Part shown: positions 1 through 64,000 of the stretch, piece after piece
Numbering within the stretch: the stretch's first letter is position 1
How the letters are laid out: every line of letters begins with the position of its first letter
NCBI RefSeq assembly: GCF_964213995.1
Contig: NC_135825.1
Span: forward strand, 12,152,001 to 12,216,000
DNA length: 64,000 bases
Direction of reading: 5' to 3'
DNA from: Mustelus asterias
Lineage: Eukaryota
Made by a program: the position numbers and the translations under genes
The notes under the pieces: model-generated
Seen by the model: the letters and a program-made list of their open reading frames with translations, nothing else
The model's database searches: none
What the model was told of the DNA's origin: nothing

Positions 1-3000
1 ATATAAACAGAATTCACAAGTCCAGACGGTCTGGAGGACCGCACCGACGCTGTGATCTCCTCAACACCGGTTGCGAAACCGGAGCAGGTGCTTGCGGTGG
101 CGTTCTTTCCAAAACAACGTCTGGCTGTCCCCTCAAGGACTCCCGGGCCGGTTGGCCCTGGTGAGGCGATGGTGCAGGGGATCCTGGAACCTTTGGTGGT
201 GGTGGTGGTGGTGATGATGGTCGCGCCGATCTCCCGAGTCTCAGGCAAGCTGTACATGGGAGTAAAAGTGTTATGCACTGGTCCCGGTGCTGACCGCGCC
301 ACGTCTCGGGAAGCAATGAGGAGTAGTGGATTCGTGACTGGGGGAATAGGAGCGACAGGAGTTGCTACGTCCCCTGCGGGCGCCAGGTCTCTAATGGAGA
401 CAGTGTCCTCTCGCCCGTCAGGATATGCCACATAGGCATACTGAGGGTTGGCGTGGAGGAGTTGGACCGGTTCGACCAAGGGGTCGGACCTGCGAGCCCT
501 CACATGTCGCCGCAGAAGGACGGGTCCTGGGTACGTCAACCAGGCTGGCAATGAGGTTCCCGAGGACATCCTCTCGTGGGGAGTAGCATTGGTTGCCGTA
601 CACAGGAGGGAGCGGATAGAATGGAGTGCCTTTGGAAGGACCTCCTGCCAACGGGAGACTGGAAGGCCCCTGGATTTCAGTGCCAGTAGGACAGCCTTCC
701 AGACTGTAGCATTCTCCCTTTCCACCTGTCCGTTACCCCTAGGGTTGTAGCTCGTGGTTCTACTAGAGGCAATCCCGAATGAGAGCAGGAATTGCCTCAA
801 GTCGTTGCTCATGAACGACGAGCCCCTGTCGCTATGAATGTAGCAGGGGTACCCGAACAGGGTAAAAAGCTCACTGAATGCCTTGATGACGGTGGCAGTC
901 GACGTGTCCGCACAGGGGACAACAAACGGAAACCGGGAATACTCGTCTATTATGTTGAGGAAATAGACATTCCGGTCCGTTGAGGGAAGGGGGCCCTTAA
1001 AATCCACACTCAGCCTCTCAAAAGGGCGAGTGGCCTTGACCAATTGTGCCCGGTCTGGTCGATAAAAGTGTGGTTTGCATTCTGCGCAAATCCGACAGCT
1101 TCTCGTCACTGACCTGACATCCTCCACCGAGTAGGGCAGGTTGCGGGCTTTGACGAAGTGGTAGAGTCTGGTGACTCCAGGATGACACAGATCATTGTGG
1201 AGAGCCTTCAAGCGGTCCTCCTGCATGATGGCGCATGTTCCGCGCGAGAGGGCATCCGAGGACTCATTGAGCTTCCCTGGACGATACATAATATCGTAAT
1301 TATAGGTGGAGAGCTCAATTCTCCACCGCAAGATCTTATCGTTCTTGATCTTGCCCCTCTGCGTGTTGCTGAACATAAACGCCACGGATCGTTGATCCGT
1401 GATCAGGGTGAACCGCTTCCCTGCCAGGTAATGGCGCCAGTGTCTGACTGCCTCCACAATGGCCTGAGCCTCCTTCTCCACCGCTGAGTGCCGAATTTCG
1501 GGGCCTTGAAGGGTGCGGGAAAAGAACGCGACGGGCCTGCCTGCCTGGTTTAGTGTGGCGGCTAGGGCGAAATCAGATGCATCACTCTCCACCTGGAAAG
1601 GGATGGATTCATCCACTGCGTGCATCGTGGCTTTCGAGATGTCGCTTTTCAAAGCCTTGAAGGCCAATTGGGCCTCCGGCGTAAGTGGGAAGGTCGTGGA
1701 CTTAATGAGCGGACGAGCTTTGTCCGCGTAGTTGGGGACCCACTGTGCATAATACGAAAAGAACCCGAGGCATCTCCTCAGTGCTTTCGTGCTAGCGGGC
1801 AAGGGAAGTTCAGTAAGTGGGCGCATACGGTCTGGATCAGGGCCAATGACCCCGTTTTCCACCACGTATCCGAGGATGGCTAACCTACGCGTACGGAATA
1901 CGCACTTCTCCCTGTTATAGGTCAGATTCAGGCGAGATGCAGTGCGCAGAAAGTGTTGGAGATTCGTGTCGTGGTCCTGCTGGTCATGGCCGCAGATGGT
2001 GATGTTATCCAGGTACGGGAAGGTAGCCCGCAACCCGTTCTGGTCCACCATTCGGTCCATAGCACGCTGGAAGACCGAGACCCCATTGGTGACACCAAAT
2101 GGAACCCTGAGGAATTGGTATAGACGACCATCCGCCTCAAAAGCCGTATATTGTCGGTCCTCTGGGCGGATGGGGAGTTGATGGTAGGCGGACTTAAGGT
2201 CTATGGTAGAAAACACTCGGTACTGCGCAATCTGATTGACCATATCAGAAATGCGCGGGAGAGGATACGCATCCAGCTGCGTATAACGATTAATGGTCTG
2301 ACTATAGTCGATGACCATCCGAGGTTTGTTCCCGCTTTTGACTACCACGACCTGCGCTCTCCACGGACTAGCACTGGCCTGTATGATCCCTTCCTTGAGG
2401 AGCCGCTGAACCTCAGATCTAATAAAGATCCGGTCCTCAGCGCTGTAACGCCTACTTTTAGTAGCGATGGGCTTGCAGCCAGGTACCAGATTTTTAAAAA
2501 GGGATGGTGTAGTGATTTTCAGGGTGGATAGATTGCATGCAGGGCGCTTTGGGCAATTTGGAGGCTGCGGCTGATTCCCTACTGCCAGTGAAGGGAGTGG
2601 CCCACCGTACTGTAGGATCACACTCTTCATGTGGACCATAAAGTTTAGTCCGAGGAGAATTGGCGCGCAAAGGTGAGGTAACACAAGGAGCCTGTATTGC
2701 TCGTAAATTGTGCCCTGTACCTCAAGAGTTACCATACATCGTCCTTGGATCGGTACAGACCGGGACCGTGATGCCATGGAAATTTTCTGCTTGGCAGGGA
2801 GAACCCGGAGTCCACACCTTTTAGCAGTTTCAGGGTGTATGAAACTTTCGGTGCTCCCACTGTCAAACAGACAATTCACAGTTCGACCACTAACCTTTAT
2901 ATCCATCATGGAATTTTCATGTCTGTAGTGCCTGGTCTGGTCCAGGGAGATCGACGCCACCGTTGGCCCCTGGGCGTCACTGCATGCTGCCGATGTGGAT

Positions 3001-4334
3001 GCTGAGGACCCCTGCTGGTCGCTCCTAGTCGTCGTGGACCATGATGGCTGCCCCCATGAATCGCACATGGGCGAGGGCGCCAAGTGCAGCGACTCCTGGT
3101 GGTCTTCCTCCTCCTCCGTCAGCCACGATGGCGCCATCCTGGGATCGCACGTGGTCGGACCTCGTGGGTACTGCGACGCTGAAGGAGATTGTCTCCGTTC
3201 TGGAGGGTTACAAGCTGCACTGCCGTTTTTAGGCTTGGACCTGCAGACTTTGCCGTAGTGGCCTTTTTTACCGCACTGGCTGCAGATTGCCGTTCTTGCC
3301 GGACACTGTTGCCGTGGATGCTTGGCCCCACCACAAAAATAGCATCGCTGGCCACCTGGAGCTGCCGCCGTCGTCGGATCGATCTGGGAGCGCGGGTTAG
3401 CGGGGCGAGGAGGGAGCTGAGCTTGCTCCAGCCACGTTGACTGCACGTGGTCCTCGGGGTACAGCGCCAAGCTCTTCGACGCCGCTTCCAGCATCACGGC
3501 CATCTCCATTGCTTGGGTCAAGTCGAGTTTCCCCTTTTCCAGCAATTTAAGCCTGATGTACGAGGACCCTACCCCTGCTACGAACGCGTCTCGGGCGAGG
3601 TCGTACATATATTGTTCGGCTGATACGTCTTTACAATCGCAACCCCTGGCAAGCTGCAGGAGCTCATTGGCGTAGTCCTCCATGGTTTCGCCCGACTGCC
3701 AACGTCGTGTAGCGAGGAGGTAACGAGCATGTATCTCGTTGGGTGGCTTCGTGTATCTTTTTTTTAGGAGCTCGACGGCACCCGGGTAAGTGGGAGCTGC
3801 ACGAATGGCGAGATAAATCATGTCGCTTACCCTTGCGTGGAGGACCTGGAGTTTATCACTGTCTGTAGTGATAGCTACTGAGGCTGCCAGGTAGTCCTCG
3901 AAACACTTCCACCAATGGTCGAATGTGTTAGCTGCACCGACCGCACGTGGGTCCAGTGTCAGACGATCCGCTTTTAAGATCTGTTCCATACTCTCTTTTT
4001 TTTTGTACAGCTGTGAGTTTTCTGTTACACAATAAAATTGATGCGCAACAATTAAGCACGTGGAACCAAGGCTTCGATATTGAAGGCTTTTATTGTGTAA
4101 CAATGGAACTACTAACACGAATACACCAGTTCAGACTGAAGGGGTCCTGCCGGAGCAGGGGGTCTTATACCTCGCCACCGGAGGCGGGACCCCACTGGAA
4201 TGTGCCATGATAACTCTTATAACAGGTAAACACCCTAACCCAACAACATTGTACAACCCCCACAGTAACAACACCCTAGCCCAACAGTAACATAATAACA
4301 ACCCTCAGTGGTGAACCAACGATGGTTCACCACA
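1..4334 (-). mobile_element. Ty3/Gypsy LTR retrotransposon, paralogous copy in gene A intron (3' end outside window)
   Basis: Near-identical to 36589-40943. 5' LTR at 4039-4334 is followed by GTTTC (4335-4339). gag-pol starts at ATG 3989 and runs off the left edge, with a 21-bp in-frame deletion at 567/568 relative to the other copy. Confidence 0.96.
4039..4334 (-). repeat. 5' LTR (296 bp) of Gypsy copy A
   Basis: TG...CA termini on the minus strand; identical by eye to 40648-40943. Confidence 0.95.
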
Positions 4335-4361
4335 GTTTCCATGGAGATTTTTATGATCATT

Positions 4362-4884
4362 TGGAACATTTGGAATATTGTGTCCAATTCTGGTCACCAC
4401 ACAACCAGAAGGATGTGGAGGCTTTGGAGAGAGTGCAGAAAAGGTTGACCAGGATGTTGCCTGGTATGGAGGGTATTACCTATGAGGAGAGTTTGAATGA
4501 GCTGGGATTGTTCTCCCTGGAAAGACAGAGGCTGAGGGGCAACCTGAGAGAAGTTTATAAAATTATGAGAGGTGTGGATAGAGTGAACAGTTGGAAGCTT
4601 TTTCCCAGGCAGAAATGACAATTAGAAGGACGCACAAGTTCAAGATAACGGGGGAAAGATTCAGTGGAGATGTGCGGGAGAACTTTTTTACACAGAGGGT
4701 GGTGGGCGCCTGGAATGCACTGCCAAGTGAGGTGGTTGAGGCACTTATATTAGCTATATTTAAGGTTTTATCTTGGTAGACGTATGAACAAACAGGGAAT
4801 AGAGGAATATAAGCATTGGTAAACGTGATCAGCGCAGGAAGGGCCTGTTCCTGTTCTGTACTGTTCTTTGTTCTTTGTTCTTTG
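4362..4884 (+). mobile_element. CR1 LINE 3' fragment (paralogue 40971-41493)
   Basis: Translates to HLEYCVQFWSPH...LERVQ...RLRG...FFTQRVVGAWNALP (CR1 ORF2 C-terminus) with frameshifts; (GTTCTTT)n tail. Confidence 0.9.
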
Positions 4885-4977
4885 ATCCCTTTAAGGGGCT
4901 TTCACCATATTGGATTATTTAATTGTTTAATTTGCCGATTTGTTAACTTTTAATCTGTCAGCTTCACCCTGAATTTT

Positions 4978-6773
4978 CATAAGACCATAAGACCATAAGA
5001 CATAGGAGCGGAAGTAAGGCCATTCGGCCCATCGAGTCCACTCCACCATTCAATCATGGTTGATTTCAACTCCATTTACCCGCTCTCTCCCCATAGCCCT
5101 TAATTCCTCGAGAAATCAAGAATTTATCAATTTCTGTCTTGAAGACGCTCAACGTCTCGGCCTCCACAGCCCTCTGTGGCAATGAATTCCACAGACCCAC
5201 CACTCTCTGGCTGAAGAAATTTCTCCTCATCTCTGTTCTAAAGTGACTCCCTTTTATTCTAAGGCTGTGCCCCCGCGTCCTAGTCTCCCCTGTTAATGGA
5301 AACAACTTCCCTACGTCCATCCTATCTAAGCCGTTCATTATCTTGTAAGTTTCTATCAGATCTCCCCTCAACCTCCTAAACTCCAATGAATATAATCCCA
5401 CGATCCTCAGACGTTCATCGTATGTCAGGCCTACCATTCCTGGGATCATCCGTGTGAATCTCCGCTGGACCCGCTCCAGTGCCAGTATGTCCTTCCTGAG
5501 GTGTGGGGCCCAAAATTGCTCACAGTACTCCAAATGGGGCCTAACCAGTGCTTTATAAAGCCTCAGAAGTACATCCCTGCTTTTGTATTCCAAGCCTCTT
5601 GAGATAAATGACAACATTACATTTGCTTTCTTAATTACGGACTCAACCTGCAAGTTTACCTTTAGAGAATCCTGGACTAGGACTCCCAAGTCCCTTTGCA
5701 CTTTAGCATTATGAATTTTGTCACCGTTTAGAAAATAGTCCATGCCTCTATTCTTTTTTCCAAAGTGTACAACCTCGCACTTGCCCACGTTGAATTTCAT
5801 CAGCCACTTCTTGGACCACTCTCCTAAACTGTCTAAATCTTTCTGCAGCCTCCCCACCTCCTCAATACTACCTGCCCCTCCACCTATCTTTGTATCATCG
5901 GCAAACTTGGCCAGAATGCTCCCAGTCCCGTCATCTAGATCGTTAATATATAAAGAGAACAGCTGTGGCCCCAACACTGAACCCTGCGGGACACCACTTG
6001 TCACCGGTTGCCATTCTGAGAAAGAACCTTTTATCCCAACTCTCTGCCTTCTGTCTGACAGCCAATCGTCAATCCATGTTAGTACCTTGCCTCGAATACC
6101 ATGGGCCCTTATTTTACTCAGCAGTCTCCCGTGAGGCACCTTGTCAAAGGCCTTTTGGAAGTCAAGATAGATAACATCCATTGGCTCTCCTTGGTCTAAC
6201 CTATTTGTTATCTCTTCAAAGAACTCTAACAGGTTTGTCAGGCACGACCTCCCCTTACTAAATCCATGCTGACTTGTCTTAATCCGACCCTGCACTTCCA
6301 AGAATTTAGAAATCTCATCCTTAACGATGGATTCTAGAATTTTGCCAACAACTGAGGTTAGGCTAATTGGCCTATAATTTTCCATCTTTTTTCTTGTTCC
6401 CTTCTTGAACAGTGGGGTTACAACAGCGATTTTCCAATCCTCTGGGACTTTCCCTGACTCCAGTGACTTTTGAAAGATCATAACTAACGCCTCCACTATT
6501 TCTTCAGCTATCTCCTTTAGAACTCTAGGATGTAGCCCATCTGGGCCCGGAGATTTATCAATTTTCAGACCTTTTAGTTTCTCTAGCACTTTCTCCTTTG
6601 TGATGGCAACCATATTCAACTCTGCCCCCTGACTTTCCTGAATTGTTGGGATATTACTCATGTCTTCTACTGTGAAGACTGACGCAAAGTACTTATTAAG
6701 TTCCTCAGCTATTTCCTTGTCTCCCATCACTAGATTACCAGCGTCATTTTGGAGCGGCCCAATGTCTACTTTT
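4978..6773 (-). mobile_element. CR1 LINE, 5'-truncated, open RT frame
   Basis: ORF 5066-6940 has KSPGPDG, NYRPISLTS, QGSVLGP, FADD and the CR1 C-terminus, but no APE endonuclease. (CATAAGAC)n tail at 4978-5004. The first ~55 aa of the ORF are flanking read-through. Confidence 0.95.
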
Positions 6774-7321
6774 TGGTTTATTTGAAAGAAGCACAAACTG
6801 ACACATTGCGGATACATCTGGATGTTGGGAGTTTGACTGGCTTCCCAACATATTGTCAATTTCTGTGTATTTAACCCCCTCTGTGCTCCCCCACCCACCC
6901 CCACAGCCCCACCATTCAGCGCTAAACCAACAAGGTACAATTACTACCAACTGGCTGCTCACTTCACTTTGTTAATGTCTGACTATTGGATTGATCTGGA
7001 CTGTAAAAATCTGACAGTGTGATATTTAAGACATTTCAGAGACAGGAAAATATTCTGAGCATCGCGGGTAATGTCTTTCACAATATCCTGCAGTTAAAGG
7101 AATTGTTTGTCTGATTATGTTTGAAGTTCTTGATCAGAATGTTGGACAGGCCACGAATTGAGTTTGTGTCACAAGAGTCGGATTTCCAGATCTCTGCCCT
7201 CTAGCTGCCAGACTCTGCATTGCTGCAGAGCCTCGGGATATCGGAGCTGTCAATGTTTCCTTGTGGATAAAACATGGATCAGACATTTCAGTAATAAAGA
7301 AAATCATTCAGAATAATGTAC

Positions 7322-7642
7322 CGTAAGATATTTGCAGCTCCACGGTTACCTTTGGATCTAAGTCAGGTATATCAATTCCACAGCGATACCATCCTGCATC
7401 TCCTGAGCGAAGATCCTCCATCGTAACAGCAAATATTCCTTGTGCCTTGTTATCTGTGATCGACATTCTCCCTCGCCGTCCATCTGGATCATCCGTTCTC
7501 ACTAAATATGAGCACTGTTCAGTCCAACCGTGACACCAATATTTCACGTTTTGTTTGTATTTCCCTTTATAATTGCAATTTATTGTGATCGATCTTCCCA
7601 CAATTCCTGTGACTTTCTTTTCTGCCCACAATGCACCTGAAA
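7322..7642 (-). CDS. Gene A exon 2: V-set Ig domain (V1), CD300/pIgR-like
   Basis: Acceptor tctcctcag|TTTCAGGT and donor TACG|gtacat; 321 nt, phase 1-1. VSGALWAEKKVTGIVGRSITINC...KYWCHGWTEQC...DAGWYRCG: canonical B/F Cys, C-strand Trp, DxGxYxC and the extra C-C' Cys pair typical of CD300/pIgR/TREM V domains. Confidence 0.92.
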
Positions 7643-8335
7643 CTGAGGAGACAACATTTCAGCAATTGACCAAGTAAATAACTGCTTCATACAGAGAGAA
7701 ACATTTTAATAAGATTTACCACTGTGTACAGAGGAAACTCTCCAATACCTGTATTCATCATTCTCTTTCTAGTTTGTGATCAATGAAAACATGAATATAG
7801 AGCCGTGCTGTCAGTGCCAAAGTACTTCACTGACAATGATTTCTTGTGAATGTACAGTGGCCATTGTTATTGTGTCACCTTGTCACTCAAGCTTTGCACT
7901 GGCGCCTCTGAATGGGTGGATTGCAGGGTCAGGTCCCACTCCAGAGACTGGAGTATAAAATCTACACTAACATTCCAGTGTAATACTGAGGGACAAGATG
8001 GCTCAGATTTTCCTCCCTCAGTCATGTTCAAAGAGCTCGGTGATGCCATTCAGGTGAAAGGTTCATCTGACACCCAGGTCTGGAGGTTCCCTGTCATGGA
8101 GAAAATCCCGGGAATGGCTGGAATTTCAAAGTCCTAAGAGTGGGAGCGGGACTGGAATCAGGCTGCATACACGATTCGTGGAGGCGAATTGTCATTAAAT
8201 TCAACACCTGCCTTGATTTAAGTGAGATTTTGGATGAACAGGAGTGTGGAATCCGGTGTGTGCAGATTAGAATAGTTAAGAGAAGGTTTGAACTTGGTGG
8301 ATTCTTATGGACAGCCAGGGTATGCCTTCTGGACA

Positions 8336-8438
8336 GGAAAGTTACTCTTTGGAAGAGGAAAGTTACTCTTTGGGAGGGGAAAATTACTCTTTGAGGGGGG
8401 AAAGTTCCTCTTTGTGGGGAGAAATTTATTCTTTGGGA
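8336..8438 (+). repeat. 21-bp tandem repeat, about 5 degenerate copies (paralogue ~44945-45047)
   Basis: GGAAAGTTACTCTTTGGAAGA-like units. Confidence 0.8.
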
Positions 8439-8639
8439 CAAACTCTGGTGAGTGGTCAGGGCCAGAGTGATTATCTGGTTGTTTCAATTATTCTATTTAT
8501 TAACCATGGCGCTGGGGCACAGAAACAGGCCTTGTGTCCAGCTCACCTCCGGGCTGAGCAGCCTGTGGATTTGTTCCTGGGTCACCCGTCTCGATTCATT
8601 TTTTAATGCCTTTCCTGACTCAATGAACACGACCCAGGG

Positions 8640-8890
8640 ATGAGATGAGGAGATTGTTTTCACTCAAGGTGTTGGGAATCTTTGGAATTCTCCACCGCAG
8701 AAAGCTTTAGATGTACAGTCTTGAAGGATATTAAACACAGAGATTTATACATTTTTGTGGTACTAACATAATCGAGGGATATGGGAATAGTGCGGGAAAT
8801 AAGATTTGAGGTTGGAGATCAGTCAGGATGTTGTTGAATGATGGAGCAGGCTCAAAGGGACAAATGGCCATCTCCTGCTCTTATTTCTAA
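8640..8890 (+). mobile_element. Old CR1 3'-end fragment (paralogue ~45249-45499)
   Basis: gagatgaggaga...ttggaattctc...gatggagcaggctcaaagggacaaatggcc resembles the CR1 3' ends elsewhere in the window. Confidence 0.7.
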
Positions 8891-9066
8891 TGTTCATCTT
8901 GAGGGGGAGAGGTGGCAGTATGAATCAAAAATTCCATTGCAGCCAGCATAATAGCATCAGTTTAATATGGGGCTGGTGTGAAAATTTAGATTTACTTTAA
9001 AAAGAAAATGATTACATCTTTGAAGGTCAAAGTAGACCAACCATGTACAAGTGATTGGATGGTACC

Positions 9067-9390
9067 ATGGTGAGCCCGGCTGCCTCACAGGGCCAGTGAC
9101 TTGGGTTCAATTCTGGCCTCAGGTGACTGTGTGGAGCTTGCATATTCTCCCATGTCTGCGTGGGATATCGCAGGGTGCTCCAGTTTCTACCTACAGTCCA
9201 AATATGTGCAGGTTAAGTTGATTGGCCATGCTAAATTGTCCCTTAATGTCCAAAGATGTATAGGTTAGGAAGTTAGTGAGGGAAATATGTGGTGTTACGG
9301 GGATAGGGCCTGGGTAACATGCTTAGCCGGAGAGTTGTTGCAGATGTGATGGGCCGAATGGCCTCCTTTTGTACTGTTGAGATTCTTTGA
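9067..9390 (+). mobile_element. tRNA-derived SINE (HE1/V-SINE-like), degenerate (paralogue ~45676-45999)
   Basis: B-box-like GGTTCAATTC, central tgtggagcttgcatattctccc...ctgcgtggg domain and a CR1-like 3' end (gggccgaatggcctcc). Confidence 0.8.
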
Positions 9391-9464
9391 AGCAGATTTA
9401 CCAACAGAGCTTCATAAAACAATATTTCATTCGTAATAATTTAAATAATACAAACAAAAGAAGG

Positions 9465-10120
9465 AAAATGGTCTGTTGGCCTTCATAGCGGGAGGATTTG
9501 AGTACAGGGATAGGGATGTTTTGCTGCAATTGTACAGGGCATTGGTATGGCCTCACCTGGAGTATTGTGTGCAGTTTTGGTGTCCTTATCTGAGGAAGGA
9601 TGTCCTTGCTATAGAGTAAGTACAGTGAAAGTTGACCAGGCTGATTCCTGGGATGACAGGTCTGCTTTATGAAGAGGGACTAAGTCAGTTAGGATTATAT
9701 TCACTGGTGTTTAGAAGAGTGAGGCGGGATCTCATAGAAATTTATAAAATTTGAACAGGGTTACAGAGGGTAGATTCAGAAAGAATGCCCTCAATGGTGA
9801 GGGAGTCCAGAACTAGGGGGTCATAGTTTGAGGATAAGGGGCAAACCATAAAGAACTGAGATGAGGAGAAACTTTTTCACCCAGAGGGTGGTGAATGTGT
9901 GGAATTCACTCCCACAGAATGTAGTTGAGGCCAAAACGTTGTCTGATTTCAAGAAAAAATTAGATAGAGCTCTTGGGGATAAAGGGATCAAGGAATATGG
10001 GAAGAAGGGGATCAGGGTATTGAATTGGATGATCAGCCATGATCAAAATGAATGGCGGAGCAGGCTCGAAGGGCCGAATGGCCTACTCCTGCTTCTAGTT
10101 TCTATTTTTCTATGTTTCTA
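9465..10120 (+). mobile_element. CR1 LINE 3' fragment (paralogue 46074-46729)
   Basis: cctcacctggagtattgtgtgcagttttgg (PHLEYCVQFW), MRRNFFTQRVVNVWNSLP and a tctatgtt-type tail. Confidence 0.9.
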
Positions 10121-10743
10121 ATTGCAAACTTGAGGAATATTTTCCTGGAGCCTTTGTTGCCTCTGCAGTCTTCAGAGTCAATTCAATGAGCAATAATCTG
10201 CAATGGATCACAGGCATCTCTCAACTTGAGGGAGGGACAATTGGTTACATTTAGTGTGGGGGGCAGGAATGGGGAAAGGTGAGGAGGCAGATTTCCATAA
10301 ACTACCACAGCCGCTCTGAGGATTGAACCCCTGCCATTGGAATCATTCCGCATTGCACTCCAAACAACTGAGCCAATCAAACCCTCCAGTCTCCAGGATA
10401 TATTGAGCATGAAACTACATTAACAAGTTAACTTTTATTGGACTGAAATGTGTGGCTTCTGCATTTTAATTATATTAATCATGTAGCTTTTTAACAAAAA
10501 TAAATAGGTTAATTTATATTCACAATCAATAATGCCGTTTATTATTTGCTGGGTAAATATTTCTGTGGTACAATACTATCAACAAAATAGCTACAAATAT
10601 CACACAAATTCATTAATTTATTTTTGCTGAGTTTTTGTAGCTTTACATGTCTCCAAGTATTTCAATATCTCTGCGGGATAAACCATGCACGAGACTTAAT
10701 CTAACACTCATCATCTCGGGATCCAGCTTTGTCCCTTACTCAC

Positions 10744-10780
10744 CAGGCAGAGAAAAGATGACAAGAATCAGAATCCACAT
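10744..10780 (-). CDS. Gene A exon 1: signal peptide (MWILILVIFSLP+G)
   Basis: ATG at 10780 in acaATGT context, 37 nt hydrophobic, consensus donor CCTG|gtgagtaag, phase 1. Joins V1 in frame to give MWILILVIFSLPVSGA-LWAE. Confidence 0.9.
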
Positions 10781-10872
10781 TGTTATCTTGGCAATGTTTC
10801 GATCAGTATTTATCGTCTGTCACCCAGCTCTTTGTTGAGATGTTGAAAGGCGGATCCAATAAACTCTGATAC

Positions 10873-11146
10873 GGAAACGAAATAAGATTGAAGAAAGCAG
10901 CAAGCCAGGCCTCAGGAAATTCCACCCTTCAGAAAGCTCCAGAACGGAGGTCCCAGCTGGCCACTGCTATCACTGGTTGTGCCAGCTCTAAAGATCCCCT
11001 TTAGCTGCTGATCTCCTTGTTCCAGCAGGCACAGCTCTATATCTGCACCTTTGGTGACCTGTGGACAGTTACTGTCCGGCTTTGACAGTGTCGCTCAGTG
11101 TGGTTGATGACATCATGGGAGGTGTGATTCACCCTGACACTTCCTG
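10873..11146. promoter_or_regulatory. Candidate leukocyte-type proximal promoter motifs of gene A (paralogue 47482-47755 for gene B)
   Basis: GGAAACGAAA (ETS-IRF composite pattern GGAAnnGAAA) at 10873-10882, TGTGGTT (RUNX) at 11099-11105 and CACTTCCTG (ETS/PU.1-type) at 11138-11146, all within 370 bp upstream of the ATG. Motifs are short and function is inferred. Confidence 0.4.
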
Positions 11147-11574
11147 CACTGTTGCTGAAAACAGAAAGGCCCAGAATTTGCTGAAAATACCACAGTGTGT
11201 AAACTGGCCAATGAACTGAGACAATGAAGAGATGTCAAACGAAATAAACAGGCCACAGAATGTTCAGTCTCGTAACATCATCCTCCCTGGCCCAGAATGC
11301 GAACAATTATAAACTCTGGAGTTTCCCTTTCTCCTGGATTGAATTAATGACCTGGATTTTCCAATGAGAGGAACGGCGAAGGTTAACAAACATTCACTGT
11401 TATTATGGAGTAAATGAGGTGGTAAATATCATGGCTGATATTTTTCTCATCCCCATTCTCCTGCCTTTTCCCCATAACCCCTGACCCCCTTATTAATCCA
11501 GAACCGATCTATCTCTGTCTTAGCACAGCCAATCCACCTAACCTACACATCTTTGGACACTAAGGGACAATTTA

Positions 11575-11757
11575 GCAACTCCCCTCCCCCCCCCCTTGCC
11601 CCCAGTCCCCCCCCCCCCTTTGCCCCCAAGTCCCACCCCCTTTGCCCCCAGTCCCCACCCCTTGCCCCCAGTCCTCCCCCTTTGCCCCCAGTCCCCCCCC
11701 CTTTGCCCCCAGTCCCCCCCCTTTTCCCCCAGTCCCCCCCCCCCACTTTGCCCCCAG
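11575..11757 (+). repeat. C-rich minisatellite (TTGCCCCCAGTCCCCCCC-like units; paralogue ~48184-48345, 21 bp shorter)
   Basis: About 8 tandem ~21-bp units with long C runs. Confidence 0.9.
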
Positions 11758-11932
11758 TTCAGAGAGGATGGTGGGTGCAATTGATAGGGGGAGGAGGGTC
11801 ATGAATCAGGAATGGTCCCTCCCACTTGTGAAAATTGAGGATTTGGGACTGAGTTTGACTATTGTTCAGTGAGCCAACTCCGGCACAATGAGCTGAATCA
11901 ATTCCTTCTGTTCTGTAGTTTCTAGAGGGCGG

Positions 11933-12927
11933 GGGGTGATTCTCGTGATCTGCAACTTTTCCGGCCGGTCAGGCTGGGTGCTACGCGTCCTCGGCCTTTT
12001 TCTGGGATTTGCGCATGCGCCGGGAATACATGCGCTTCTCCCAGAGACGGAGAATAGTCGGAGTCCAGACCACGCTGGAAATCGGCGGGAAGACGGGTAA
12101 GTGATTTGCAATTATCGGGAACTTGCCGGGCCCGATTGAATCTCCCACCCCACCAGGAGCACTTCATTCCGGCGGGGTTTAGAGAAGATCCCCACATTCG
12201 GGGAACTAGCGGGAGACCCCGCCGGAATGAAGGGCGCAACATCGGAGCCCCGCAGCGGGTCAGGTGCCGCCCTGGGCATGGACACCCTGGCAGTGCCAGC
12301 CTGTGCCCCCGGCACTGCACAAGGTGCCAATTGTCCATGCCCAGAGAGTGCCTTGGCGCTGCCACTGGGCATCGGGCAATGACAAGGGGGCAAGGCCCAT
12401 TGTGGGTGGAGCCGAGGGGTAATCAGTGGGGGGAGTGTCCCGCTGCCACTCTGCATGGTGATCGGTCTGGGCTGGGTGGAAGCCAGCGATCAGGGCAGGC
12501 TGTGGCGTGGGGTGGGGGGGTTCTGCTGGGGTGAGGGTGAGGGTGGTGGTGGGATCGCCACCAATGGGTGGGTGTGCTGGTCATCGGGACGCTCTGGGGC
12601 GGGGGATGGGTCAGAGCTGGCCCAGGAATTGTCTTGAGGGCCGCGATCAAGGTGTGTGGGGGGCCTGAGGGACAGCACTGTGGGGGTCCCGGGCTGGCCA
12701 GCAAACGGGGAGACTGACAGATCGGGGCCACTGCACATGCTCAGAGTTCCGGAGCTGTCAGACTCCGGCGTGAATAGGCCCCGCCCCCTGGGTGTTCAAT
12801 AAGATTCCCGATTGTGACCTCGGCATTGCACAGAGTGCGGAGATTCGAGTGAGAAACTGCACTGAAAAAACAGTCGTGATCCAGAACAGTTTTCCCACAA
12901 ATTCAGCACTTTTGGGAGAATCGCCCC
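11933..12927. mobile_element. Putative non-autonomous DNA transposon (MITE-like, GC-rich; paralogue 48521-49528)
   Basis: Ends GGGGTGATTCTC and GAGAATCGCCCC are inverted (11/12 match). The same terminus GGGGCGATTCTCC recurs at ~13686. No coding capacity and no TSD confirmed. Confidence 0.55.
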
Positions 12928-14204
12928 ATAGGTTTCTAATATTCACTCCCTGATGCCTCTCTCTGGGGTAACTTGTCCGCACCATGGTGGAGCTGATATG
13001 ATCCCTGGTCATTCCTTCTTCACCCTGAATCATCTGATGTTCAAGAAATGTAGCAACCCCCGTGCTGTTTGCCTGTGACAAATTCTGTATCAATGCTGAT
13101 CTTCTCACTGCTGCAAACATAGCTCTGCATTTGGTATCTGACACCTATTGTACATTCACAGGGTTTCTGTCTCACACCACCCTGAGGATAGCAACACATT
13201 TTTCTTGCAGATTCAAACCATGAACATTGCAAGTTGCAGCAAACATGAAGCCACATTTATTTCCAATGTCAATCTCTCTCTTTGCCTTTCTCATCAACCG
13301 TTAAAGAATTTGAGGAGTTAATGGAATATTGCTGTAAATTGGTGCTTATTTAGGATGGAGTCGTCACTCACAGAATTCCATACTCAATAAAAAATGATCA
13401 AACATTGGAATCATTTGGAAAATTCAGAACTCTGATTACAATCTGTTACACGTGGGTAAGAACTTCACTCTGAGTAAATCTAAAGTTAGGACTCTCACTG
13501 ACCACAGCCTTGGGTGGAGAAACATGTTTATTTTTTATTATTAACTCATTTGTGGAATCAGCAACAACAGCAATAACTTTCTCTTTATAAAGTACCTTTC
13601 ACTCAGCAAAACCTCCTCCGACATTTTACAGGAATGTCATCAGGCAAGTGTTGCTGCTGAGGCAAAGATTAGAGGGGGGGAGGGGGGGGCGATTCTCCCA
13701 TTCCGACCCGTGAAGTTTTGGGCGCGTCGGGTTGGGAGATGTGCGTGTCGGCCATTTCGCGGGATCCCCGCGAGCGTTTACGACCCACGCGCATCTCCCA
13801 ACCGGAAAAAAAATGGCACCGTTGGGACCGCGCTGAAAACCGGCCTACCACTAATTTGCATCACTTACCATGCTTTCGCATGCTATTATTGGGAGTTACT
13901 GGCTGCTTTTTACATCTCCTCCATTAGCTTTGAGAAAATGGGGGATCTTTCTTAAACCCCCCTGACTTAATGTAATTGTAACATTTAACAATTAATTAGC
14001 CATTAAACGGGCCACAGAATGTTCAGTCTCGTCACATCAGCCTCCCTGGCCCAGAATGTGAACAATTATACACTCTGGAGTTTCACTCTCTCCTGTATTG
14101 AATTATTGACCTGGATTTTCCAATGAGAGGAACGGCGAAGGTTAACAACCATTCACTGTTATTATGGAGTAAATGAGGCGGTAAAGAGGGTACGCATGTG
14201 CAAT

Positions 14205-15372
14205 TAGAATCATAGAATCATAAAATCATAGAATCATGCAGCACAGAAAAGGTCCTTCAGCCAATCGAGTCCACATCGACACATTAGAAATATCTTAACC
14301 ACCACCTAATGCCATCTGCCAGCACTTGGCCCCTCGCCATGAATTTTATGATGTGTCAAGTGCTCATCCAGGTAATTTTTAATGGATGTGAGGCAACCTG
14401 CCTCTACCACCCCCCCAGGCAACGCATTCCAGACCATCACCACCCTCTGGTTAAAAACGCTTTTCCTCACATCCCCCATAAACCTTCTGCCCCTCACCTT
14501 GAACCTGTGTCCCCTTGTGACTGACCCTTCAACGAAAGGGAACAGCTGCTCCATTTCCACTCTGTGCATGTCCCCTGTAGTCTTGTACACCTCGATCAGG
14601 TCGCCTCTCAATCTTCTCTGCTCCAACGAAAACAACCCAATCCTATCCAACCTCTCTTCATAACTTAAATTTTCTGTCCCAGGCAGCATCCTGGTAAATT
14701 TCCTCTGCACCCACTCCAGTGGAATTACATCCTTCTGATAATGAGGTGACCAGAACTGCACAATGTAGTCCTGCTGTGGCCTCACTAAAGTTCTATACAA
14801 CTCCAACTTGACTTCCCTGCTTTTGTAATCTATGCCTCGACTGACAAAGGCAAGTATCCCATTTATCTTTTTCACCACCCTACTAACATGCCCTGCAATC
14901 TTCAGAGATCTGTGGACAAACACGCCAAGGTCCCTTTGTTCTACAGAACTTCCTTGTGTCCTAAAATTCATTGAGTACCTTCTGTCAAATTAATCCTTCT
15001 AAAGTGTATCAACTCACACTTTAAGGGTTAAATTCTATCTGCCACTTATCTGGCCATTTGACCATTCTATCTGTATCTTCTTGTAGCCCAAGACACTCTG
15101 CCTCGCTGCTAACCACCCGTCCAATCTTTGTGTCAGCTGCAAACGTACTAATCCTACCCCCCACAGAGTCATCTATGTCATTTATATAAGTCACAAATAA
15201 TAGGGGCCCAACACAGATCCCTGCGGTACGCCACTGGACACTGGCTTCCAGTCACTAAAGCAGCCTTCTGTCATCACCCTCTGTCTCCAACATTTTGAAT
15301 TCACTTTATTAAATTACCCTGTACCCAATGTGCATTTACTACTTTACAAGTCTCCCATGTGGGATCTTGCCA
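14205..15372 (-). mobile_element. CR1 LINE, 5'-truncated and decayed (paralogue ~51162-52330)
   Basis: ORF 14306-14971 (RDLGVFVH...LYRTLVRP...QFWSPH...RLRGDLIEVYK) with upstream RT remnants (gtaccgcagggatctgtgttggg); (TAGAATCA)n tail. Confidence 0.92.
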
Positions 15373-16436
15373 TTCTGAAATGTACAAGTTGTGGCTCTAA
15401 TTCCCCAGTTTCCCCAGAGGCTGTTCTATGCTGATACCTCACTGATAGAGGCAGCATGGAAACTGATGTAAAGACATGGGCCTGAATTTTATATCCTCCA
15501 AGGTCCAAGCAGGAGCTGAATGGGGCGGACTCGCCAGTCAGTCAGTGCTAGCATCAGAGAGGATGGTGGATACAATTGACAGGGGGAGAAGGGTCATGAG
15601 GCAGGGATGGTCCCTTTCAATAGTGCAGTGCTCCATGGGCAGATGATGCCAACAATCCAGTCCTCCAACACTGGCATACAGACAGGGAAATCCCAGTTGT
15701 CCCACCATGTGACCTGTTCATTATTGGAGATTTTAAAATTTGTTCAGGAACTTAAAAAATTGTTTTATTGTTATTTAGTTTTCATGGGAAATGAGTATTG
15801 CTGGCGAAGACAGCATTCATTCCCCATCATTAATTTCCCTTGACAAGGTGGGGGTATGCCACTGTCTTGTACAGCAAGAAATGCAGCAACCCCCGTGCTG
15901 TTTGCCTGTGACAAATTCTGTGTCAATGCTGATCTTCTCACTGCTGCAAACACAGCTCTGCATTTGGTATCTGACACCTATTGTACATTCACAGGGTTTC
16001 TATCTCACACCACCCGGAGGATAGCAACACATATTTCTTGCAGTTTCAAACCATGAACATTGCAAGTTGCAGCAAACATGAAGCCACATTTATTTCCAAT
16101 GTCAATCTCTCTCTTTGCCTTTCTCATCAACCGTTAAAGAATTTGAGGAGTTAATGGAATATTGCTGGAAATTGGTGCTTATTTAGGATGAAGCCGTCAC
16201 TCACAGAATTCTATACTCAATAAAAAATGATCAAACATTGGAACCATTTGGAAAATTCAGAACTCTGAGTTCAATCTGTTACACGTGGGTAAGAACTTCA
16301 CTCTGAGTAAATCTAAAGTTAGAACTCTCATTGACCACAGCCTTGGGTGGAGAAACATGTTCATTTTTTATTATTAACTCATTCGTAGAATCAACAACAA
16401 CAGCAATAACTTGTTCTTTTTAAAGTGCCTTTCACT

Positions 16437-16755
16437 CATAGAATTTTGCAGTGCAGATGGAGGCCATTTGGTCCATCAAGCCGACACAATGCCACCCAGA
16501 TCCTATCCCCATAACTCCACATATTTGCCCTGCTGATCCCCTGACATAATGGGGCAATTTAACTTGGGCAATGAATCTAACCTTCACATCTTTGGATTGT
16601 GGGATGAAACCGGAGCGCCTGGAGGAAATTCACACAGACCACGGGGAGGGAATTGTGCAAACTCCACACTGCCAGTCACCCAAGTTCGGAATTGAACCTG
16701 GGCACCTGGCACTGTGAGGCAGCAGTGCTAACCACTGTGCCACCGTACTGCCCGG
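16437..16755 (-). mobile_element. HE1/V-SINE-like SINE (paralogue ~53403-53721)
   Basis: Minus strand reads ggcagtacggtggcacagtggttagcactgctgcctcacagtgccaggtgcccaggttcaattcc (A and B boxes), then the V-like domain and tail. Confidence 0.88.
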
Positions 16756-17204
16756 TAAAACCTCCTCAGGCATTTTATGACATCAGACAAGTGCTGTTGC
16801 TGAGGCAAAGATTAGATCAAAGAGACTGGTCAGTTTTAGGGAGAGGTTGGTGGAGTTTTGAATCGAGACAATTGGAAACATTTCTGTTCGCGATGTGGTG
16901 AAGACTTGGAAATACACGAGAAGCCACGGCTGGGGAACATAAGATTCGCAGAAACATTTGTAAAGATGGGGACTGACGAGACCATGGAGAAATTTGAATA
17001 GGAGAATGAGAATTTAATATTGAGTTTATTTGATTTTGGGAACCACTCAATGAGCACATACACATGAGTGAAGGGCACCCGACAGGTATCACAACAATAT
17101 GTCATGTGAGATATGGAATAACACTCTTTAAATTTATCACCTGGACAGATATGCGCTGAAACTCATTAAAGGGGCTTTTGCCGAGCAAAGTCACGACATA
17201 CAAA

Positions 17205-18745
17205 CACACAAATTAGGAACAGGAGGAGGCCATTCAGCCCCTCATGCCTAATTTGTCATTCAATAATATCATGACTGATCTGATTGTGACCTCAACTTTA
17301 TATCCCACTGACCCTGACAATCATTGACTTCCTTGTTAGTCTAGAATCTTCCAAGCCTCATCTGAAAAATATTTTTTGACCCTGCCTCCACCACCCTCTG
17401 TGAAAGAGAGTTCCAAAAATTCACAACCCTCTCAGAGAAAATAAATCTTCTCATCTCTGTCTTCAATGGGAGAAACCTTATATTGAAATGGTGTCGGTGA
17501 GTTGTAGCGTCTCTCAGCATCCACCCTGTCATGTCCTCCATTAGGGACCAAACCAGACACTCCAAGGTGTTTCATAAAGTTAGCCGAGACCCAAAGTTTT
17601 AGATTTGATTTTGGAATTAGGGTGAGCATAAGTTGTTTTACTCCAGGTATGATTCAAGTGACCCACGAGGAAACTTTAGTCAAAACTAACTTTATTTAAG
17701 AAACAGTTAGAATAGAGCAAAAAAGAATTAGCATAACTTTTACCAAGTAAAATACTTAAACATGACAAAGTATAATTTTTACAAGCTAGCTATCGCTATT
17801 GTTCCAATTTAGCACATCCCCCAGTGAGACATAAATCCCATCTTGAGAAACAGTTCGCAAAGAAAGCAAATATGCTTCATGAACACTTGGTTTCCAGCCT
17901 TTTAATACCTCTCGACAAACATCAGGACAGCACTTTCTAGAGAAGGATATATTCCAAACAACAGAACTTCAGAGAAGTAAACCTAATCTGTGGCAACTCC
18001 CAGTCTTCAGACTTCAGAATTGGAAATGGATTCCTCACTCTGCAGCTTCCAAAACATCACCTTCTCAGAGAAAGAGACTTGTTTCCTGGCAAATTCCAGT
18101 CTCCAACTTCAGAGAGGGAAACTGAAAGGCACTACTCTCTAACAACTCAAAGCAGAATTTGACTTGATCTTTCTGTGTAAACCTAGCTCCACCTAGTGAT
18201 ACGACTGTACCTATCACTTAACCTAATCAAGCCCTACTCTGCAAAACCCCAGGGGCCCACTGAAAATCAAACAGAAAAACATTAGTCCAGATTAAAACAA
18301 ACATCCTTGCAATTAGGAGCAATTATGCTGCTGCAGTAACAACATATGGCTGCTGGACAAAGCGGCATGGATAACAAAAAGAATCTGCGAAAACAGACCT
18401 GCATAAGAAACGTAACAATACATTCCTTAATTCACAATATTTTCACATGAGCCAATCCTCTATCCATGCCAGAATATTCCCTACAAAACCATCTTGCGTA
18501 TTAACATTTTGTATGGTACCTTATCAAATGCCTTTTGAAAATCCAAATATACAACGTCGACTGGTTCTCCTCTATCTACTCTGATTGATACCTCCTCAAA
18601 GAACTCTAGTAAATTTGCCATTCATGACTTTCCCTTCATGAACCCAATCTGACTCTGCCTGATCACATTATAACTTTCCAAAGGCCCTGATAGTCTCTCC
18701 TTAATAATTGATTCTGACATTTATCCAACAACTAAATTTAAACTA
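17205..18745 (-). mobile_element. Decayed CR1 pieces (17205-17530, ~18448-18745) separated by a ~0.9-kb unrelated segment, possibly a solo LTR
   Basis: CR1 3' end (EMRRFIFSERVVNFWNSL) and an RT piece (ggtaccttatcaaatgccttttgaaaatccaa). The middle segment starts TGT, ends ACA and has a minus-strand AATAAA, but I found no TSD. Confidence 0.55.
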
Positions 18746-19654
18746 ATCCAGGGAATTTCCCATCCTGAGGTTATACAGGCGCATTGTTCCATCCTGGGAA
18801 AGTGGAATATATCATTGGAGCGACTGGTATCCAGTGCATGGAAAAATCATGTTGCCAATTCCCTCCAGAATTTGTTCATCTTTAAATTGACAAAGATTAA
18901 GATAAGAATATGAAACAAGAAATGTAGACATTTAATCAGCAAACAGATCAATTATTCTCCAGATGTCGATATACAACCTGAAGGTCACAGCCACTGTTTG
19001 GATTTTGATTCCTCCACTAAATGTTTGATCCAAATCATGTTGGTTGGTTTTTGTTTTTTTATTAGTGTCACAAGTCGGCTTACATTAACACTGCAATGAA
19101 ATTACTGAGAAAATCCCCCAGTCGCCACACTCCGGCGCCAGTTCGGGTCAACTGAACAAGAATTCAGCATGGCTAATGCACCCGAACCAACACATCTTTC
19201 AGACTTCATTTAATGATGATAAAACATACTATAAAGTAGATTTGTTAAAAGAAATGTTCAAAGCTGGATGAGGATTGAATATTTGACCAGGATGCAAAAT
19301 TGCTTCGATGTAGATGGAATGCCAGAATCTTCATTTTCCCACTTTGGTCCAACTGTGAGAATTGGATTCATTGAGTGACTGGAAAAGAAAATCATCAGAT
19401 TCATTGAGACTGGGAGAACAATGCATCAATTGACATTTCAGTCTTGAACAGAATTCTGGAAATGGCAACAATTTGGGGCAGTTTCGAGATCACATTGATC
19501 GCCCTTTGCATGTGCGCTGGGAAACACTCGTTTGGATCCTTCATGAAGACACATAACCTTATTTCCCCACAGAAAACCAATGTTCCCCTGCAGCTGTGAT
19601 TACGGACAATTGACTGAAGAAATTGATTGTTATGTCCATGTTTCTAAAAATATT

Positions 19655-19816
19655 TTATACAGTCCAGTTGGTGCTTCCAGCAACAACATCATTGGGTCTG
19701 TGTCTCAGCCTCTTACTGCTATCTGCATAATTTGAAATCTCTTCCAGTTCCTGTCCAGAAACAGTCAGCCCTGTTGCCTTTTTATAGCCTTTCCAATTTC
19801 CTTCCTTATTCTTTTG
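19655..19816 (-). CDS. Gene B predicted last coding exon: cytoplasmic tail (QKNKEGNWKGYKKATGLTVSGQELEEISNYADSSKRLRHRPNDVVAGSTNWTV*)
   Basis: Acceptor cttattaaactgtcag|CAA; phase 0 matches the TM exon; open for 53 codons to TAA; conserved in paralogue C. An internal AG at 19751 and an internal gtaag donor are alternative boundaries. Confidence 0.55.
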   Translation of the reverse strand, partial: QKNKEGNWKGYKKATGLTVSGQELEEISNYADSSKRLRHRPNDVVAGSTNWTV

Positions 19817-20319
19817 CTGACAGTTTAATAAGATTGGATGATAAGATGGAAGGGTTCTTCCATGGATGGGTTACACAGGAACACAGCAACAAGAGCAGCT
19901 CATTCAGCCCCTCGAGCCTGTCACACCAACCTGCAACTCCACACAGACACTCACCCAAGGCCAAAATCGAACCTGGGTCCCTGTCTTATCTAATCCCAGC
20001 TGTGAGAATTCTAATTGGCCCAGCATCCACAGATTTTAGGATGGATTAGTTCCAGATTTCCATGACTAGCTGTGTGAAAATAATACTTCCTAATTTCACT
20101 CCTAAGTATCTAAGCCCTCACTTTTGGGTTATGGCCCCGTGTACTCCATCTCCCCACTGGGCAAAGAGTTTCTCTGTACCCACCATACTGAATCCCATAA
20201 AAACTTCAATCACCGATCCCAGCAACCTCCAAGTGTGAGGAAATGCAGCAAAGTTGTGCAATCTCTGCACATAATTTACTCCATTTTCCCTGTATCATTC
20301 TGATGTATTGATATTGCAG

Positions 20320-20755
20320 AGATGATGGTTTAGTGTCAATGTCACTGGGCTAGTAATCCAGAGGCTGATAGTAAAGTGCTGGGAACATGATTTCAACATA
20401 GTAGCTGGTGGAATATAAATGCAATGAATTCAAATTCAATTGATGAATCAATCTGGAATTGAAAATCTGACCAATGGTGGCCAGGAAGCTTGTCATCAAT
20501 TGCTGTAAAAACCCATCTGGTTGGTTGGAGATGGTGATAAACTGTCATAAATTGTCATAAATCCTCACTAATATCCTTCAGGGAAGGATATCTATTTTCC
20601 TTATGCAGTCTGACCTCCATGTGACCCCAGACCCACCGCGATGTGTTTGATTCCTAACTGTCTTCTGAAATGGCCGAGCAAGCCACTCGGATCTGGCAAT
20701 TAGGGATGGGCAACAATTCTGCCCTTGCCAGTGACGTCCACATCCCGTGAAATAG
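20320..20755 (+). mobile_element. Degenerate tRNA-head SINE, related to 34860-35235 (paralogue ~57290-57720)
   Basis: Shares atctggaatt...aaaacccatctggtt...ctgaaatggcc...ggatgggcaa blocks with 34860-35235. Confidence 0.6.
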
Positions 20756-21382
20756 AACAAAAAGACACTGCATCCCTTCCGAGGCCAATATTTTGTTCCT
20801 GTGATTCGGACACCATCCAGAACAAACAATTCAACATTGCATTATAAAATCCTCCAGTGATAAAGTGAAACTTCCATTTATGAGTGGAAGTTATCCTGGA
20901 CAAAGACAGCTGATCACTTCAGGATGGATGCAGCTGCAACAAGGATCAGGAACATTGACACAATCGAAAACAAACAGTCCCCTTGATCTTTCCTCCATAA
21001 CATCAGCAACACTTCAGAACCAAACCATATAATCTGTAAGATACTTTGGGTGGACTTTCCACCCAAGTTCCTCTGGAAGGTGGGTGCGGGAGGAGGGGGG
21101 AGGGGGCTGGACAAGAGCAGAAGATCTCGCGAGAGCCCCAATATTACTTTGATGGGAAGTCTCTTTGTGATTGTCCCCAGCTCCCATCACTGACTTCACA
21201 GGATTCCCAACGTTGAACAACATAATCAATTTGCATGTCATTATCAAGACCCGGCACCTGATCAACCCCCGCTCCCCCCACACCCCCCAACCCTCACTTC
21301 CACTGTTCGATGATCCACTCATGTCAGTGTGAGGGCACACTGGTGTGCATTATGATTGATGGCCATGGCATGTACCAGGAGG

Positions 21383-21569
21383 AAGAGTTTTAACAACACC
21401 TGGTTAAAGTCCAACAGGTTTATTTGGTAGCAAATACCATTAGCTTTCAGAGCGCTGCTCCTTCATCAGATGGAGTGGGAATTTGCGCTCAAACAGGGCA
21501 CAGAGACACAGAATCAAGTTACAGAATACTGATTGGAATGCGAATCCCAAAGCCAACCAGATCTTAAAG
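21383..21569 (-). mobile_element. Penelope-like element pLTR fragment (187 bp) with 9-bp TSD ACCAGGAGG
   Basis: Homologous to the termini of the GIY-YIG-bearing element at 58359-59301; flanked by accaggagg at 21374-21382 and 21570-21578. Confidence 0.8.
21437..21473 (-). ncRNA. Minimal type I hammerhead ribozyme motif within the Penelope pLTR
   Basis: Minus strand: CCAU-CUGAUGA-A-GGAGC-AGC-GCUCU-GAAA-GC-UA-AUGG. Stem I CCAU/AUGG, intact core CUGAUGA/GAAA, stem II GGAGC/GCUCU, palindromic AGCU helix III, UA cleavage site. Confidence 0.7.
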
Positions 21570-21632
21570 ACCAGGAGGGCAGACCCACTGGAGATGCTCA
21601 GGTGAGTGCATCGCTCAAAGTTACTGTCAAGG

Positions 21633-22520
21633 GGCAGTGTCCATTCAGTGCCAGGGGTCAGTGCCAGGGCAGTGCCCATGCTGTGCCAGTGGTCAGTGCC
21701 AGTGTCAGTGTCCATTCAGTGCCAGGGGTCAGTGCCAGGGCAGTGCCCATGCTGTGCCAGTGGTCAGTGCCAGTGTCAGTGTCCATTCAGTGCCAGGGGT
21801 CAGTGCCAGGGCAGTGCCAATGCTGTGCCAGTGGTCAGTGCCAGTGTCAGTGTCCATGCAGTGCCAGGGGTCAGTGCCAGGGCAGTGCCCATGCTGTGCC
21901 AGTGGTCAGTGCCAGTGTCCATGCAATGCCAGGGGTCTGTGCCAGTGTCAGTGTCCATGCAGTGCCAGGGGTCAATGCTGGGGCAGTGTCCATGCAGTGC
22001 CAGTGGTCAGTGCCAGTGTCAGTGTCCATGCAGTGCCAGGGGTCAATGCTGGGGCAGTGTCCATGCAGTGCCAGTGGTCAGTGCCAGTGTCAGTGTCCAT
22101 GCAGTGCCAGGGGTCAATGCTAGGGCAGTGTCCATGCAGTGCCAGTGGTTAGTGCCAGTGTCAGTGTCCATGCAGTGCCAGGGGTCAGTGCCAGGGCAGT
22201 GCCGATGCTGTGCCAGTGTTCAGTGCCAGTGTCAGTGTCCGTGCAATGCCAGGGGTCAGTGCCTGTGTCAGTGTCCATGCGGTGCCAGGGGTCAGTGCCT
22301 GTGTCAGTGTCCATGCAGTGCCAGGGGTCAGTGCCAGTGTCCATGCAGTGCCAGTGGTCAGTGCCAGTGTCAGTGTCCATGCAGTACCAGGGGTCAATGC
22401 TAGGGCAGTGTCCATGCAGTGCCAGGGGTTAATGCTGGGGCAGTGTCCATGCAGTGCCAGTGGTCAGTGCCAGTGTCAGTGTCCATGCAGTGCCAGGGGT
22501 CAATGCCAGAGGCAGTGTCG
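21633..22520 (+). repeat. CAGTGC-based composite minisatellite (~885 bp)
   Basis: Tandem variants of CAGTGCCAGGGGT / CAGTGCCAGTGT / CAGTGTCCATG. Confidence 0.95.
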
Positions 22521-22876
22521 GGGGATGGGGGGGGCGGGGGGGGGGGGGGGGTGCATGAGGTTGTGCAAGGGGAGGGGGCTTCCGTTTTCACTTTTGTGCA
22601 TCAAGTTGACTTTCAAAAATATCATTTTGATCTTGAAGAAACTGAAATTTCTGGTGGGATGGGCAGTATCCTGTCCCTTCAACATTTATACACATATTCT
22701 TCACCATATTTCTTCACCGCCTCTTTTCCCGCCCCTGCCACACTTGGAAATGAAAGGTAAAATTCCCCCCTGTGTTTAGTCCTGTGGACATTGACATCAG
22801 TGCAAGTTTCTCTGCACAATATCTGTGATAATTACAAAGTGCTCAGAATGATTGTTGTAAAGTTCATAATCCTCAC

Positions 22877-22976
22877 CTGAGATTTTCTCGTGTACCATGT
22901 GACCGAAATCACACAAATCACCAGGAGGGTAAAGAGCCCCCAGCGAATCACATTCCAGATGAAGGAACTGAGCAAA
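22877..22976 (-). CDS. Gene B transmembrane exon (SLLSSFIWNVIRWGLFTLLVICVISVTWYTRKSQ)
   Basis: Acceptor tgtatttcttccag|TTTG and donor CAG|gtgagg; 100 nt, phase 2-0, matching the stalk exon. Hydrophobic span with an intramembrane Arg followed by an RK stop-transfer. Confidence 0.85.
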
Positions 22977-25014
22977 CTGGAAGAAATACAGAATGATTTG
23001 AAGGGAATGAGGCAGCTTCGTGTTTGGAACATTAATCTCCTCTTTACACTGTGACCTATTGTAGCAGCGTCGCACAGACAAGGCACGTTAGCTGGAGCAA
23101 TCAACTAAAGTTTCACTGATCAACTTCATGATCATTAGATACAGATCAAATGGAGCTGGTTTCATTAACTTTCCTCAGTATATCTGGAATGCTGAGTAAA
23201 ATCTTAGAAGTAAGAATGTTATGAATTGACTGGTCATTGGGACAGAAACATTGTCTGGTGCAACATAACATTGGTGAGATATCTGTTCAGTGAGTAAGAA
23301 ACTTCCAATAACATCATCCCACACTGTTCCAAAGTAGAATCATATTCCACTCAATATTAACTCTGCTCCTCTCTTCACAGATGCTACCGGACCTGCTGAG
23401 TTTTCCCAGCACTTTCTGTTTTCATCATCCCACAATTCCCTGGTGCACCTCCTGACAGGAAATTCGGAACCAGCCGGAAGCAGACGGCCTCAGTTTGGGA
23501 ACAATGTATTAAACTGGGCAACTGAGAAGGAGAAGATGACAGTGAATGCAATGTTCCTGTCAGCGATACTCCAGAACACACCGGGTTAAGGGAATCTGGC
23601 ATCGCTGGAGTGTGACAAACACAACTCCATGAGATTGGGTTCACGGTGAAGTGATTAACATGAATAATGAAAACTGCACCATCTAAGGTGTGGCAAACAG
23701 AGAAAGCTCACTTCTTAGTCTGAACTTCCACTGACAGAAACAGCAACTTTGTTAGGAAGCTAACACAATACCATTATGTAAACACAGCTACCGGGTGGGA
23801 TGGTGAGCCCGGGTTGGGGGACCACAGGAATGCTGATGGGGATTCAATATCTGGCAAAACCTGGAAGGCGCAGGCGACTTCATCAGATTCACGGCCATAG
23901 TGGGCAAGAACCTGATTTACATACATTTTAATATATTTCCATATCATTAAAGACCCCCCCACTCCCCAGATATTGAGCCCTCGCTGTGTTTTCAAACCGG
24001 GGCAACGTGACATCACATTGGTGCATTTTACAACAGGTTCACCTGGACATGATGGGGAACCCCCTTCCTGGGCAAGAGGGATATGGTCAGGCAGTGGCCT
24101 GGCAATGCCCTCTGGCACTCTCCCTTGGCGCAGGTTGGCACTGCCAAGTTGGCACCATGCCACCCCAACATTGCCAACCTGGTAGTGCCAACCTGTACCA
24201 GTGGCAGTTCCGGGGTGGACCTCAGTGGGAGTCTGATGGGGGAGGGGTTATTCATTTACAAGTGAGGGTGGGCCGGAGCGGACAGGGGAGCTGGAGCAGC
24301 CGTTTGTGGGAAGGGGCTGGGTTTGTCGGCAATGGCTGTGTGGGTGGAGGGTTGGAGGGAAGGGCTCCAATGTTCGGGGGGAAGGGGGGTGGTGCCAGCA
24401 CTGACTGCTGGAGGGGGGGAAAGGTCTGATATTCGGGGGAGGGGTTTGGTGTCAGCACTGACTGCTGAGGGGTGATGTGGGGGGAGAATTGCTGGCTCAT
24501 AATAGGAGGATGCCCCGACTCTGACCGGGGTGTGGTGGGATTTGGGGGGAGCCCCTGAGAGCTCTGTGGTGGGTGGGGGGGAGGTTACATTTAGTTTTGA
24601 TTGGGCCGCCATGTTTGTGCACTGTCAGCTTACTGCAGCCAGGATTTGCTGGTGTATCGAGGCCCCGCCCCCTACATGACGATGTGAAGCACGCCCAGCT
24701 GTTTTTTTTGTGACAGAGTGTGGTAAGTTCTGGAGAGAAAGACAACCTGCTTCGAGCCAGAACCAACAGTTTTCAGTAAGATTTCCCTAATATTGTGTTT
24801 TATGTTTACGGGGGCTGTTTACAGATTCAGCTTTATTCTGGAGGCAGTCGGTGTATCAGTAAAACATTCAGTTCAGATGCTGGGAGAGCAGGATAATGGC
24901 TCATTTTAGCCATGGAGGGGGGAAGCTAAGCAAAAAATGACTGTTGTTTCCGGTGAGAAAACCGACAGGTGTCTCTCCAGAGAAACAGGTTAGATTTCTG
25001 TGCAGATCTTTGAC

Positions 25015-25650
25015 TGAGAGAGGAAACCGGAGCACACGGAGGAAACTCACGTAGGTTCAGAGAATGTGCAGACTCCAGGCAGACAGTCACCCAAGGCCAG
25101 AATTGAACTTGGATCCCTCGTGCTGCGAGGCAGCACTGCTAACCACAGTGCCTCTGTGTCACCTGTTGTCATCCTATTGTTAGATCAAAATCCAGGAATT
25201 TCTTACCACTCACTTTTCGTCCATGCCACACCAATCTGACCTGTGTCACACAACTGCAGTTCTCCCCTGATCTGATGATCACTGACACTGGAACCATTTC
25301 TGGGACCTGTGGACATTCACTCCAAGGATTTTCAAATCCTCCACATACCCCAGTATCCTCCCATTTATTATCTCACCATTTGCTTTGTTTGACCTGCTCA
25401 AATGCATCACCTCACACTTCTCTGGGTTGAATTCCATTTGCCACTTTTCTGCCCACCTGACCAGTCCATTGATATCTTCCTGCAACCGATAGCAATCCTC
25501 CTCGCTATCTACTGCATTAGTAATTTTCATTACATTCCATCTAAATCATTAATATATGCCAGAAAAAACAGGGGACCGAGCACTGAGCATTGGAAACAGC
25601 CTTCCAGTCACAAAAACAGCCATCAACAATCATCCTTTGTTTCCTGCCAC
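25015..25650 (-). mobile_element. SINE head fragment (25015-25165) and CR1 RT fragment (~25280-25650) (paralogue ~62307-62942)
   Basis: Minus-strand A-box-like ggcactgtggttagcagtgctgcc; ORF LQEDINGLVRWAEKWQMEFNPEKCEVMH is CR1 RT. Confidence 0.8.
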
Positions 25651-27295
25651 AATTAATTCTTGGCCATTTGTTTACGGAAGTGGGTTTTGAAATTATACAG
25701 CACTTTTCATGGCCTTTGGATGGCCTAAAGAATTTTATAATCTGGGAAGTATTTTTAAACAACCGCCACTGTTGTGATATGGGAGATGTGGCAACCAATT
25801 TGCACACAGCAAAATCTCAGAAACAGCAGTGAACTTTGACCAGATCAATATTGGCCATTTCTTCAGAGATCTCCTTGTCTGCTTTTTCTGTAGATAAGAA
25901 GTGACCTGCTGCGTATTTCCAGCAGCTTTTTCATCATTTTGATGTTTAGTTGGTATTTTTTCCTCATCACCATTGTAACCTCCGTGTTTACATTGGACAA
26001 CAATTTCTGCTCTTTCTGTGTGTCCCAACTATGTTAGGGGTAGTGGGTTTTAACAGAAAAAGAAAATACTTGGTTTGCACACGTAGATTCAAGCAAGCAC
26101 AAACCAGGTTTTATTGATGAGCTGCTCTCTGCACTGCATCAAGTACAAAACTGACAGTCACACAGCAGCCTGAGCACGCACCCTAATGACATCACATCAA
26201 ATCAACCCATTTTAAAACTCACACCTTCATGATGAAGCGAACACAACAACATCCCGCCAAGGTTTCTGATCTGAGAGTTATTGAAAAATGATGCCCAGTC
26301 TCCCCGATCGTCAGAGACTGGACATATGACCCAAGATGTGTGTCAGGACCCTGCAGATGACCCAACATGATGATCTCCATGGGAATTGCCTGGGACATTG
26401 GAACTTCCAACGGACAATTCTGCTGTACCCTGGGTCCCTCTGTGAAAATCTTCAGCTCTGGGTAAGAGTCAGACACTTCAAACAATTCCATGGGGCTTAA
26501 CTGGATAGTTACCCAGGAAATGTTAGACTGAAAGAATCAAGTTTAATTCCTGGGTAATCACAGAACTGACCCCCGAATAATCACACTGACCCCCTGGAGT
26601 CCCCCCAATCCTCTGATTAACCCCCTGACACACCAACTATCACCCCACACTCCGCCAATTCCACCTGATCTTGTGACTATGCCACAACCTGAGCCAATCC
26701 GATTATTCCCTCTGACTACCCTTTGCACCCACCACTTGATTACCCAATGTCCAAATCTGATTAGCCCCCAAACCAGGCTACCCCTGCCAACCTGACCCAA
26801 TTGCCACACTATTCATCTACCACCTCATCAACCTACAACCTCACCCACCTGCAACCCTACCCTCCTGTCACTTCATCAACAGACTACCTCACCCAACTGC
26901 CACTCTACCCACCTCACACGCTTGTGACCTCACTCATCTGTTTTCTCACCCACCTACCATCCTTGCCTCCGACTAGCAACACATCTATACACCTGTCTCC
27001 CTATCCATCTTTCACCCGACCCACCTGTGCTCCTACAGAGTTCCGATGGAGTTCTCCGAGGGACACTGCGCTCCACAGTTCTGGAGAATCTGGAGTCGGA
27101 AGATCAGGCAAGAAATGTGGAGCTGAGTCGAGGGTGGAAAGCTTCAAGCGGAGTGGCAATCCAACAATGATTGCTGCTCTGTGACTGGCCCAGGACAATA
27201 AATGACATCCATTCTCACGCCAAAGTTGTTAAAGAGGATTTAATCACTCACACAGAAGCCATGTCATTTAAACACTAACAATAAAAACAGCGTAC

Positions 27296-27374
27296 CTTTC
27301 AGCAAATTTGGAGTTTGGAATTGAGGAATGTGTTGGCGATACTGTTAAAATTTCACAAGAATTTTCAGGTCCGA
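27296..27374 (-). CDS. Gene B stalk exon (VGPENSCEILTVSPTHSSIPNSKFAE+AG)
   Basis: Acceptor gttgtttccttctttcag|TCGG and donor AAAG|gtacgc; 79 nt, phase 1-2. Links the C2 exon (phase 1) to the TM exon (phase 2) in frame; S/T/P-rich. Confidence 0.8.
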
Positions 27375-28569
27375 CTGAAAGAAGGAAACAACATTCAGAT
27401 CAGCCTCATTTTCATTGTCGTTAACTGAGAGAGTCACATTGTCAAGTGGCACCTCAACCTGAGGGAGAACCACGTTGAGGGAGCGCCTCTTCTTGGGATG
27501 TGGGTGTCGCTGTTTAGGCCAGCAATTATTGCCCATCCCTAATTGCCCTTGAGAAGGTGGTCATGAGATGCCTCTTGAACCGATGCAGTCCATGTGGTGT
27601 AGGTACATCCACTGTGCAGTGAGGGAGGGAGCACCCATCGCATCTGCGCCAGTCAAAAACAAACCACCTGACTATTCCAAACCCAGTTTCCAGCACTTGG
27701 CCCATAGCTCTGTGTGCCTTGGCATCACGAGTGCACATCTAAATAATTCTTAAATGTTATGAGGGTCTGTAAGACACCAGGAAAACTTGCCTATTCCTCC
27801 TGGAAGAGGGCCATGAAATCATTTACATTTAGCTCAAAGGATGCATGGATCAGCAGTTCAACCAGACAATAGCACCGTCAACAGCAGAGCGCAATCTCCG
27901 TGCTGTACAGTGATATCAACCCCTTTCTCGGAAGGAGAATTTGAACTCACAATCCATTGGTTTCAGAAATCAGGCTGCTACCAACTGAGCCCCTTCTGAC
28001 ACTGACATATTTGAATATTAAACATTCAAACTGGTTATAGTCCTCATTAATTCAGGACTATCGTTAGTGTTTATGTTAACACTGAGTAATTCAGTGTTTA
28101 GAACATGGAATTCTGAGATTTTGAGCAGCATTTTGTGATGATAGAATTTTTCGGCAAAGAAGGAAATTTGGTCCATTGCCCTCCATCGCTATGAAAGAAT
28201 TTGCCATTTAGAATCAGAGAATCCATGCAGCGCACAAGGAGGCCATTTGGCCCATCGAGTCTACAACGACACTCCCATTGTTGTGTCTTTTCCCCAAATC
28301 CTCCTAAATGTCTGCTCCTTTTTTGCTTCCCTTGTGAAAGCTGTTATTGATTCTGTTTCTAACGCAATCCATATCTTAACAATCATTTGCATCAATAAAA
28401 TTCTCCCAATTTCTCCCGCTGTCCTTGTTGTGATGATCTTAACTGGATTCTCTCGAGTATTCACTCACTTACTACTGGAAATAATTAGTCTCAATTTATC
28501 TTATCAAAGCTTCAAATAATTTTGAATAGATTTAGCAGACTATTTCCTTCTATTCTAATGATTCTTTGC

Positions 28570-29330
28570 CGGTGTTAGCTGTTGGGAGCACTCTTGTATC
28601 TGCAGCCACAAGGATCTGTGTTCTCGCCCTACTCTAGGAATCAAAAATCAAAGCTGAAACTCCTGTGCAGTACTGAGGAAGTGCTGCACTGTTGGAGGTG
28701 CTGCCTTTCGGATGGGATGTTGAACTGAGTCCCCAATCTGCCTGCTCTATGGGCGGCATGGTGGCACAGTGGTTGGCACTGTTGCCTCACAGCGCCAGAG
28801 ACCCGGGTTCAAATCTGGCCTTGCGTGACTGTCTGTGTGGAATTTGCACATTCTCCCCGTGTCTGCGTGGGTTTCCTCCGGGCACTCTGGTTTCCTCCCT
28901 CAGTCCAAAGATGTGCGGGTAGGTGGATTCGCCAAGCTAAATTGCCCCTTAGTGTCAGGGGGAACTAGCTGGGGTAAATGCATGGGATTATGGGGATAAG
29001 GCCTGGGTGGGATTGACGTTGGCGGAGACTCGATGCGTCAAATGGTCTCCTTCTGCACTGTAAGATTCTATGGATTCTATGAAACTATGGATGTATAAGA
29101 TCGATGGCACTTGATCTCCTGAAGAAAAACAGAAGCGTTATCCGAAATCACCCGGCGATATTTATCCCTCAATCAAAAACAGGTTATCAGTTCATTATTT
29201 TGAGTTTGCTGTGTGTAAATTGGCTGCTGTGTTTCCTGCCTCACAACAGTGACAGTGCTTCAAAAAGCATTTCATTGGTTGTAAAGCGCTTCGAGAAGTC
29301 AGATGACTGTGAAAATAAATGGAAGACATT
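28570..29330 (+). mobile_element. Deu-domain SINE (SacSINE1/AmnSINE1-like) interrupted by a younger SINE
   Basis: gtgcagtactgaggaagtgctgcactgttggaggtgctgcctttcggatg...atatttatccctcaa...aaattggctgc recalls the Deu domain (from memory, not searched). Confidence 0.6.
28751..29088 (+). mobile_element. HE1/V-SINE-like SINE, near full length
   Basis: A box TGGCACAGTGG, B box GGTTCAAATC, V-like domain tgtgtggaatttgcacattctccccgtgtctgcgtgggtttcctccgg and an (ATTCTATG)n tail. Confidence 0.9.
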
Positions 29331-29695
29331 CTTTCATTTTGTAAGTGAGACCTCTTAAGATGCTATCATTTCACATCAACTCTTCAACTCTCTATCCTTA
29401 CGATTCATCCTAAAGCAAGAGACATCAGCTAAAGATTGTTATTCACAATTTGATCTCCAAGAAATGGGAACAGGAATGGTTAATGGAGACCTTGTCAGTC
29501 AAGTTCTATTTAATATTAATGGGATTACTGCAACATTTAGACATGTTTGGGGAATATTTTATGATCCTGATATTTTCAATCAATATTTTAATCAGTAACT
29601 TTGTTCCGAGTTGTTGAGGGACAAAGCAGAGTGAATTTTGTCAGTTGCAGTCATTCAGAGAGACATTAGGAACCGAACCAGCAACCAGCTTATTT

Positions 29696-31320
29696 AGAAC
29701 TTAGAACATAGAACATAGAACAGTACAGCACAGAACAGGCCCTTCGGCCCACAATGTTGTGCCGAGCTTTATCTGAAACCAAGATCAAGCTATCCCACTC
29801 CCTATCATCCTGGTGTGCTCCATGTGCCTAACCAATAACCGCTTAAATGTTCCTAAAGTGTCTGACTCCACTATCACTGCAGGCAGTCCATTCCACACAC
29901 CAACCACTCTCTGCGTAAAGAACCTACCTCTGGTATCCTTCCTGTGTCTCCCACTACGAACCCTATAGTTATGCCCCCTTGTAATAGCTCCATCCACCCG
30001 AGGAAATAGTCTTTGAACGTTCACTCGATCTATCCCCTTCATCATTTTATAAACTTCTATTAAGTCTCCCCTCAGCCTCCTCTGCTCCAGAGAGAACAGC
30101 CCTAGCTCCCTCAACCTTTCCTCATAAGACCTACCCTCCAAACCAGGCAGCATCCTGGTAAATCTCCTCTGCACCCTTTCCAGCGCTTCCACATCCTTCT
30201 TATGTGAGGTGACCAGAACTGCACACAATATTCCAAATGTGGTCTCACCAAGGTCCTGTACAGTTGCAGCATAACCCCACGGCTCTTAAACTCCAACCCC
30301 CTGTTAATAAAAGCTAACACACTATAGGCCTTCTTCACAGCTCTATCCACTTGAGTGGCAACCTTTAGAGATCTGTGGATATGAACCCCAAGATCTCTCT
30401 GTTCCTCCACAGTCTTCAGAACCCTACCTTTGGCCCTGTAATCCACATTTAAATTAGTCCTACCAAAATGAATCACCTCACATTTATCAGGGTTAAACTC
30501 CATTTGCCATTTTTCAGCCCAGCTTTGCATCCTATCTATGTCTCTTTGCAGCCTACAACAGCCCTCCACCTCATCCACTACTCCACCAATCTTGGTGTCA
30601 TCAGCAAATTTACTGATCCACCCTTCAGCCCCCTCCTCTAAGTCATTAATAAAAATCACAAAGAGCAGAGGACCAAGCACTGATCCCTGCGGCACTCCGC
30701 TAGCAACCTGCCTCCAATCCGAAAATTTTCCATCCACCACCACCCTCTGTCTTCGATCAGACAGCCAGTTACCTATCCAATCGGCCAACTTTCCCTCTAT
30801 CCCACACCTCCTCACTTTCATCATAAGCCGACCATGGGGGACCTTATCAAACGCCTTACTGAAATCCATGTATATGACATCAACTGCCCTACCTTCATCA
30901 ACACACTTAGTTACCTCCTCAAAAAATTCTATCAAATTTGTGAGGCACGACTTGCCCTTGACGAATCCATGCTGACTATCCCGGATTAATCCGCATCTTT
31001 CTAAATGGTCGTAAATCCCATCTCTTAGGACCTTTTCCATCAATTTACCAACCACCGAAGTAAGACTAACCGGTCTATAATTACCAGGGTCATTTCTATT
31101 CCCTTTCTTAAACAGAGGAACAACATTCGCCATTCTCCAGTCCTCTGGCACCATCCCCGTGGACAGAGAGGACCCAAAGATCAAAGCCAAAGGCTCTGCA
31201 ATTTCATCCCTTGCCTCTCAAAGAATCCTAGGATACATTTCATCAGGCCCAGGGGACTTTTCGACCTTCAGTTTATTCAAAACTGCCAGGACATCCTCCC
31301 TCCGAACATCTATTTCCTCC
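29696..31320 (-). mobile_element. CR1 LINE, 5'-truncated, one frameshift
   Basis: ORFs 30111-31190 (NYRPVSLTS, QGSVLGP, FADD) and 29785-30228 (ERVQRRFTRMLPG, RLRGDLIEVYK) overlap across a frameshift near 30200; (AGAACAT)n tail. Confidence 0.95.
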
Positions 31321-31339
31321 TATTTCAACTATCACTTAC

Positions 31340-31663
31340 CAACGCTGTTGATCTGTGCCACATAACTGCAATTCTCCCCTGATCTGTTGATCACTGACAC
31401 TGAAACCATTTCACTGGATTTTTCTTCCTGGTGATTTGAGGCTGTGCAGTAATATTGATGATGTTGCTGTGTGAAGGATTGACAATGTAGATCCAGTTTA
31501 TTGGTGTCAGAGATCTCTGAATCTTCAGACGGGGTCTTTTCATGCCATGTGTACTGAATGGGAAGTGATCCCTGGACAGACTCACAGGAGACGGACACTG
31601 AGCCCCCAGAACATGAGGCATTTGGTGGTGATAAAAATTTAAGTTCAGGAACAGACACGGGTT
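31340..31663 (-). CDS. Gene B exon 5: second C2-type Ig domain
   Basis: Acceptor tcttttccacag|AACCC and donor GTTG|gtaagt; 324 nt, phase 1-1. PVSVPEL...VSCESVQGSLPIQYTW...YYCTASN resembles the FcR-like C2 pattern CxSxxGSxPIxYxW...YxCxAxN. Confidence 0.9.
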
Positions 31664-32924
31664 CTGTGGAAAAGACAATCATTAACGGATTTTCACAGTA
31701 ACTTCATTGCAGTGTTAATGTAAACCTAATTGTGACACTAATTTATAAAAGCTTTAACAATAAACTTTAAAATTTTAAACTTTAGAATGACCAAAAAATT
31801 AAATCGTTTCATAGTCCCAATATTTCTACACCTCATCCAGGGTGTGAGGCGGAAGGGGAAGTGTTAGAGAGAGAGAGAGTTGGCAGTGGGAGCTTGGCCG
31901 AATGCAGGTAGTATCTATTGATTGCTGTCATGAACAGCAGATATTCATGATAGCAGATTAGTTAGTAACAATCATTGGAGTGTGACCTGAGATAGACTGT
32001 GGATGTTTGCTGAGATAACGGAGACTTAAATATCTTTCCAAAAATCTAATCTTGACCTGAAATCCACCTCCGCTGCCAGTTGGAATTGGGAATTTGGCGC
32101 TCAGCCAAATCTCCATTCACAGCAGCGGGACTGGATAATTCCAGCTGCGGACGAGTTTGGTGAATTCCAGCCATTGTTTGGAGTTGTATTTAACATTTAA
32201 CAGTAAGTACCGTTTAACACTTAAGTGTGAGTACTGTTTAAAGTCGAGGGCGGGGTTTTATGGCCTCGAATGAGCGAGACGGAAAATACCGCCCAAGGTC
32301 AACACCCTTGAGTCTGCCCCACACCCGCTCCGATACCATGGCGGGCGAGGCAGTAAAATTCCGACGTACGTATCATCCAAAGGACATGAGCTGGGAGATA
32401 GAAGCTATCCACTGGCAGCAACTGGAATAGTTAATTGGGGAAACTGGCTTGAACTGGTCTTTTTGTACTGAGTCCCTTTGTTTTTGAACATATAAATTTA
32501 GACATTCTCAGTGCAAACAGCACTGGAGTCTGCCTTCAACCGAGTATGGACGTTTAATGAGCTGAAGGAATTTACTACAGGGGAAGAAGTGAGCTGTTGG
32601 TGAGTATCTGGGGAGTATCCCGGAAGTGGGCAAGGTCTATTATCCAGGCATTGGGAGCAAGGGTGAGGTCCTTGCCAACTTGTTCACCAGGAGAACGGGG
32701 TTCAAGGTGCAATAAATCTGACCCCATCTCTCTGGATCATTACTCTTGGCCTCTGAATTACAATTCCTGCAACATAATCATTGTTCTAACTGCCCTCTAG
32801 CTGCCAGACTCTGCACTGCTGCGGAGCCTCGGGATATCGGAGCTGTCAATGTCTCCTCCCAGGTAAAGCACCGATCAGACATTTCAGTCGAGAGTAATAA
32901 AGATAATCACGGAGAACAATGTAC

Positions 32925-33233
32925 CGTCAGATATTTGTAGCTTTACAGGAAACATTGAAAGGAAGCCGGGCTTATCAATACCACAGCTGTACCATCCTGC
33001 ATCTCCTGAATGAAGATCCTCCATAGTAACAACAAATAATGCTTGTGTCTTGTGATCTGTGATCGACATTCTCCCTCGCCGTCCATCTGGATCGTCTGAT
33101 TTTACCAAAACAGAGCACTGACGACTCCAAGTTTTCACATGTGACTGAGACAATTTGTCATAGTGACAATCTATAGTGATCGATCTTCCCAAAACTCCTG
33201 TTACATTATTTTTTGCCCACAATGCACTTGCAG
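32925..33233 (-). CDS. Gene B exon 4: second V-set Ig domain (V2)
   Basis: Acceptor ttgtcttttcag|CTGC and donor GACG|gtacat; 309 nt, phase 1-1. LWAKNNVTGVLGRSITIDC...KTW...DAGWYSCG; paralogous to V1. Confidence 0.9.
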
Positions 33234-33902
33234 CTGAAAAGACAACAGGTCAAAAATTGAACTGAAAATAATTGCTTCATACAACCAGATATATTTCAAT
33301 AGGATTTACCACTGTGTTCAGAGAAATCTCTCCAATACACCTTCTAATGTAATTGGATACTTCCTTGTTTGATATCGTTGGGCACATTGAATATGTGCTT
33401 CCGGCGGATTGATAATTAGACAACCATATTGAGATTGTATCCCAAGCCCTTTATAAAGCAAGACCCTGAGTGGTTCCATTAATCTTTTAGTCCTGGTTGG
33501 GACCTGTTGTGTTCACCACAGGTGTGTGGGAATTCTTTATTTTCATTTTGTACAATAGAAGCACGGTTCCTTCACAGCCGGCTCCTCGAGTTATTATATT
33601 CTCAAACAGCAATTCTCAGACAGCAGATTGTCTGCTCATGATCACGTTGCTCTTAGAGGGAGCTTATTGCTCACAAATTGGTGCTGAGCTTCCTACATCA
33701 CAACAATGGCTCTGAATCAGTTCCAGCATTGACCAGAACGGACTTTAAAACTGTCCTGAAGATGTGAAAAGTGCAAAATAAATGCAATTCTATTTTTATT
33801 CCAATTGCTTCGAGCAACTGATAGAACATAAACCATGAGCAATTCAGACTGATGTTAATTTAAAAATTTGTTGTACTTTTTGAAGCGAAAAGAGATATTT
33901 AC

Positions 33903-34226
33903 CAATGTTGCTGATTTGTGTTAAATAACTGCAGTCATTCTCTGAAATGTGGATCACTGACACTGTAACCATTTCACTGGATTTTTTTCCCTGGTTATTT
34001 GAGGCTGTGCAGTAATATTGATGACGTCGCTGTTTGAAGGATTGACAATGTAGATCCAGATTATTGGTGTCAGAGATCTTTGAATCTTCAGACGGGGTCT
34101 TTTCATACCATGTGTACTGAATGGGAAGTGATCCCTGGACAGACTCACAGGAGACGGACACTGAGCCCCCAGAACATGAGGCATTTGGTGGTGATAAAAA
34201 TCTAAGTTCAGGAACAGACACGGGTT
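33903..34226 (-). CDS. Gene B exon 3: first C2-type Ig domain
   Basis: Acceptor tttctttcccacag|AACCC and donor ATTG|gtaaat; 324 nt, phase 1-1. Highly similar to exon 5. Confidence 0.9.
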
Positions 34227-34688
34227 CTGTGGGAAAGAAACAAACATTCAGAAACTGACTGAGCATCTAAAAATCAAACACTCTGTGAATTTCAGCTCAT
34301 CAACCTCTCATTCAGGGTCAGTCATGTTGCAATCTCACCAACACATCCAGCTCTCCATTTCTCTCCATCCTCCAAGCAGCCTGAACTACAATGTCTGCTA
34401 TTATATCAGAACATCGCAGCTCTCCAGATCAAACCATGAACCAGGACCGAAAGATTTAAATTTAATGGTGAGTGGATTAGATGAGATTTGGGGCAATGGG
34501 TTATTTCACTCGGGGGATGTTGAGGGTCTGGAACTCACTGCCTGGAAGAGTGGTCGAGGGTGGGAGAGGCGGATAACCTGATCACATTAAACAAAATGGA
34601 TTAAACTTGAGATGCTGTAACCTACAGAGCTCTGGATCAAGAACTAGATGGTGGGATTAGATTGGATTGCTTGTTCAGTCAACCCAGT

Positions 34689-35235
34689 GTGGCACAGTGG
34701 CACAGTGATTAGCACTGCAGCCACATAGCACCAGGGACCCGGGTTCAATTCTAGCATTGGCTGTGTGGTCAGTGTGGAGTTTGCACGTTTTCCCCGTGTC
34801 TGCGTGGTTTTCCTCTGGGTGCTTCAGTTTCCTCCCACAACCAAAGATATGCAGATACCCATGGGGAGGTGATGGCCCAGTGGTGTTATCGCTAGCCTAT
34901 AAATCCATAATCTCATCTAATGTTCTGGGGACCAGGGTTCGAATCCCGCCATGGCAGCAGTTGGAATTTGATTTCAATAAAGAAAATCTGGAATTAAGAA
35001 TCTACTGATCACCATGAAACCATTGTCAGTTATTGGAAAACCCATCTGGTTCACTCATGTCCGTTAAAGAAGGAAATCTACCATCCTTTCCTGGTCTGGC
35101 CTACATGTGATGCCAGAGCCAAAGCAATGTGGTTAATTCTTGACTGTCCTCTGAAATGGCCTCGCAAACCTCTCAGGATGGGCAATAAATGCCACCCAGC
35201 CAGCGATGCCCATGTCCACAAATGAATAAAACAAA
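34689..35235 (+). mobile_element. Two adjacent SINEs: HE1/V-SINE head (34689-~34855) and a second tRNA-head SINE (~34860-35235)
   Basis: TGGCACAGTG A box and GGGTTCAATTC B box; the second has TGGCCCAGTGG and GGTTCGAATCCC. Confidence 0.75.
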
Positions 35236-36240
35236 TACTGGCACCTCCCACCAGGCACCAGGCAGTGCCAATGTGGGTGGTGCTGGCGGGGGAGTTGGCA
35301 TTCTGGGGGGTGGGGCCTATTGGGGGCTCAATGTGTTGGGGGGTTTTCAGTGACACTGTGCACTGGGATCAGTGTGAGAAGGAGAGAGGAGGGGGACCAG
35401 GGCTGGCTATCTGGGTGGGGGGAGATCGGGGCTGGCCCAGGAGAGCTCTGGTAGGCCAGTGATTGGATGGTTGTGGGGGGTCGGGATGGCCAGCGATCGG
35501 GAGGCTAGCGGTGAGGGGGCCACTGTGCATGCGCCACTCTCCGCAGTGACAGATCGGTGTGTGTGCAGTGGCTCACTCAGCACTATACTGCCAGCCTCTC
35601 TAGTGGGATTTGGACCCGCTCACCACATTTCAGAGTGAATCAATCTGTGTTGGAGAATCGTTCTGGTCCGTCCCTTATGTTGTCAAATGAGCCTCTTCAG
35701 ACACTGGAGTTGCAACACATCAAGGAAGCTGATCAGGAAACGTGTACTCGCTGTGTTGTGGGATAGCCCGTCAGTGAGTTGCTTGTCTCTGTTCATTCCT
35801 TTGTCTTGTGGAGCTCAGGGTCTGTGTGGAGGAGGCAGTTGCTGCTATTGGTGCTATTGGTCACCTGGGTCCTCATCTGAGGCCCAAAATAAAACAGCCT
35901 GAGAACCACCCATGCTGATCTGATAGATACAATCACCAAAATGTAACCCAGAAATACACATTACCATCTCTGTTGTGAAAGTCTGTAAATACTGATATTA
36001 AAACCTTTCACACAATCAGGCTAGAAATAAGCAGTGAGGTTCCAATGCTCCTTGGTATCTTTCCCAGTCACTTCTTCAGCCTCCCCCATTGCCTCTGTCT
36101 TCTGCCCTTGCTCAGTAACCCGAGCAGCCATTGTTAGATTCCACTAATTGCACTCACTGAGCGATTAATAGACTGAAATTGATAACCCGTCTCTCACTGG
36201 GGGGATTTGATCACACACGGATTGACACATTTAATGTTTC

Positions 36241-36536
36241 TGATGCGTGACAATTAAGCACGTGGAACCAAGGCTTCGATATTGAAGGCTTTTATTGTGT
36301 AACAATGGAACTACTAACACGAATACACCAGTTCAGACTGAAGGGGTCCTGCCGGAGCAGGGGGTCTTATACCTCGCCACCGGAGGCGGGACCCCACTGG
36401 AATGTGCCATGATAACTCTTATAACAGGTAAACACCCTAACCCAACAACATTGTACAACCCCCACAGTAACAACACCCTAGCCCAACAGTAACATAATAA
36501 CAACCCCCAGTGGTGAACCAACGATGGTTCACCACA
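36241..36536 (-). repeat. 3' LTR
   Basis: Direct repeat of 40648-40943, preceded on the minus strand by the PPT. Confidence 0.96.
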
Positions 36537-36548
36537 TTCACCCCTCCT

Positions 36549-39500
36549 TTAAGAACAAAAGGTGGCGGGGTGCAAGAAAAAACAGGTCATATAAACAGAA
36601 TTCACAAGTCCAGACGGTCTGGAGGACCGCACCGACGCTGTGATCTCCTCAACACCGGTTGCGAAACCGGAGCAGGTGCTTGCGGTGGCGTTCTTTCCAA
36701 AACAACGTCTGGCTGTCCCCTCAAGGACTCCAGGGCCGGTTGGCCCTGGTGAGGCGATGGTGCAGGGGATCCTGGAACCTTTGGTGGTGGTGGTGGTGGT
36801 GATGATGGTCGCGCCGATCTCCCGAGTCTCAGGCAAGCTGTACATGGGAGTAAAAGTGTTATGCACTGGTCCCGGTGCTGACCGCGCCACGTCTCGGGAA
36901 GCAATGAGGAGTAGTGGATTCGTGACTGGGGGAATAGGAGCGACAGGAGTTGCTACGTCCCCTGCGGGCGCCAGGTCTCTAATGGAGACAGTGTCCTCTC
37001 GCCCGTCAGGATATGCCACATAGGCATACTGAGGGTTGGCGTGGAGGAGTTGGACCGGTTCGACCAAGGGGTCGGACCTGCGAGCCCTCACATGTCGCCG
37101 CAGAAGGACGGGTCCTGGGTACGTCAACCAGGCTGGCAATGAGGTTCCCGAGGACGACTTCCGAGGGAATGAGAACATCCTCTCGTGGGGAGTAGCATTG
37201 GTTGCCGTACACAGGAGGGAGCGGATAGAATGGAGTGCCTTTGGAAGGACCTCCTGCCAACGGGAGACTGGAAGGCCCCTGGATTTCAGTGCCAGTAGGA
37301 CAGCCTTCCAGACTGTAGCATTCTCCCTTTCCACCTGTCCGTTACCCCTAGGGTTGTAGCTCGTGGTTCTACTAGAGGCAATCCCGAATGAGAGCAGGAA
37401 TTGCCTCAAGTCGTTGCTCATGAACGACGAGCCCCTGTCGCTATGAATGTAGCAGGGGTACCCGAACAGGGTAAAAAGCTCACTGAATGCCTTGATGACG
37501 GTGGCAGTCGACGTGTCCGCACAGGGGACAACAAACGGAAACCGGGAATACTCGTCTATTATGTTGAGGAAATAGACATTCCGGTCCGTTGAGGGAAGGG
37601 GGCCCTTAAAATCCACACTCAGCCTCTCAAAAGGGCGAGTGGCCTTGACCAATTGTGCCCGGTCTGGTCGATAAAAGTGTGGTTTGCATTCTGCGCAAAT
37701 CCGACAGCTTCTCGTCACTGACCTGACATCCTCCACCGAGTAGGGCAGGTTGCGGGCTTTGACGAAGTGGTAGAGTCTGGTGACTCCAGGATGACACAGA
37801 TCATTGTGGAGAGCCTTCAAGCGGTCCTCCTGCATGATGGCGCATGTTCCGCGCGAGAGGGCATCCGAGGACTCATTGAGCTTCCCTGGACGATACATAA
37901 TATCGTAATTATAGGTGGAGAGCTCAATTCTCCACCGCAAGATCTTATCGTTCTTGATCTTGCCCCTCTGCGTGTTGCTGAACATAAACGCCACGGATCG
38001 TTGATCCGTGATCAGGGTGAACCGCTTCCCTGCCAGGTAATGGCGCCAGTGTCTGACTGCCTCCACAATGGCCTGAGCCTCCTTCTCCACCGCTGAGTGC
38101 CGAATTTCGGGGCCTTGAAGGGTGCGGGAAAAGAACGCGACGGGCCTGCCTGCCTGGTTTAGTGTGGCGGCTAGGGCGAAATCAGATGCATCACTCTCCA
38201 CCTGGAAAGGGATGGATTCATCCACTGCGTGCATCGTGGCTTTCGAGATGTCGCTTTTCAAAGCCTTGAAGGCCAATTGGGCCTCCGGCGTAAGTGGGAA
38301 GGTCGTGGACTTAATGAGCGGACGAGCTTTGTCCGCGTAGTTGGGGACCCACTGTGCATAATACGAAAAGAACCCGAGGCATCTCCTCAGTGCTTTCGTG
38401 CTAGCGGGCAAGGGAAGTTCAGTAAGTGGGCGCATACGGTCTGGATCAGGGCCAATGACCCCGTTTTCCACCACGTATCCGAGGATGGCTAACCTACGCG
38501 TACGGAATACGCACTTCTCCCTGTTATAGGTCAGATTCAGGCGAGATGCAGTGCGCAGAAAGTGTTGGAGATTCGTGTCGTGGTCCTGCTGGTCATGGCC
38601 GCAGATGGTGACGTTATCCAGGTACGGGAAGGTAGCCCGCAACCCGTTCTGGTCCACCATTCGGTCCATAGCACGCTGGAAGACCGAGACCCCATTGGTG
38701 ACACCAAATGGAACCCTGAGGAATTGGTATAGACGACCATCCGCCTCAAAAGCCGTATATTGTCGGTCCTCTGGGCGGATGGGGAGTTGATGGTAGGCGG
38801 ACTTAAGGTCTATGGTAGAAAACACTCGGTACTGCGCAATCTGATTGACCATATCAGAAATGCGCGGGAGAGGATACGCATCCAGCTGCGTATAACGATT
38901 AATGGTCTGACTATAGTCGATGACCATCCGAGGTTTGTTCCCGCTTTTGACTACCACGACCTGCGCTCTCCACGGACTAGCACTGGCCTGTATGATCCCT
39001 TCCTTGAGGAGCCGCTGAACCTCAGATCTAATAAAGATCCGGTCCTCAGCGCTGTAACGCCTACTTTTAGTAGCGATGGGCTTGCAGCCAGGTACCAGAT
39101 TTTTAAAAAGGGATGGTGTAGTGATTTTCAGGGTGGATAGATTGCATGCAGGGCGCTTTGGGCAATTTGGAGGCTGCGGCTGATTCCCTACTGCCAGTGA
39201 AGGGAGTGGCCCACCGTACTGTAGGATCACACTCTTCATGTGGACCATAAAGTTTAGTCCGAGGAGAATTGGCGCGCAAAGGTGAGGTAACACAAGGAGC
39301 CTGTATTGCTCGTAAATTGTGCCCTGTACCTCAAGAGTTACCATACATCGTCCTTGGATCGGTACAGACCGGGACCGTGATGCCATGGAAATTTTCTGCT
39401 TGGCAGGGAGAACCCGGAGTCCACACCTTTTAGCAGTTTCAGGGTGTATGAAACTTTCGGTGCTCCCACTGTCAAACAGACAATTCACAGTTCGACCACT

Positions 39501-40598
39501 AACCTTTATATCCATCATGGAATTTTCATGTCTGTAGTGCCTGGTCTGGTCCAGGGAGATCGACGCCACCGTTGGCCCCTGGGCGTCACTGCATGCTGCC
39601 GATGTGGATGCTGAGGACCCCTGCTGGTCGCTCCTAGTCGTCGTGGACCATGATGGCCGCCCCCATGAATCGCACATGGGCGAGGGCGCCAAGTGCAGCG
39701 ACTCCTGGTGGTCTTCCTCCTCCTCCGTCAGCCACGATGGCGCCATCCTGGGATCGCACGTGGTCGGACCTCGTGGGTACTGCGACGCTGAAGGAGATTG
39801 TCTCCGTTCTGGAGGGTTACAAGCTGCACTGCCGTTTTTAGGCTTGGACCTGCAGACTTTGCCGTAGTGGCCTTTTTTACCGCACTGGCTGCAGATTGCC
39901 GTTCTTGCCGGACACTGTTGCCGTGGATGCTTGGCCCCACCACAAAAATAGCATCGCTGGCCACCTGGAGCTGCCGCCGTCGTCGGATCGATCTGGGAGC
40001 GCGGGTTAGCGGGGCGAGGAGGGAGCTGAGCTTGCTCCAGCCACGTTGACTGCACGTGGTCCTCGGGGTACAGCGCCAAGCTCTTCGACGCCGCTTCCAG
40101 CATCACGGCCATCTCCATTGCTTGGGTCAAGTCGAGTTTCCCCTTTTCCAGCAATTTAAGCCTGATGTACGAGGACCCTACCCCTGCTACGAACGCGTCT
40201 CGGGCGAGGTCGTACATATATTGTTCGGCTGATACGTCTTTACAATCGCAACCCCTGGCAAGCTGCAGGAGCTCATTGGCGTAGTCCTCCATGGTTTCGC
40301 CCGACTGCCAACGTCGTGTAGCGAGGAGGTAACGAGCATGTATCTCGTTGGGTGGCTTCGTGTATCTTTTTTTTAGGAGCTCGACGGCACCCGGGTAAGT
40401 GGGAGCTGCACGAATGGCGAGATAAATCATGTCGCTTACCCTTGCGTGGAGGACCTGGAGTTTATCACTGTCTGTAGTGATAGCTACTGAGGCTGCCAGG
40501 TAGTCCTCGAAACACTTCCACCAATGGTCGAATGTGTTAGCTGCACCGACCGCACGTGGGTCCAGTGTCAGACGATCCGCTTTTAAGATCTGTTCCAT
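36549..40598 (-). CDS. Gag-Pol polyprotein, single ORF of 1349 aa from MEQILK
   Basis: Two CX2CX4HX4C knuckles (CYFCGGAKHPRQQC, CSQCGKKGHYGKVC), protease LFDSGS, RT (IDLKSAYHQ, VPFGVTNG, YLDN), RNase H (SDAS, EKEAQA, TDQ, SDALSR), integrase HHCC and D-D-E (VDFKG, SDRGSSF, VERENAT). No chromodomain seen. Confidence 0.95.
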   Translation of the reverse strand: MEQILKADRLTLDPRAVGAANTFDHWWKCFEDYLAASVAITTDSDKLQVLHARVSDMIYLAIRAAPTYPGAVELLKKRYTKPPNEIHARYLLATRRWQSGETMEDYANELLQLARGCDCKDVSAEQYMYDLARDAFVAGVGSSYIRLKLLEKGKLDLTQAMEMAVMLEAASKSLALYPEDHVQSTWLEQAQLPPRPANPRSQIDPTTAAAPGGQRCYFCGGAKHPRQQCPARTAICSQCGKKGHYGKVCRSKPKNGSAACNPPERRQSPSASQYPRGPTTCDPRMAPSWLTEEEEDHQESLHLAPSPMCDSWGRPSWSTTTRSDQQGSSASTSAACSDAQGPTVASISLDQTRHYRHENSMMDIKVSGRTVNCLFDSGSTESFIHPETAKRCGLRVLPAKQKISMASRSRSVPIQGRCMVTLEVQGTIYEQYRLLVLPHLCAPILLGLNFMVHMKSVILQYGGPLPSLAVGNQPQPPNCPKRPACNLSTLKITTPSLFKNLVPGCKPIATKSRRYSAEDRIFIRSEVQRLLKEGIIQASASPWRAQVVVVKSGNKPRMVIDYSQTINRYTQLDAYPLPRISDMVNQIAQYRVFSTIDLKSAYHQLPIRPEDRQYTAFEADGRLYQFLRVPFGVTNGVSVFQRAMDRMVDQNGLRATFPYLDNVTICGHDQQDHDTNLQHFLRTASRLNLTYNREKCVFRTRRLAILGYVVENGVIGPDPDRMRPLTELPLPASTKALRRCLGFFSYYAQWVPNYADKARPLIKSTTFPLTPEAQLAFKALKSDISKATMHAVDESIPFQVESDASDFALAATLNQAGRPVAFFSRTLQGPEIRHSAVEKEAQAIVEAVRHWRHYLAGKRFTLITDQRSVAFMFSNTQRGKIKNDKILRWRIELSTYNYDIMYRPGKLNESSDALSRGTCAIMQEDRLKALHNDLCHPGVTRLYHFVKARNLPYSVEDVRSVTRSCRICAECKPHFYRPDRAQLVKATRPFERLSVDFKGPLPSTDRNVYFLNIIDEYSRFPFVVPCADTSTATVIKAFSELFTLFGYPCYIHSDRGSSFMSNDLRQFLLSFGIASSRTTSYNPRGNGQVERENATVWKAVLLALKSRGLPVSRWQEVLPKALHSIRSLLCTATNATPHERMFSFPRKSSSGTSLPAWLTYPGPVLLRRHVRARRSDPLVEPVQLLHANPQYAYVAYPDGREDTVSIRDLAPAGDVATPVAPIPPVTNPLLLIASRDVARSAPGPVHNTFTPMYSLPETREIGATIITTTTTTKGSRIPCTIASPGPTGPGVLEGTARRCFGKNATASTCSGFATGVEEITASVRSSRPSGLVNSVYMTCFFLHPATFCS

Positions 40599-40647
40599 AC
40601 TCTCTTTTTTTTTGTACAGCTGTGAGTTTTCTGTTACACAATAAAAT

Positions 40648-40943
40648 TGATGCGCAACAATTAAGCACGTGGAACCAAGGCTTCGATATTGAAGGCTTTT
40701 ATTGTGTAACAATGGAACTACTAACACGAATACACCAGTTCAGACTGAAGGGGTCCTGCCGGAGCAGGGGGTCTTATACCTCGCCACCGGAGGCGGGACC
40801 CCACTGGAATGTGCCATGATAACTCTTATAACAGGTAAACACCCTAACCCAACAACATTGTACAACCCCCACAGTAACAACACCCTAGCCCAACAGTAAC
40901 ATAATAACAACCCTCAGTGGTGAACCAACGATGGTTCACCACA
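40648..40943 (-). repeat. 5' LTR with TATA-like TATAAG (40773-40778), Inr-like TTCAGT (~40746) and AATAAA (40698-40703)
   Basis: Motifs read on the minus strand; TATA-to-Inr spacing is about 32 nt. Confidence 0.9.
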
Positions 40944-41586
40944 GTTTCCATGGAGATTTTTATGATCATTTGGAACATTTGGAATATTGTGTCCAATTCT
41001 GGTCACCACACAACCAGAAGGATGTGGAGGCTTTGGAGAGAGTGCAGAAAAGGTTGACCAGGATGTTGCCTGGTATGGAGGGTATTACCTATGAGGAGAG
41101 TTTGAATGAGCTGGGATTGTTCTCCCTGGAAAGACAGAGGCTGAGGGGCAACCTGAGAGAAGTTTATAAAATTATGAGAGGTGTGGATAGAGTGAACAGT
41201 TGGAAGCTTTTTCCCAGGCAGAAATGACAATTAGAAGGACGCACAAGTTCAAGATAACGGGGGAAAGATTCAGTGGAGATGTGCGGGAGAACTTTTTTAC
41301 ACAGAGGGTGGTGGGCGCCTGGAATGCACTGCCAAGTGAGGTGGTTGAGGCACTTATATTAGCTATATTTAAGGTTTTATCTTGGTAGACGTATGAACAA
41401 ACAGGGAATAGAGGAATATAAGCATTGGTAAACGTGATCAGCGCAGGAAGGGCCTGTTCCTGTTCTGTACTGTTCTTTGTTCTTTGTTCTTTGATCCCTT
41501 TAAGGGGCTTTCACCATATTGGATTATTTAATTGTTTAATTTGCCGATTTGTTAACTTTTAATCTGTCAGCTTCACCCTGAATTTT

Positions 41587-43382
41587 CATAAGACCATAAG
41601 ACCATAAGACATAGGAGCGGAAGTAAGGCCATTCGGCCCATCGAGTCCACTCCACCATTCAATCATGGTTGATTTCAACTCCATTTACCCGCTCTCTCCC
41701 CATAGCCCTTAATTCCTCGAGAAATCAAGAATTTATCAATTTCTGTCTTGAAGACGCTCAACGTCTCGGCCTCCACAGCCCTCTGTGGCAATGAATTCCA
41801 CAGACCCACCACTCTCTGGCTGAAGAAATTTCTCCTCATCTCTGTTCTAAAGTGACTCCCTTTTATTCTAAGGCTGTGCCCCCGCGTCCTAGTCTCCCCT
41901 GTTAATGGAAACAACTTCCCTACGTCCATCCTATCTAAGCCGTTCATTATCTTGTAAGTTTCTATCAGATCTCCCCTCAACCTCCTAAACTCCAATGAAT
42001 ATAATCCCACGATCCTCAGACGTTCATCGTATGTCAGGCCTACCATTCCTGGGATCATCCGTGTGAATCTCCGCTGGACCCGCTCCAGTGCCAGTATGTC
42101 CTTCCTGAGGTGTGGGGCCCAAAATTGCTCACAGTACTCCAAATGGGGCCTAACCAGTGCTTTATAAAGCCTCAGAAGTACATCCCTGCTTTTGTATTCC
42201 AAGCCTCTTGAGATAAATGACAACATTACATTTGCTTTCTTAATTACGGACTCAACCTGCAAGTTTACCTTTAGAGAATCCTGGACTAGGACTCCCAAGT
42301 CCCTTTGCACTTTAGCATTATGAATTTTGTCACCGTTTAGAAAATAGTCCATGCCTCTATTCTTTTTTCCAAAGTGTACAACCTCGCACTTGCCCACGTT
42401 GAATTTCATCAGCCACTTCTTGGACCACTCTCCTAAACTGTCTAAATCTTTCTGCAGCCTCCCCACCTCCTCAATACTACCTGCCCCTCCACCTATCTTT
42501 GTATCATCGGCAAACTTGGCCAGAATGCTCCCAGTCCCGTCATCTAGATCGTTAATATATAAAGAGAACAGCTGTGGCCCCAACACTGAACCCTGCGGGA
42601 CACCACTTGTCACCGGTTGCCATTCTGAGAAAGAACCTTTTATCCCAACTCTCTGCCTTCTGTCTGACAGCCAATCGTCAATCCATGTTAGTACCTTGCC
42701 TCGAATACCATGGGCCCTTATTTTACTCAGCAGTCTCCCGTGAGGCACCTTGTCAAAGGCCTTTTGGAAGTCAAGATAGATAACATCCATTGGCTCTCCT
42801 TGGTCTAACCTATTTGTTATCTCTTCAAAGAACTCTAACAGGTTTGTCAGGCACGACCTCCCCTTACTAAATCCATGCTGACTTGTCTTAATCCGACCCT
42901 GCACTTCCAAGAATTTAGAAATCTCATCCTTAACGATGGATTCTAGAATTTTGCCAACAACTGAGGTTAGGCTAATTGGCCTATAATTTTCCATCTTTTT
43001 TCTTGTTCCCTTCTTGAACAGTGGGGTTACAACAGCGATTTTCCAATCCTCTGGGACTTTCCCTGACTCCAGTGACTTTTGAAAGATCATAACTAACGCC
43101 TCCACTATTTCTTCAGCTATCTCCTTTAGAACTCTAGGATGTAGCCCATCTGGGCCCGGAGATTTATCAATTTTCAGACCTTTTAGTTTCTCTAGCACTT
43201 TCTCCTTTGTGATGGCAACCATATTCAACTCTGCCCCCTGACTTTCCTGAATTGTTGGGATATTACTCATGTCTTCTACTGTGAAGACTGACGCAAAGTA
43301 CTTATTAAGTTCCTCAGCTATTTCCTTGTCTCCCATCACTAGATTACCAGCGTCATTTTGGAGCGGCCCAATGTCTACTTTT
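41587..43382 (-). mobile_element. CR1 LINE, 5'-truncated, open RT frame (paralogue of 4978-6773)
   Basis: ORF 41675-43549, same motifs as copy 1. Confidence 0.95.
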
Positions 43383-43930
43383 TGCTTTATTTGAAAGAAG
43401 CACAAACTGACACATTGCGGATACATCTGGATGTTGGGAGTTTGACTGGCTTCCCAACATATTGTCAATTTCTGTGTATTTAACCCCCTCTGTGCTCCCC
43501 CACCCACCCCCACAGCCCCACCATTCAGCGCTAAACCAACAAGGTACAATTACTACCAACTGGCTGCTCACTTCACTTTGTTAATGTCTGACGATTGGAT
43601 TGATCTGGACTGTAAAAATCTGACAGTGTGATATTTAAGACATTTCAGAGACAGGAAAATATTCTGAGCATCGCGGGTAATGTCTTTCACAATATCCTGC
43701 AGTTAAAGGAATTGTTTGTCTGATTATGTTTGAAGTTCTTGATCAGAATGTTGGACAGGCCACGAATTGAGTTTGTGTCACAAGAGTCGGATTTCCAGAT
43801 CTCTGCCCTCTAGCTGCCAGACTCTGCATTGCTGCAGAGCCTCGGGATATCGGAGCTGTCAATGTTTCCTTGTGGATAAAACATGGATCAGACATTTCAG
43901 TAATAAAGAAAATCATTCAGAATAATGTAC

Positions 43931-44251
43931 CGTAAGATATTTGCAGCTCCACGGTTACCTTTGGATCTAAGTCAGGTATATCAATTCCACAGCGATACCA
44001 TCCTGCATCTCCTGAGCGAAGATCCTCCATCGTAACAGCAAATATTCCTTGTGCCTTGTTATCTGTGATCGACATTCTCCCTCGCCGTCCATCTGGATCA
44101 TCCGTTCTCACTAAATATGAGCACTGTTCAGTCCAACCCTGACACCAATATTTCACGTTTTGTTTGTATTTCCCTTTATAATTGCAATTTATTGTGATCG
44201 ATCTTCCCACAATTCCTGTGACTTTCTTTTCTGCCCACAATGCACCTGAAA
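43931..44251 (-). CDS. Gene B exon 2: V-set Ig domain (V1), CD300/pIgR-like
   Basis: Same splice sites as 7322-7642; differs by H->Q in KYWC(H/Q)GW. Confidence 0.92.
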
Positions 44252-47200
44252 CTGAGGAGACAACATTTCAGCAATTGACCAAGTAAATAACTGCTTCATA
44301 CAGAGAGAAACATTTTAATAAGATTTACCACTGTGTACAGAGGAAACTCTCCAATACCTGTATTCATCATTCTCTTTCTAGTTTGTGATCAATGAAAACA
44401 TGAATATAGAGCCGTGCTGTCAGTGCCAAAGTACTTCACTGACAATGATTTCTTGTGAATGTACAGTGGCCATTGTTATTGTGTCACCTTGTCACTCAAG
44501 CTTTGCACTGGCGCCTCTGAATGGGTGGATTGCAGGGTCAGGTCCCACTCCAGAGACTGGAGTATAAAATCTACATTAACATTCCAGTGTAATACTGAGG
44601 GACAAGATGGCTCAGATTTTCCTCCCTCAGTCATGTTCAAAGAGCTCGGTGATGCCATTCAGGTGAAAGGTTCATCTGACACCCAGGTCTGGAGGTTCCC
44701 TGTCATGGAGAAAATCCCGGGAATGGCTGGAATTTCAAAGTCCTAAGAGTGGGAGCGGGACTGGAATCAGGCTGCATACACGATTCGTGGAGGCGAATTG
44801 TCATTAAATTCAACACCTGCCTTGATTTAAGTGAGATTTTGGATGAACAGGAGTGTGGAATCCGGTGTGTGCAGATTAGAATAGTTAAGAGAAGGTTTGA
44901 ACTTGGTGGATTCTTATGGACAGCCAGGGTATGCCTTCTGGACAGGAAAGTTACTCTTTGGAAGAGGAAAGTTACTCTTTGGGAGGGGAAAATTACTCTT
45001 TGAGGGGGGAAAGTTCCTCTTTGTGGGGAGAAATTTATTCTTTGGGACAAACTCTGGTGAGTGGTCAGGGCCAGAGTGATTATCTGGTTGTTTCAATTAT
45101 TCTATTTATTAACCATGGCGCTGGGGCACAGAAACAGGCCTTGTGTCCAGCTCACCTCCGGGCTGAGCAGCCTGTGGATTTGTTCCTGGGTCACCCGTCT
45201 CGATTCATTTTTTAATGCCTTTCCTGACTCAATGAACACGACCCAGGGATGAGATGAGGAGATTGTTTTCACTCAAGGTGTTGGGAATCTTTGGAATTCT
45301 CCACCGCAGAGAGCTTTAGATGTACAGTCTTGAAGGATATTAAACACAGAGATTTATACATTTTTGTGGTACTAACATAATCGAGGGATATGGGAATAGT
45401 GCGGGAAATAAGATTTGAGGTTGGAGATCAGTCAGGATGTTGTTGAATGATGGAGCAGGCTCAAAGGGACAAATGGCCATCTCCTGCTCTTATTTCTAAT
45501 GTTCATCTTGAGGGGGAGAGGTGGCAGTATGAATCAAAAATTCCATTGCAGCCAGCATAATAGCATCAGTTTAATATGGGGCTGGTGTGAAAATTTAGAT
45601 TTACTTTAAAAAGAAAATGATTACATCTTTGAAGGTCAAAGTAGACCAACCATGTACAAGTGATTGGATGGTACCATGGTGAGCCCGGCTGCCTCACAGG
45701 GCCAGTGACTTGGGTTCAATTCTGGCCTCAGGTGACTGTGTGGAGCTTGCATATTCTCCCATGTCTGCGTGGGATATCGCAGGGTGCTCCAGTTTCTACC
45801 TACAGTCCAAATATGTGCAGGTTAAGTTGATTGGCCATGCTAAATTGTCCCTTAATGTCCAAAGATGTATAGGTTAGGAAGTTAGTGAGGGAAATATGTG
45901 GTGTTACGGGGATAGGGCCTGGGTAACATGCTTAGCCGGAGAGTTGTTGCAGATGTGATGGGCCGAATGGCCTCCTTTTGTACTGTTGAGATTCTTTGAA
46001 GCAGATTTACCAACAGAGCTTCATAAAACAATATTTCATTCGTAATAATTTAAATAATACAAACAAAAGAAGGAAAATGGTCTGTTGGCCTTCATAGCGG
46101 GAGGATTTGAGTACAGGGATAGGGATGTTTTGCTGCAATTGTACAGGGCATTGGTATGGCCTCACCTGGAGTATTGTGTGCAGTTTTGGTGTCCTTATCT
46201 GAGGAAGGATGTCCTTGCTATAGAGTAAGTACAGTGAAAGTTGACCAGGCTGATTCCTGGGATGACAGGTCTGCTTTATGAAGAGGGACTAAGTCAGTTA
46301 GGATTATATTCACTGGTGTTTAGAAGAGTGAGGCGGGATCTCATAGAAATTTATAAAATTTGAACAGGGTTACAGAGGGTAGATTCAGAAAGAATGCCCT
46401 CAATGGTGAGGGAGTCCAGAACTAGGGGGTCATAGTTTGAGGATAAGGGGCAAACCATAAAGAACTGAGATGAGGAGAAATTTTTTCACCCAGAGGGTGG
46501 TGAATGTGTGGAATTCACTCCCACAGAATGTAGTTGAGGCCAAAACGTTGTCTGATTTCAAGAAAAAATTAGATATAGCTCTTGGGGATAAAGGGATCAA
46601 GGAATATGGGAAGAAGGGGATCAGGGTATTGAATTGGATGATCAGCCATGATCAAAATGAATGGCGGAGCAGGCTCGAAGGGCCGAATGGCCTACTCCTG
46701 CTTCTAGTTTCTATTTTTCTATGTTTCTAATTGCAAGCTTGAGGAATATTTTCCTGGAGCCTTTGTTGCCTCTGCAGTCTTCAGAGTCAATTCAATGAGC
46801 AATAATCTGCAATGGATCACAGGCATCTCTCAACGTGAGGGAGGGACAATTGGTTACATTTAGTGTGGGGGGCAGGAATGGGGAAAGGTGAGGAGGCAGA
46901 TTTCCATAAACTACCACAGCCGCTCTGAGGATTGAACCCCTGCCATTGGAATCATTCCGCATTGCACTCCAAACAACTGAGCCAATCAAACCCTCCAGTC
47001 TCCAGGATATATTGAGCATGAAACTACATTAACAAGTTAACTTTTACTGGACTGAAATGTGTGGCTTCTGCATTTTAATTATATTAATCATGTAGCTTTT
47101 TAACAAAAATAAATAGGTTAATTTATATTCACAATCAATAATGCCGTTTATTATTTGCTGGGTAAATATTTCTGTGGTACAATACTATCAACAAAATAGC

Positions 47201-47352
47201 TACAAATATCACACAAATTCATTAATTTATTTTTGCTGAGTTTTTGTAGCTTTACATGTCTCCAAGTATTTAAATATCTCTGCGGGATAAACCATGCACG
47301 AGACTTAATCTAACACTCATCATCTCGGGATCCAGCTTTGTCCCTTACTCAC

Positions 47353-47389
47353 CAGGCAGAGAAAAGATGACAAGAATCAGAATCCACAT
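47353..47389 (-). CDS. Gene B exon 1: signal peptide
   Basis: Identical to 10744-10780; ATG at 47389 and donor gtgagtaag. Confidence 0.9.
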
Positions 47390-49704
47390 TGTTATCTTGG
47401 CAATGTTTCGATCAGTATTTATCGTCTGTCACCCAGCTCTTTGTTGAGATGTTGAAAGGCGGATCCAATAAACTCTGATACGGAAACGAAATAAGATTGA
47501 AGAAAGCAGCAAGCCAGGCCTCAGGAAATTCCACCCTTCAGAAAGCTCCAGAACGGAGGTCCCAGCTGGCCACTGCTATCACTGGTTGTGCCAGCTCTAA
47601 AGATCCCTTTTAGCTGCTGATCTCCTTGTTCCAGCAGGCACAGCTCTATATCTGCACCTTTGGTGACCTTTGGACGGTTACTGTCTGGCTTTGACAGTGT
47701 CACTCAGTGTGGTTGTTGACATCATGGGAAATATGATTCACCCTGACACTTCCTGCACTATTGCTGAAAACAGAAAGGCCCAGAATTTGCTGAAAATACC
47801 ACAGTGTGTAAACTGGCCAATGAACTGAGACAATGAAGAGATGTCAAACGAAATAAACAGGCCACAGAATGTTCAGTCTCGTAACATCATCCTCCCTGGC
47901 CCAGAATGTGAACAATTATAAACTCTGGAGTTTCCCTTTCTCCTGGATTGAATTAATGACCTGGATTTTCCAATGAGAGGAACGGCGAAGGTTAACAAAC
48001 ATTCACTGTTATTATGGAGTAAATGAGGTGGTAAATATCATGGCTGATATTTTTCTCATCCCCATTCTCCTGCCTTTTCCCCATAACCCCTGACCCCCTT
48101 ATTAATCCAGAACCGATCTATCTCTGTCTTAGCACAGCCAATCCACCTAACCTACACATCTTTGGACACTAAGGGACAATTTAGCAACTCCCCTCCCCCC
48201 CCCCTTGCCCCCAGTCCCCCCCCCCCCTTTGCCCCCAAGTCCCACCCCCTTTGCCCCCAGTCCCCACCCCTTGCCCCCAGTCCTCCCCCTTTGCCCCCAG
48301 TCCCCCCCTTTGCCCCCAGTCCCCCCCCCCCCACTTTGCCCCCAGTTCAGAGAGGATGGTGGGTGCAATTGATAGGGGGAGGAGGGTCATGAATCAGGAA
48401 TGGTCCCTCCCACTTGTGAAAATTGAGGATTTGGGACTGAGTTTGACTATTGTTCAGTGAGCCAACTCCGGCACAATGAGCTGAATCAATTCCTTCTGTT
48501 CTGTAGTTTCTAGAGGGCGGGGGGTGATTCTCGTGATCTGCAACTTTTCCGGCCGGTCAGGCTGGGTGCTACGCGTCCTCGGCCTTTTTCTGGGATTTGC
48601 GCATGCGCCGGGAATACATGCGCTTCTCCCAGAGACGGAGAATAGTCGGAGTCCAGACCACGCTGGAAATCGGCGGGAAGACGGGTAAGTGATTTGCAAT
48701 TATCGGGAACTTGCCGGGCCCGATTGAATCTCCCACCCCACCAGGAGCACTTCATTCCGGCGGGGTTTAGAGAAGATCCCCACATTCGGGGAACTAGCGG
48801 GAGACCCCGCCGGAATGAAGGGCGCAACATCGGAGCCCCGCAGCGGGTCAGGTGCGGGGGTCAGGTGCCGCCCTGGGCATGGACACCCTGGCAGTGCCAG
48901 CCTGTGCCCCCGGCACTGCACAAGGTGCCAATTGTCCATGCCCAGAGAGTGCCTTGGCGCTGCCACTGGGCATCGGGCAATGACAAGGGGGCAAGGCCCA
49001 TTGTGGGTGGAGCCGAGGGGTAATCAGTGGGGGGAGTGTCCCGCTGCCACTCTGCATGGTGATCGGTCTGGGCTGGGTGGAAGCCAGCGATCAGGGCAGG
49101 CTGTGGCGTGGGGTGGGGGGGTTCTGCTGGGGTGAGGGTGAGGGTGGTGGTGGGATCGCCACCAATGGGTGGGTGTGCTGGTCATCGGGACGCTCTGGGG
49201 CGGGGGATGGGTCAGAGCTGGCCCAGGAATTGTCTTGAGGGCCGCGATCAAGGTGTGTGGGGGGCCTGAGGGACAGCACTGTGGGGGTCCCGGGCTGGCC
49301 AGCAAACGGGGAGACTGACAGATCGGGGCCACTGCACATGCTCAGAGTTCCGGAGCTGTCAGACTCCGGCGTGAATAGGCCCCGCCCCCTGGGTGTTTAA
49401 TAAGATTCCCGATTGTGACCTCAGCATTGCACAGAGTGCGGAGATTCGAGTGAGAAACTGCACTGAAAAAACAGTCGTGATCCAGAACAGTTTTCCCACA
49501 AATTCAGCACTTTTGGGAGAATCGCCCCCATAGGTTTGTAATATTCACTCCCTGATGCCTCTCTCTCTGGGGTAACTTGTCCGCACCATGGTGGAGCTGA
49601 TATGATCCCTGGTCATTCCTTCTTCAACCTGAATCATCTGATGTTCAATAAATGTAGCAACACCCGTGCTGTTTGCCTGTGATAAATTCTGTGTCAATGC
49701 TGAT

Positions 49705-50054
49705 GGATGATAGGAGCTGAGCTGCCCAAATGTCAAAGGAAAATGTGAAACAGCTGCCAGAACCATTTTGCAATTTATATATTATGAGGAAATATTCTGA
49801 AATCAGGAAGTCACTTGTCAGACCAATTATAATTATTATATATTAATGTTAAACACTTATTAAAATAAAGAGAAAATTATGCTGTTAACAATATTTTTAA
49901 ACCTTTCTGAACTGATCTTGGCTTAAATAATTCAGAGTAATGGATGATATTGGAATAGTGTAGATTAGAGGGGCTTTAGATTGGTTCCACTGGTCGGCGC
50001 AACATCGAGGGCCGAAGGGCCTGTACTGCGCTGTAATGTTCTATGTTCTATATA
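49705..50054 (+). mobile_element. Copy-2-specific composite insertion: AT-rich unique DNA plus a short CR1 3' tail
   Basis: Absent at the homologous site ~13099 (aatgctgat|cttctc). The 3' ~110 bp is a CR1 end (gggccgaagggcctgtactgcgctgtaatgttctatgttcta); TGAT is duplicated at the flanks. Confidence 0.8.
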
Positions 50055-53000
50055 TGATCTTCTCACTGCTGCAAACACAGCTCTGCATTTGGTATCTGAC
50101 ACCTATTGTACATTCACAGGGTTTCTGTCTCACACCACCCTGAGGATAGCAACACATTTTTCTTGCAGATTCAAACCATGAACATTGCAAGTTGCAGCAA
50201 ACATGAAGCCACATTTATTTCCAATGTCAATCTCTCTCTTTGCCTTTCTCATCAACCGTTAAAGAATTTGAGGAGTTAATGGAATATTGCTGTAAATTGG
50301 TGCTTATTTAGGATGGAGCCGTCACTCACAGAATTCTATACTCAATAAAAAATGATCAAACATTGGAATCATTTGGAAAATTCAGAACTCTGATTACAAT
50401 CTGTTACACGTGGGTAAGAACTTCACTCTGAGTAAATCTAAAGTTAGGTCTCTCACTGACCACAGCCTTGGGTGGAGAAACATGTTTATTTTTTATTATT
50501 AACTCATTCGTGGAATCAGCAACAACAGCAATAACTTTCTCTTTATAAAGTACCTTTCACTCAGCAAAACCTCCTCCGACATTTTACAGGAATGTCATCA
50601 GACAAGTGTTGCTGCTGAGGCAAAGATTAGAGGGGGGGAGGGGGGGCGATTCTCCCATTCCGACCCGTGAAGTTTTGGGCGCGTCGGGTTGGGAGATGTG
50701 CGTGTCGGCCATTTCGCGGGATCCCCGCGAGCGTTTACGACCCGCGGGCATCTCCCAACCGGAAAAAAAATGGCACCGTTGGGACCGCGCTGAAAACCGG
50801 CCTACCACTAATTTGCATCACTTACCATGCTTTCGCATGCTATTATTGGGAGTTACTGGCTGCTTTTTACATCTCCTCCATTAGCTTTGAGAAAATGGGG
50901 GATCTTTCTTAAACCCCCCTGACTTAATGTAATTGTAACATTTAACAATTAATTAGCCATTAAACGGGCCACAGAATGTTCAGTCTCGTCACATCAGCCT
51001 CCCTGGCCCAGAATGTGAACAATTATACACTCTGGAGTTTCACTCTCTCCTGTATTGAATTATTGACCTGGATTTTCCAATGAGAGGAACGGCGAAGGTT
51101 AACAACCATTCACTGTTATTATGGAGTAAATGAGGCGGTAAAGAGGGTACGCATGTGCAATTAGAATCATAGAATCATAAAATCATAGAATCATGCAGCA
51201 CAGAAAAGGTCCTTCAGCCAATCGAGTCCACATCGACACATTAGAAATATCTTAACCACCACCTAATGCCATCTGCCAGCACTTGGCCCCTCGCCATGAA
51301 TTTTATGATGTGTCAAGTGCTCATCCAGGTAATTTTTAATGGATGTGAGGCAACCTGCCTCTACCACCCCCCCAGGCAACGCATTCCAGACCATCACCAC
51401 CCTCTGGTTAAAAACGCTTTTCCTCACATCCCCCATAAACCTTCTGCCCCTCACCTTGAACCTGTGTCCCCTTGTGACTGACCCTTCAACGAAAGGGAAC
51501 AGCTGCTCCATTTCCACTCTGTGCATGTCCCCTGTAGTCTTGTACACCTCGATCAGGTCGCCTCTCAATCTTCTCTGCTCCAACGAAAACAACCCAATCC
51601 TATCCAACCTCTCTTCATAACTTAAATTTTCCGTCCCAGGCAGCATCCTGGTAAATTTCCTCTGCACCCCCTCCAGTGGAATTACATCCTTCTGATAATG
51701 AGGTGACCAGAACTGCACAATGTAGTCCTGCTGTGGCCTCACTAAAGTTCTATACAACTCCAACTTGACTTCCCTGCTTTTGTAATCTATGCCTCGACTG
51801 ACAAAGGCAAGTATCCCATTTATCTTTTTCACCACCCTACTAACATGCCCTTCAATCTTCAGAGATCTGTGGACAAACACGCCAAGGTCCCTTTGTTCTA
51901 CAGAACTTCCTTGTGTCCTAAAATTCATTGAGTACCTTCTGTCAAATTAATCCTTCTAAAGTGTATCAACTCACACTTTAAGGGTTAAATTCTATCTGCC
52001 ACTTATCTGGCCATTTGACCATTCTATCTGTATCTTCTTGTAGCCCAAGACACTCTGCCTCGCTGCTAACCACCCGTCCAATCTTTGTGTCAGCTGCAAA
52101 CGTACTAATCCTACCCCCCCACAGAGTCATCTATGTCATTTATATAAGTCACAAATAATAGGGGCCCAACACAGATCCCTGCGGTACGCCACTGGACACT
52201 GGCTTCCAGTCACTAAAGCAGCCTTCTGTCATCACCCTCTGTCTCCAACATTTTGAATTCACTTTATTAAATTACCCTGTACCCAATGTGCATTTACTAC
52301 TTTACAAGTCTCCCATGTGGGATCTTGCCATTCTGAAATGTACAAGTTGTGGCTCTAATTCCCCAGTTTCCCCAGAGGCTGTTCTATGCTGATACCTCAC
52401 TGATAGAGGCAGCATGGAAACTGATGTAAAGGCATGGGCCTGAATTTTATATCCTCCAAGGTCCAAGCAGGAGCTGAATGGGGCGGACTCGCCAGTCAGT
52501 CAGTGCTAGCATCAGAGAGGATGGTGGATACAATTGACAGGGGGAGAAGGGTCATGAGGCAGGGATGGTCCCTTTCAATAGTGCAGTGCTCCATGGGCAG
52601 ATGATGCCAACAATCCAGTCCTCCAACACTGGCATACAGACAGGGAAATCCCAGTTGTCTCACCATGTGACCTGTTCATTATTGGAGATTTTAAAATTTG
52701 TTCAGGAACTTAAAAAATTGTTTTATTGTTATTTAGTTTTCATGGGAAATGAGTATTGCTGGCGAAGACAGCATTCATTCCCCATCATTAATTTCCCTTG
52801 ACAAGGTGGGGGTATGCCACTGTCTTGTACAGCAGGAAATGCAGCAACACCCGTGCTGTTTGCCTGTGACAAATTCTGTGTCAATGCTGATCTTCTCGCT
52901 GCTGCAAACACAGCTCTGCATTTGGTATCTGACACCTATTGTACATTCACAGGGTTTCTATCTCACACCACCCTGAGGACAGCAACACATTTTTCTTGCA

Positions 53001-56000
53001 GTTTCAAACCATGAACATTGCAAGTTGCAGCAAACATGAACCCACGTTTATTTCCAATGTCAATCTCTCTCTTTGCCTTTCTCATCAACCGTTAAAGAAT
53101 TTGAGGAGTTAATGGAATATTGCTATAAATTGGTGCTTATTTCGGATGAATCCGTCACTCACAGAATTCTATACTCAATAAAAAATGATCAAACATTGGA
53201 ACCATTTGGAAAATTCAGAACTCTGAGTACACGTGGGTACTCTGTTACACGTGGGTAAGAACTTCACTCTGAGTAAATCTGAAGTTAGAACTCTCACTGA
53301 CCACAGCCTTGGATGGAGAAACATGTTTATTTTTTATTATTAACTCATTTGTAGAATCAACAACAACAGCAATAACTTGTTCTTTTTAAAGGGCCTTTCA
53401 CTCATAGAATTTTGCAGTGCAGATGGAGGCCATTCGGTCCATCAAGCCGACACAATGCCACCCAGATCCTATCCCTATAACTCCACATATTTACCCTGCT
53501 AATCCCCTGACACAATGGGGCAATTTAACATGGGCAATGAATCTAACCTTCACATCTTTGCATTGTGGGATGAAACCGGAGCGCCTGGAGGAAATTCACA
53601 CAGACCACGGGGAGGACATTGTGCAAACTCCACACTGCCAGTCACCCAAGTTCGGAATTGAACCTGGGCACCTGGCACTGTGAGGCAGCAGTGCTAACCA
53701 CTGTGCCACCGTACTGCCCGGTAAAACCTCCTCAGGCATTTTATGACATCAGACAAGTGCTGTTGCTGAGGCAAAGATTAGATCAAAGAGACTGGTCAGT
53801 TTTAGGGAGAGGTTGCTGGAGTTTTGCATCTAGACAATTGGAAACATTACTGTTAGCGGTGTGGTGAAGAATTGGAAATACACGAGAAGCCACGGCTGGG
53901 GGAACATAAGATTCGCAGAAACATTTGTAAAGATAGGGACTGACGAGAACATGGAGAAATTTGAATAGGAGAATGAGAATTTAATATTGAGTTTATTTGA
54001 TTTTGGGAACCACTCAATGAGCACATACACATGAGTGAAGGGCACCCGACAGGTGTCACAACAATATGTCATGTGAGATATGGAATAACACTCTTTAAAT
54101 TTATCACCTGGACAGATATGCGCTGAAACTCATTAAAGGGGCTTTTGCCGAGCAAAGTCACGACATACAAACACACAAATTAGGAACAGGAGGAGGCCAT
54201 TCAGCCCCTCATGCCTAATCTGTCATTCAATGATATCATGGCTGATCTGATTGTGACCTCAGCTTTATATCCCACTGACCCTGATAATCATTGACTTCCT
54301 TGTTAGTCTAGAATCTTCCAAGCCTCATCTGAAAAATATTTATTGACTCTGCCTCCACCACTCTCTGGGAAAGAGAGTTCCAATAATTCACAACCCTCTG
54401 AGAGAAAATAAATCTTCTCATCTCTGTCTTCAATGGGAGAAACCTTATATTTAAATGGTGTTGGTGAGTTGTAGCGTCTCTCAGCATCCACCCTGTCGTG
54501 TCCTCCATTAAGGGACCAGACCAGACACTCCAAGGTGTTTCATAAAGTTAGCCGAGACCCAAACTTTTAGATTTGATTTTGGAATTAGGGTGAGCATAAG
54601 GTGTTTTACTCCAGGTATGATTCAAGTGACCCACGAGGAAACTTTAGTCAAAACTAACTTTATTTAAGAAACAGTTAGAATAGAGCAAAAAAGAATTAGC
54701 ATAACTTTTACCAAGTAAAATACTTAAACATGACAAAGTATAATTTTTACAAGCTAGCTATCGCTATTGTTCCAATTTAGCACATCCCCCAGTCAGACAT
54801 AAATCCCATCTTGAGAAACAGTTCGCAAAGAAAGCAAATATGCTTCATGAACACTTGGTTTCCAGCCTTTTAATACCTCTCGACAAACATCAGGACAGCA
54901 CTTTCTAGAGAAGGATATATTCCAAACAACAGAACTTCAGAGAAGTAAACCTAATCTGTGGCAACTCCCAGTCTTCAGACTTCAGAATTGGAAATGGATT
55001 CCTCACTCTGCAGCTTCCAAAACATCACCTTCTCAGTGAAAGAGACTTGCTTCCTGGCAAATTCCAGTCTCCAACTTCAGAGAGGGAAACTGAAAGGCAC
55101 GACTCTCTAACAACTCAAAGCAGAATTTGACTTGATCTTTCTGTGTAAACCTAGCTCCACCTAGTGATACGACTGTACCTATCACTTAACCTAATCAAGC
55201 CCTACTCTGCAAAACCCCAGGGGCCCACTGAAAATCAAACAGAAAAACATTAGTCCAGATTAAAACAAACATCCTTGCAATTAGGAGCAATTATGCTGCT
55301 GCAGTAACAACACACTGCTGCTGGACAAAGCGGCATGGATAACAAAAAGAATCTGCGAAAACAGACCTGCATAAGAAACGTAACAATACATTCCTTAATT
55401 CACAATATTTTCGCATGAGCCAATCCTCTATCCATGCATGAATATTCCCTACAAAACCATCTTGCGTATTAACCTTTTGTATGGTACCTTATCAAATGCC
55501 TTTTGAAAATCCAAATATACAACATCGACTGGTTCTCCTCTATCTACTCTGATTGATACCTCTTCAAATAACTCTAGTAAATTTGCCATTCATGACTTTC
55601 CCTTCATGAACCCAATCTGACTCTGCCTGATCACATTATAACTTTCCAAAGGCCCTGATATTCTTTCCTTAATAATTGATTCTGACATTTATCCAACAAC
55701 TAAATTTAAACTAATCCAGGGAATTTCCCATTCTGAGGTTATACAGGCACATTGTTCCATCCTGGGAAAGTGGAATATATCATTGGAGCGACTGGTATCC
55801 AGTGCATGGAAAAATCATGTTGCCAATTCCTTCCAGAATTTGTTCATCTTTAAATTGACAAAGATTAAGATAAGAATATGAAACAAGAAATGTAGACATT
55901 TAATCAGCAAACAGATCAATTATTCTCCAGATGTCGATATACAACCTGAAGGTCACAGCCACTGTTTGGATTTTGATTCCTCCACTAAATTTTTGATCCA

Positions 56001-56621
56001 AATCATGTTGGTTGGTTTTTGTTTTTTTATTAGTGTCACAAGTCGGCTTACATTAACATTGCAATGAAATTACTGAGAAAATCCCCCAGTCGCCACACTC
56101 CGGCGCCAGTTCGGGTCACTGAGCGAGAATTCAGCATGGCCAATGCACCCGAACCAACACAACTTTCAGACTTCATTTAATAATGAAAAAACATACTATT
56201 ATGTAGATTTGTTAAAAGAAATGTTCAAAGCTGGATGAGGATTGAATATTTGACCAGGATGCAAAATTGCTTCGATGTAGATGGAATCCCAGAATCTTCA
56301 TTTTCCCACTTTGGTCCAACTGTGAGAATTGGATTCATTGAGTGACTGGAAAAGAAAATCATCAGATTCATTGAGATTGGGAGAACAATGCATCAATTGA
56401 CATTTCAGTCTTGAACAGAATTCTGGAAATGGCAACAATTTGGGGCAGTTTCGAGATCACATTGATCGCCCTTTGCATGTGCGCTGGGAAACACTCGTTT
56501 GGATCCTTCATGAAGACACGTAACCTTATTTACCCACAGAAAACCAATGTTCCCCTGCTGCTGTGATTATGGACAATTGACTGGAGAAATTGATTGCTCT
56601 GTCCATGTTTCTAAAAATATT

Positions 56622-56783
56622 TTATACAGTCCAGTTGGTGCTTCCAGCAACAACATCATTGGGTCTGTGTCTCAGCCTCTTACTGCTGTCTGAATCATTT
56701 GAAATCTCTTCCAGTTCCTGTCCAGAAACAGTCAGCCCTGTTGCCTTTTTATAGCCTTTCCAATTTCCTTCCTTATTCTTTTG
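56622..56783 (-). CDS. Gene C predicted cytoplasmic exon (paralogue of 19655-19816)
   Basis: Same acceptor and stop; ISNYADS has become ISNDSDS. Confidence 0.55.
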   Translation of the reverse strand, partial: QKNKEGNWKGYKKATGLTVSGQELEEISNDSDSSKRLRHRPNDVVAGSTNWTV

Positions 56784-58358
56784 CTGACAGTTTAATAAGA
56801 TTGGATGGTAAGATGGAAGGGTTCTTCCATGGATGGGTTACACAGGAACACAGTAACAAGAGCAGCTCATTCAGCCCCTCGAGCCTGTCACACCAACCTG
56901 CAACTCCACACAGACACTCACCCAAGACCAAAATCGAACCTGGGTCCCTGTCTTATCTAATCCCAGCTGTGAGAATTCTAATTGGCCCAGCATCCACAGA
57001 TTTTAGGATGGATTAGTTCCAGATTTCCATGACTAGCTGTGTGAAAATAATGCTTCCTAATTTTACTCCTAAGTATCTAAGCCCTCACTTTTGGGTTATG
57101 GCCCCGTGTACTCCATCTCCCCACTGGGCAAAGAGTTTCTCTGTACCCACCATACTGAATCCCATAAAAACTTCAATCACCGATCCCAGCAACCTCCAAG
57201 TGTGAGGAAATGCAGCAAATTTGTGCAATCTCTGCACATAATTTACTCCATTCTTCCCTGTATCATTCTGATGTATTGATATTGCAGAGATGATGGTTTA
57301 GTGTCAATGTCACTGGGCTAGTAATCCAGAGGTTGATAGTAAAGTGCTGGGAACATGATTTCAACATAGTAGCTGGTGGAATATAAATGCAATGAATTCA
57401 ATTTCAATTGATGAATGAATCTGGAATTGAAAATCTGACCAATGGTGACCAGGAAGCTTGTCATCAATTGCTGTAAAAACCCATCTGGTTGGTTGGGGAT
57501 GGTGATAAACGGTCATAAATTGTCATAAATCCTCACTGATATCCGTCAGGGAAGGATATCTGTTTTCCTGATGCAGTCTGACCTCCATGTGACCCCAGAC
57601 CCACCGTGATGTGTTTGATTCCTAACTGTCTTCTGAAATGGCCGAGCAAGCCACTCGGATCTGGCAATTAGGGATGGGCAACAATTCTGCCCTTGCCAGT
57701 GACGTCCACATCCCGTGAAATAGAACAAAAAGACACTGCATCCCTTCCGAGGCCAATATTTTGTTCCTGTGATTCGGACACCATCCAGAACAAACAATTC
57801 AACATTGCATTATAAAATCCTCCAGTGATAAAGTGAAACTTCCATTTATGAGTGGAAGTTATCCTGGACAAAGTCAGCTGATCACTTCAGGATGGATGCA
57901 GCTGCAACAAGGATCAGGAACATTGACACAATCGAAAACAAACAGTCCCCTTGATCTTTCCTACATAACATCAGCAACACTTCAAAACCAAACCATATAA
58001 AATGTAAGATACTTTGGGTGGACTTTCCACCCAAGTTCCTCTGGTGGGGTGAGGGAGGGAGGAGGGCGGAGGGGGCTGGACAAGAGCAGAAGATCTCGCG
58101 AGAGCCCCCAATCATGTTATTACTTTGATGGGAAGTCTCTTTGTGATTGTCCCCAGCTCCCATCACTGACATCACAGGATTCCCAACGTTGAACAACATA
58201 ATCAATTTGCATGTCATTATCAAGACCTGGCACCTGATCAACCCCCGCTCCCCCCACACCCCCCAACCCTCACTTCCACTGTTCGATGATCCACTCACAT
58301 CAGTGTGAGGGCACACTGGTGTGCATTATGATTGATGGCCATGGCATGTACCAGGAGG

Positions 58359-59301
58359 AAGTCTCACAACACCAGGTTAAAGTCCAACAGGTTTATTTGG
58401 TAGCACAAGCCACTAACTTTTGGAGCGCTGCCCCTTCATCAGGAGAGTGGGAGTTCTGTTCACAAACAGGGCATATAAAGAGACAAACTCAATTTACAAA
58501 ATAATTGTTGGAATGGGAGTCTTTACAGATAATCAAGTCTTAAAGGTACAGACAAGGTGAGTGGAGAGAGGGTTAAGCACAGGTTAAAGTGATGTGTATT
58601 GTCTCCAGCCAGGACCACCAGTTACACGGTACATACTCTTGCAACTCGGCCAACGTTGTCTACCTGATACGCTGCAGGAAAGGATGTTCCGAGGCATGGT
58701 ACATTGGGGAGACCATGCAGACACGATGACAACGGATGAATGAACAATGCTCAACAATTGCCAGGTAAGAGTGTTCTCTTCCTGTTGGGGAGCACTTCAG
58801 CAGTCACAGGCATTCGGCCTCTGATCTTCGGGTAAGCGCTCTCCAAGACGGCCTACATTACACACGACAGCGCAGAGTCGCTGAGCACAGACTGGTAGCC
58901 AAGTTCCGCATACAGGAGAACGGCCTCAACCGGGATCTTGGGTTCATGTCACACTATCTGTAACCCCCATGACTTGCCTGGGCTTGCAAAATCTCACTAA
59001 CTGTCCTGGCTGGAGACAATACATATCTCTTTAACCTGTGCTTAACCCTCTCTCCACTCACATTGTCTGTACCTTTAACACTTGATTACCTGTAAAATCT
59101 CACATTCCAACCATTATTTTGTAAATTGAGTTTGTCTCTTTATATGTCCTGTTTGTGAACAGAACTCCCACCTCCCTGATGAAGGGGCAGCGCTCCGAAG
59201 ACCAGTGTCTTGTGCTACCAAATAAACCTGTCAGACTTTAAGCTAGTGTTGTGAGATTCCTTACTGTGTTTACCCCAGTCCAACGCCCTCATCTCCACAG
59301 T
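58359..59301 (+). mobile_element. Penelope-like element, 5'-truncated with an inverted pLTR and GIY-YIG remnant; 13-bp TSD
   Basis: Plus strand ~58640-58963 translates CNSANVVYLIRCRKGCSEAWYIGET...GEHF...NGLNRDLGFMSHYL* (with stops), a GIY-YIG endonuclease C-terminal part. Arms 58359-58615 and 59003-59258 are inverted. TSD ATGTACCAGGAGG at 58346-58358 and 59302-59314. Confidence 0.9.
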
Positions 59302-59369
59302 ATGTACCAGGAGGGCAGACCCACTGCAGATGCTCAGGTGAGTGCATCGCTCAAGTTACTATCAAGGAG

Positions 59370-59805
59370 CAGTGTCCATTCAGTGCCAGGGGTCAGTGCC
59401 AGGGTCAGTGTCCATGCAGTGCCAGGGGTCAGTGCCAGTGACAGCGTCCATGCAGTGCCGGGGTCAGTGCCAGGGTCAGTGTCCATGCAGTGCCAGGGGT
59501 CAGTGCCAGCGTCAGTGTCCATGCAGTGCCAGGGGTCAGTGCCAGTGACAGCGTCCATGCAGTGCCAGGGGTCAGTGCCAGGGTCAGTGTCCATGCAGTG
59601 CCAGGGGTCAGTGCCAGGGTCAGTGTCCATGCAGTGCCAGGGGTCAGTGCCAGTGACAGCGTCCATGCAGTGCCAGGGGTCAGTGCCAGGGTCAGTGTCC
59701 ATTCAGTGCCAGGGGTCAGTGCCAGTGTCAGTGTCCATGCAGTGCCAGGGGTCACAACTGGGGCAGCGTCCATGCAGTGTCAGGGGTCAGTGCCAGAGGC
59801 AGTGT
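59370..59805 (+). repeat. CAGTGC-based minisatellite, shorter paralogue (~435 bp)
   Basis: Same building blocks as 21633-22520 with different unit variants. Confidence 0.95.
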
Positions 59806-60169
59806 CGGGGGGCAGGGCGGGGGTGTGGAGGGGGGGGGGGGCGGTGCATGAGGTTGTGCAAGGGGAGGGGGGTTCCATTTTCACTTTTGTGCATCAAGTT
59901 GACTTTCAAAAATATCATTTTGATCTTGAAGAAACTGAAATTTCTGGTGGGATGGGCAGTATCCTGTCCCTTCAACATTTATACACATATTCTTCACCAT
60001 ATTTCTTCACCGCCTCTTTTCCTGCCCCTGCCACACTTGGAAATGAAAGGTAAAATTCCCCCCTGTGTTTAGTCCTGTGGACATTGACATCAATGCAAGT
60101 TTCTCTGCACAATATCTGTGATAATTACAAAGTGCTCAGAATGATGGTTGTAAAGTCCATAATCCTCAC

Positions 60170-60269
60170 CTGAGATTTTCTCGTGAACCATGTGACCGAA
60201 ATCACACAAATCACCAGGAGGGTAAAGAGCCCCCAGCGAATCACATTCCAGATGAAGAAACTGAGCAAA
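60170..60269 (-). CDS. Gene C transmembrane exon (SLLSFFIWNVIRWGLFTLLVICVISVTWFTRKSQ)
   Basis: Same splice sites as 22877-22976; two non-synonymous changes. Confidence 0.85.
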
Positions 60270-63200
60270 CTGGAAGAAATACAGAATGATTTGAAGGGAA
60301 TGAGGCAGCTTCGTGTTTGAAACATTAATCTCCTCTTTACACTGTGACCTATTGTAGCAACGTCGCACAGACAAGGCACGTTAGCTGGAGCAATCAACTA
60401 AAGTTTCACTGATCAACTTCATGATCATTAGATACAGATCAAATGGAGCTGGTTTCATTAACTTTCCTCAGTATATCTGTAATGCTGAGTAAAATCTTAG
60501 AAGTAAGAATGTTATGAATTGACTGGTCATTGGGACAGAAACATTGTCTGGTGCAACATAACATTGGTGAGATATCTGTTCAGTGAGTAAGAAACTTCCA
60601 ATAACATCATCCCACACTGTTCCAAAGTAGAATCATATTCCACTCAATATCAACTCTGCTCCTCTCTCCACAGATGCTGCCGGACCTGCTGAGTTTTCCC
60701 AGCACTTTCTGTTTTCATCATCCCACAATTCCCTGGTGCACCTCCTGACAGGAAATTCGGAACCAGCCGGAAGCAGATGGCCTCAGTTTGGGAACAATGT
60801 ATTAAACTGGGCAACTGAGAAGGAGAAGATGACAGTGAATGCAATGTTCCTGTCAGCGATACTCCAGAACACACCGGGTTAAGGGAATCTGGTATCGCTG
60901 GAGTGTGACAAGCACAACTCCATGAGATTGGGTTCACGGTGAAGTGATTAACATGAATAATGAAAACTGCAACATCTAAGGTGTGGCAAACAGAGAAAGC
61001 TCACTTCTTAGTCTGAATTTCCACTGACAGAAACAGCAACTTTGTTAGGAAGCAACACAATAGCATTATGTAAACACAGCTACCGGGTGGGATGGTGAGC
61101 CCGGGTTGGGGGACCACAGGAATGCTGATGGGGATTCAATATCTGGCAAAACCTGGAAGGCGCAGGCGACTTCATCAGATTCACGGCCATAGTGGGCAAG
61201 AACCTGATTTACATACATTTTAATATATTTCCATATCATTAAAGACCCCCCCACTCCCCAGATATTGAGCCCTCGCTGTGTTTTCAAACCGGGGCAACGT
61301 GACATCACATTGGTGCATTTTACATCAGGTTCACCTGGACATGATGGGGAACCCCCTTCCTGGGCAAGAGGGATATGGTCAGGCAGTGGCCTGGCAATGC
61401 CCTCTGGCACTCTCCCTTGGCGCAGGTTGGCACTGCCAAGTTGGCACCATGCCACCCCAACATTGCCAACCTGGTAGTGCCAACCTGTACCAGTGGCAGT
61501 TCCGGGGTGGACCTCAGTGGGAGTCTGATGGGGGAGGGGTTATTCATTTACAAGTGAGGGTGGGCCGGAGCGGACAGGGGAGCTGGAGCAGCCGTTTGTG
61601 GGAAGGGGCTGGGTTTGTCGGCAATGGCTGTGTGGGTGGAGGGTTGGAGGGAAGGGCTCCAATGTTCGGGGGGAAGGGGGGTGGTGCCAGCACTGACTGC
61701 TGGAGGGGGGGAAAGGTCTGATATTCGGGGGAGGGGTTTGGTGTCAGCACTGACTGCTGAGGGGTGATGTGGGGGGAGAATTGCTGGCTCATAATAGGAA
61801 GATGCCCCGACTCTGACCGGGGTGTGGTGGGATTTGGGGGGAGCCCCTGAGAGCTCTGTGGTGGGTGGGGGGGAGGTTACATTTAGTTTTGATTGGGCCG
61901 CCATGTTTGTGCACTGTCAGCTTACTGCAGCCAGGATTTGCTGGTGTATCGAGGCCCCGCCCCCTACATGACGATGTGAAGCACGCCCAGCTGTTTTTTT
62001 TGTGACAGAGTGTGGTAAGTTCTGGAGAGAAAGACAACCTGCTTCGAGCCAGAACCAACAGTTTTCAGTAAGATTTCCCTAATATTGTGTTTTATGTTTA
62101 CGGGGGCTGTTTACAGATTCAGCTTTATTCTGGAGGCAGTCGGTGTATCAGTAAAACATTCAGTTCAGATGCTGGGAGAGCAGGATAATGGCTCATTTTA
62201 GCCATGGAGGGGGGAAGCTAAGCAAAAAATGACTGTTGTTTCCGGTGAGAAAACCGACAGGTGTCTCTCCAGAGAAACAGGTTAGATTTCTGTGCAGATC
62301 TTTGACTGAGAGAGGAAACCGGAGCACACGGAGGAAACTCACGTAGGTTCAGAGAATGTGCAGACTCCAGGCAGACAGTCACCCAAGGCCAGAATTGAAC
62401 TTGGATCCCTCGTGCTGCGAGGCAGCACTGCTAACCACAGTGCCTCTGTGTCACCTGTTGTCATCCTATTGTTAGATCAAAATCCAGGAATTTCTTACCA
62501 CTCACTTTTCGTCCATGCCACACCAATCTGACCTGTGTCACACAACTGCAGTTCTCCCCTGATCTGATGATCACTGACACTGGAACCATTTCTGGGACCT
62601 GTGGACATTCACTCCAAGGATTTTCAAATCCTCCACATACCCCAGTATCCTCCCATTTATTATCTCACCATTTGCTTTGTTTGACCTGCTCAAATGCATC
62701 ACCTCACACTTCTCTGGGTTGAATTCCATTTGCCACTTTTCTGCCCACCTGACCAGTCCATTGATATCTTCCTGCAACCGATAGCAATCCTCCTCGCTAT
62801 CTACTGCATTAGTAATTTTCATTACATTCCATCTAAATCATTAATATATGCCAGAAAAAACAGGGGACCGAGCACTGAGCATTGGAAACAGCCTTCCAGT
62901 CACAAAAACAGCCATCAACAATCATCCTTTGTTTCCTGCCACAATTAATTCTTGGCCATTTGTTTACGGAAGTGGGTTTTGAAATTATACAGCACTTTTC
63001 ATGGCCTTTGGATGGCCTAAAGAATTTTATAATCTGGGAAGTATTTTTAAACAACCGCCACTGTTGTGATATGGGAGATGTGGCAACCAATTTGCACACA
63101 GCAAAATCTCAGAAACAGCAGTGAACTTTGACCAGATCAATATTGGCCATTTCTTCAGAGATCTCCTTGTCTGCTTTTTCTGTAGATAAGAAGTGACCTG

Positions 63201-64000
63201 CTGCGTATTTCCAGCAGCTTTTTCATCATTTTGATGTTTAGTTGGTATTTTTTCCTCATCACCATTGTAACCTCCGTGTTTACATTGGACAACAATTTCT
63301 GCTCTTTCTGTGTGTCCCAACTATGTTAGGGGTAGTGGGTTTTAACAGAAAAAGAAAATACTTGGTTTGCACACGTAGATTCAAGCAAGCACAAACCAGG
63401 TTTTATTGATGAGCTGCTCTCTGCACTGCATCAAGTACAAAACTGACAGTCACACAGCAGCCTGAGCACGCACCCTAATGACATCACATCAAATCAACCC
63501 ATTTTAAAACTCACACCTTCATGATGAAGCGAACACAACAACATCCCGCCAAGGTTTCTGATCTGAGAGTTATTGAAAAATGATGCCCAGTCTCCCCGAT
63601 CGTCAGAGACTGGACATATGACCCAAGATGTGTGTCAGGACCCTGCAGATGACCCAACATGATGATCTCCATGGGAATTGCCTGGGACATTGGAACTTCC
63701 AACGGACAGTTCTGCTGTACCCTGGGTCCCTCTGTGAAAATCTTCAGCTCTGGGTAAGAGTCAGACACTTCAAACAATTCCATGGGGCTTAACTGGATAG
63801 TTACCCAGGAAATGTTAGACTGAAAGAATCAAGTTTAATTCCTGGGTAATCACAGAACTGACCCCCGAATAATCACACTGACCCCCTGGAGTCCCCCCAA
63901 TCCTCTGATTAACCCCCTGACACACCAACTATCACCCCACACTCCGCCAATTCCACCTGATCTTGTGACTATGCCACAACCTGAGCCAATCCGATTATTC

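What the first reader, a model, noticed from the sequence alone, without database searches (positions are those of the whole stretch)
19655..47389. Hidden multi-exon activating Ig receptor (V-C2-V-C2-stalk-TM) in a recently amplified tandem array of at least three genes
Seen: eight minus-strand exons with canonical AG/GT sites and compatible phases (37+321+324+309+324+79+100+162 = 1656 nt, ~551 aa). The ORF track shows only fragments of them. Parts of two more copies flank it (gene A 5' end at 7322-10780, gene C 3' end at 56622-60269). Established: V domains with an extra C-C' Cys pair mark the CD300/pIgR/TREM group, and skate MDIRs are modular receptors of this group. Inference: this is an expanding cartilaginous-fish innate receptor cluster combining pIgR/CD300-type V domains, FcR-like C2 domains and an activating TM. 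It may bind Ig or lipid ligands. I cannot tell whether this exact architecture has been described.
Basis: partly seen in the sequence, partly recalled or inferred. Interest (0 to 1): 0.85.

Follow-up and report, generated by a model that had tools for sequence, protein, structure and literature searches.

The report
Shark MDIR-type Ig receptor gene array
This is one complete copy of a four-domain immune receptor gene of the known shark and skate MDIR family, sitting in a young tandem array in the starry smooth-hound, where the public annotation fuses neighbouring copies into giant proteins.

Summary
The eight minus-strand exons exist as described. Exons 1-5 (leader, V, C2, V, C2) match residues 1-438 of RefSeq LOC144511684 of Mustelus asterias exactly, junction residues included. 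That model then runs on into the next two array copies. The 79-nt stalk and 100-nt Arg-bearing TM exon are supported by paralogues (88% and 97%). A 48-nt exon at 19378-19331 matches the tail of an activating paralogue and is the likelier end.

The family is already known. Clearnose-skate MDIR5 has the same V-C2-V-C2-TM(Arg) string at 53-67% identity per Ig domain. The window holds about 1.7 units of a ~37 kb repeat (97.7-99.3% identity), and RefSeq models imply at least five ectodomain cassettes. One neighbouring copy ends in an uncharged TM with two ITIMs. A junction between a truncated LINE and a truncated C2 exon lies between stalk and TM, suggesting a chimeric origin.

No RNA evidence was obtainable: the runs laid were DNA. 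The scan had already noted this array on the adjacent overlapping window.

Verdict: new member of a known kind.

The parts
47353..47389 (-). Exon 1 of gene B: ATG plus leader (37 nt), donor GTGAGT, ends in phase 1
   Evidence: Identical to P0248 residues 1-12. Copy in gene A is 100% identical including 30-nt flanks.
43931..44251 (-). Exon 2: V domain 1 (321 nt), pIgR/CD300 type with 4 Cys; an alternative AG lies 6 nt downstream at 44245
   Evidence: (V-set 3.1e-12). Exact match to P0248 residues 14-119. The long acceptor agrees with RefSeq and with the skate MDIR5 N-terminus.
33903..34226 (-). Exon 3: C2 domain a (324 nt), FCRL-like
   Evidence: Ig_3 31.3 bits; FCRL5. Exact match to P0248 residues 121-227.
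32925..33233 (-). Exon 4: V domain 2 (309 nt), a distinct V subtype with only 3 Cys
   Evidence: (V-set 2.1e-10). Exact match to P0248 residues 229-330. Groups with the third domains of white, basking, whale and epaulette shark homologues.
31340..31663 (-). Exon 5: C2 domain b (324 nt), 92% nt / 80.5% aa identical to exon 3
   Evidence: Exact match to P0248 residues 332-438.
27296..27374 (-). Exon 6: stalk (79 nt, phase 1 to 2), most like the stalks of inhibitory-type paralogues
   Evidence: 88% to P0210, 84% to the end of P0248, 56% to white shark P0170; in each it directly follows the last C2. Splicing untested.
22877..22976 (-). Exon 7: transmembrane exon (100 nt, phase 2 to 0) with W-N-V-I-R-W near its outer end
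   Evidence: 97% to the TM of M. asterias P0161; 66 matching segments among 266 relatives. The junction residue Ser after the stalk is the same as in P0161.
19331..19378 (-). Preferred terminal coding exon e8' (15 codons plus stop) giving a short tail
   Evidence: tblastn of the P0161 tail, 80% over 15 aa. Sequence and acceptor, 14 of 18 pyrimidines. Similar tails follow the TM in P0254 and P0179. Same exon in gene C at about 56298-56345.
19655..19816 (-).
   Evidence: 0 of 266 relatives match. Weakest acceptor. Its only Tyr outside the membrane-proximal part is Asp in gene C.
25237..25513 (-). Fossil junction: 3'-truncated LINE reverse-transcriptase fragment (25513-25289) abutting the last ~64 nt of a C2 exon (25300-25237)
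   Evidence: 58 of 64 identical to the 3' end of exon 5; 161 of 214 to the LINE at 30579-30356. Same remnant in gene C at 62521-62592.
7322..10780 (-). Gene A 5' end: exon 1 (10780-10744) and exon 2 (7642-7322)
   Evidence: One change in exon 2 (Gln to His). This V equals the second V of P0248.
56298..62592 (-).
36549..43549 (-). Intron 2 retroelements in sense orientation: Gypsy-type gag-pol ORF (36549-40727, 1392 aa) and LINE RT ORF (41675-43549)
   Evidence: RVT_1, RNase H, rve, aspartyl protease; RVT_1. The Gypsy ORF is shared with gene A's unit at 99.3%.
1..64000 (.). About 1.7 units of a ~36.6-37.3 kb tandem repeat

Best explanation
Gene B is one complete unit of a recently amplified tandem array of MDIR-family (modular domain immune-type receptor) genes on a chromosome of the shark Mustelus asterias.

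Shown:
- It has a leader exon, four phase-1 Ig exons (pIgR/CD300-type V, FCRL-type C2, a second V subtype, C2), a stalk exon, a TM exon carrying an Arg near the outer leaflet, and a short-tail exon.
- The ectodomain type is shared with lamniform, orectolobiform and other carcharhiniform sharks.
- Neighbouring units carry near-identical ectodomains, and one of them ends in an uncharged TM with two ITIMs.

Inferred:
- The unit is transcribed on its own from its own leader and spliced e5-e6-e7-e8'. That gives a ~513-aa type I membrane receptor with a 15-residue tail.
- The receptor cannot signal alone. It pairs through its TM Arg with an acidic-TM ITAM adaptor of the FcR-gamma or DAP12 kind.
- It therefore acts as the activating partner of the ITIM-bearing neighbour, recognising the same unknown ligand.
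- The activating 3' end was probably acquired by a deletion. This joined an inhibitory-type gene (through its stalk exon) to the 3' end of an older activating gene, and the chimera was then amplified.
For: - Exon structure and phases.
- e1-e5 are identical to P0248 residues 1-438 with the predicted junction residues.
- Each unit keeps its own ATG leader (100% identical in A and B) and its own TM and tail exons with open frames in B and C.
- e6 directly follows the last C2 in P0210, at the end of P0248 and in P0170.
- e7 is 97% identical to the TM of P0161, where it is preceded by the same Glu-Ser junction and followed by a 15-aa tail 11/15 identical to e8'.
- Family membership: MDIR5, MDIR3 and MDIR2 are among the hits, and MDIR5 has the same V-C2-V-C2-TM(Arg) string.
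- A W-x-x-x-R-W motif followed by a hydrophobic stretch occurs in 53 of 266 relatives.
- The ITIM-bearing neighbour is the end of P0248 (I-V-Y-A-S-V and V-T-Y-A-T-L).
- The V tree puts V1 with first domains (7-row clade, 97/93) and V2 with third domains (8-row clade, 89/93) of white, basking, whale and epaulette shark proteins.
- The LINE/C2 fossil junction lies between e6 and e7. No activating-type stalk is left between it and e7.
- TMs with Arg near the N-terminal end (NxxR) were shown to associate with FcR-gamma in Xenopus XFL and mammalian LRC receptors: PMC2413239, passages seen.
Against: - No transcript evidence at all. None of the 18 listed runs is on record as RNA.
- The four runs that hold the stretch behave as genomic DNA. 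Their contigs run unbroken across the e6 and e7 borders, and none of the 15 listed joints sits at a predicted splice site, with 255 more joints not shown.
- The short-protein search found only genomic read-through ORFs.
- RefSeq's own models do not use e6-e7-e8' for units B and A. They splice C2b straight to the next unit's V exon (P0248), or use two other exons at 27090-27022 and 23914-23777 (P0001).
- Intron 2 holds a sense-oriented, intact Gypsy element and a LINE, which could truncate transcripts.
- The units are too young (0.7-2.3% divergence) for any test of purifying selection.
- The N of NxxR is present in only 5 of 55 family TM motifs.
- A 2014 survey reported no FcR-gamma homologue in the shark data then available (PMC4016189, passages seen). 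The adaptor is therefore unidentified.
Confidence: 0.6

Rival explanations
1. RefSeq-type read-through. The Ig exons of units B, A and the next unit are spliced into one long transcript (LOC144511684, 12 Ig domains) that ends in the inhibitory TM and ITIM tail. The leader, stalk and Arg-TM exons of the inner units are unused relics.
For: P0248 has exactly this structure. All Ig exons are phase 1-1, so any chaining stays in frame. The annotation pipeline did not choose e6-e7 for these units.
Against: Other M. asterias models from the same cluster are obvious chains, for example P0249 'titin-like' (12 Ig) and P0001 with a junk-like tail. That is typical of homology-driven merging over tandem arrays. 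Each unit keeps an intact ATG leader with a consensus donor, and intact TM and tail exons. Single-unit receptors of 450-600 aa are the rule in other species, and the skate MDIR5 entry is 501 aa. That MDIR5 was cloned as cDNA is recalled, not seen in a call. A 23.7-kb intron skipping four good exons would be needed.
Confidence: 0.15
2. The amplified units are young, weakly expressed or silent duplicates (pseudogenes in the making). The exons look intact only because the copies are too recent to have decayed.
For: Divergence between units is only 0.7-2.3%. Sense-oriented intact Gypsy and LINE elements lie in the introns. A rearrangement scar lies inside the gene. No RNA run holds the stretch. 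RefSeq gave them no stand-alone model.
Against: No stop or frameshift was seen in any of the exons examined in A, B or C. The C2a, V2 and C2b peptides recur unchanged in 5, 3 and 4 cassettes of the two RefSeq models. Absence of RNA runs here reflects missing data, not measured silence.
Confidence: 0.15
3. One reading: as in the best explanation, but ending with the 162-nt exon (53-residue tail) instead of the 48-nt exon.
For: AG acceptor, phase 0 and an open frame to a stop, conserved as an open frame in gene C.
Against: 0 of 266 relatives match it, while e8' matches the tail of P0161 and resembles those of P0254 and P0179. It has the weakest polypyrimidine tract of all exons, 11/18 against 14/18 for e8'. 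3 substitutions lie within the 162-nt exon between B and C, two non-synonymous, including its Tyr to Asp.
Confidence: 0.07
4. Assembly artefact: the tandem copies are uncollapsed haplotypes or a mis-assembled repeat, not real paralogues.
For: Very high identity between units. Only one assembly was seen.
Against: Units differ by indels, a 350-nt block, and minisatellite length (12.6 copies of a 71-nt unit in B's unit), with divergence uneven along the unit. Two adjacent RefSeq loci contain five cassettes with distinct diagnostic residues. Independent DNA runs show several variant versions of the 22.8-28.8 kb stretch: 4 of the 27 listed differences below 26708 equal copy C's letter, and the other 23 match neither B nor C.
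Confidence: 0.03

Closest known systems
Clearnose skate MDIR5 and the MDIR family (P0198, P0183, P0238). The describing paper, Cannon et al. 2006, Immunogenetics 58:362, was seen only as a reference-list entry; its content is recalled, because the paper is not held.
   Same: Same domain string: leader, V, C2, V, C2, stalk, TM with W-x-x-x-R-W, short tail. Per-domain identity is 53-67%, and 55% for the TM. The leader start is alike. It is a multigene family with charged-TM and ITIM forms. The V domains are related to CD300/pIgR/TREM (passages of PMC3031540).
   Different: Different lineage. Skate V domains fall in batoid clades outside the 28-row shark clade (99/97) in the V tree, so this is family membership, not one-to-one orthology. 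The shark gene has a distinct 3-Cys second V subtype. The residue before the Arg is Lys-x-x in MDIR5 and Asn-x-x here.
White shark 'polymeric immunoglobulin receptor-like' P0170 (597 aa) and its basking, whale and epaulette shark counterparts P0171, P0175, P0023
   Same: Same V1-C2-V2-C2 ectodomain with the same two V subtypes in the same order. P0170 has a stalk like e6 (56%).
   Different: P0170 continues into an uncharged TM and an ITIM-bearing tail. Gene B's unit has an Arg-TM exon and no detectable inhibitory TM or tail exon.
RefSeq LOC144511684 (P0248, 1458 aa) and LOC144511685 (P0001 = XP_078098046.1, 1254 aa) of Mustelus asterias
   Same: These are the same DNA. P0248 residues 1-438 are gene B's exons 1-5.
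   Different: The models chain three units each and omit the stalk, TM and tail exons of units B and A. P0001 ends in two exons with no family similarity.
FcR-gamma-coupled receptors with an NxxR TM: LILRA2, PIR-A, NKp46, GPVI, OSCAR, Fc-alpha-R, Xenopus XFL (PMC2413239 and PMC4536121, passages seen)
   Same: N-x-x-R at the N-terminal end of the TM with a short tail. Paired with ITIM-bearing relatives in the same cluster.
   Different: The ectodomain contains pIgR/CD300-type V domains rather than only C2 domains. The Asn is not conserved across the shark and ray family: K 21, D 13, S 6, N 5 of 55. Adaptor association is untested.
Mammalian pIgR, CD300 and FCRL5 (solved structures 7jg2, 5d4k, 1zox, 9loc)
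   Same: V1 aligns to pIgR domains 1-5 and to CD300f, including the Y-W-C ... C extra pair. C2a aligns to six FCRL5 repeats.
   Different: Neither mammalian family alternates the two domain types. There is no separate 21-bp second leader exon as in FCRL genes. There is no long pIgR-type cytoplasmic tail.

Membership tests
MDIR (modular domain immune-type receptors of elasmobranchs) | Significant full-length similarity to the named skate MDIR proteins | tested here: met
   MDIR3, MDIR5 and MDIR2 are hits of shark relatives of this gene (E 4.5e-146, 1.8e-122, 4.5e-59). MDIR3 scores 3.3e-185 against a cassette 99-100% identical to gene B. The window's exons score 53-69% identity per domain.
MDIR (modular domain immune-type receptors of elasmobranchs) | Modular ectodomain built from a few Ig-domain subfamilies in variable number (here alternating V-type and C2-type) | tested here: met
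   Architectures of 60 or more relatives by exon-wise BLAST: V-C2, V-C2-V-C2, V-C2 x3, V-V-C2 and others.
MDIR (modular domain immune-type receptors of elasmobranchs) | Multigene family with charged-TM and ITIM-bearing members | tested here: met
   Arg-TM motif in 53 of 266 relatives; uncharged L-I-Y-I-V-L type TM in 21 of 266. ITIMs in P0248, P0210, P0170, P0155.
MDIR (modular domain immune-type receptors of elasmobranchs) | One-to-one orthology with a particular skate MDIR gene | tested here: not met
   In the V-domain tree, skate MDIR domains group with other batoid domains, outside the shark clade (99/97).
pIgR/CD300/TREM-type V domain | V-set fold with a second, C-C' disulphide pair | tested here: met
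   This applies to V1: Cys at exon-peptide positions 22, 36, 43, 87, aligned to pIgR and CD300f. It is NOT met for V2: Cys at 22, 39, 83 only, with the C-strand Cys deleted.
Bona fide polymeric Ig receptor | Ectodomain of tandem V-type domains only, plus a long cytoplasmic sorting tail | tested here: not met
C2 domains alternate with V domains.
FCRL / classical FcR genes | C2-type domains similar to FCRL D-types | tested here: met
   FCRL5 9e-42 summed over six stretches, best single 9.1e-7.
FCRL / classical FcR genes | Split leader with a 21-bp second exon (rule quoted in PMC2413239) | tested here: not met
   The leader is a 37-nt exon followed directly by the V exon.
FcR-gamma-coupled NxxR transmembrane type | N-x-x-R at the N-terminal end of the TM segment | tested here: met
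   N-V-I-R in exon 7. However, Asn occupies that place in only 5 of 55 family motifs.
FcR-gamma-coupled NxxR transmembrane type | Physical association with FcR-gamma (or another acidic-TM ITAM adaptor) | not testable with these tools
   No adaptor sequence of this species could be searched. PMC4016189 reported no FcR-gamma homologue in the shark data of 2014.

The most novel reading that the evidence does not exclude
The array records the birth and rapid amplification of an activating receptor. A deletion with about 12 nt of overlap joined a LINE in the 3' part of an inhibitory MDIR gene to the last C2 exon of an older activating gene downstream. The inhibitory gene's entire ectodomain and stalk thereby came in front of an Arg-TM and short tail. 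This chimera was then copied at least three to four times next to an ITIM-bearing gene whose ectodomain is 99-100% identical. That would be a shark counterpart of KIR/LILR/PIR-type paired receptors caught within ~1-2% divergence of its origin, as expected for a pathogen-driven decoy/counter-decoy arms race.
Probability: 0.4. Interest if true: 0.6.

Novelty: new member of a known kind. Interest (0 to 1): 0.35.

Why it matters
The family (MDIR) and the domain string were described in a skate in 2006. Dozens of elasmobranch RefSeq models carry the same string under automatic names such as 'polymeric immunoglobulin receptor-like' and 'Fc receptor-like protein 5'. The gene itself is therefore not a discovery.

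Three points have some value:
1. The public annotation of this M. asterias cluster is wrong in a systematic way. It has chained 12-Ig models, a 'titin-like' name and junk tails, and it hides the Arg-TM exons. The same problem probably affects counts of activating versus inhibitory receptors in other shark genomes.
2. The locus shows pIgR-type V domains, FCRL-type C2 domains and an LRC-like Arg-TM in one shark receptor. This qualifies the published statement that pIgR, FcRL and LRC-like receptors first appear in bony fish (PMC4016189, passages seen).
3. If the chimera reading holds, this is an unusually young and legible example of how an activating partner of an inhibitory receptor arises and expands. 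That makes it testable by RNA and adaptor-pairing experiments.

Tried and rejected
RNA evidence. The look-up of sequencing runs on 31300-34300 listed 18 runs, none on record as RNA. 14 held a 0.05-0.09 share, in organisms A-D, and 4 (X15-X18, organism E) held 0.47-0.48. I laid X15-X18 on 22800-28799, chosen to test the e6-e7 joint and RefSeq's alternative tail exons. Depth was found in 30, 30, 28 and 30 of 30 bins. Contigs were continuous over both borders of e6 (records 6, 14, 30) and across e7 together with flanking intron (record 25; record 1 its acceptor side). No listed joint lay at a predicted splice site. These runs are DNA and say nothing about splicing.

Transcript-derived ORFs. A search for short ORFs holding C2b plus what follows gave 4 proteins. 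Two are annotated relatives from other species and two are genomic-type read-through ORFs. This was not informative.

I therefore could not fetch the RefSeq gene ranges or the DNA of the inhibitory neighbour. The order X-D-C-B-A-Z is inferred from protein models and diagnostic residues only.

Older stalk exon. I looked for an activating-type stalk exon between the C2 remnant and e7. Best local scores were 28-35, against 24-40 for 30 shuffles of one query. None was found.

Inhibitory exons. I looked for an inhibitory TM or tail exon in the window with the tails of P0210, P0170 and P0155. Only e6 itself was hit. The apparent similarity running on past e6's donor was rejected as chance, because the paralogues show the same phase-2 Ser junction.

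Literature. Cannon et al. 2006 (PMC3701310) and Cannon et al. 2010 (PMC2823954) are not held, so what I say of the 2006 paper's content is recalled. Searches for MDIR, modular domain immune-type receptor, CD300, shark, pIgR and FCRL found no paper describing this shark cluster. Searches on Mustelus asterias with genome, and on DAP12, FcR gamma and cartilaginous fish, found nothing on these genes. Supplements were not opened.

Steps not taken. Structure prediction, fold search, Rfam and the protein atlas were not used, because sequence-level matches were already decisive. The joined (spliced) protein was deliberately not built, typed or searched. Every search used single exons or database proteins.

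Full report
OBSERVATION.
- e1 47389-47353: 37 nt, ATG, donor GTGAGT.
- e2 44251-43931: 321 nt, with a second AG 6 nt further on.
- e3 34226-33903: 324 nt.
- e4 33233-32925: 309 nt.
- e5 31663-31340: 324 nt.
- e6 27374-27296: 79 nt.
- e7 22976-22877: 100 nt.
- e8 19816-19655: 162 nt, ending in a stop.

All exons have AG and GT sites. The entry phases are 0,1,1,1,1,1,2,0. Every search used single exons or database proteins.

DOMAINS. Pfam calls e2 and e4 V-set (3.1e-12 and 2.1e-10). It calls e3 and e5 Ig_3/Ig_2 (e3 31.3 bits against a cut-off of 30; e5 28.4) and finds nothing for e6-e8.

Against solved structures, V1 aligns to all five pIgR domains (3.6e-45 summed) and to CD300f (5.7e-20), including the extra Cys pair. 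C2a aligns to six FCRL5 repeats (9e-42 summed, best single 9.1e-7).

V1 has four Cys. V2 has three and lacks four residues around the C-strand Cys. The 'extra C-C' pair' therefore holds for V1 only.

ORGANISM AND ANNOTATION. A search of 1.84 billion representatives with the V1 exon gave 2755 hits at E<=0.001. The best, P0001 (81% identity over five V stretches), is XP_078098046.1, 'uncharacterized protein LOC144511685', of Mustelus asterias. This is a carcharhiniform shark.

A further search found P0248, LOC144511684, 1458 aa. Its residues 1-12, 14-119, 121-227, 229-330 and 332-438 are exactly the in-frame translations of e1-e5. The single residues between them (V, E, A, E, then V) are those predicted from the split codons.

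Gene B's V1 carries a Gln that occurs in no other cassette of P0248 or P0001. This pins the start of P0248 to gene B.

P0248 then continues into a second cassette whose V equals gene A's V exon (7642-7322, His variant). A third cassette follows and ends with an e6-like stalk, an uncharged TM and a tail with two ITIM-type motifs.

P0001 is a V-C2-C2 set plus two cassettes plus a 67-residue tail. That tail is encoded by sequences equal to 27090-27022 and to 23914-23777 / 61206-61069 of the window.

RefSeq therefore already uses the Ig exons, but it chains neighbouring units and ignores their stalk, TM and tail exons. Another model of the cluster is even named 'titin-like' (P0249, 12 Ig).

Whether chaining reflects RNA or only homology-driven prediction I could not find out.

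THE 3' EXONS.
- e6 matches 3 of 266 collected relatives: M. asterias P0210 (88%), the end of P0248 (84%) and white shark P0170 (56%). In each it directly follows the last C2. In each it is followed by an uncharged TM and ITIMs.
- e7 gives 66 matching segments among the 266. The best is 97%, to M. asterias P0161. There the TM follows a stalk through the same Glu-Ser junction and precedes a 15-residue tail.
- That tail has a counterpart in the window at 19378-19331. It is 11 of 15 identical, has a strong acceptor and ends in a stop. The same exon occurs in gene C.
Within the 162-nt exon it differs between B and C at three sites, two non-synonymous, one changing its Tyr to Asp.

I therefore prefer e8' as the last exon. 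That gives about 513 rather than 551 residues.

FAMILY. With the epaulette shark relative P0023 as query, 117 proteins scored E<=1e-20. Nearly all are elasmobranch RefSeq models named 'polymeric immunoglobulin receptor-like', 'Fc receptor-like protein 5' or 'uncharacterized'. Three are the clearnose skate proteins MDIR3, MDIR5 and MDIR2.

MDIRs were described in 2006. The reference was seen and a one-sentence description in PMC3031540. The paper itself is not held, and its content is recalled.

A V-domain tree was built from 47 rows: 45 BLAST-delimited segments of at least 70 aa from 18 proteins, plus the two window exons. P0248 was left out as identical to the window.
- V1 falls in a 7-row clade (97/93) with the first domains of white, basking, whale and epaulette shark proteins and both V domains of a catshark protein.
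- V2 falls in an 8-row clade (89/93, not starred) with the third domains of the first four of those proteins and with M. asterias paralogues.
- The skate MDIR domains fall with other batoid domains, outside the 28-row shark clade (99/97).

The four-domain ectodomain is thus old among galeomorph sharks. The relation to the skate genes is family membership, not one-to-one orthology.

ARRAY. Self-comparison shows 1-13100 = 36589-49704 (99.3%), 13097-21540 = 50055-58515 (97.7%) and 22091-26708 = 59370-64000 (98.1%), a period of 36.6-37.3 kb. Without the minisatellite, 22700-26708 is 99.45% identical to its partner. Divergence is therefore uneven along the unit.

Intron 2 of both A and B carries the same intact Gypsy-type element and a LINE, both in sense orientation.

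Counting cassettes in the two adjacent RefSeq loci gives five V1-C2a-V2-C2b sets plus one V-C2-C2 set. 'At least three genes' is therefore right and conservative.

Earlier notes of this scan place a TM exon, a breakpoint and a Gypsy copy at the positions expected one period to the left and right. I did not check those.

CHIMERA LEAD. Between e6 and e7 lies the last ~64 nt of a C2 exon: 25300-25237, 58 of 64 identical to the end of e5. It is fused, with about 12 nt of overlap, to a LINE reverse-transcriptase fragment that is truncated at its 3' side: 25513-25289, 161 of 214 identical to the LINE at 30579-30356.

LINE insertions are normally truncated at the 5' side (established knowledge). This junction therefore looks like a deletion scar.

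Several further observations bear on it:
- The stalk is of the inhibitory type.
- The TM is of the activating type.
- No inhibitory TM or tail exon is in the unit.
- No activating-type stalk is left.
- An ITIM-bearing neighbour has a 99-100% identical ectodomain.

The simplest reading is that an inhibitory gene was joined to the 3' end of an older activating gene and the product was amplified. Two earlier notes of the scan on the adjacent window say the same. My support comes from this window's copy and from the protein models. I could not see the neighbour's DNA.

MECHANISM. Shown: the parts listed above.

Inferred: a type I receptor whose TM Arg, in the outer third of the helix, needs an acidic-TM ITAM adaptor.

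Two results count against a strict 'NxxR' reading:
- Among 55 W-x-x-x-R-W motifs in 53 of 266 relatives, the first x is K in 21, D in 13, S in 6, N in 5 and another residue in 10.
- A 2014 survey found no FcR-gamma, pIgR or FcRL homologue in the shark data then available (PMC4016189, passages seen).

The ligand is unknown.

WHAT IS MISSING. There is no RNA evidence. No listed run is RNA. The four holders are DNA: contigs are continuous across exon borders and there are no splice-site joints among the 15 listed, with 255 not shown. In those DNA runs, 4 of the 27 listed differences below 26708 equal copy C's letter and 23 equal neither B nor C. This fits further copies or alleles. The last protein search found no transcript-type ORF.

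VERDICT. This is a real, correctly delimited gene unit, apart from its last exon. It belongs to the known MDIR family and lies in a young tandem array that RefSeq annotates as chained giants. It is a new member of a known kind. The moderately interesting open question is the apparent recent birth and amplification of an Arg-TM partner of an ITIM receptor.

Noticed in passing
window 36549-40727 (and 1-4140): Gypsy-type element with an uninterrupted 1392-aa gag-pol ORF (protease, RT, RNase H, integrase). It lies in sense orientation inside intron 2 and is shared by units A and B at 99.3%, so it was copied with the unit.
   Followed up: partly
window 21633-22519 (partner 59365-59806): GC-rich minisatellite, 71-nt unit (36-nt half unit), 12.6 copies at 89% matches. 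It lies in the intron between the TM exon and the tail exons, and its length differs between units B and C.
   Followed up: partly
window 27305-27351: One DNA contig of run X15 (27058-27518) has 8 of its 10 differences inside the 79-nt stalk exon, and the other 2 listed lie in its ~380 nt of flanks. This looks like a diverged paralogue's stalk or a short conversion tract.
   Followed up: no
window 19379-19411: The intron just upstream of the e8' acceptor repeats the exon's own start: read in frame it gives S-L-N-E-S-D, then the acceptor, then S-L-N-E-S-N. This is a small local duplication that also offers a second AG.
   Followed up: no
window 27022-27090 and 23777-23914 (also 61069-61206): RefSeq model P0001 ends in two exons with no similarity to any family member. 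Part of that region (23200-23599, 24000-24199) has raised depth in DNA runs, suggesting repeat-derived sequence.
   Followed up: partly
proteins P0249, P0254, P0248, P0001 (M. asterias RefSeq): Four models of 1049-1458 aa chain 8-12 Ig domains from neighbouring units. One is named 'titin-like', and P0254 contains a second leader peptide in its middle. This is systematic over-merging of the cluster.
   Followed up: partly
window 60170-60269 and 56622-56783 versus 22877-22976 and 19655-19816: Units B and C differ in the TM exon by two non-synonymous changes (Ser/Phe, Tyr/Phe).
   Followed up: yes
run X17, loose end at window 26809: A 19-nt loose end with agreement 1.0 looks like a transposase library adaptor (recalled, not tested). 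It hints that these coded runs are tagmentation-type DNA libraries.
   Followed up: no

Follow-up and report, generated by a model that had tools for sequence, protein, structure and literature searches.

The window analysed here, 64,000 nucleotides of Mustelus asterias DNA, holds a tandem duplication with a unit of approximately 36.6–37.3 kb. On its minus strand, each unit carries a leader, four immunoglobulin exons (V, C2, V and C2) and a transmembrane exon. The array exons are 99–100% identical to the M. asterias NCBI proteins LOC144511684 and LOC144511685, and their named relatives are pIgR-like proteins and a modular domain immune-type receptor. The NCBI models of these two loci comprise at least five near-identical modules, omit the leaders and transmembrane exons and join several units into one protein of 1254–1458 aa, which is probably an annotation fusion. 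One leader was found per unit (10780 and 47389), and both transmembrane exons encode an arginine within the hydrophobic stretch. A false duplication of alleles was considered and rejected in view of the number of near-identical modules in the two loci; an allelic reading would, besides, leave the same puzzle.

The two units differ by approximately 0.1% over 1–10.5 kb (13/10499 sites) and 24–26.7 kb (3/2708). Within an island of some 7.5 kb (roughly 16–23.5 kb) around the insertion site described below, divergence is approximately 2.4%, equivalent to 1.0–1.4% per lineage, and coming from the right it climbs toward the site through 0.2, 1.0, 1.4 and 3.0% in successive 500-bp bins. The island takes in the receptor gene's 3' part together with the transmembrane exon, and the immunoglobulin exons are near identical. 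Its left edge coincides with the second copy of a 564-bp internal duplication (13042–13605 and 15875–16438, 96% identity). The insertion site itself lies 1.3–1.5 kb downstream of the donor of the transmembrane exon, and a minisatellite starts approximately 55 bp from it. The last cytoplasmic exon of the host receptor gene was not found, so that an intronic position and one 3' of the gene are both conceivable for the site; the locus is probably neutral non-coding DNA, and nothing points to an effect on the receptor gene.

Elsewhere in the window, a Gypsy-type LTR retrotransposon (36241–40943) with LTRs of 99% identity holds an open frame of 1396 codons on the minus strand (36549–40739) that encodes protease, RT, RNase H and integrase; from 36589 onward it recurs at 1–4334 in the other unit. 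A stretch of 354 bp present only in the second unit (49701–50054) is AT-rich, followed by a part that by eye resembles a LINE 3' end with short tandem repeats, and a 4-base direct repeat marks its ends. Rfam returned four weak microRNA matches, none of them within the inserts. All features relevant to the insertion site are collected in Table 1.

Table 1. Features at and around the shared insertion site in the two array units (positions in the window).
Feature	Position	Strand	Remark
Divergence island between units, 1–3.6%	16000..23500	.	~52960–60800 in other unit; limits approximate
Left copy, 9-bp duplication	21374..21382	+	end of 13-mer 21370–21382; shared left junction after 21382
Insert 1: tail-less, 5'-truncated 3' part of pLTR	21383..21569	-	different lineage from insert 2
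Hammerhead-like core boxes, insert 1	21445..21469	-	read by motif pattern; no Rfam match, folding not significant
Right copy, 9-bp duplication	21570..21578	+	
36/71-bp minisatellite	21633..22519	.	59370–59806 in other unit; length differs between units
Host transmembrane exon, pIgR-like receptor unit	22877..22976	-	~60170–60269 in other unit; open in both
Left copy, 13-bp duplication	58346..58358	+	
Insert 2: inverted tail-less pLTR arm (257 bp), less decayed	58359..58615	-	
Insert 2: 5'-truncated C-terminal GIY-YIG endonuclease region	58616..58963	+	two in-frame stops and own stop codon
Insert 2: direct pLTR (right arm), more decayed	59003..59259	+	hammerhead-like boxes ~59176–59200
Insert 2: 42-nt tail, this end only	59260..59301	+	
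Right copy, 13-bp duplication	59302..59314	+	

The initial annotation had described two inserts that occupy the same nucleotide in the two units, and their coordinates, lengths and duplications were confirmed. Insert 1 (21383–21569, 187 bp) is flanked by two copies of ACCAGGAGG (a 9-bp duplication), insert 2 (58359–59301, 943 bp) by two copies of ATGTACCAGGAGG (13 bp), and each begins directly after CAGGAGG. The left junction is thus identical in both units, and at its far end the duplication is displaced by 4 nt; the shift of at most 1 nt that defines a precise parallel insertion holds for the left junction and is exceeded at the far end. Both left junctions fall on the pLTR/tail boundary, with a distance of 3 nt between them in element coordinates, and the first three bases are common to both inserts despite the different registers. 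These are the only two inserts of the family in the window, where blastn (word size 7) and nhmmer found no further copy of either subfamily. The empty site is absent from the window, and we infer it from the filled copies. An 8-bp palindrome (21362–21369) abuts the start of the 13-bp duplicated target.

Insert 1 is the counterpart of the first 187 bp of insert 2's inverted left arm. Of the 183 sites aligned between them, 39 differ (21.3%, with 4 gaps in addition); compared with the right arm, 45 of 185 sites differ (24.3%). The flanks of the two units differ far less, on the left at 2/100, 16/500 and 127/5381 sites with increasing distance and on the right at 3/65 (plus one indel) and 21/1001, and the contrast between the insert and its nearest 500 bp of flank is strong (Fisher p = 1e-12). 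The earlier description of homologous inserts that are much more diverged than their surroundings therefore holds (21% vs 2–3%). The opposite outcome, an insert divergence similar to that of the flanks, was looked for and not seen, and a simple deletion from a single insertion is rejected on these values. The differences between the inserts fall mostly upstream of the hammerhead-like core (33/100 vs 11/84, p = 0.002), and the longest identical run is 31 nt (p = 0.001), a pattern that would fit two constrained, functional lineages and not local hypermutation. A lone insertion that later underwent deletion and local hypermutation is consequently regarded as highly improbable, and so is an assembly error: the differences track the constraint pattern of the element, and an assembly chimera has no donor within the window. 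What speaks in their favour is that the end of insert 1 aligns exactly within the left arm, where a short match to the right duplication is close by; the 4 bases that the left arm shares with the right duplication are two bases away from insert 1's right junction.

Insert 2 consists of an inverted tail-less pLTR arm, a truncated GIY-YIG region, a direct pLTR and a 42-nt tail. According to PMC3846280 and PMC8557442, EN+ Penelope-like elements (PLEs) carry a pLTR, often with an inverted copy at the 5' end, and a tail of 30–40 nt at one end, and the arrangement of insert 2, with two inverted arms of 257 bp each and an extension of 42 nt on the right arm only, is this typical layout. The endonuclease fragment itself has no Pfam match; it is 81% identical over its length to a protein with a Pfam GIY-YIG domain (E 2e-5, 25 bits, cut-off 22.6) and 74% identical to an RT-bearing shark protein that ends in GIY-YIG. 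Two cysteines before YIG and one downstream histidine are retained and another conserved histidine is changed, with the assignment of the histidines to the endonuclease motif judged by eye. The telomerase-like RT is absent from both truncated copies, and RVT_1 was found in the relatives P0130 and P0139. The closest named relatives of insert 2 are M. asterias proteins of 78–80% identity, and all four relatives that were read contain a CX4CxxC linker, which has the CX2-5CxxC form placed before the endonuclease in the Neptune/Nematis clades and is truncated away in insert 2; the inserts are tentatively classed as Neptune-type. According to PMC8557442, Neptune/Nematis-type EN+ PLEs share the C-terminal GIY-YIG, the 5' truncation, the inverted 5' pLTR, the one-ended tail and the short variable duplication with insert 2, and the linker with its closest relatives. 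Insert 2 departs from them in its missing RT and linker, which is due to truncation, and in two arms of different age.

All three pLTR pieces contain boxes that resemble the hammerhead core pattern, with folding z-scores of −0.4 to −1.3 that are not significant, and the Rfam hammerhead models gave no match at E values up to 1. With a view to a subfamily consensus, insert 1 was also compared with spurious protein predictions, with five weak matches and none above 37% identity where an identity was reported; these matches were set aside. A tblastn search with 158 proteins gave 20 alignments near pLTR parts, one of which, a weak match (E 0.07), touched insert 1, and the pLTR motif had 0 matches among the prokaryotic genomes scanned. 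Taken together, the sequence comparisons support the view that both inserts are Penelope-like and belong to different sequence lineages, as had been proposed along with the misfit of a plain deletion; the target preference or homing put forward in the same annotation found no support, as discussed below.

Insert 2 is not uniform in age. Its two arms, 387 bp apart, differ at 25 of 257 sites (9.7%). With insert 1 as the outgroup, 22 of these differences are covered, 14 derived in the right arm, 4 in the left arm and 4 unclear (p = 0.03), and two read-through proteins, each used as an outgroup of its own, agree with the left arm in 10 of the 12 codons that differ, with the right in 1 and with neither in 1 (p = 0.012). 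Clustered changes in the arms are not fully independent, and if events are counted instead of sites, a rough count of 10 vs 4 remains (p = 0.18). The left arm has decayed at 4 of 184 sites (~2%; 95% interval 0.6–5.5%), which would fit the flank split of 1.0–1.4% per lineage. The body carries 19 changes at 256 non-synonymous sites (7.4%) relative to the majority of eight M. asterias relatives, which are annotated ORFs and may thus favour intact copies or partly represent a sister subfamily. This is approximately six times the per-lineage divergence of the flanks and differs from an expected decay of 1.2% (Poisson p = 8e-10) as well as 2.4% (2e-5). The endonuclease region shows 13 residues found in none of 15 relatives, together with two stops, and its amino-acid distance to the majority of the others is 16%, compared with 3–14% for the relatives. 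The tail of insert 2 is visibly altered, too. With a body decayed by about 7% and a left arm by about 2%, the 943-bp element appears to be a chimera of old and young sequence. Hence, as to whether both elements are younger than the split of the locus, the left arm agrees and the body does not, which points either to two templates in one event or to two events at different times. This anatomy with arms of uneven age is what is new here and the part most worth a genome-wide look.

Twin priming is a known mechanism of L1 insertion (PMC2837659), and the resemblance is worth considering. Twin-primed L1 copies likewise show an inverted truncated piece at the 5' end within a single pair of duplications. 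Both cDNAs of insert 2, in contrast, cover the same pLTR, which one truncated RNA could not supply twice, and together with the asymmetric 9.7% difference this again implies two templates or two times. Another comparison is Poseidon of Anolis carolinensis, a PLE of another clade studied in vitro (PMC11167929): the anole protein starts reverse transcription at both ends of the tail, cuts and extends both target strands and is predicted to form a dimer. The junctions of the present inserts likewise lie at two start sites bounding the tail. With these properties, both left junctions could be read as priming from one top-strand nick, a step that is carried over from the other clade. Poseidon differs in that it prefers AT-rich DNA with ATT and starts without homology to the target, whereas the site here is G+C-rich.

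On this basis, we consider two independent target-primed insertions at one top-strand nick, the longer one primed from both strands on two RNAs, to be the leading explanation, with a probability of roughly 0.5; this and all other weights given here are our own judgement. Two target-primed reverse transcription events would have used the same nick after CAGGAGG in the lineages of the two array units, at an originally empty site and around or after the split of the units (~1.2% divergence per lineage). For unit 1, the scheme proposes that the top strand, once nicked, primed cDNA at the internal start site of an RNA from one subfamily, and that this cDNA stopped after 187 nt and joined 9 nt upstream. 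Insert 1 has the appearance of a common truncated insertion, and its duplication falls within the 8–10 bp described for rotifer PLEs (PMC3846280). In unit 2, a cut with a 13-nt stagger would have allowed both strands to prime cDNA, the top strand from the internal start site of a fresh RNA to give the left arm and the bottom strand from the tail end of a second RNA, transcribed from an already decayed family member, to give the body, whereupon both cDNAs would have been joined head to head. The decayed template was added to this scheme because the body would otherwise be too old. PMC3846280 reports that in a rotifer the pLTR sequence alone was enough for mobilisation in trans, and this, together with non-autonomous derivatives described in a preprint (bioRxiv 10.64898/2026.07.22.740005), offers a precedent for the in-trans use of a decayed copy.

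The favoured scheme thus needs one rare coincidence plus the in-trans use of a decayed copy. For mammals, PMC10531181 and PMC8230782 give frequencies, which concern other elements and time spans, of 0.01–0.04% in primates and 0.18–0.29% in toothed whales for precise parallel insertion, with precise deletion (0.003%) and subfamily-changing conversion (0.0004–0.0006%) being rarer still. The unequal lengths of the duplications argue only weakly for independent insertion, because a replacement could inherit part of an older 13-bp copy. Against the favoured scheme stands the body, which, had it aged where it now lies, would long predate the flank split; moreover, the altered tail gives no sign of selection as a good template, and the sequence revealed no reason for the shared nick.

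The age of the body could also be explained if two insertions had taken place independently and long ago, in units of ancient separation, and the flanks of these units had later been homogenised up to both junctions by gene conversion and unequal crossing-over. This would require no decayed template, and it would suit an array that is homogenising or recently duplicated (0.1% over most of the unit) and the increase in divergence toward the site from the right. However, the flanks are not older beside the junction: the first mismatch occurs at 60 bp, after 59 clean bp, with 4 in 200 bp, and flanks as old as the arms are disfavoured (p = 3e-5). Without a divergence peak at the junction, the homogenised tracts would have to end within approximately 60 bp on both sides, and the young left arm would stay unexplained, which makes these old insertions improbable. 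Both forms of independent insertion together have a slightly better than even chance.

The main competitor, somewhat less probable than the leading explanation, is replacement, in which an old element would have resided in the ancestor of both units, to be removed in the lineage of unit 1, where a relative took its place; in unit 2, the left arm would have been refreshed or added later. Independent insertion and replacement had been proposed as the alternatives from the outset and are indeed the right pair, between which the window cannot choose. A body (7.4%) much older than flanks that are young up to the junction would be accounted for directly by replacement, and the three shared first bases, with the pairing that they allow at the target, also suit it. 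The target end pairs with the tail start of insert 2 at 5 of 7 bases, so that the inverted repeat gains 7 bp into the flank; 1018 of 73162 positions (1.4%) equal this value in a test made after the match had been seen. For insert 1, the corresponding value is 2 of 7 in the observed register, assuming the same tail, and with the three shared first bases the end pairs with the tail start at 5 of 7. One read-through protein hints, as a single weak indication, that beyond the tail the element may run on into the same three bases with which the right duplication starts. The position of the right junction of insert 1 near the 4-base match of left arm and right duplication is likewise in line with replacement. 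Inverted arms may favour DNA breaks, and those of insert 2, with their length and spacing, could do so here.

As to the route, a PLE protein may have re-cut the ends of the resident copy and primed on a new RNA, a break at the inverted arms may have undergone templated repair, or an insertion may have occurred at the target regenerated behind the right duplication, with the old element then lost between the 13-bp repeats. For PLE endonucleases, cutting within the element's own pLTR or tail region has been reported (PMC11167929), and whole-element conversion is documented for Alu, with 14 of 52 oriented AluS/AluY cases (PMC8230782). On the other side, replacement requires a further event for the young left arm, and conversion plus deletion, or insertion plus precise excision, multiplies two rare events. 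Insert 1 holds no remnant of insert 2 despite a 31-nt identical block near the junction, a natural crossover point, and conversion is stated there to be most efficient at 89–100% identity, compared with 79% here (PMC8230782). Ordinary gene conversion is the least likely form of replacement, because insert 1 keeps no insert 2 sequence beyond the three shared first bases and a separate deletion would be required. The marks of a subfamily change by conversion are not seen: the right boundary and the duplication differ, and no hybrid stretch exceeds three bases. The Alu cases of PMC8230782 are similar in that a different subfamily lies at a homologous site with intact flanks, and dissimilar in that here identity is 79%, the lengths are 756 bp apart, the right duplication is 4 bp shorter and no hybrid occurs.

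A more far-reaching and doubtful idea is that PLE proteins re-target resident copies of their family, cutting at the pLTR end and writing a new cDNA over the old one. If so, one locus would have been overwritten on two occasions, both times starting at the shared junction: its own subfamily would have supplied the young left arm on an old body, and a sister subfamily would have wiped out the body. Such homing-like turnover of resident copies would also account for inverted pLTRs that are younger than the element they flank.

Neither a target preference of the GIY-YIG endonuclease nor homing-like behaviour, suggested originally as the reason for the shared site, finds support in the window: the site has 60–65% G+C, it is not a microsatellite, and within the window it occurs only in the two array units. 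No ATT lies within 20 bp of the site, and a preference for AT-rich or microsatellite DNA is not seen there. The one full-length PLE protein tested, from a different clade, prefers AT-rich DNA (PMC11167929), and for Neptune a microsatellite bias has been proposed (PMC8557442). A location within a host repeat was considered and discarded, as within the window the flanks find a match in the two units alone.

For mammalian SINEs, insertion at the same site and replacement of one subfamily by another are already known. In primates and toothed whales, parallel insertions likewise brought distinct elements to one nucleotide of homologous loci, the junction being shared (PMC10531181); the present case differs in that paralogous array units of one genome, a GIY-YIG PLE, no empty-site outgroup and no defined consensus target are involved. 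A search of open-licence papers and preprints found neither a case of two PLE subfamilies that share one nucleotide nor a description of target sites of PLEs in sharks. Both PLE target choice and the formation of inverted pLTRs are still open according to PMC8557442 and PMC11167929. If young insertions often showed arms 5–10% apart with the inverted arm being fresher, inverted pLTRs would originate from a second RNA or from later rewriting. Either outcome cautions against dating PLE copies by arm divergence and against using them as homoplasy-free markers in sharks.

Pieces of this PLE's endonuclease or pLTR were also noted in several annotated shark host proteins, among them septin 5a and XRCC5 (P0137, P0142, P0147, P0148, P0150, P0158), where they are either exonised repeats or annotation artefacts.

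Follow-up and report, generated by a model that had tools for sequence, protein, structure and literature searches.

Does the transmembrane (TM) segment at this locus of Mustelus asterias, which carries the residues N-V-I-R, represent an LRC-type activating TM that was joined to a CD300/pIgR-like receptor by module shuffling, or is it native to the receptor family in which it is found? The DNA analyzed (hereafter the window) comprises 64,000 nucleotides (G000:C25:12,152,001-12,216,000) and consists of nearly identical units, about 37 kb long and arranged in tandem, with copies that are 99.3% identical over 13 kb. Translated in all six frames, the window contains 22 matches to the pattern N-[VILM]-[VILMF]-R, two of which precede a hydrophobic stretch of 16 residues. 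The two TM-like NVIR copies, located on the minus strand at 22954 and 60247, had a Kyte-Doolittle mean of 2.12; the other 20 matches reached at most 0.75. The placement of NVIR at 22943-22954 with a second copy in the neighboring gene C, as given in the preliminary description, was thereby confirmed.

The first copy belongs to gene B, which is predicted to be an intact receptor gene encoding 513 amino acids. Eight exons on the minus strand, with canonical splice sites and phases, yield one open reading frame of 513 residues with the layout leader-V-C2-V-C2-stalk-TM-short tail. The leader exon (47353..47389) is followed by the first V-type Ig exon (V1, 43931..44251), the first C2-type Ig exon (33903..34226), the second V-type Ig exon (V2, 32925..33233), and the membrane-proximal C2-type Ig exon (31340..31663). 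A stalk exon of 79 nt (27296..27374, phase 1 to 2) sets the frame of the TM exon, which spans 100 nt (22877..22976; phase 2 in, phase 0 out, AG/GT ends) and contains a second in-frame acceptor 9 nt inside, with 22967 as first base. The last coding exon (19331..19378) provides 15 tail residues and the stop, and an AATAAA lies at 19063. The NVIR codons (22943..22954) correspond to residues 473-476, the Arg being the invariant residue of W-x-x-x-R-W described below. As the stalk exon turns phase 1 into phase 2, the NVIR reading depends on it; in a frame check of gene B, omitting this exon led to a stop within 10 codons. The predicted protein ends 21 residues past the hydrophobic stretch, and there is no tyrosine in its tail, in line with the earlier statement that the tail carries neither ITIM nor ITAM. 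V1 carries an extra Cys pair. V2 is four residues shorter and has lost the first Cys of this pair; judged from the sequence, the remaining Cys is probably unpaired.

Gene B was compared with known receptors, and by its sequence it is an MDIR5-like member of the known MDIR family. The family was reportedly described in skate by Cannon et al. in 2006, and the abstract of the MDIR paper is said to describe MDIR5 as being without activating or inhibitory motifs. Gene B shares 54% identity (273/507) with MDIR5 of the clearnose skate (ABC86800.1) from leader to tail, TM included, and 52% with MDIR3. The layout of MDIR5 is the same, W-x-V-x-R-W is in register in both proteins, and both continue for 37 residues beyond the Arg. 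At the position of the gene B Asn, however, MDIR5 has a Lys, and the Mustelus gene differs further by its longer stalk and by its location in a recent 37-kb tandem array. As a family member gene B is ordinary, a new MDIR5-like gene; the preliminary description recognized the CD300/pIgR-like receptor type but missed the MDIR identity. MDIRs have been described as relatives of CD300, TREM, and pIgR that make up a multigene family with both activating and inhibitory receptors (PMC3031540).

The ectodomain agreed with a CD300/pIgR-like type only in part. When V1 was compared with solved structures, pIgR and CD300 (CD300f/CD300a/CD300c) occupied the top 19 of 60 rows, whereas the membrane-proximal C2 exon, compared in the same way, scored highest against FCRL5 (9loc, E 2e-39 summed over 4 stretches). 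The latter is a likeness of domain type, and no FcR D1-D2 module was seen in gene B. With the CD300/LMIR and pIgR family gene B shares the V1 domain type, and in both families activating and inhibitory members are paired within a single cluster; some activating CD300s, such as LMIR8, use FcR-gamma, as is proposed here for gene B. In contrast to these receptors, V domains alternate with FCRL-like C2 domains in gene B, and an Arg at the outer end takes the place of the TM Lys of LMIR8. While pIgR transports Ig, gene B is likened to it by V-domain sequence only. A search of the genome for IL10 synteny found no match anywhere.

The cluster on C25 extends over 11.86-12.96 Mb and contains at least 55 C2 exons, at least 12 NVIR TM exons, at least 5 further Arg-type TM exons, and at least 7 uncharged (inhibitory-type) TM exons; all of these counts (55 C2, 12 + 5 Arg-type, 7 uncharged) are lower bounds. 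Among the short tails behind an Arg-type TM, a YxxL/I/V/M-type motif was found in 1 of 45, whereas ITIM-like motifs, caught by a narrow pattern, were present in 16 of 16 inhibitory-type tails. As read from these sequences, the contrast between tails is a paired-receptor layout. Activating members of paired receptors need an ITAM adaptor (PMC4810170).

To describe the conservation of the TM segment, a profile of 20 TMs was run over 148 collected proteins and gave 56 distinct segments; three of these came from an unrelated low-complexity protein and were removed, and one was re-registered by eye, leaving 53 elasmobranch segments. Arg was present in 53/53, the Trp directly after it in 53/53, and the Trp at -4 in 50/53; as the profile was seeded with Arg-bearing TMs, the invariance of the Arg was partly favored by the way the set was collected. 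Position -3, where gene B has its Asn, was variable (K19, D14, N6, S5, A5, E1, M1, T1, P1). All 12 near-identical Mustelus copies have Asn there, compared with 6 of the 53 family segments; the species with Asn-bearing TMs include members of each of the two shark superorders as well as rays (Mustelus, Stegostoma, Pristiophorus, Mobula, Amblyraja). Tyr or Phe was found at -7 in 37/53 segments, and copy B has Ser at this position. The conserved unit of the aligned segments is therefore W-x-x-x-R-W and not NxxR. On the same alignment, Asn appears as one of nine tolerated residues at -3 and is probably not required for docking, and the match to NxxR reads as partly an accident of the residue carried at a variable position. 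NxxR, put forward earlier as the motif of this receptor, thus did not hold as a conserved motif across the family.

The interval G000:C25:12,751,000-12,957,000 (L030-L034, L038-L052) holds a sister subfamily in which a W-A-I-F-R-W TM exon is combined with one to three V exons of the CD300/pIgR type. Five such TM exons lie at 12.75-12.96 Mb downstream of V exons, with Ala in place of Asn. No C2 exon was found in the 180 kb of this V-only subfamily that were examined, and on C25 there was no C2 match past 12.58 Mb. At the DNA level, gap-free comparison of NVIR and AIFR exons gave z values of 7.7-9.0 (0 of 1000 codon shuffles), and the exons are homologous; activating compared with inhibitory TM exons gave z values of 0.2 to 3.7 over 12 pairs. 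Given the homologous AIFR exons and the residue counts at -3, W-x-x-x-R-W is a unit native to both subfamilies, in which Asn is optional. All three kinds of TM exon, NVIR-type, AIFR-type, and inhibitory, open in phase 2 (six of the seven inhibitory ones were read in register), and this shared acceptor fits a family architecture better than an imported exon. Database searches with this segment returned little: Pfam has no model for the MDIR-type TM, a word-based search that used the P0053 TM region gave two matches, both from rays, the TM profile against solved structures gave 8 rows, all with E >2 and none an immune receptor, and in the ESM Atlas the best score for stalk-TM-tail of P0023 was 0.81 (a TREM-like cluster), below the lead level of 0.9.

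The similarity to LRC receptors was considered separately. As in gene B, the LRC NxxR-type TMs (FcalphaRI, GPVI, OSCAR, NCR1, activating LILRs, TARM1) and Xenopus XFL TM1, SLAM, and ILR combine an Arg at the outer end with a short tail free of motifs. The gene B copy additionally shares with LRC and XFL TMs the Asn three residues ahead of the Arg, and most of its relatives an aromatic residue at -7. Unlike the LRC and XFL segments, however, the MDIR TM does not conserve the Asn, and an invariant Trp flanks the motif on both sides. In LRC receptors the Tyr of the DYT motif lies at about -7. No DYT was present in the MDIR segments listed, only the Tyr or Phe mentioned above. The C-terminal end of the gene B TM is aromatic and then basic, while LRC TMs have acidic residues there, according to a source which also counts the polar motif residue, printed as Asp at -2, among the invariable LRC features and calls the role of the NxxR Asn in FcR-gamma docking unexplained (PMC6557307). 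A further difference is that the TM exon of gene B ends at 22877 with a phase-0 donor, the tail being encoded by an exon of its own; in the Xenopus TM1 genes, TM1 and tail share one exon (PMC2413239).

The claim that an LRC-type TM was imported by shuffling could not be upheld, since the exon is a native part of the MDIR cluster throughout elasmobranchs, V-only genes included, has the same phase-2 acceptor as the family's inhibitory TM exons and lacks both DYT and the acidic C-end. When 1.84 billion representatives were searched with profile A1, there were 15 matches, namely 14 elasmobranch MDIR-type proteins and one unrelated protein; no LRC, XFL, or Xenopus TM was among them, the 35-column profile having limited sensitivity. 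Nor was the wiring itself new. NxxR TMs are found on three ectodomain families, LRC, FCRL, and SLAM (PMC4536121, PMC6557307), Xenopus tropicalis has 49 NxxR-type TM exons (PMC4536121), Xenopus FCRLs carry TM1, the NxxR TM, with domain shuffling as the paper's stated conclusion (PMC2413239), and mouse LMIR8 is a CD300 member coupled to FcR-gamma (PMC5974347). Because of LMIR8, the contrast drawn earlier between the adaptors of LRC and CD300 receptors was also too sharp.

What the invariant Arg might do was approached through possible partners. Two zeta-family TM exons were found in the genome, both with a Cys-x-x-x-Asp core: one (L014, G000:C275:471050-471133) is closest to FcR-gamma, the other (L013, G000:C17:72917226-72917312) closest to CD3-zeta. 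No ITAM exon was found in the 9 kb downstream of L014, and a search for the DAP10 family gave two weak non-gene matches. The Asp of the FcR-gamma-like segment lies 16 residues, and the receptor Arg 19 residues, from the first cytoplasmic basic residue, within one helical turn of each other in depth; with these depths, the two residues would meet in the outer leaflet. LRC TMs have been shown to require the Arg for association with FcR-gamma (PMC6557307), and Xenopus XFL2, which has such a TM, needs FcR-gamma for surface arrival (PMC2413239). On the other hand, FcR-gamma and CD3-zeta-like chains are bound by catfish LITR 2.6b although its TM charge is a Lys, and replacing this Lys by Ala does not abolish binding (PMC4810170). 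Charge rules for adaptor choice in fish are, by analogy with this case, loose.

The paired-receptor layout, the zeta-family exons, the matching depth, and the LRC precedent for the Arg make docking through the Arg the most likely of the readings considered. On balance, we expect that gene B, as a predicted intact MDIR5-like receptor, activates cells, with its outer-leaflet Arg docking on an FcR-gamma or CD3-zeta dimer. Binding of a ligand by the V/C2 ectodomain would cluster the receptor, the Arg would pair with the Asp pair of the adaptor TMs, and the adaptor ITAM would then recruit Syk-family kinases, while inhibitory paralogs of the same cluster, with their ITIM-like tails, would oppose activation. 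The docking unit would be the MDIR family's own W-x-x-x-R-W helix. The TM exon and the short tyrosine-free tail support the activating-type receptor with an outer-leaflet Arg proposed beforehand.

Such a role presupposes that the TM exon is used, and gene B might instead be a recent duplicate in which the exon is unused in the NVIR frame, the product being secreted or read through, or the gene a pseudogene. We regard this as very improbable. Two NCBI models matching window exons (P0001, P0002) do skip the TM exon, the NVIR frame hangs on the 79-nt stalk exon, and the 37-kb copies are too young for a per-copy selection signal, being 99.3% identical over 13 kb. Nevertheless, all splice sites are canonical and the frame is open, and the exon is included in the NVIR frame in the paralog models P0023 and P0005 of Mustelus asterias and in skate MDIR5. 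Compared with the most distant NVIR copy, the TM exon of gene B is 82% identical (75/91 nt), and the flanking 200-nt intron stretches are 55% and 50% identical. Two in-frame acceptors are available; some of the NVIR copies read have lost one, but each keeps at least the other. Also, a 757-nt contig of run X4, from a related organism and RNA by guess, matches only 22877-22978 and diverges from the genome beyond both ends. A stalk-to-TM joint was absent from the 15 joints listed (76 more lay outside the listing) on 22560-28800 from four runs of other organisms guessed to be RNA, and no RNA record was listed for the stretch of the Ig exons. If the exon is used, the Arg could still be a residue of the membrane interface or of topology, or serve another partner, such as a DAP10/DAP12-type adaptor or a charge-independent helix surface, without signaling through FcR-gamma or CD3-zeta; this we consider unlikely. 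Its place between invariant Trp residues is typical of an interface, and a hydrophobic window of 19 residues that starts two residues ahead of the Arg, and so includes it, scores 2.01. The adaptor choice of catfish LITR, independent of the charged residue (PMC4810170), points in the same direction. So does the MDIR abstract, which reportedly describes MDIR5 as motif-less. However, the Arg is kept in 53/53 short-tail-type TMs of sharks and rays and is absent from the six inhibitory TM exons read in register, which argues for a signaling role. The DAP12 Asp lies in mid-membrane, and in depth the Arg matches it less well than it does the outer Asp of FcR-gamma.

The question of ancestry is distinct from that of signaling. 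The MDIR TM may be a true homologue of the NxxR TM (TM1) of LRC and Xenopus FCRL receptors, inherited from jawed-vertebrate ancestry and joined to a CD300/pIgR-type V domain, with the Asn later lost in many elasmobranchs. The presence of Asn in both shark superorders and in rays would fit such a loss, as would the codons of Lys, Asp, Ser, and Thr, each of which is one base away from an Asn codon. Tyr or Phe at -7 in 37/53 segments falls where LRC receptors have the Tyr of DYT. Moreover, the exon directly upstream of the stalk is FCRL5-like, and in Xenopus it is FCRLs that carry TM1 (PMC2413239). Against this, only 6/53 segments have the Asn, compared with an invariable polar residue in the LRC TM (PMC6557307), the TM exon of the window has no DYT and no acidic C-end residue, and the tail has an exon of its own, unlike the Xenopus TM1 genes (PMC2413239). 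V-only neighbors, which are without an FCRL-like domain, have the homologous exon with Ala, and the matches of profile A1 were 14 MDIR-type proteins and one unrelated, LRC and XFL proteins being absent from them. The Tweety genes of this genome are located on C5, C12, C23, and small contigs, and none is on C25. A Tweety gene marks the CD300 region. As a marker of the LRC region, Tweety is named in PMC6557307. Convergence is easy, with an Arg near the outer helix face meeting the same Asp pair. As the search with a 35-column profile is a weak one, deep homology with the LRC segment retains a likelihood, if a low one.

The preferred reading, docking by an MDIR-own helix, makes a pan-elasmobranch activating-type TM with an invariant Arg between two Trp residues definable, and this TM covers MDIR5. 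The natural N/D/K/S/A series at -3 bears on whether the NxxR Asn matters for FcR-gamma docking. The FcR-gamma-like exon was found in a shark contrary to a 2014 survey, which reported no FcR-gamma in sharks or cartilaginous fish (PMC4016189). A more far-reaching interpretation appears doubtful: the W-x-x-x-R-W helix that sharks and rays have in their MDIRs would be the most ancient version still in existence of the TM with which tetrapod LRC, FCRL, and SLAM receptors dock FcR-gamma, module and FcR-gamma would both derive from the jawed-vertebrate ancestor, the module first on a CD300/pIgR-type V domain, and MDIR5-type receptors would be an unrecognized large activating arm of elasmobranch immunity. 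If true, this strong reading of LRC homology would push a known pattern back in time and open no new one, because shuffling of Arg-type TMs among Ig families is already an accepted theme. In the literature search, whose scope left out most subscription papers, neither the MDIR TM Arg nor a shark NxxR was the subject of any paper found.

The remaining features of the window concern the neighboring copies and the introns. NCBI proteins of Mustelus asterias match a C2 exon of the window at 100% identity. Gene A, in the next tandem copy on the minus strand, is represented by its leader exon (10744..10780) and first V exon (7322..7642), and the rest of it lies before the window start. Gene C, on the same strand, has its TM exon with the second NVIR copy at 60170..60269 and its last coding exon at 56298..56345; its other exons lie past the window end (G000:C25:12216590-12236679). 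In the NCBI models LOC144511684 and LOC144511685 (window 7322-47389 and neighbors), three tandem copies are joined into one protein and the TM and tail exons are skipped; both models are probably annotation errors that conceal activating genes. In the V1-C2 intron, a Gypsy-like gag-pol frame (label from reading the translation) is open over 1396 aa at 36549-40739 and recurs at 1-4100. It was duplicated along with the 37-kb unit at 99.3% identity, and the array is therefore recent. Intronic LINE reverse-transcriptase fragments, CR1-like by reading, lie at 5066-6940, 30111-31217, and 41675-43549, and between the stalk and TM exons (25238-25300 and 62530-62592) a C2 exon has left a truncated 3' part, which adjoins a LINE fragment. 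In the intron 3' of the TM exon, a minisatellite of variable length occupies 21570-22520 and 59306-59806, and copies B and C differ in it.

Follow-up and report, generated by a model that had tools for sequence, protein, structure and literature searches.

A Ty3/Gypsy element of a shark with a putative internal self-primer that changes together with its primer-binding site

To our knowledge, priming of LTR elements without a tRNA has been shown only in the Tf elements of fission yeast. According to the accessible text of PMC7175516, PMC4600332 and PMC10085805, the 11 bases at the start of the Tf1 RNA pair with its primer-binding site (PBS), and cutting of these bases by RNase H yields the primer, and the last of these sources, in the part available, describes extra duplexes beside the primer helix that build a multi-duplex structure. 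Self-priming was also predicted from complementarity between PBS and LTR for the plant Tcn1 chromoviruses and for the TAR copia elements Houba and Osr-1 (PMC6317226, partial text), and self-priming of chromoviruses is mentioned in excerpts of PMC3601003 and PMC6934838. In tRNA-primed retroviruses and LTR elements, the 3' end of the primer is placed at the edge of U5 and the plus strong-stop DNA ends in the PBS sequence (PMC7175516, partial text). Mag elements, as characterized in the accessible portion of PMC3286476, have short LTRs, often a single ORF and a 5-bp target-site duplication (TSD), and are primed by tRNA-Leu, -Ser or -Arg.

The element described here lies in a window of 64,000 nucleotides, the whole stretch of DNA analysed, from Mustelus asterias (assembly GCF_964213995.1, contig NC_135825.1, positions 12,152,001 to 12,216,000). 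It is a complete LTR element of 4703 bp with one ORF and the Gypsy domain order, found, with all its features given below, on the minus strand. The 5' LTR (40943-40648; 296 bp, TG...CA) differs at 3 positions from the 3' LTR (36536-36241, 296 bp), and the 5-bp TSD at 40944-40948 is the same as that at 36236-36240. A perfect hairpin (11 bp, 4-nt loop) occupies the very start of both LTRs (40917-40942 and 36510-36535), its 3' LTR copy (36535-36510) adjoining the polypurine tract (PPT) directly. Further along the 5' LTR, a TATA-like box, TATAAG (40778-40773, recognized by motif match only), precedes an Inr-like TCAGTC (40743-40748), whose A at 40746, 32 nt after the TATA start, is the predicted transcription start site. 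The single gag-pol ORF, counted from the first ATG (36549-40598), encodes two CCHC zinc knuckles of the form C-x2-C-x4-H-x4-C (39852-39953), an aspartic protease (39246-39512, PF13975), a reverse transcriptase (RT; 38472-38948, PF00078) with the active-site motif YLDN at 38624-38613, an RNase H (37911-38291, PF17917/PF17919) and the zinc-binding and core domains of an integrase (37350-37832), and is followed by the PPT (36537-36548), which adjoins the 3' LTR. The TG...CA LTRs, the TSD, the PPT and the PR-RT-RH-INT order are those of Ty3/Gypsy elements (Metaviridae), the integrase-before-RT order of the Gmr1 clade is not found in it, and the top PDB match is the Ty3 Gag-Pol (E=8e-63). The window element is an intact single-ORF Ty3/Gypsy retrotransposon, and its closest named homologues are found in sharks and rays, at about 80% identity. 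The sequence-only reading of this locus had claimed two zinc knuckles and no visible chromodomain, which agrees with the present results: the knuckles were recognized by motif, their Pfam matches being sub-threshold, and no Pfam match, and so no chromodomain, was obtained at E values up to 10 for the final 250 aa of the ORF, downstream of the integrase. The YLDN of the window element stands in place of YxDD; YxDN was verified in 92 of the 121 proteins checked, the remainder having mostly YxDD, and both forms are mixed across the RT tree.

In the R region of the 5' LTR, an arm at 40711-40697 (LTR nt 233-247), the candidate self-primer, has its exact 15-nt complement at the PBS position (40646-40632). 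The 50-nt loop between them (40647-40696) consists of the rest of R, U5 and a 1-nt spacer, the A at 40647, which sits between the LTR CA and the PBS site, and it would be the template of the minus strong-stop DNA. The arm includes AATAAA, and the predicted cut falls between 40697 and 40696 (AAA/GCC, the slash marking the cut). The complementarity, the loop length, the AATAAA inside the arm and the lack of a tRNA-type TGG, all of them claimed before from the letters of this locus, were verified to the nucleotide. This arm/PBS pair is the longest inverted repeat in the element, the runner-up having 12 nt at a distance of 2.7 kb, and folding prediction of the leader assigned a pairing probability of 0.84-1.0 to all 15 pairs. 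The stem score of the window element is 15, while among 148 shuffled leaders a score of 10 was reached once and a score of 11 never. The second arm copy, in the 3' LTR (36304-36290), pairs with the PBS as well as the 5' copy does.

The same structure had also been claimed for a second copy in the window, copy A, which comprises a 5' LTR with its arm at 4102-4088 and its PBS at 4037-4023 (4023-4334, minus strand). The structure is indeed present there, but it does not count as a second independent case, since copy A belongs to a duplicate of about 37 kb: positions 1-13100, which include it, share 99.3% identity with 36589-49704, and the LTR is identical. Copy A was accordingly rejected as a replication of the structure. 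As assembled, the tandem segmental duplication of about 37 kb relates 1-26708 to 36589-64000 at 97.7-99.3% identity. Just upstream of the element, a 624-aa frame with an RT domain (PF00078), probably a LINE fragment, occurs at 41675-43549 and again at 5066-6940 (minus strand), and a GC-rich minisatellite with 36/71-nt units (21533-22548 and 59242-60072) differs in copy number between the duplicated segments.

The family was then considered in its own genome of 3.68 Gb. A junction pattern that fixed only the flanks and the first three PBS letters retrieved 1426 5'-LTR/PBS junctions, and a control pattern retrieved 0. The protein was identical in all of the 144 scored RT matches among 27159 candidates. 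Since the mean LTR-LTR differences are small (0-2.6 per ~285 nt, depending on type) and most TSDs are intact (64 of 68 whole copies), the family is young. Stems were analysed in the first 100 of the 1426 listed junctions (contigs C1-C2), where 95 copies form 13-15 unbroken Watson-Crick pairs with nine different stem sequences and the remaining 5 have one mismatch each within the first 13 pairs; the 1300 pair cells (100 copies, 13 pairs) comprise 1295 Watson-Crick pairs, 0 G:U pairs and 5 mismatches. Two of these mismatches are changes of the 5' arm only, the 3' arm keeping the paired letter, two are changes of the PBS only, and one belongs to a mixed copy that joins the arm of one stem type to the PBS of a neighbouring type. 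A TGG start was found neither in the window copy nor in the 100 copies of its own genome nor in 21 family representatives. Because nine PBS sequences coexist in one family, none of them starting with TGG and each matching its own arm, a fixed host primer is excluded by logic.

As a negative control, a AATAAAGCC-type pattern gave 62 matches, and the 30 examined belonged mostly to another repeat family with only 6-7 pairs. This other, older LTR family of the same genome (L273:783-1051, L111-L140) has AATAAAGCC and no pol match to the element; its LTR ends in TATTAC(A), followed in L273 by a TGG-type PBS, and it forms only 6-7 arm/PBS pairs. Within the family under study, one arm type is accompanied by a PBS with an extra A (L189, L200, L203, L237) or without it (L143, L167, L191, L209), and the form without the extra A has a perfect stem of 15 pairs instead of 13, the outcome expected of templated correction.

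A tree was built from 96 of the 100 copies (4 were dropped, their gag being missing or divergent), with the arm and PBS sites left out and recombination between subfamilies ignored. On it, both partners of a pair change on 12 branches, a parsimony tie splits one further change over two internal branches, and the 5 other one-sided changes are confined to single copies. The search for compensatory changes in both arms, which the sequence-only reading had proposed as a check, was thereby answered in the affirmative, the two strands changing together on those 12 branches. Per site, the arm underwent 0.80 internal changes, gag third positions 0.525 and U3 0.25, so that the arm did not differ from gag third positions (p=0.10) and was faster than U3 (p=0.0005); the all-pairs divergences were 0.205, 0.142 and 0.060, respectively. 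Transversions made up 9 of the 12 arm changes versus 22 of 105 changes at gag third positions; upstream of the arm, the R segment was likewise transversion-rich (8 of 12).

A helix needing two independent mutations per step should evolve slower than neutral and go through G:U, and transversions have no G:U intermediate. Since the arm was neither slower than neutral nor changed via G:U, the copying of one strand from the other, as befalls a primer in plus-strand synthesis, is the simplest reading. The same observations bear on a reading in which the arm primes and the PBS is untemplated, the matches being kept by selection alone with the help of DNA-level template switching in the quasi-palindrome. 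Strong selection on pairing would indeed be expected, and five mismatched copies with both arms alike, described below, fit this reading; however, two-step compensation should be sub-neutral and favour G:U, whereas the observed rate is at least neutral, the changes are mostly transversions and G:U pairs number 0. For these reasons an untemplated PBS appears quite improbable.

Additionally, one step with a possible U:G intermediate was examined genome-wide, where U:G was found in 0 copies and the opposite C:A in 7. In five of these 7, both LTRs carry the same arm and the internal sequence is nearest to the arm's type, versus roughly 0.5 such copies expected, by estimate, from change after insertion. 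Because the five have both arms alike, either conversion is incomplete or a mismatched lineage replicated. They fit a conversion that lags behind, or trans priming by a sister primer held by wobble pairing, and they may alternatively reflect a common ancestor or a G-to-A hotspot. A test for mixed stems between the window type and its nearest type recovered two copies changed in the 5' arm only, one changed in the PBS only and one old divergent copy.

Beyond this genome, a metagenome scan provided the best 80 of 512 relatives, at about 48-68% RT-RNase H identity. The gag start was located in 40 of the best 80, and 4 of these were too short upstream, which left 36 testable loci. A stem score of at least 10 was verified in 34 of the 36, versus 1 of the 148 shuffles; L034 and L061 had no stem, and the stem of L053 was off-register. 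Loss of the complementarity in related elements, a possibility raised with the original proposal, was therefore not what was found, and every main branch of the RT tree (a quick tree with no outgroup) includes elements with a stem. Twenty-one family representatives were picked by hand, the window included and duplicates and decayed copies left out. Their stems span 11-19 nt and their loops 24-66 nt, the first 12 pairs comprise 248 Watson-Crick pairs, 1 G:U pair and 3 mismatches, the arm is followed by RCC in 17 of 21, and in 20 of 21 the PBS comes after CA and one further nt. L005 differs from near-identical sisters by one matched pair change. In 15 of the 21, a second helix of at least 4 bp begins immediately behind the predicted cut (500 shuffles: mean 6.9, maximum 12), and this helix has only 2-3 bp in the window copy's own type.

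PF00385 was listed for none of 120 integrase homologues, and named protein homologues, which were compared at the protein level only, include Actinostola, Styela, Trichuris, Trichinella and Ischnura. An IMG/VR scan gave 603 pattern matches with no relative among them, a protein search from a distant homologue led to the same family again and to none older, an outgroup hunt through SH3_Tf2-1 gave integrase-first elements and distant RT fragments (24-30% identity) with no usable named reference, and the Atlas gave generic gag clusters only. L281, L284 and L292 are decayed elements with the integrase upstream of RT, which we take to be a Gmr1-like order, and L285, L290 and L291 carry a very distant RT (24-27% identity). 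In L028:2434-2734, L058:1381-1621 and L076:2887-3140, the LTR has, upstream of the arm, a run of pyrimidines that ends in CAG and resembles a splice acceptor.

The position of AATAAA in the arm had led to the suggestion that the helix occludes the poly(A) signal at the 5' LTR. For the window copy this is physically plausible, the AAUAAA being predicted to be unpaired at 0-2% in the 5' LTR versus 34-93% in the 3' LTR, but it does not hold as a conserved function. AATAAA or ATTAAA stands at the arm end in 14 of the 21 families and is absent from the arm in 7; in 3 of these 7 the hexamer is unpaired in the loop, and weak variant signals are possible in the other 4. Because 7 of the 21 families have neither hexamer in the arm, poly(A) masking is not a conserved role, and because pairing, register to the LTR end and the AAA/RCC junction are what persists, the needs of a primer appear to be what is conserved. 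Masking of the 5' signal, according to the folding model, is likely a side benefit where the arm holds the hexamer. A stricter version, in which the helix does nothing but hide the 5' signal and a tRNA fragment or another host RNA primes, draws on the predicted burial at the 5' LTR, on the mostly open 3' LTR and on the 14 families with a hexamer at the arm end. The 7 families with no hexamer in the arm, 3 of them carrying it free in the loop, argue against it; moreover, nine PBS sequences that each match their own arm cannot match one host RNA, and masking would not call for a register fixed at 1 nt from the LTR end. We regard this version as highly improbable.

The comparisons above establish a stem in a fixed register that is conserved across the clade and changes on both sides at a near-neutral rate. 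The reading that best accounts for these sequence patterns, with a probability of about 60%, is self-priming by an internal R-region primer from which the PBS is re-copied. By prediction, the leader RNA folds with its 13-15-nt R arm paired to the PBS; there is no tRNA site, and the PBS begins 1 nt after the LTR CA, where the 3' end of the primer must lie. With transcription starting some 35 nt upstream of the arm, the primer would be an internal piece of a capped fragment of about 50 nt rather than the first bases of the RNA. By analogy with Tf1, the RT-RNase H of the element itself likely makes a cut at the 3' end of the arm (AAA/RCC), which would free the primer; RT would then copy 50 nt, made up of the spacer, U5 and what is left of R, and jump to the 3' R. 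In retroviruses, the tRNA primer templates the PBS during plus strong-stop synthesis. Here, the plus strong-stop DNA would similarly run into the RNA primer and template the PBS, and a single change in the arm would reach the PBS with no need for another mutation. It was counted against this re-copying that the Tf1 self-primer is reportedly not removed, according to the title of Atwood-Moore 2006.

Two other sources of the primer have to be weighed. In Tf1-type self-priming, transcription would start at the arm and the primer would be the first 13-15 nt of the RNA. All covariation data fit this equally, and most invertebrate relatives have no TATA/Inr match upstream of the arm; nevertheless, in the window element TATAAG and the Inr-like motif, 32 nt apart, place +1 35 nt upstream of the arm, and no TATA stands 25-30 nt before it. 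Such a start is unlikely. Alternatively, the arm copy in the 3' R could prime, through pairing between the RNA ends or between two RNAs of a dimer and a cut in the 3' copy. In 69 of 72 whole copies the two LTRs carry the same arm, so both arm copies can pair, and the inheritance of arm and PBS would be coupled directly. However, the 5' copy lies 50 nt from the PBS with a predicted pairing probability of 0.84-1.0, and the same RNA would also have to act as the acceptor of the first strand transfer, which makes the 3' copy a rather improbable primer. An internal self-primer in a lineage with no chromodomain found, close to what was originally suggested, is well backed by the covariation within family and clade, by the fixed register and by a PBS too variable for any tRNA, and this support is of a comparative kind. 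The element seems, from its domains, to fall outside the chromoviruses.

If the reading is extended to the clade, a widespread group of animal Gypsy elements would have acquired self-priming independently of Tf1/sushi. Its internal primer would be cut at AAA/RCC beside the poly(A) signal and its PBS rewritten in each cycle, so that primer and site would evolve as a unit, at a higher rate than the remaining LTR and with no tie to a host tRNA. Widespread refers here to sharks and rays, cnidarians, tunicates, nematodes and insects, by protein homology, and we hold this wider proposal tentatively, at slightly less than even odds. If true, it would represent a second, animal-wide version of tRNA-free priming, with an internal primer. 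RT-RNase H would then be capable of cutting a duplex inside the RNA at a fixed motif, and self-priming would have arisen or persisted outside the chromoviruses. A freely drifting PBS may offer no fixed target for silencing by tRNA fragments, and annotation tools that depend on a tRNA PBS would overlook such elements. The window would contribute evidence, taken from within one family, for a PBS that is inherited by templating. With more than 1400 copies and nine natural primer/PBS types, this very young family offers natural variants on which the mechanism can be tested. Repbase Reports and subscription journals lay outside the literature coverage, so that a prior description is possible; within that coverage, no description of the priming of this clade was found. 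Term matches in the accessible text and/or supplements of PMC6238403, PMC12801592, PMC11117352 and PMC8556966 gave no clade name, and the YLDN motif had no match in the searched supplements of the clade literature.

Compared with the described systems, Tf1 and Tf2 of Schizosaccharomyces pombe, Tj1 and the Tf1/sushi chromoviruses are, as here, Ty3/Gypsy elements whose PBS pairs with their own R. However, the arm is here predicted to be internal and has 11-19 nt, whereas the Tf1 primer is formed by the first 11 nt of the RNA, and, unlike in Tf1, the arm ends in a conserved AAA/RCC and often overlaps the poly(A) hexamer. The elements also differ from Tf1/sushi by the lack of a chromodomain or SH3_Tf2-1 match, by the twin CCHC gag and by the YxDN motif of RT (92 of 121 proteins). 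Since some chromoviruses have no chromodomain, its absence alone is not decisive, and a twin CCHC gag is Mag-like. The second helix at the predicted cut in the relatives recalls the multi-duplex structure of Tf1, as outlined in the accessible part of PMC10085805. Tcn1 and the TAR copia elements belong to another superfamily or clade, and in the available text of PMC6317226 neither an internal arm overlapping the poly(A) signal nor a templated PBS is described for them. The Mag lineage, as far as its partial account goes, shares short LTRs, often the single ORF, and the 5-bp TSD, and differs in its tRNA-complementary PBS. In tRNA-primed elements, finally, the PBS is fixed by an invariant host RNA, whereas here primer and PBS drift together.
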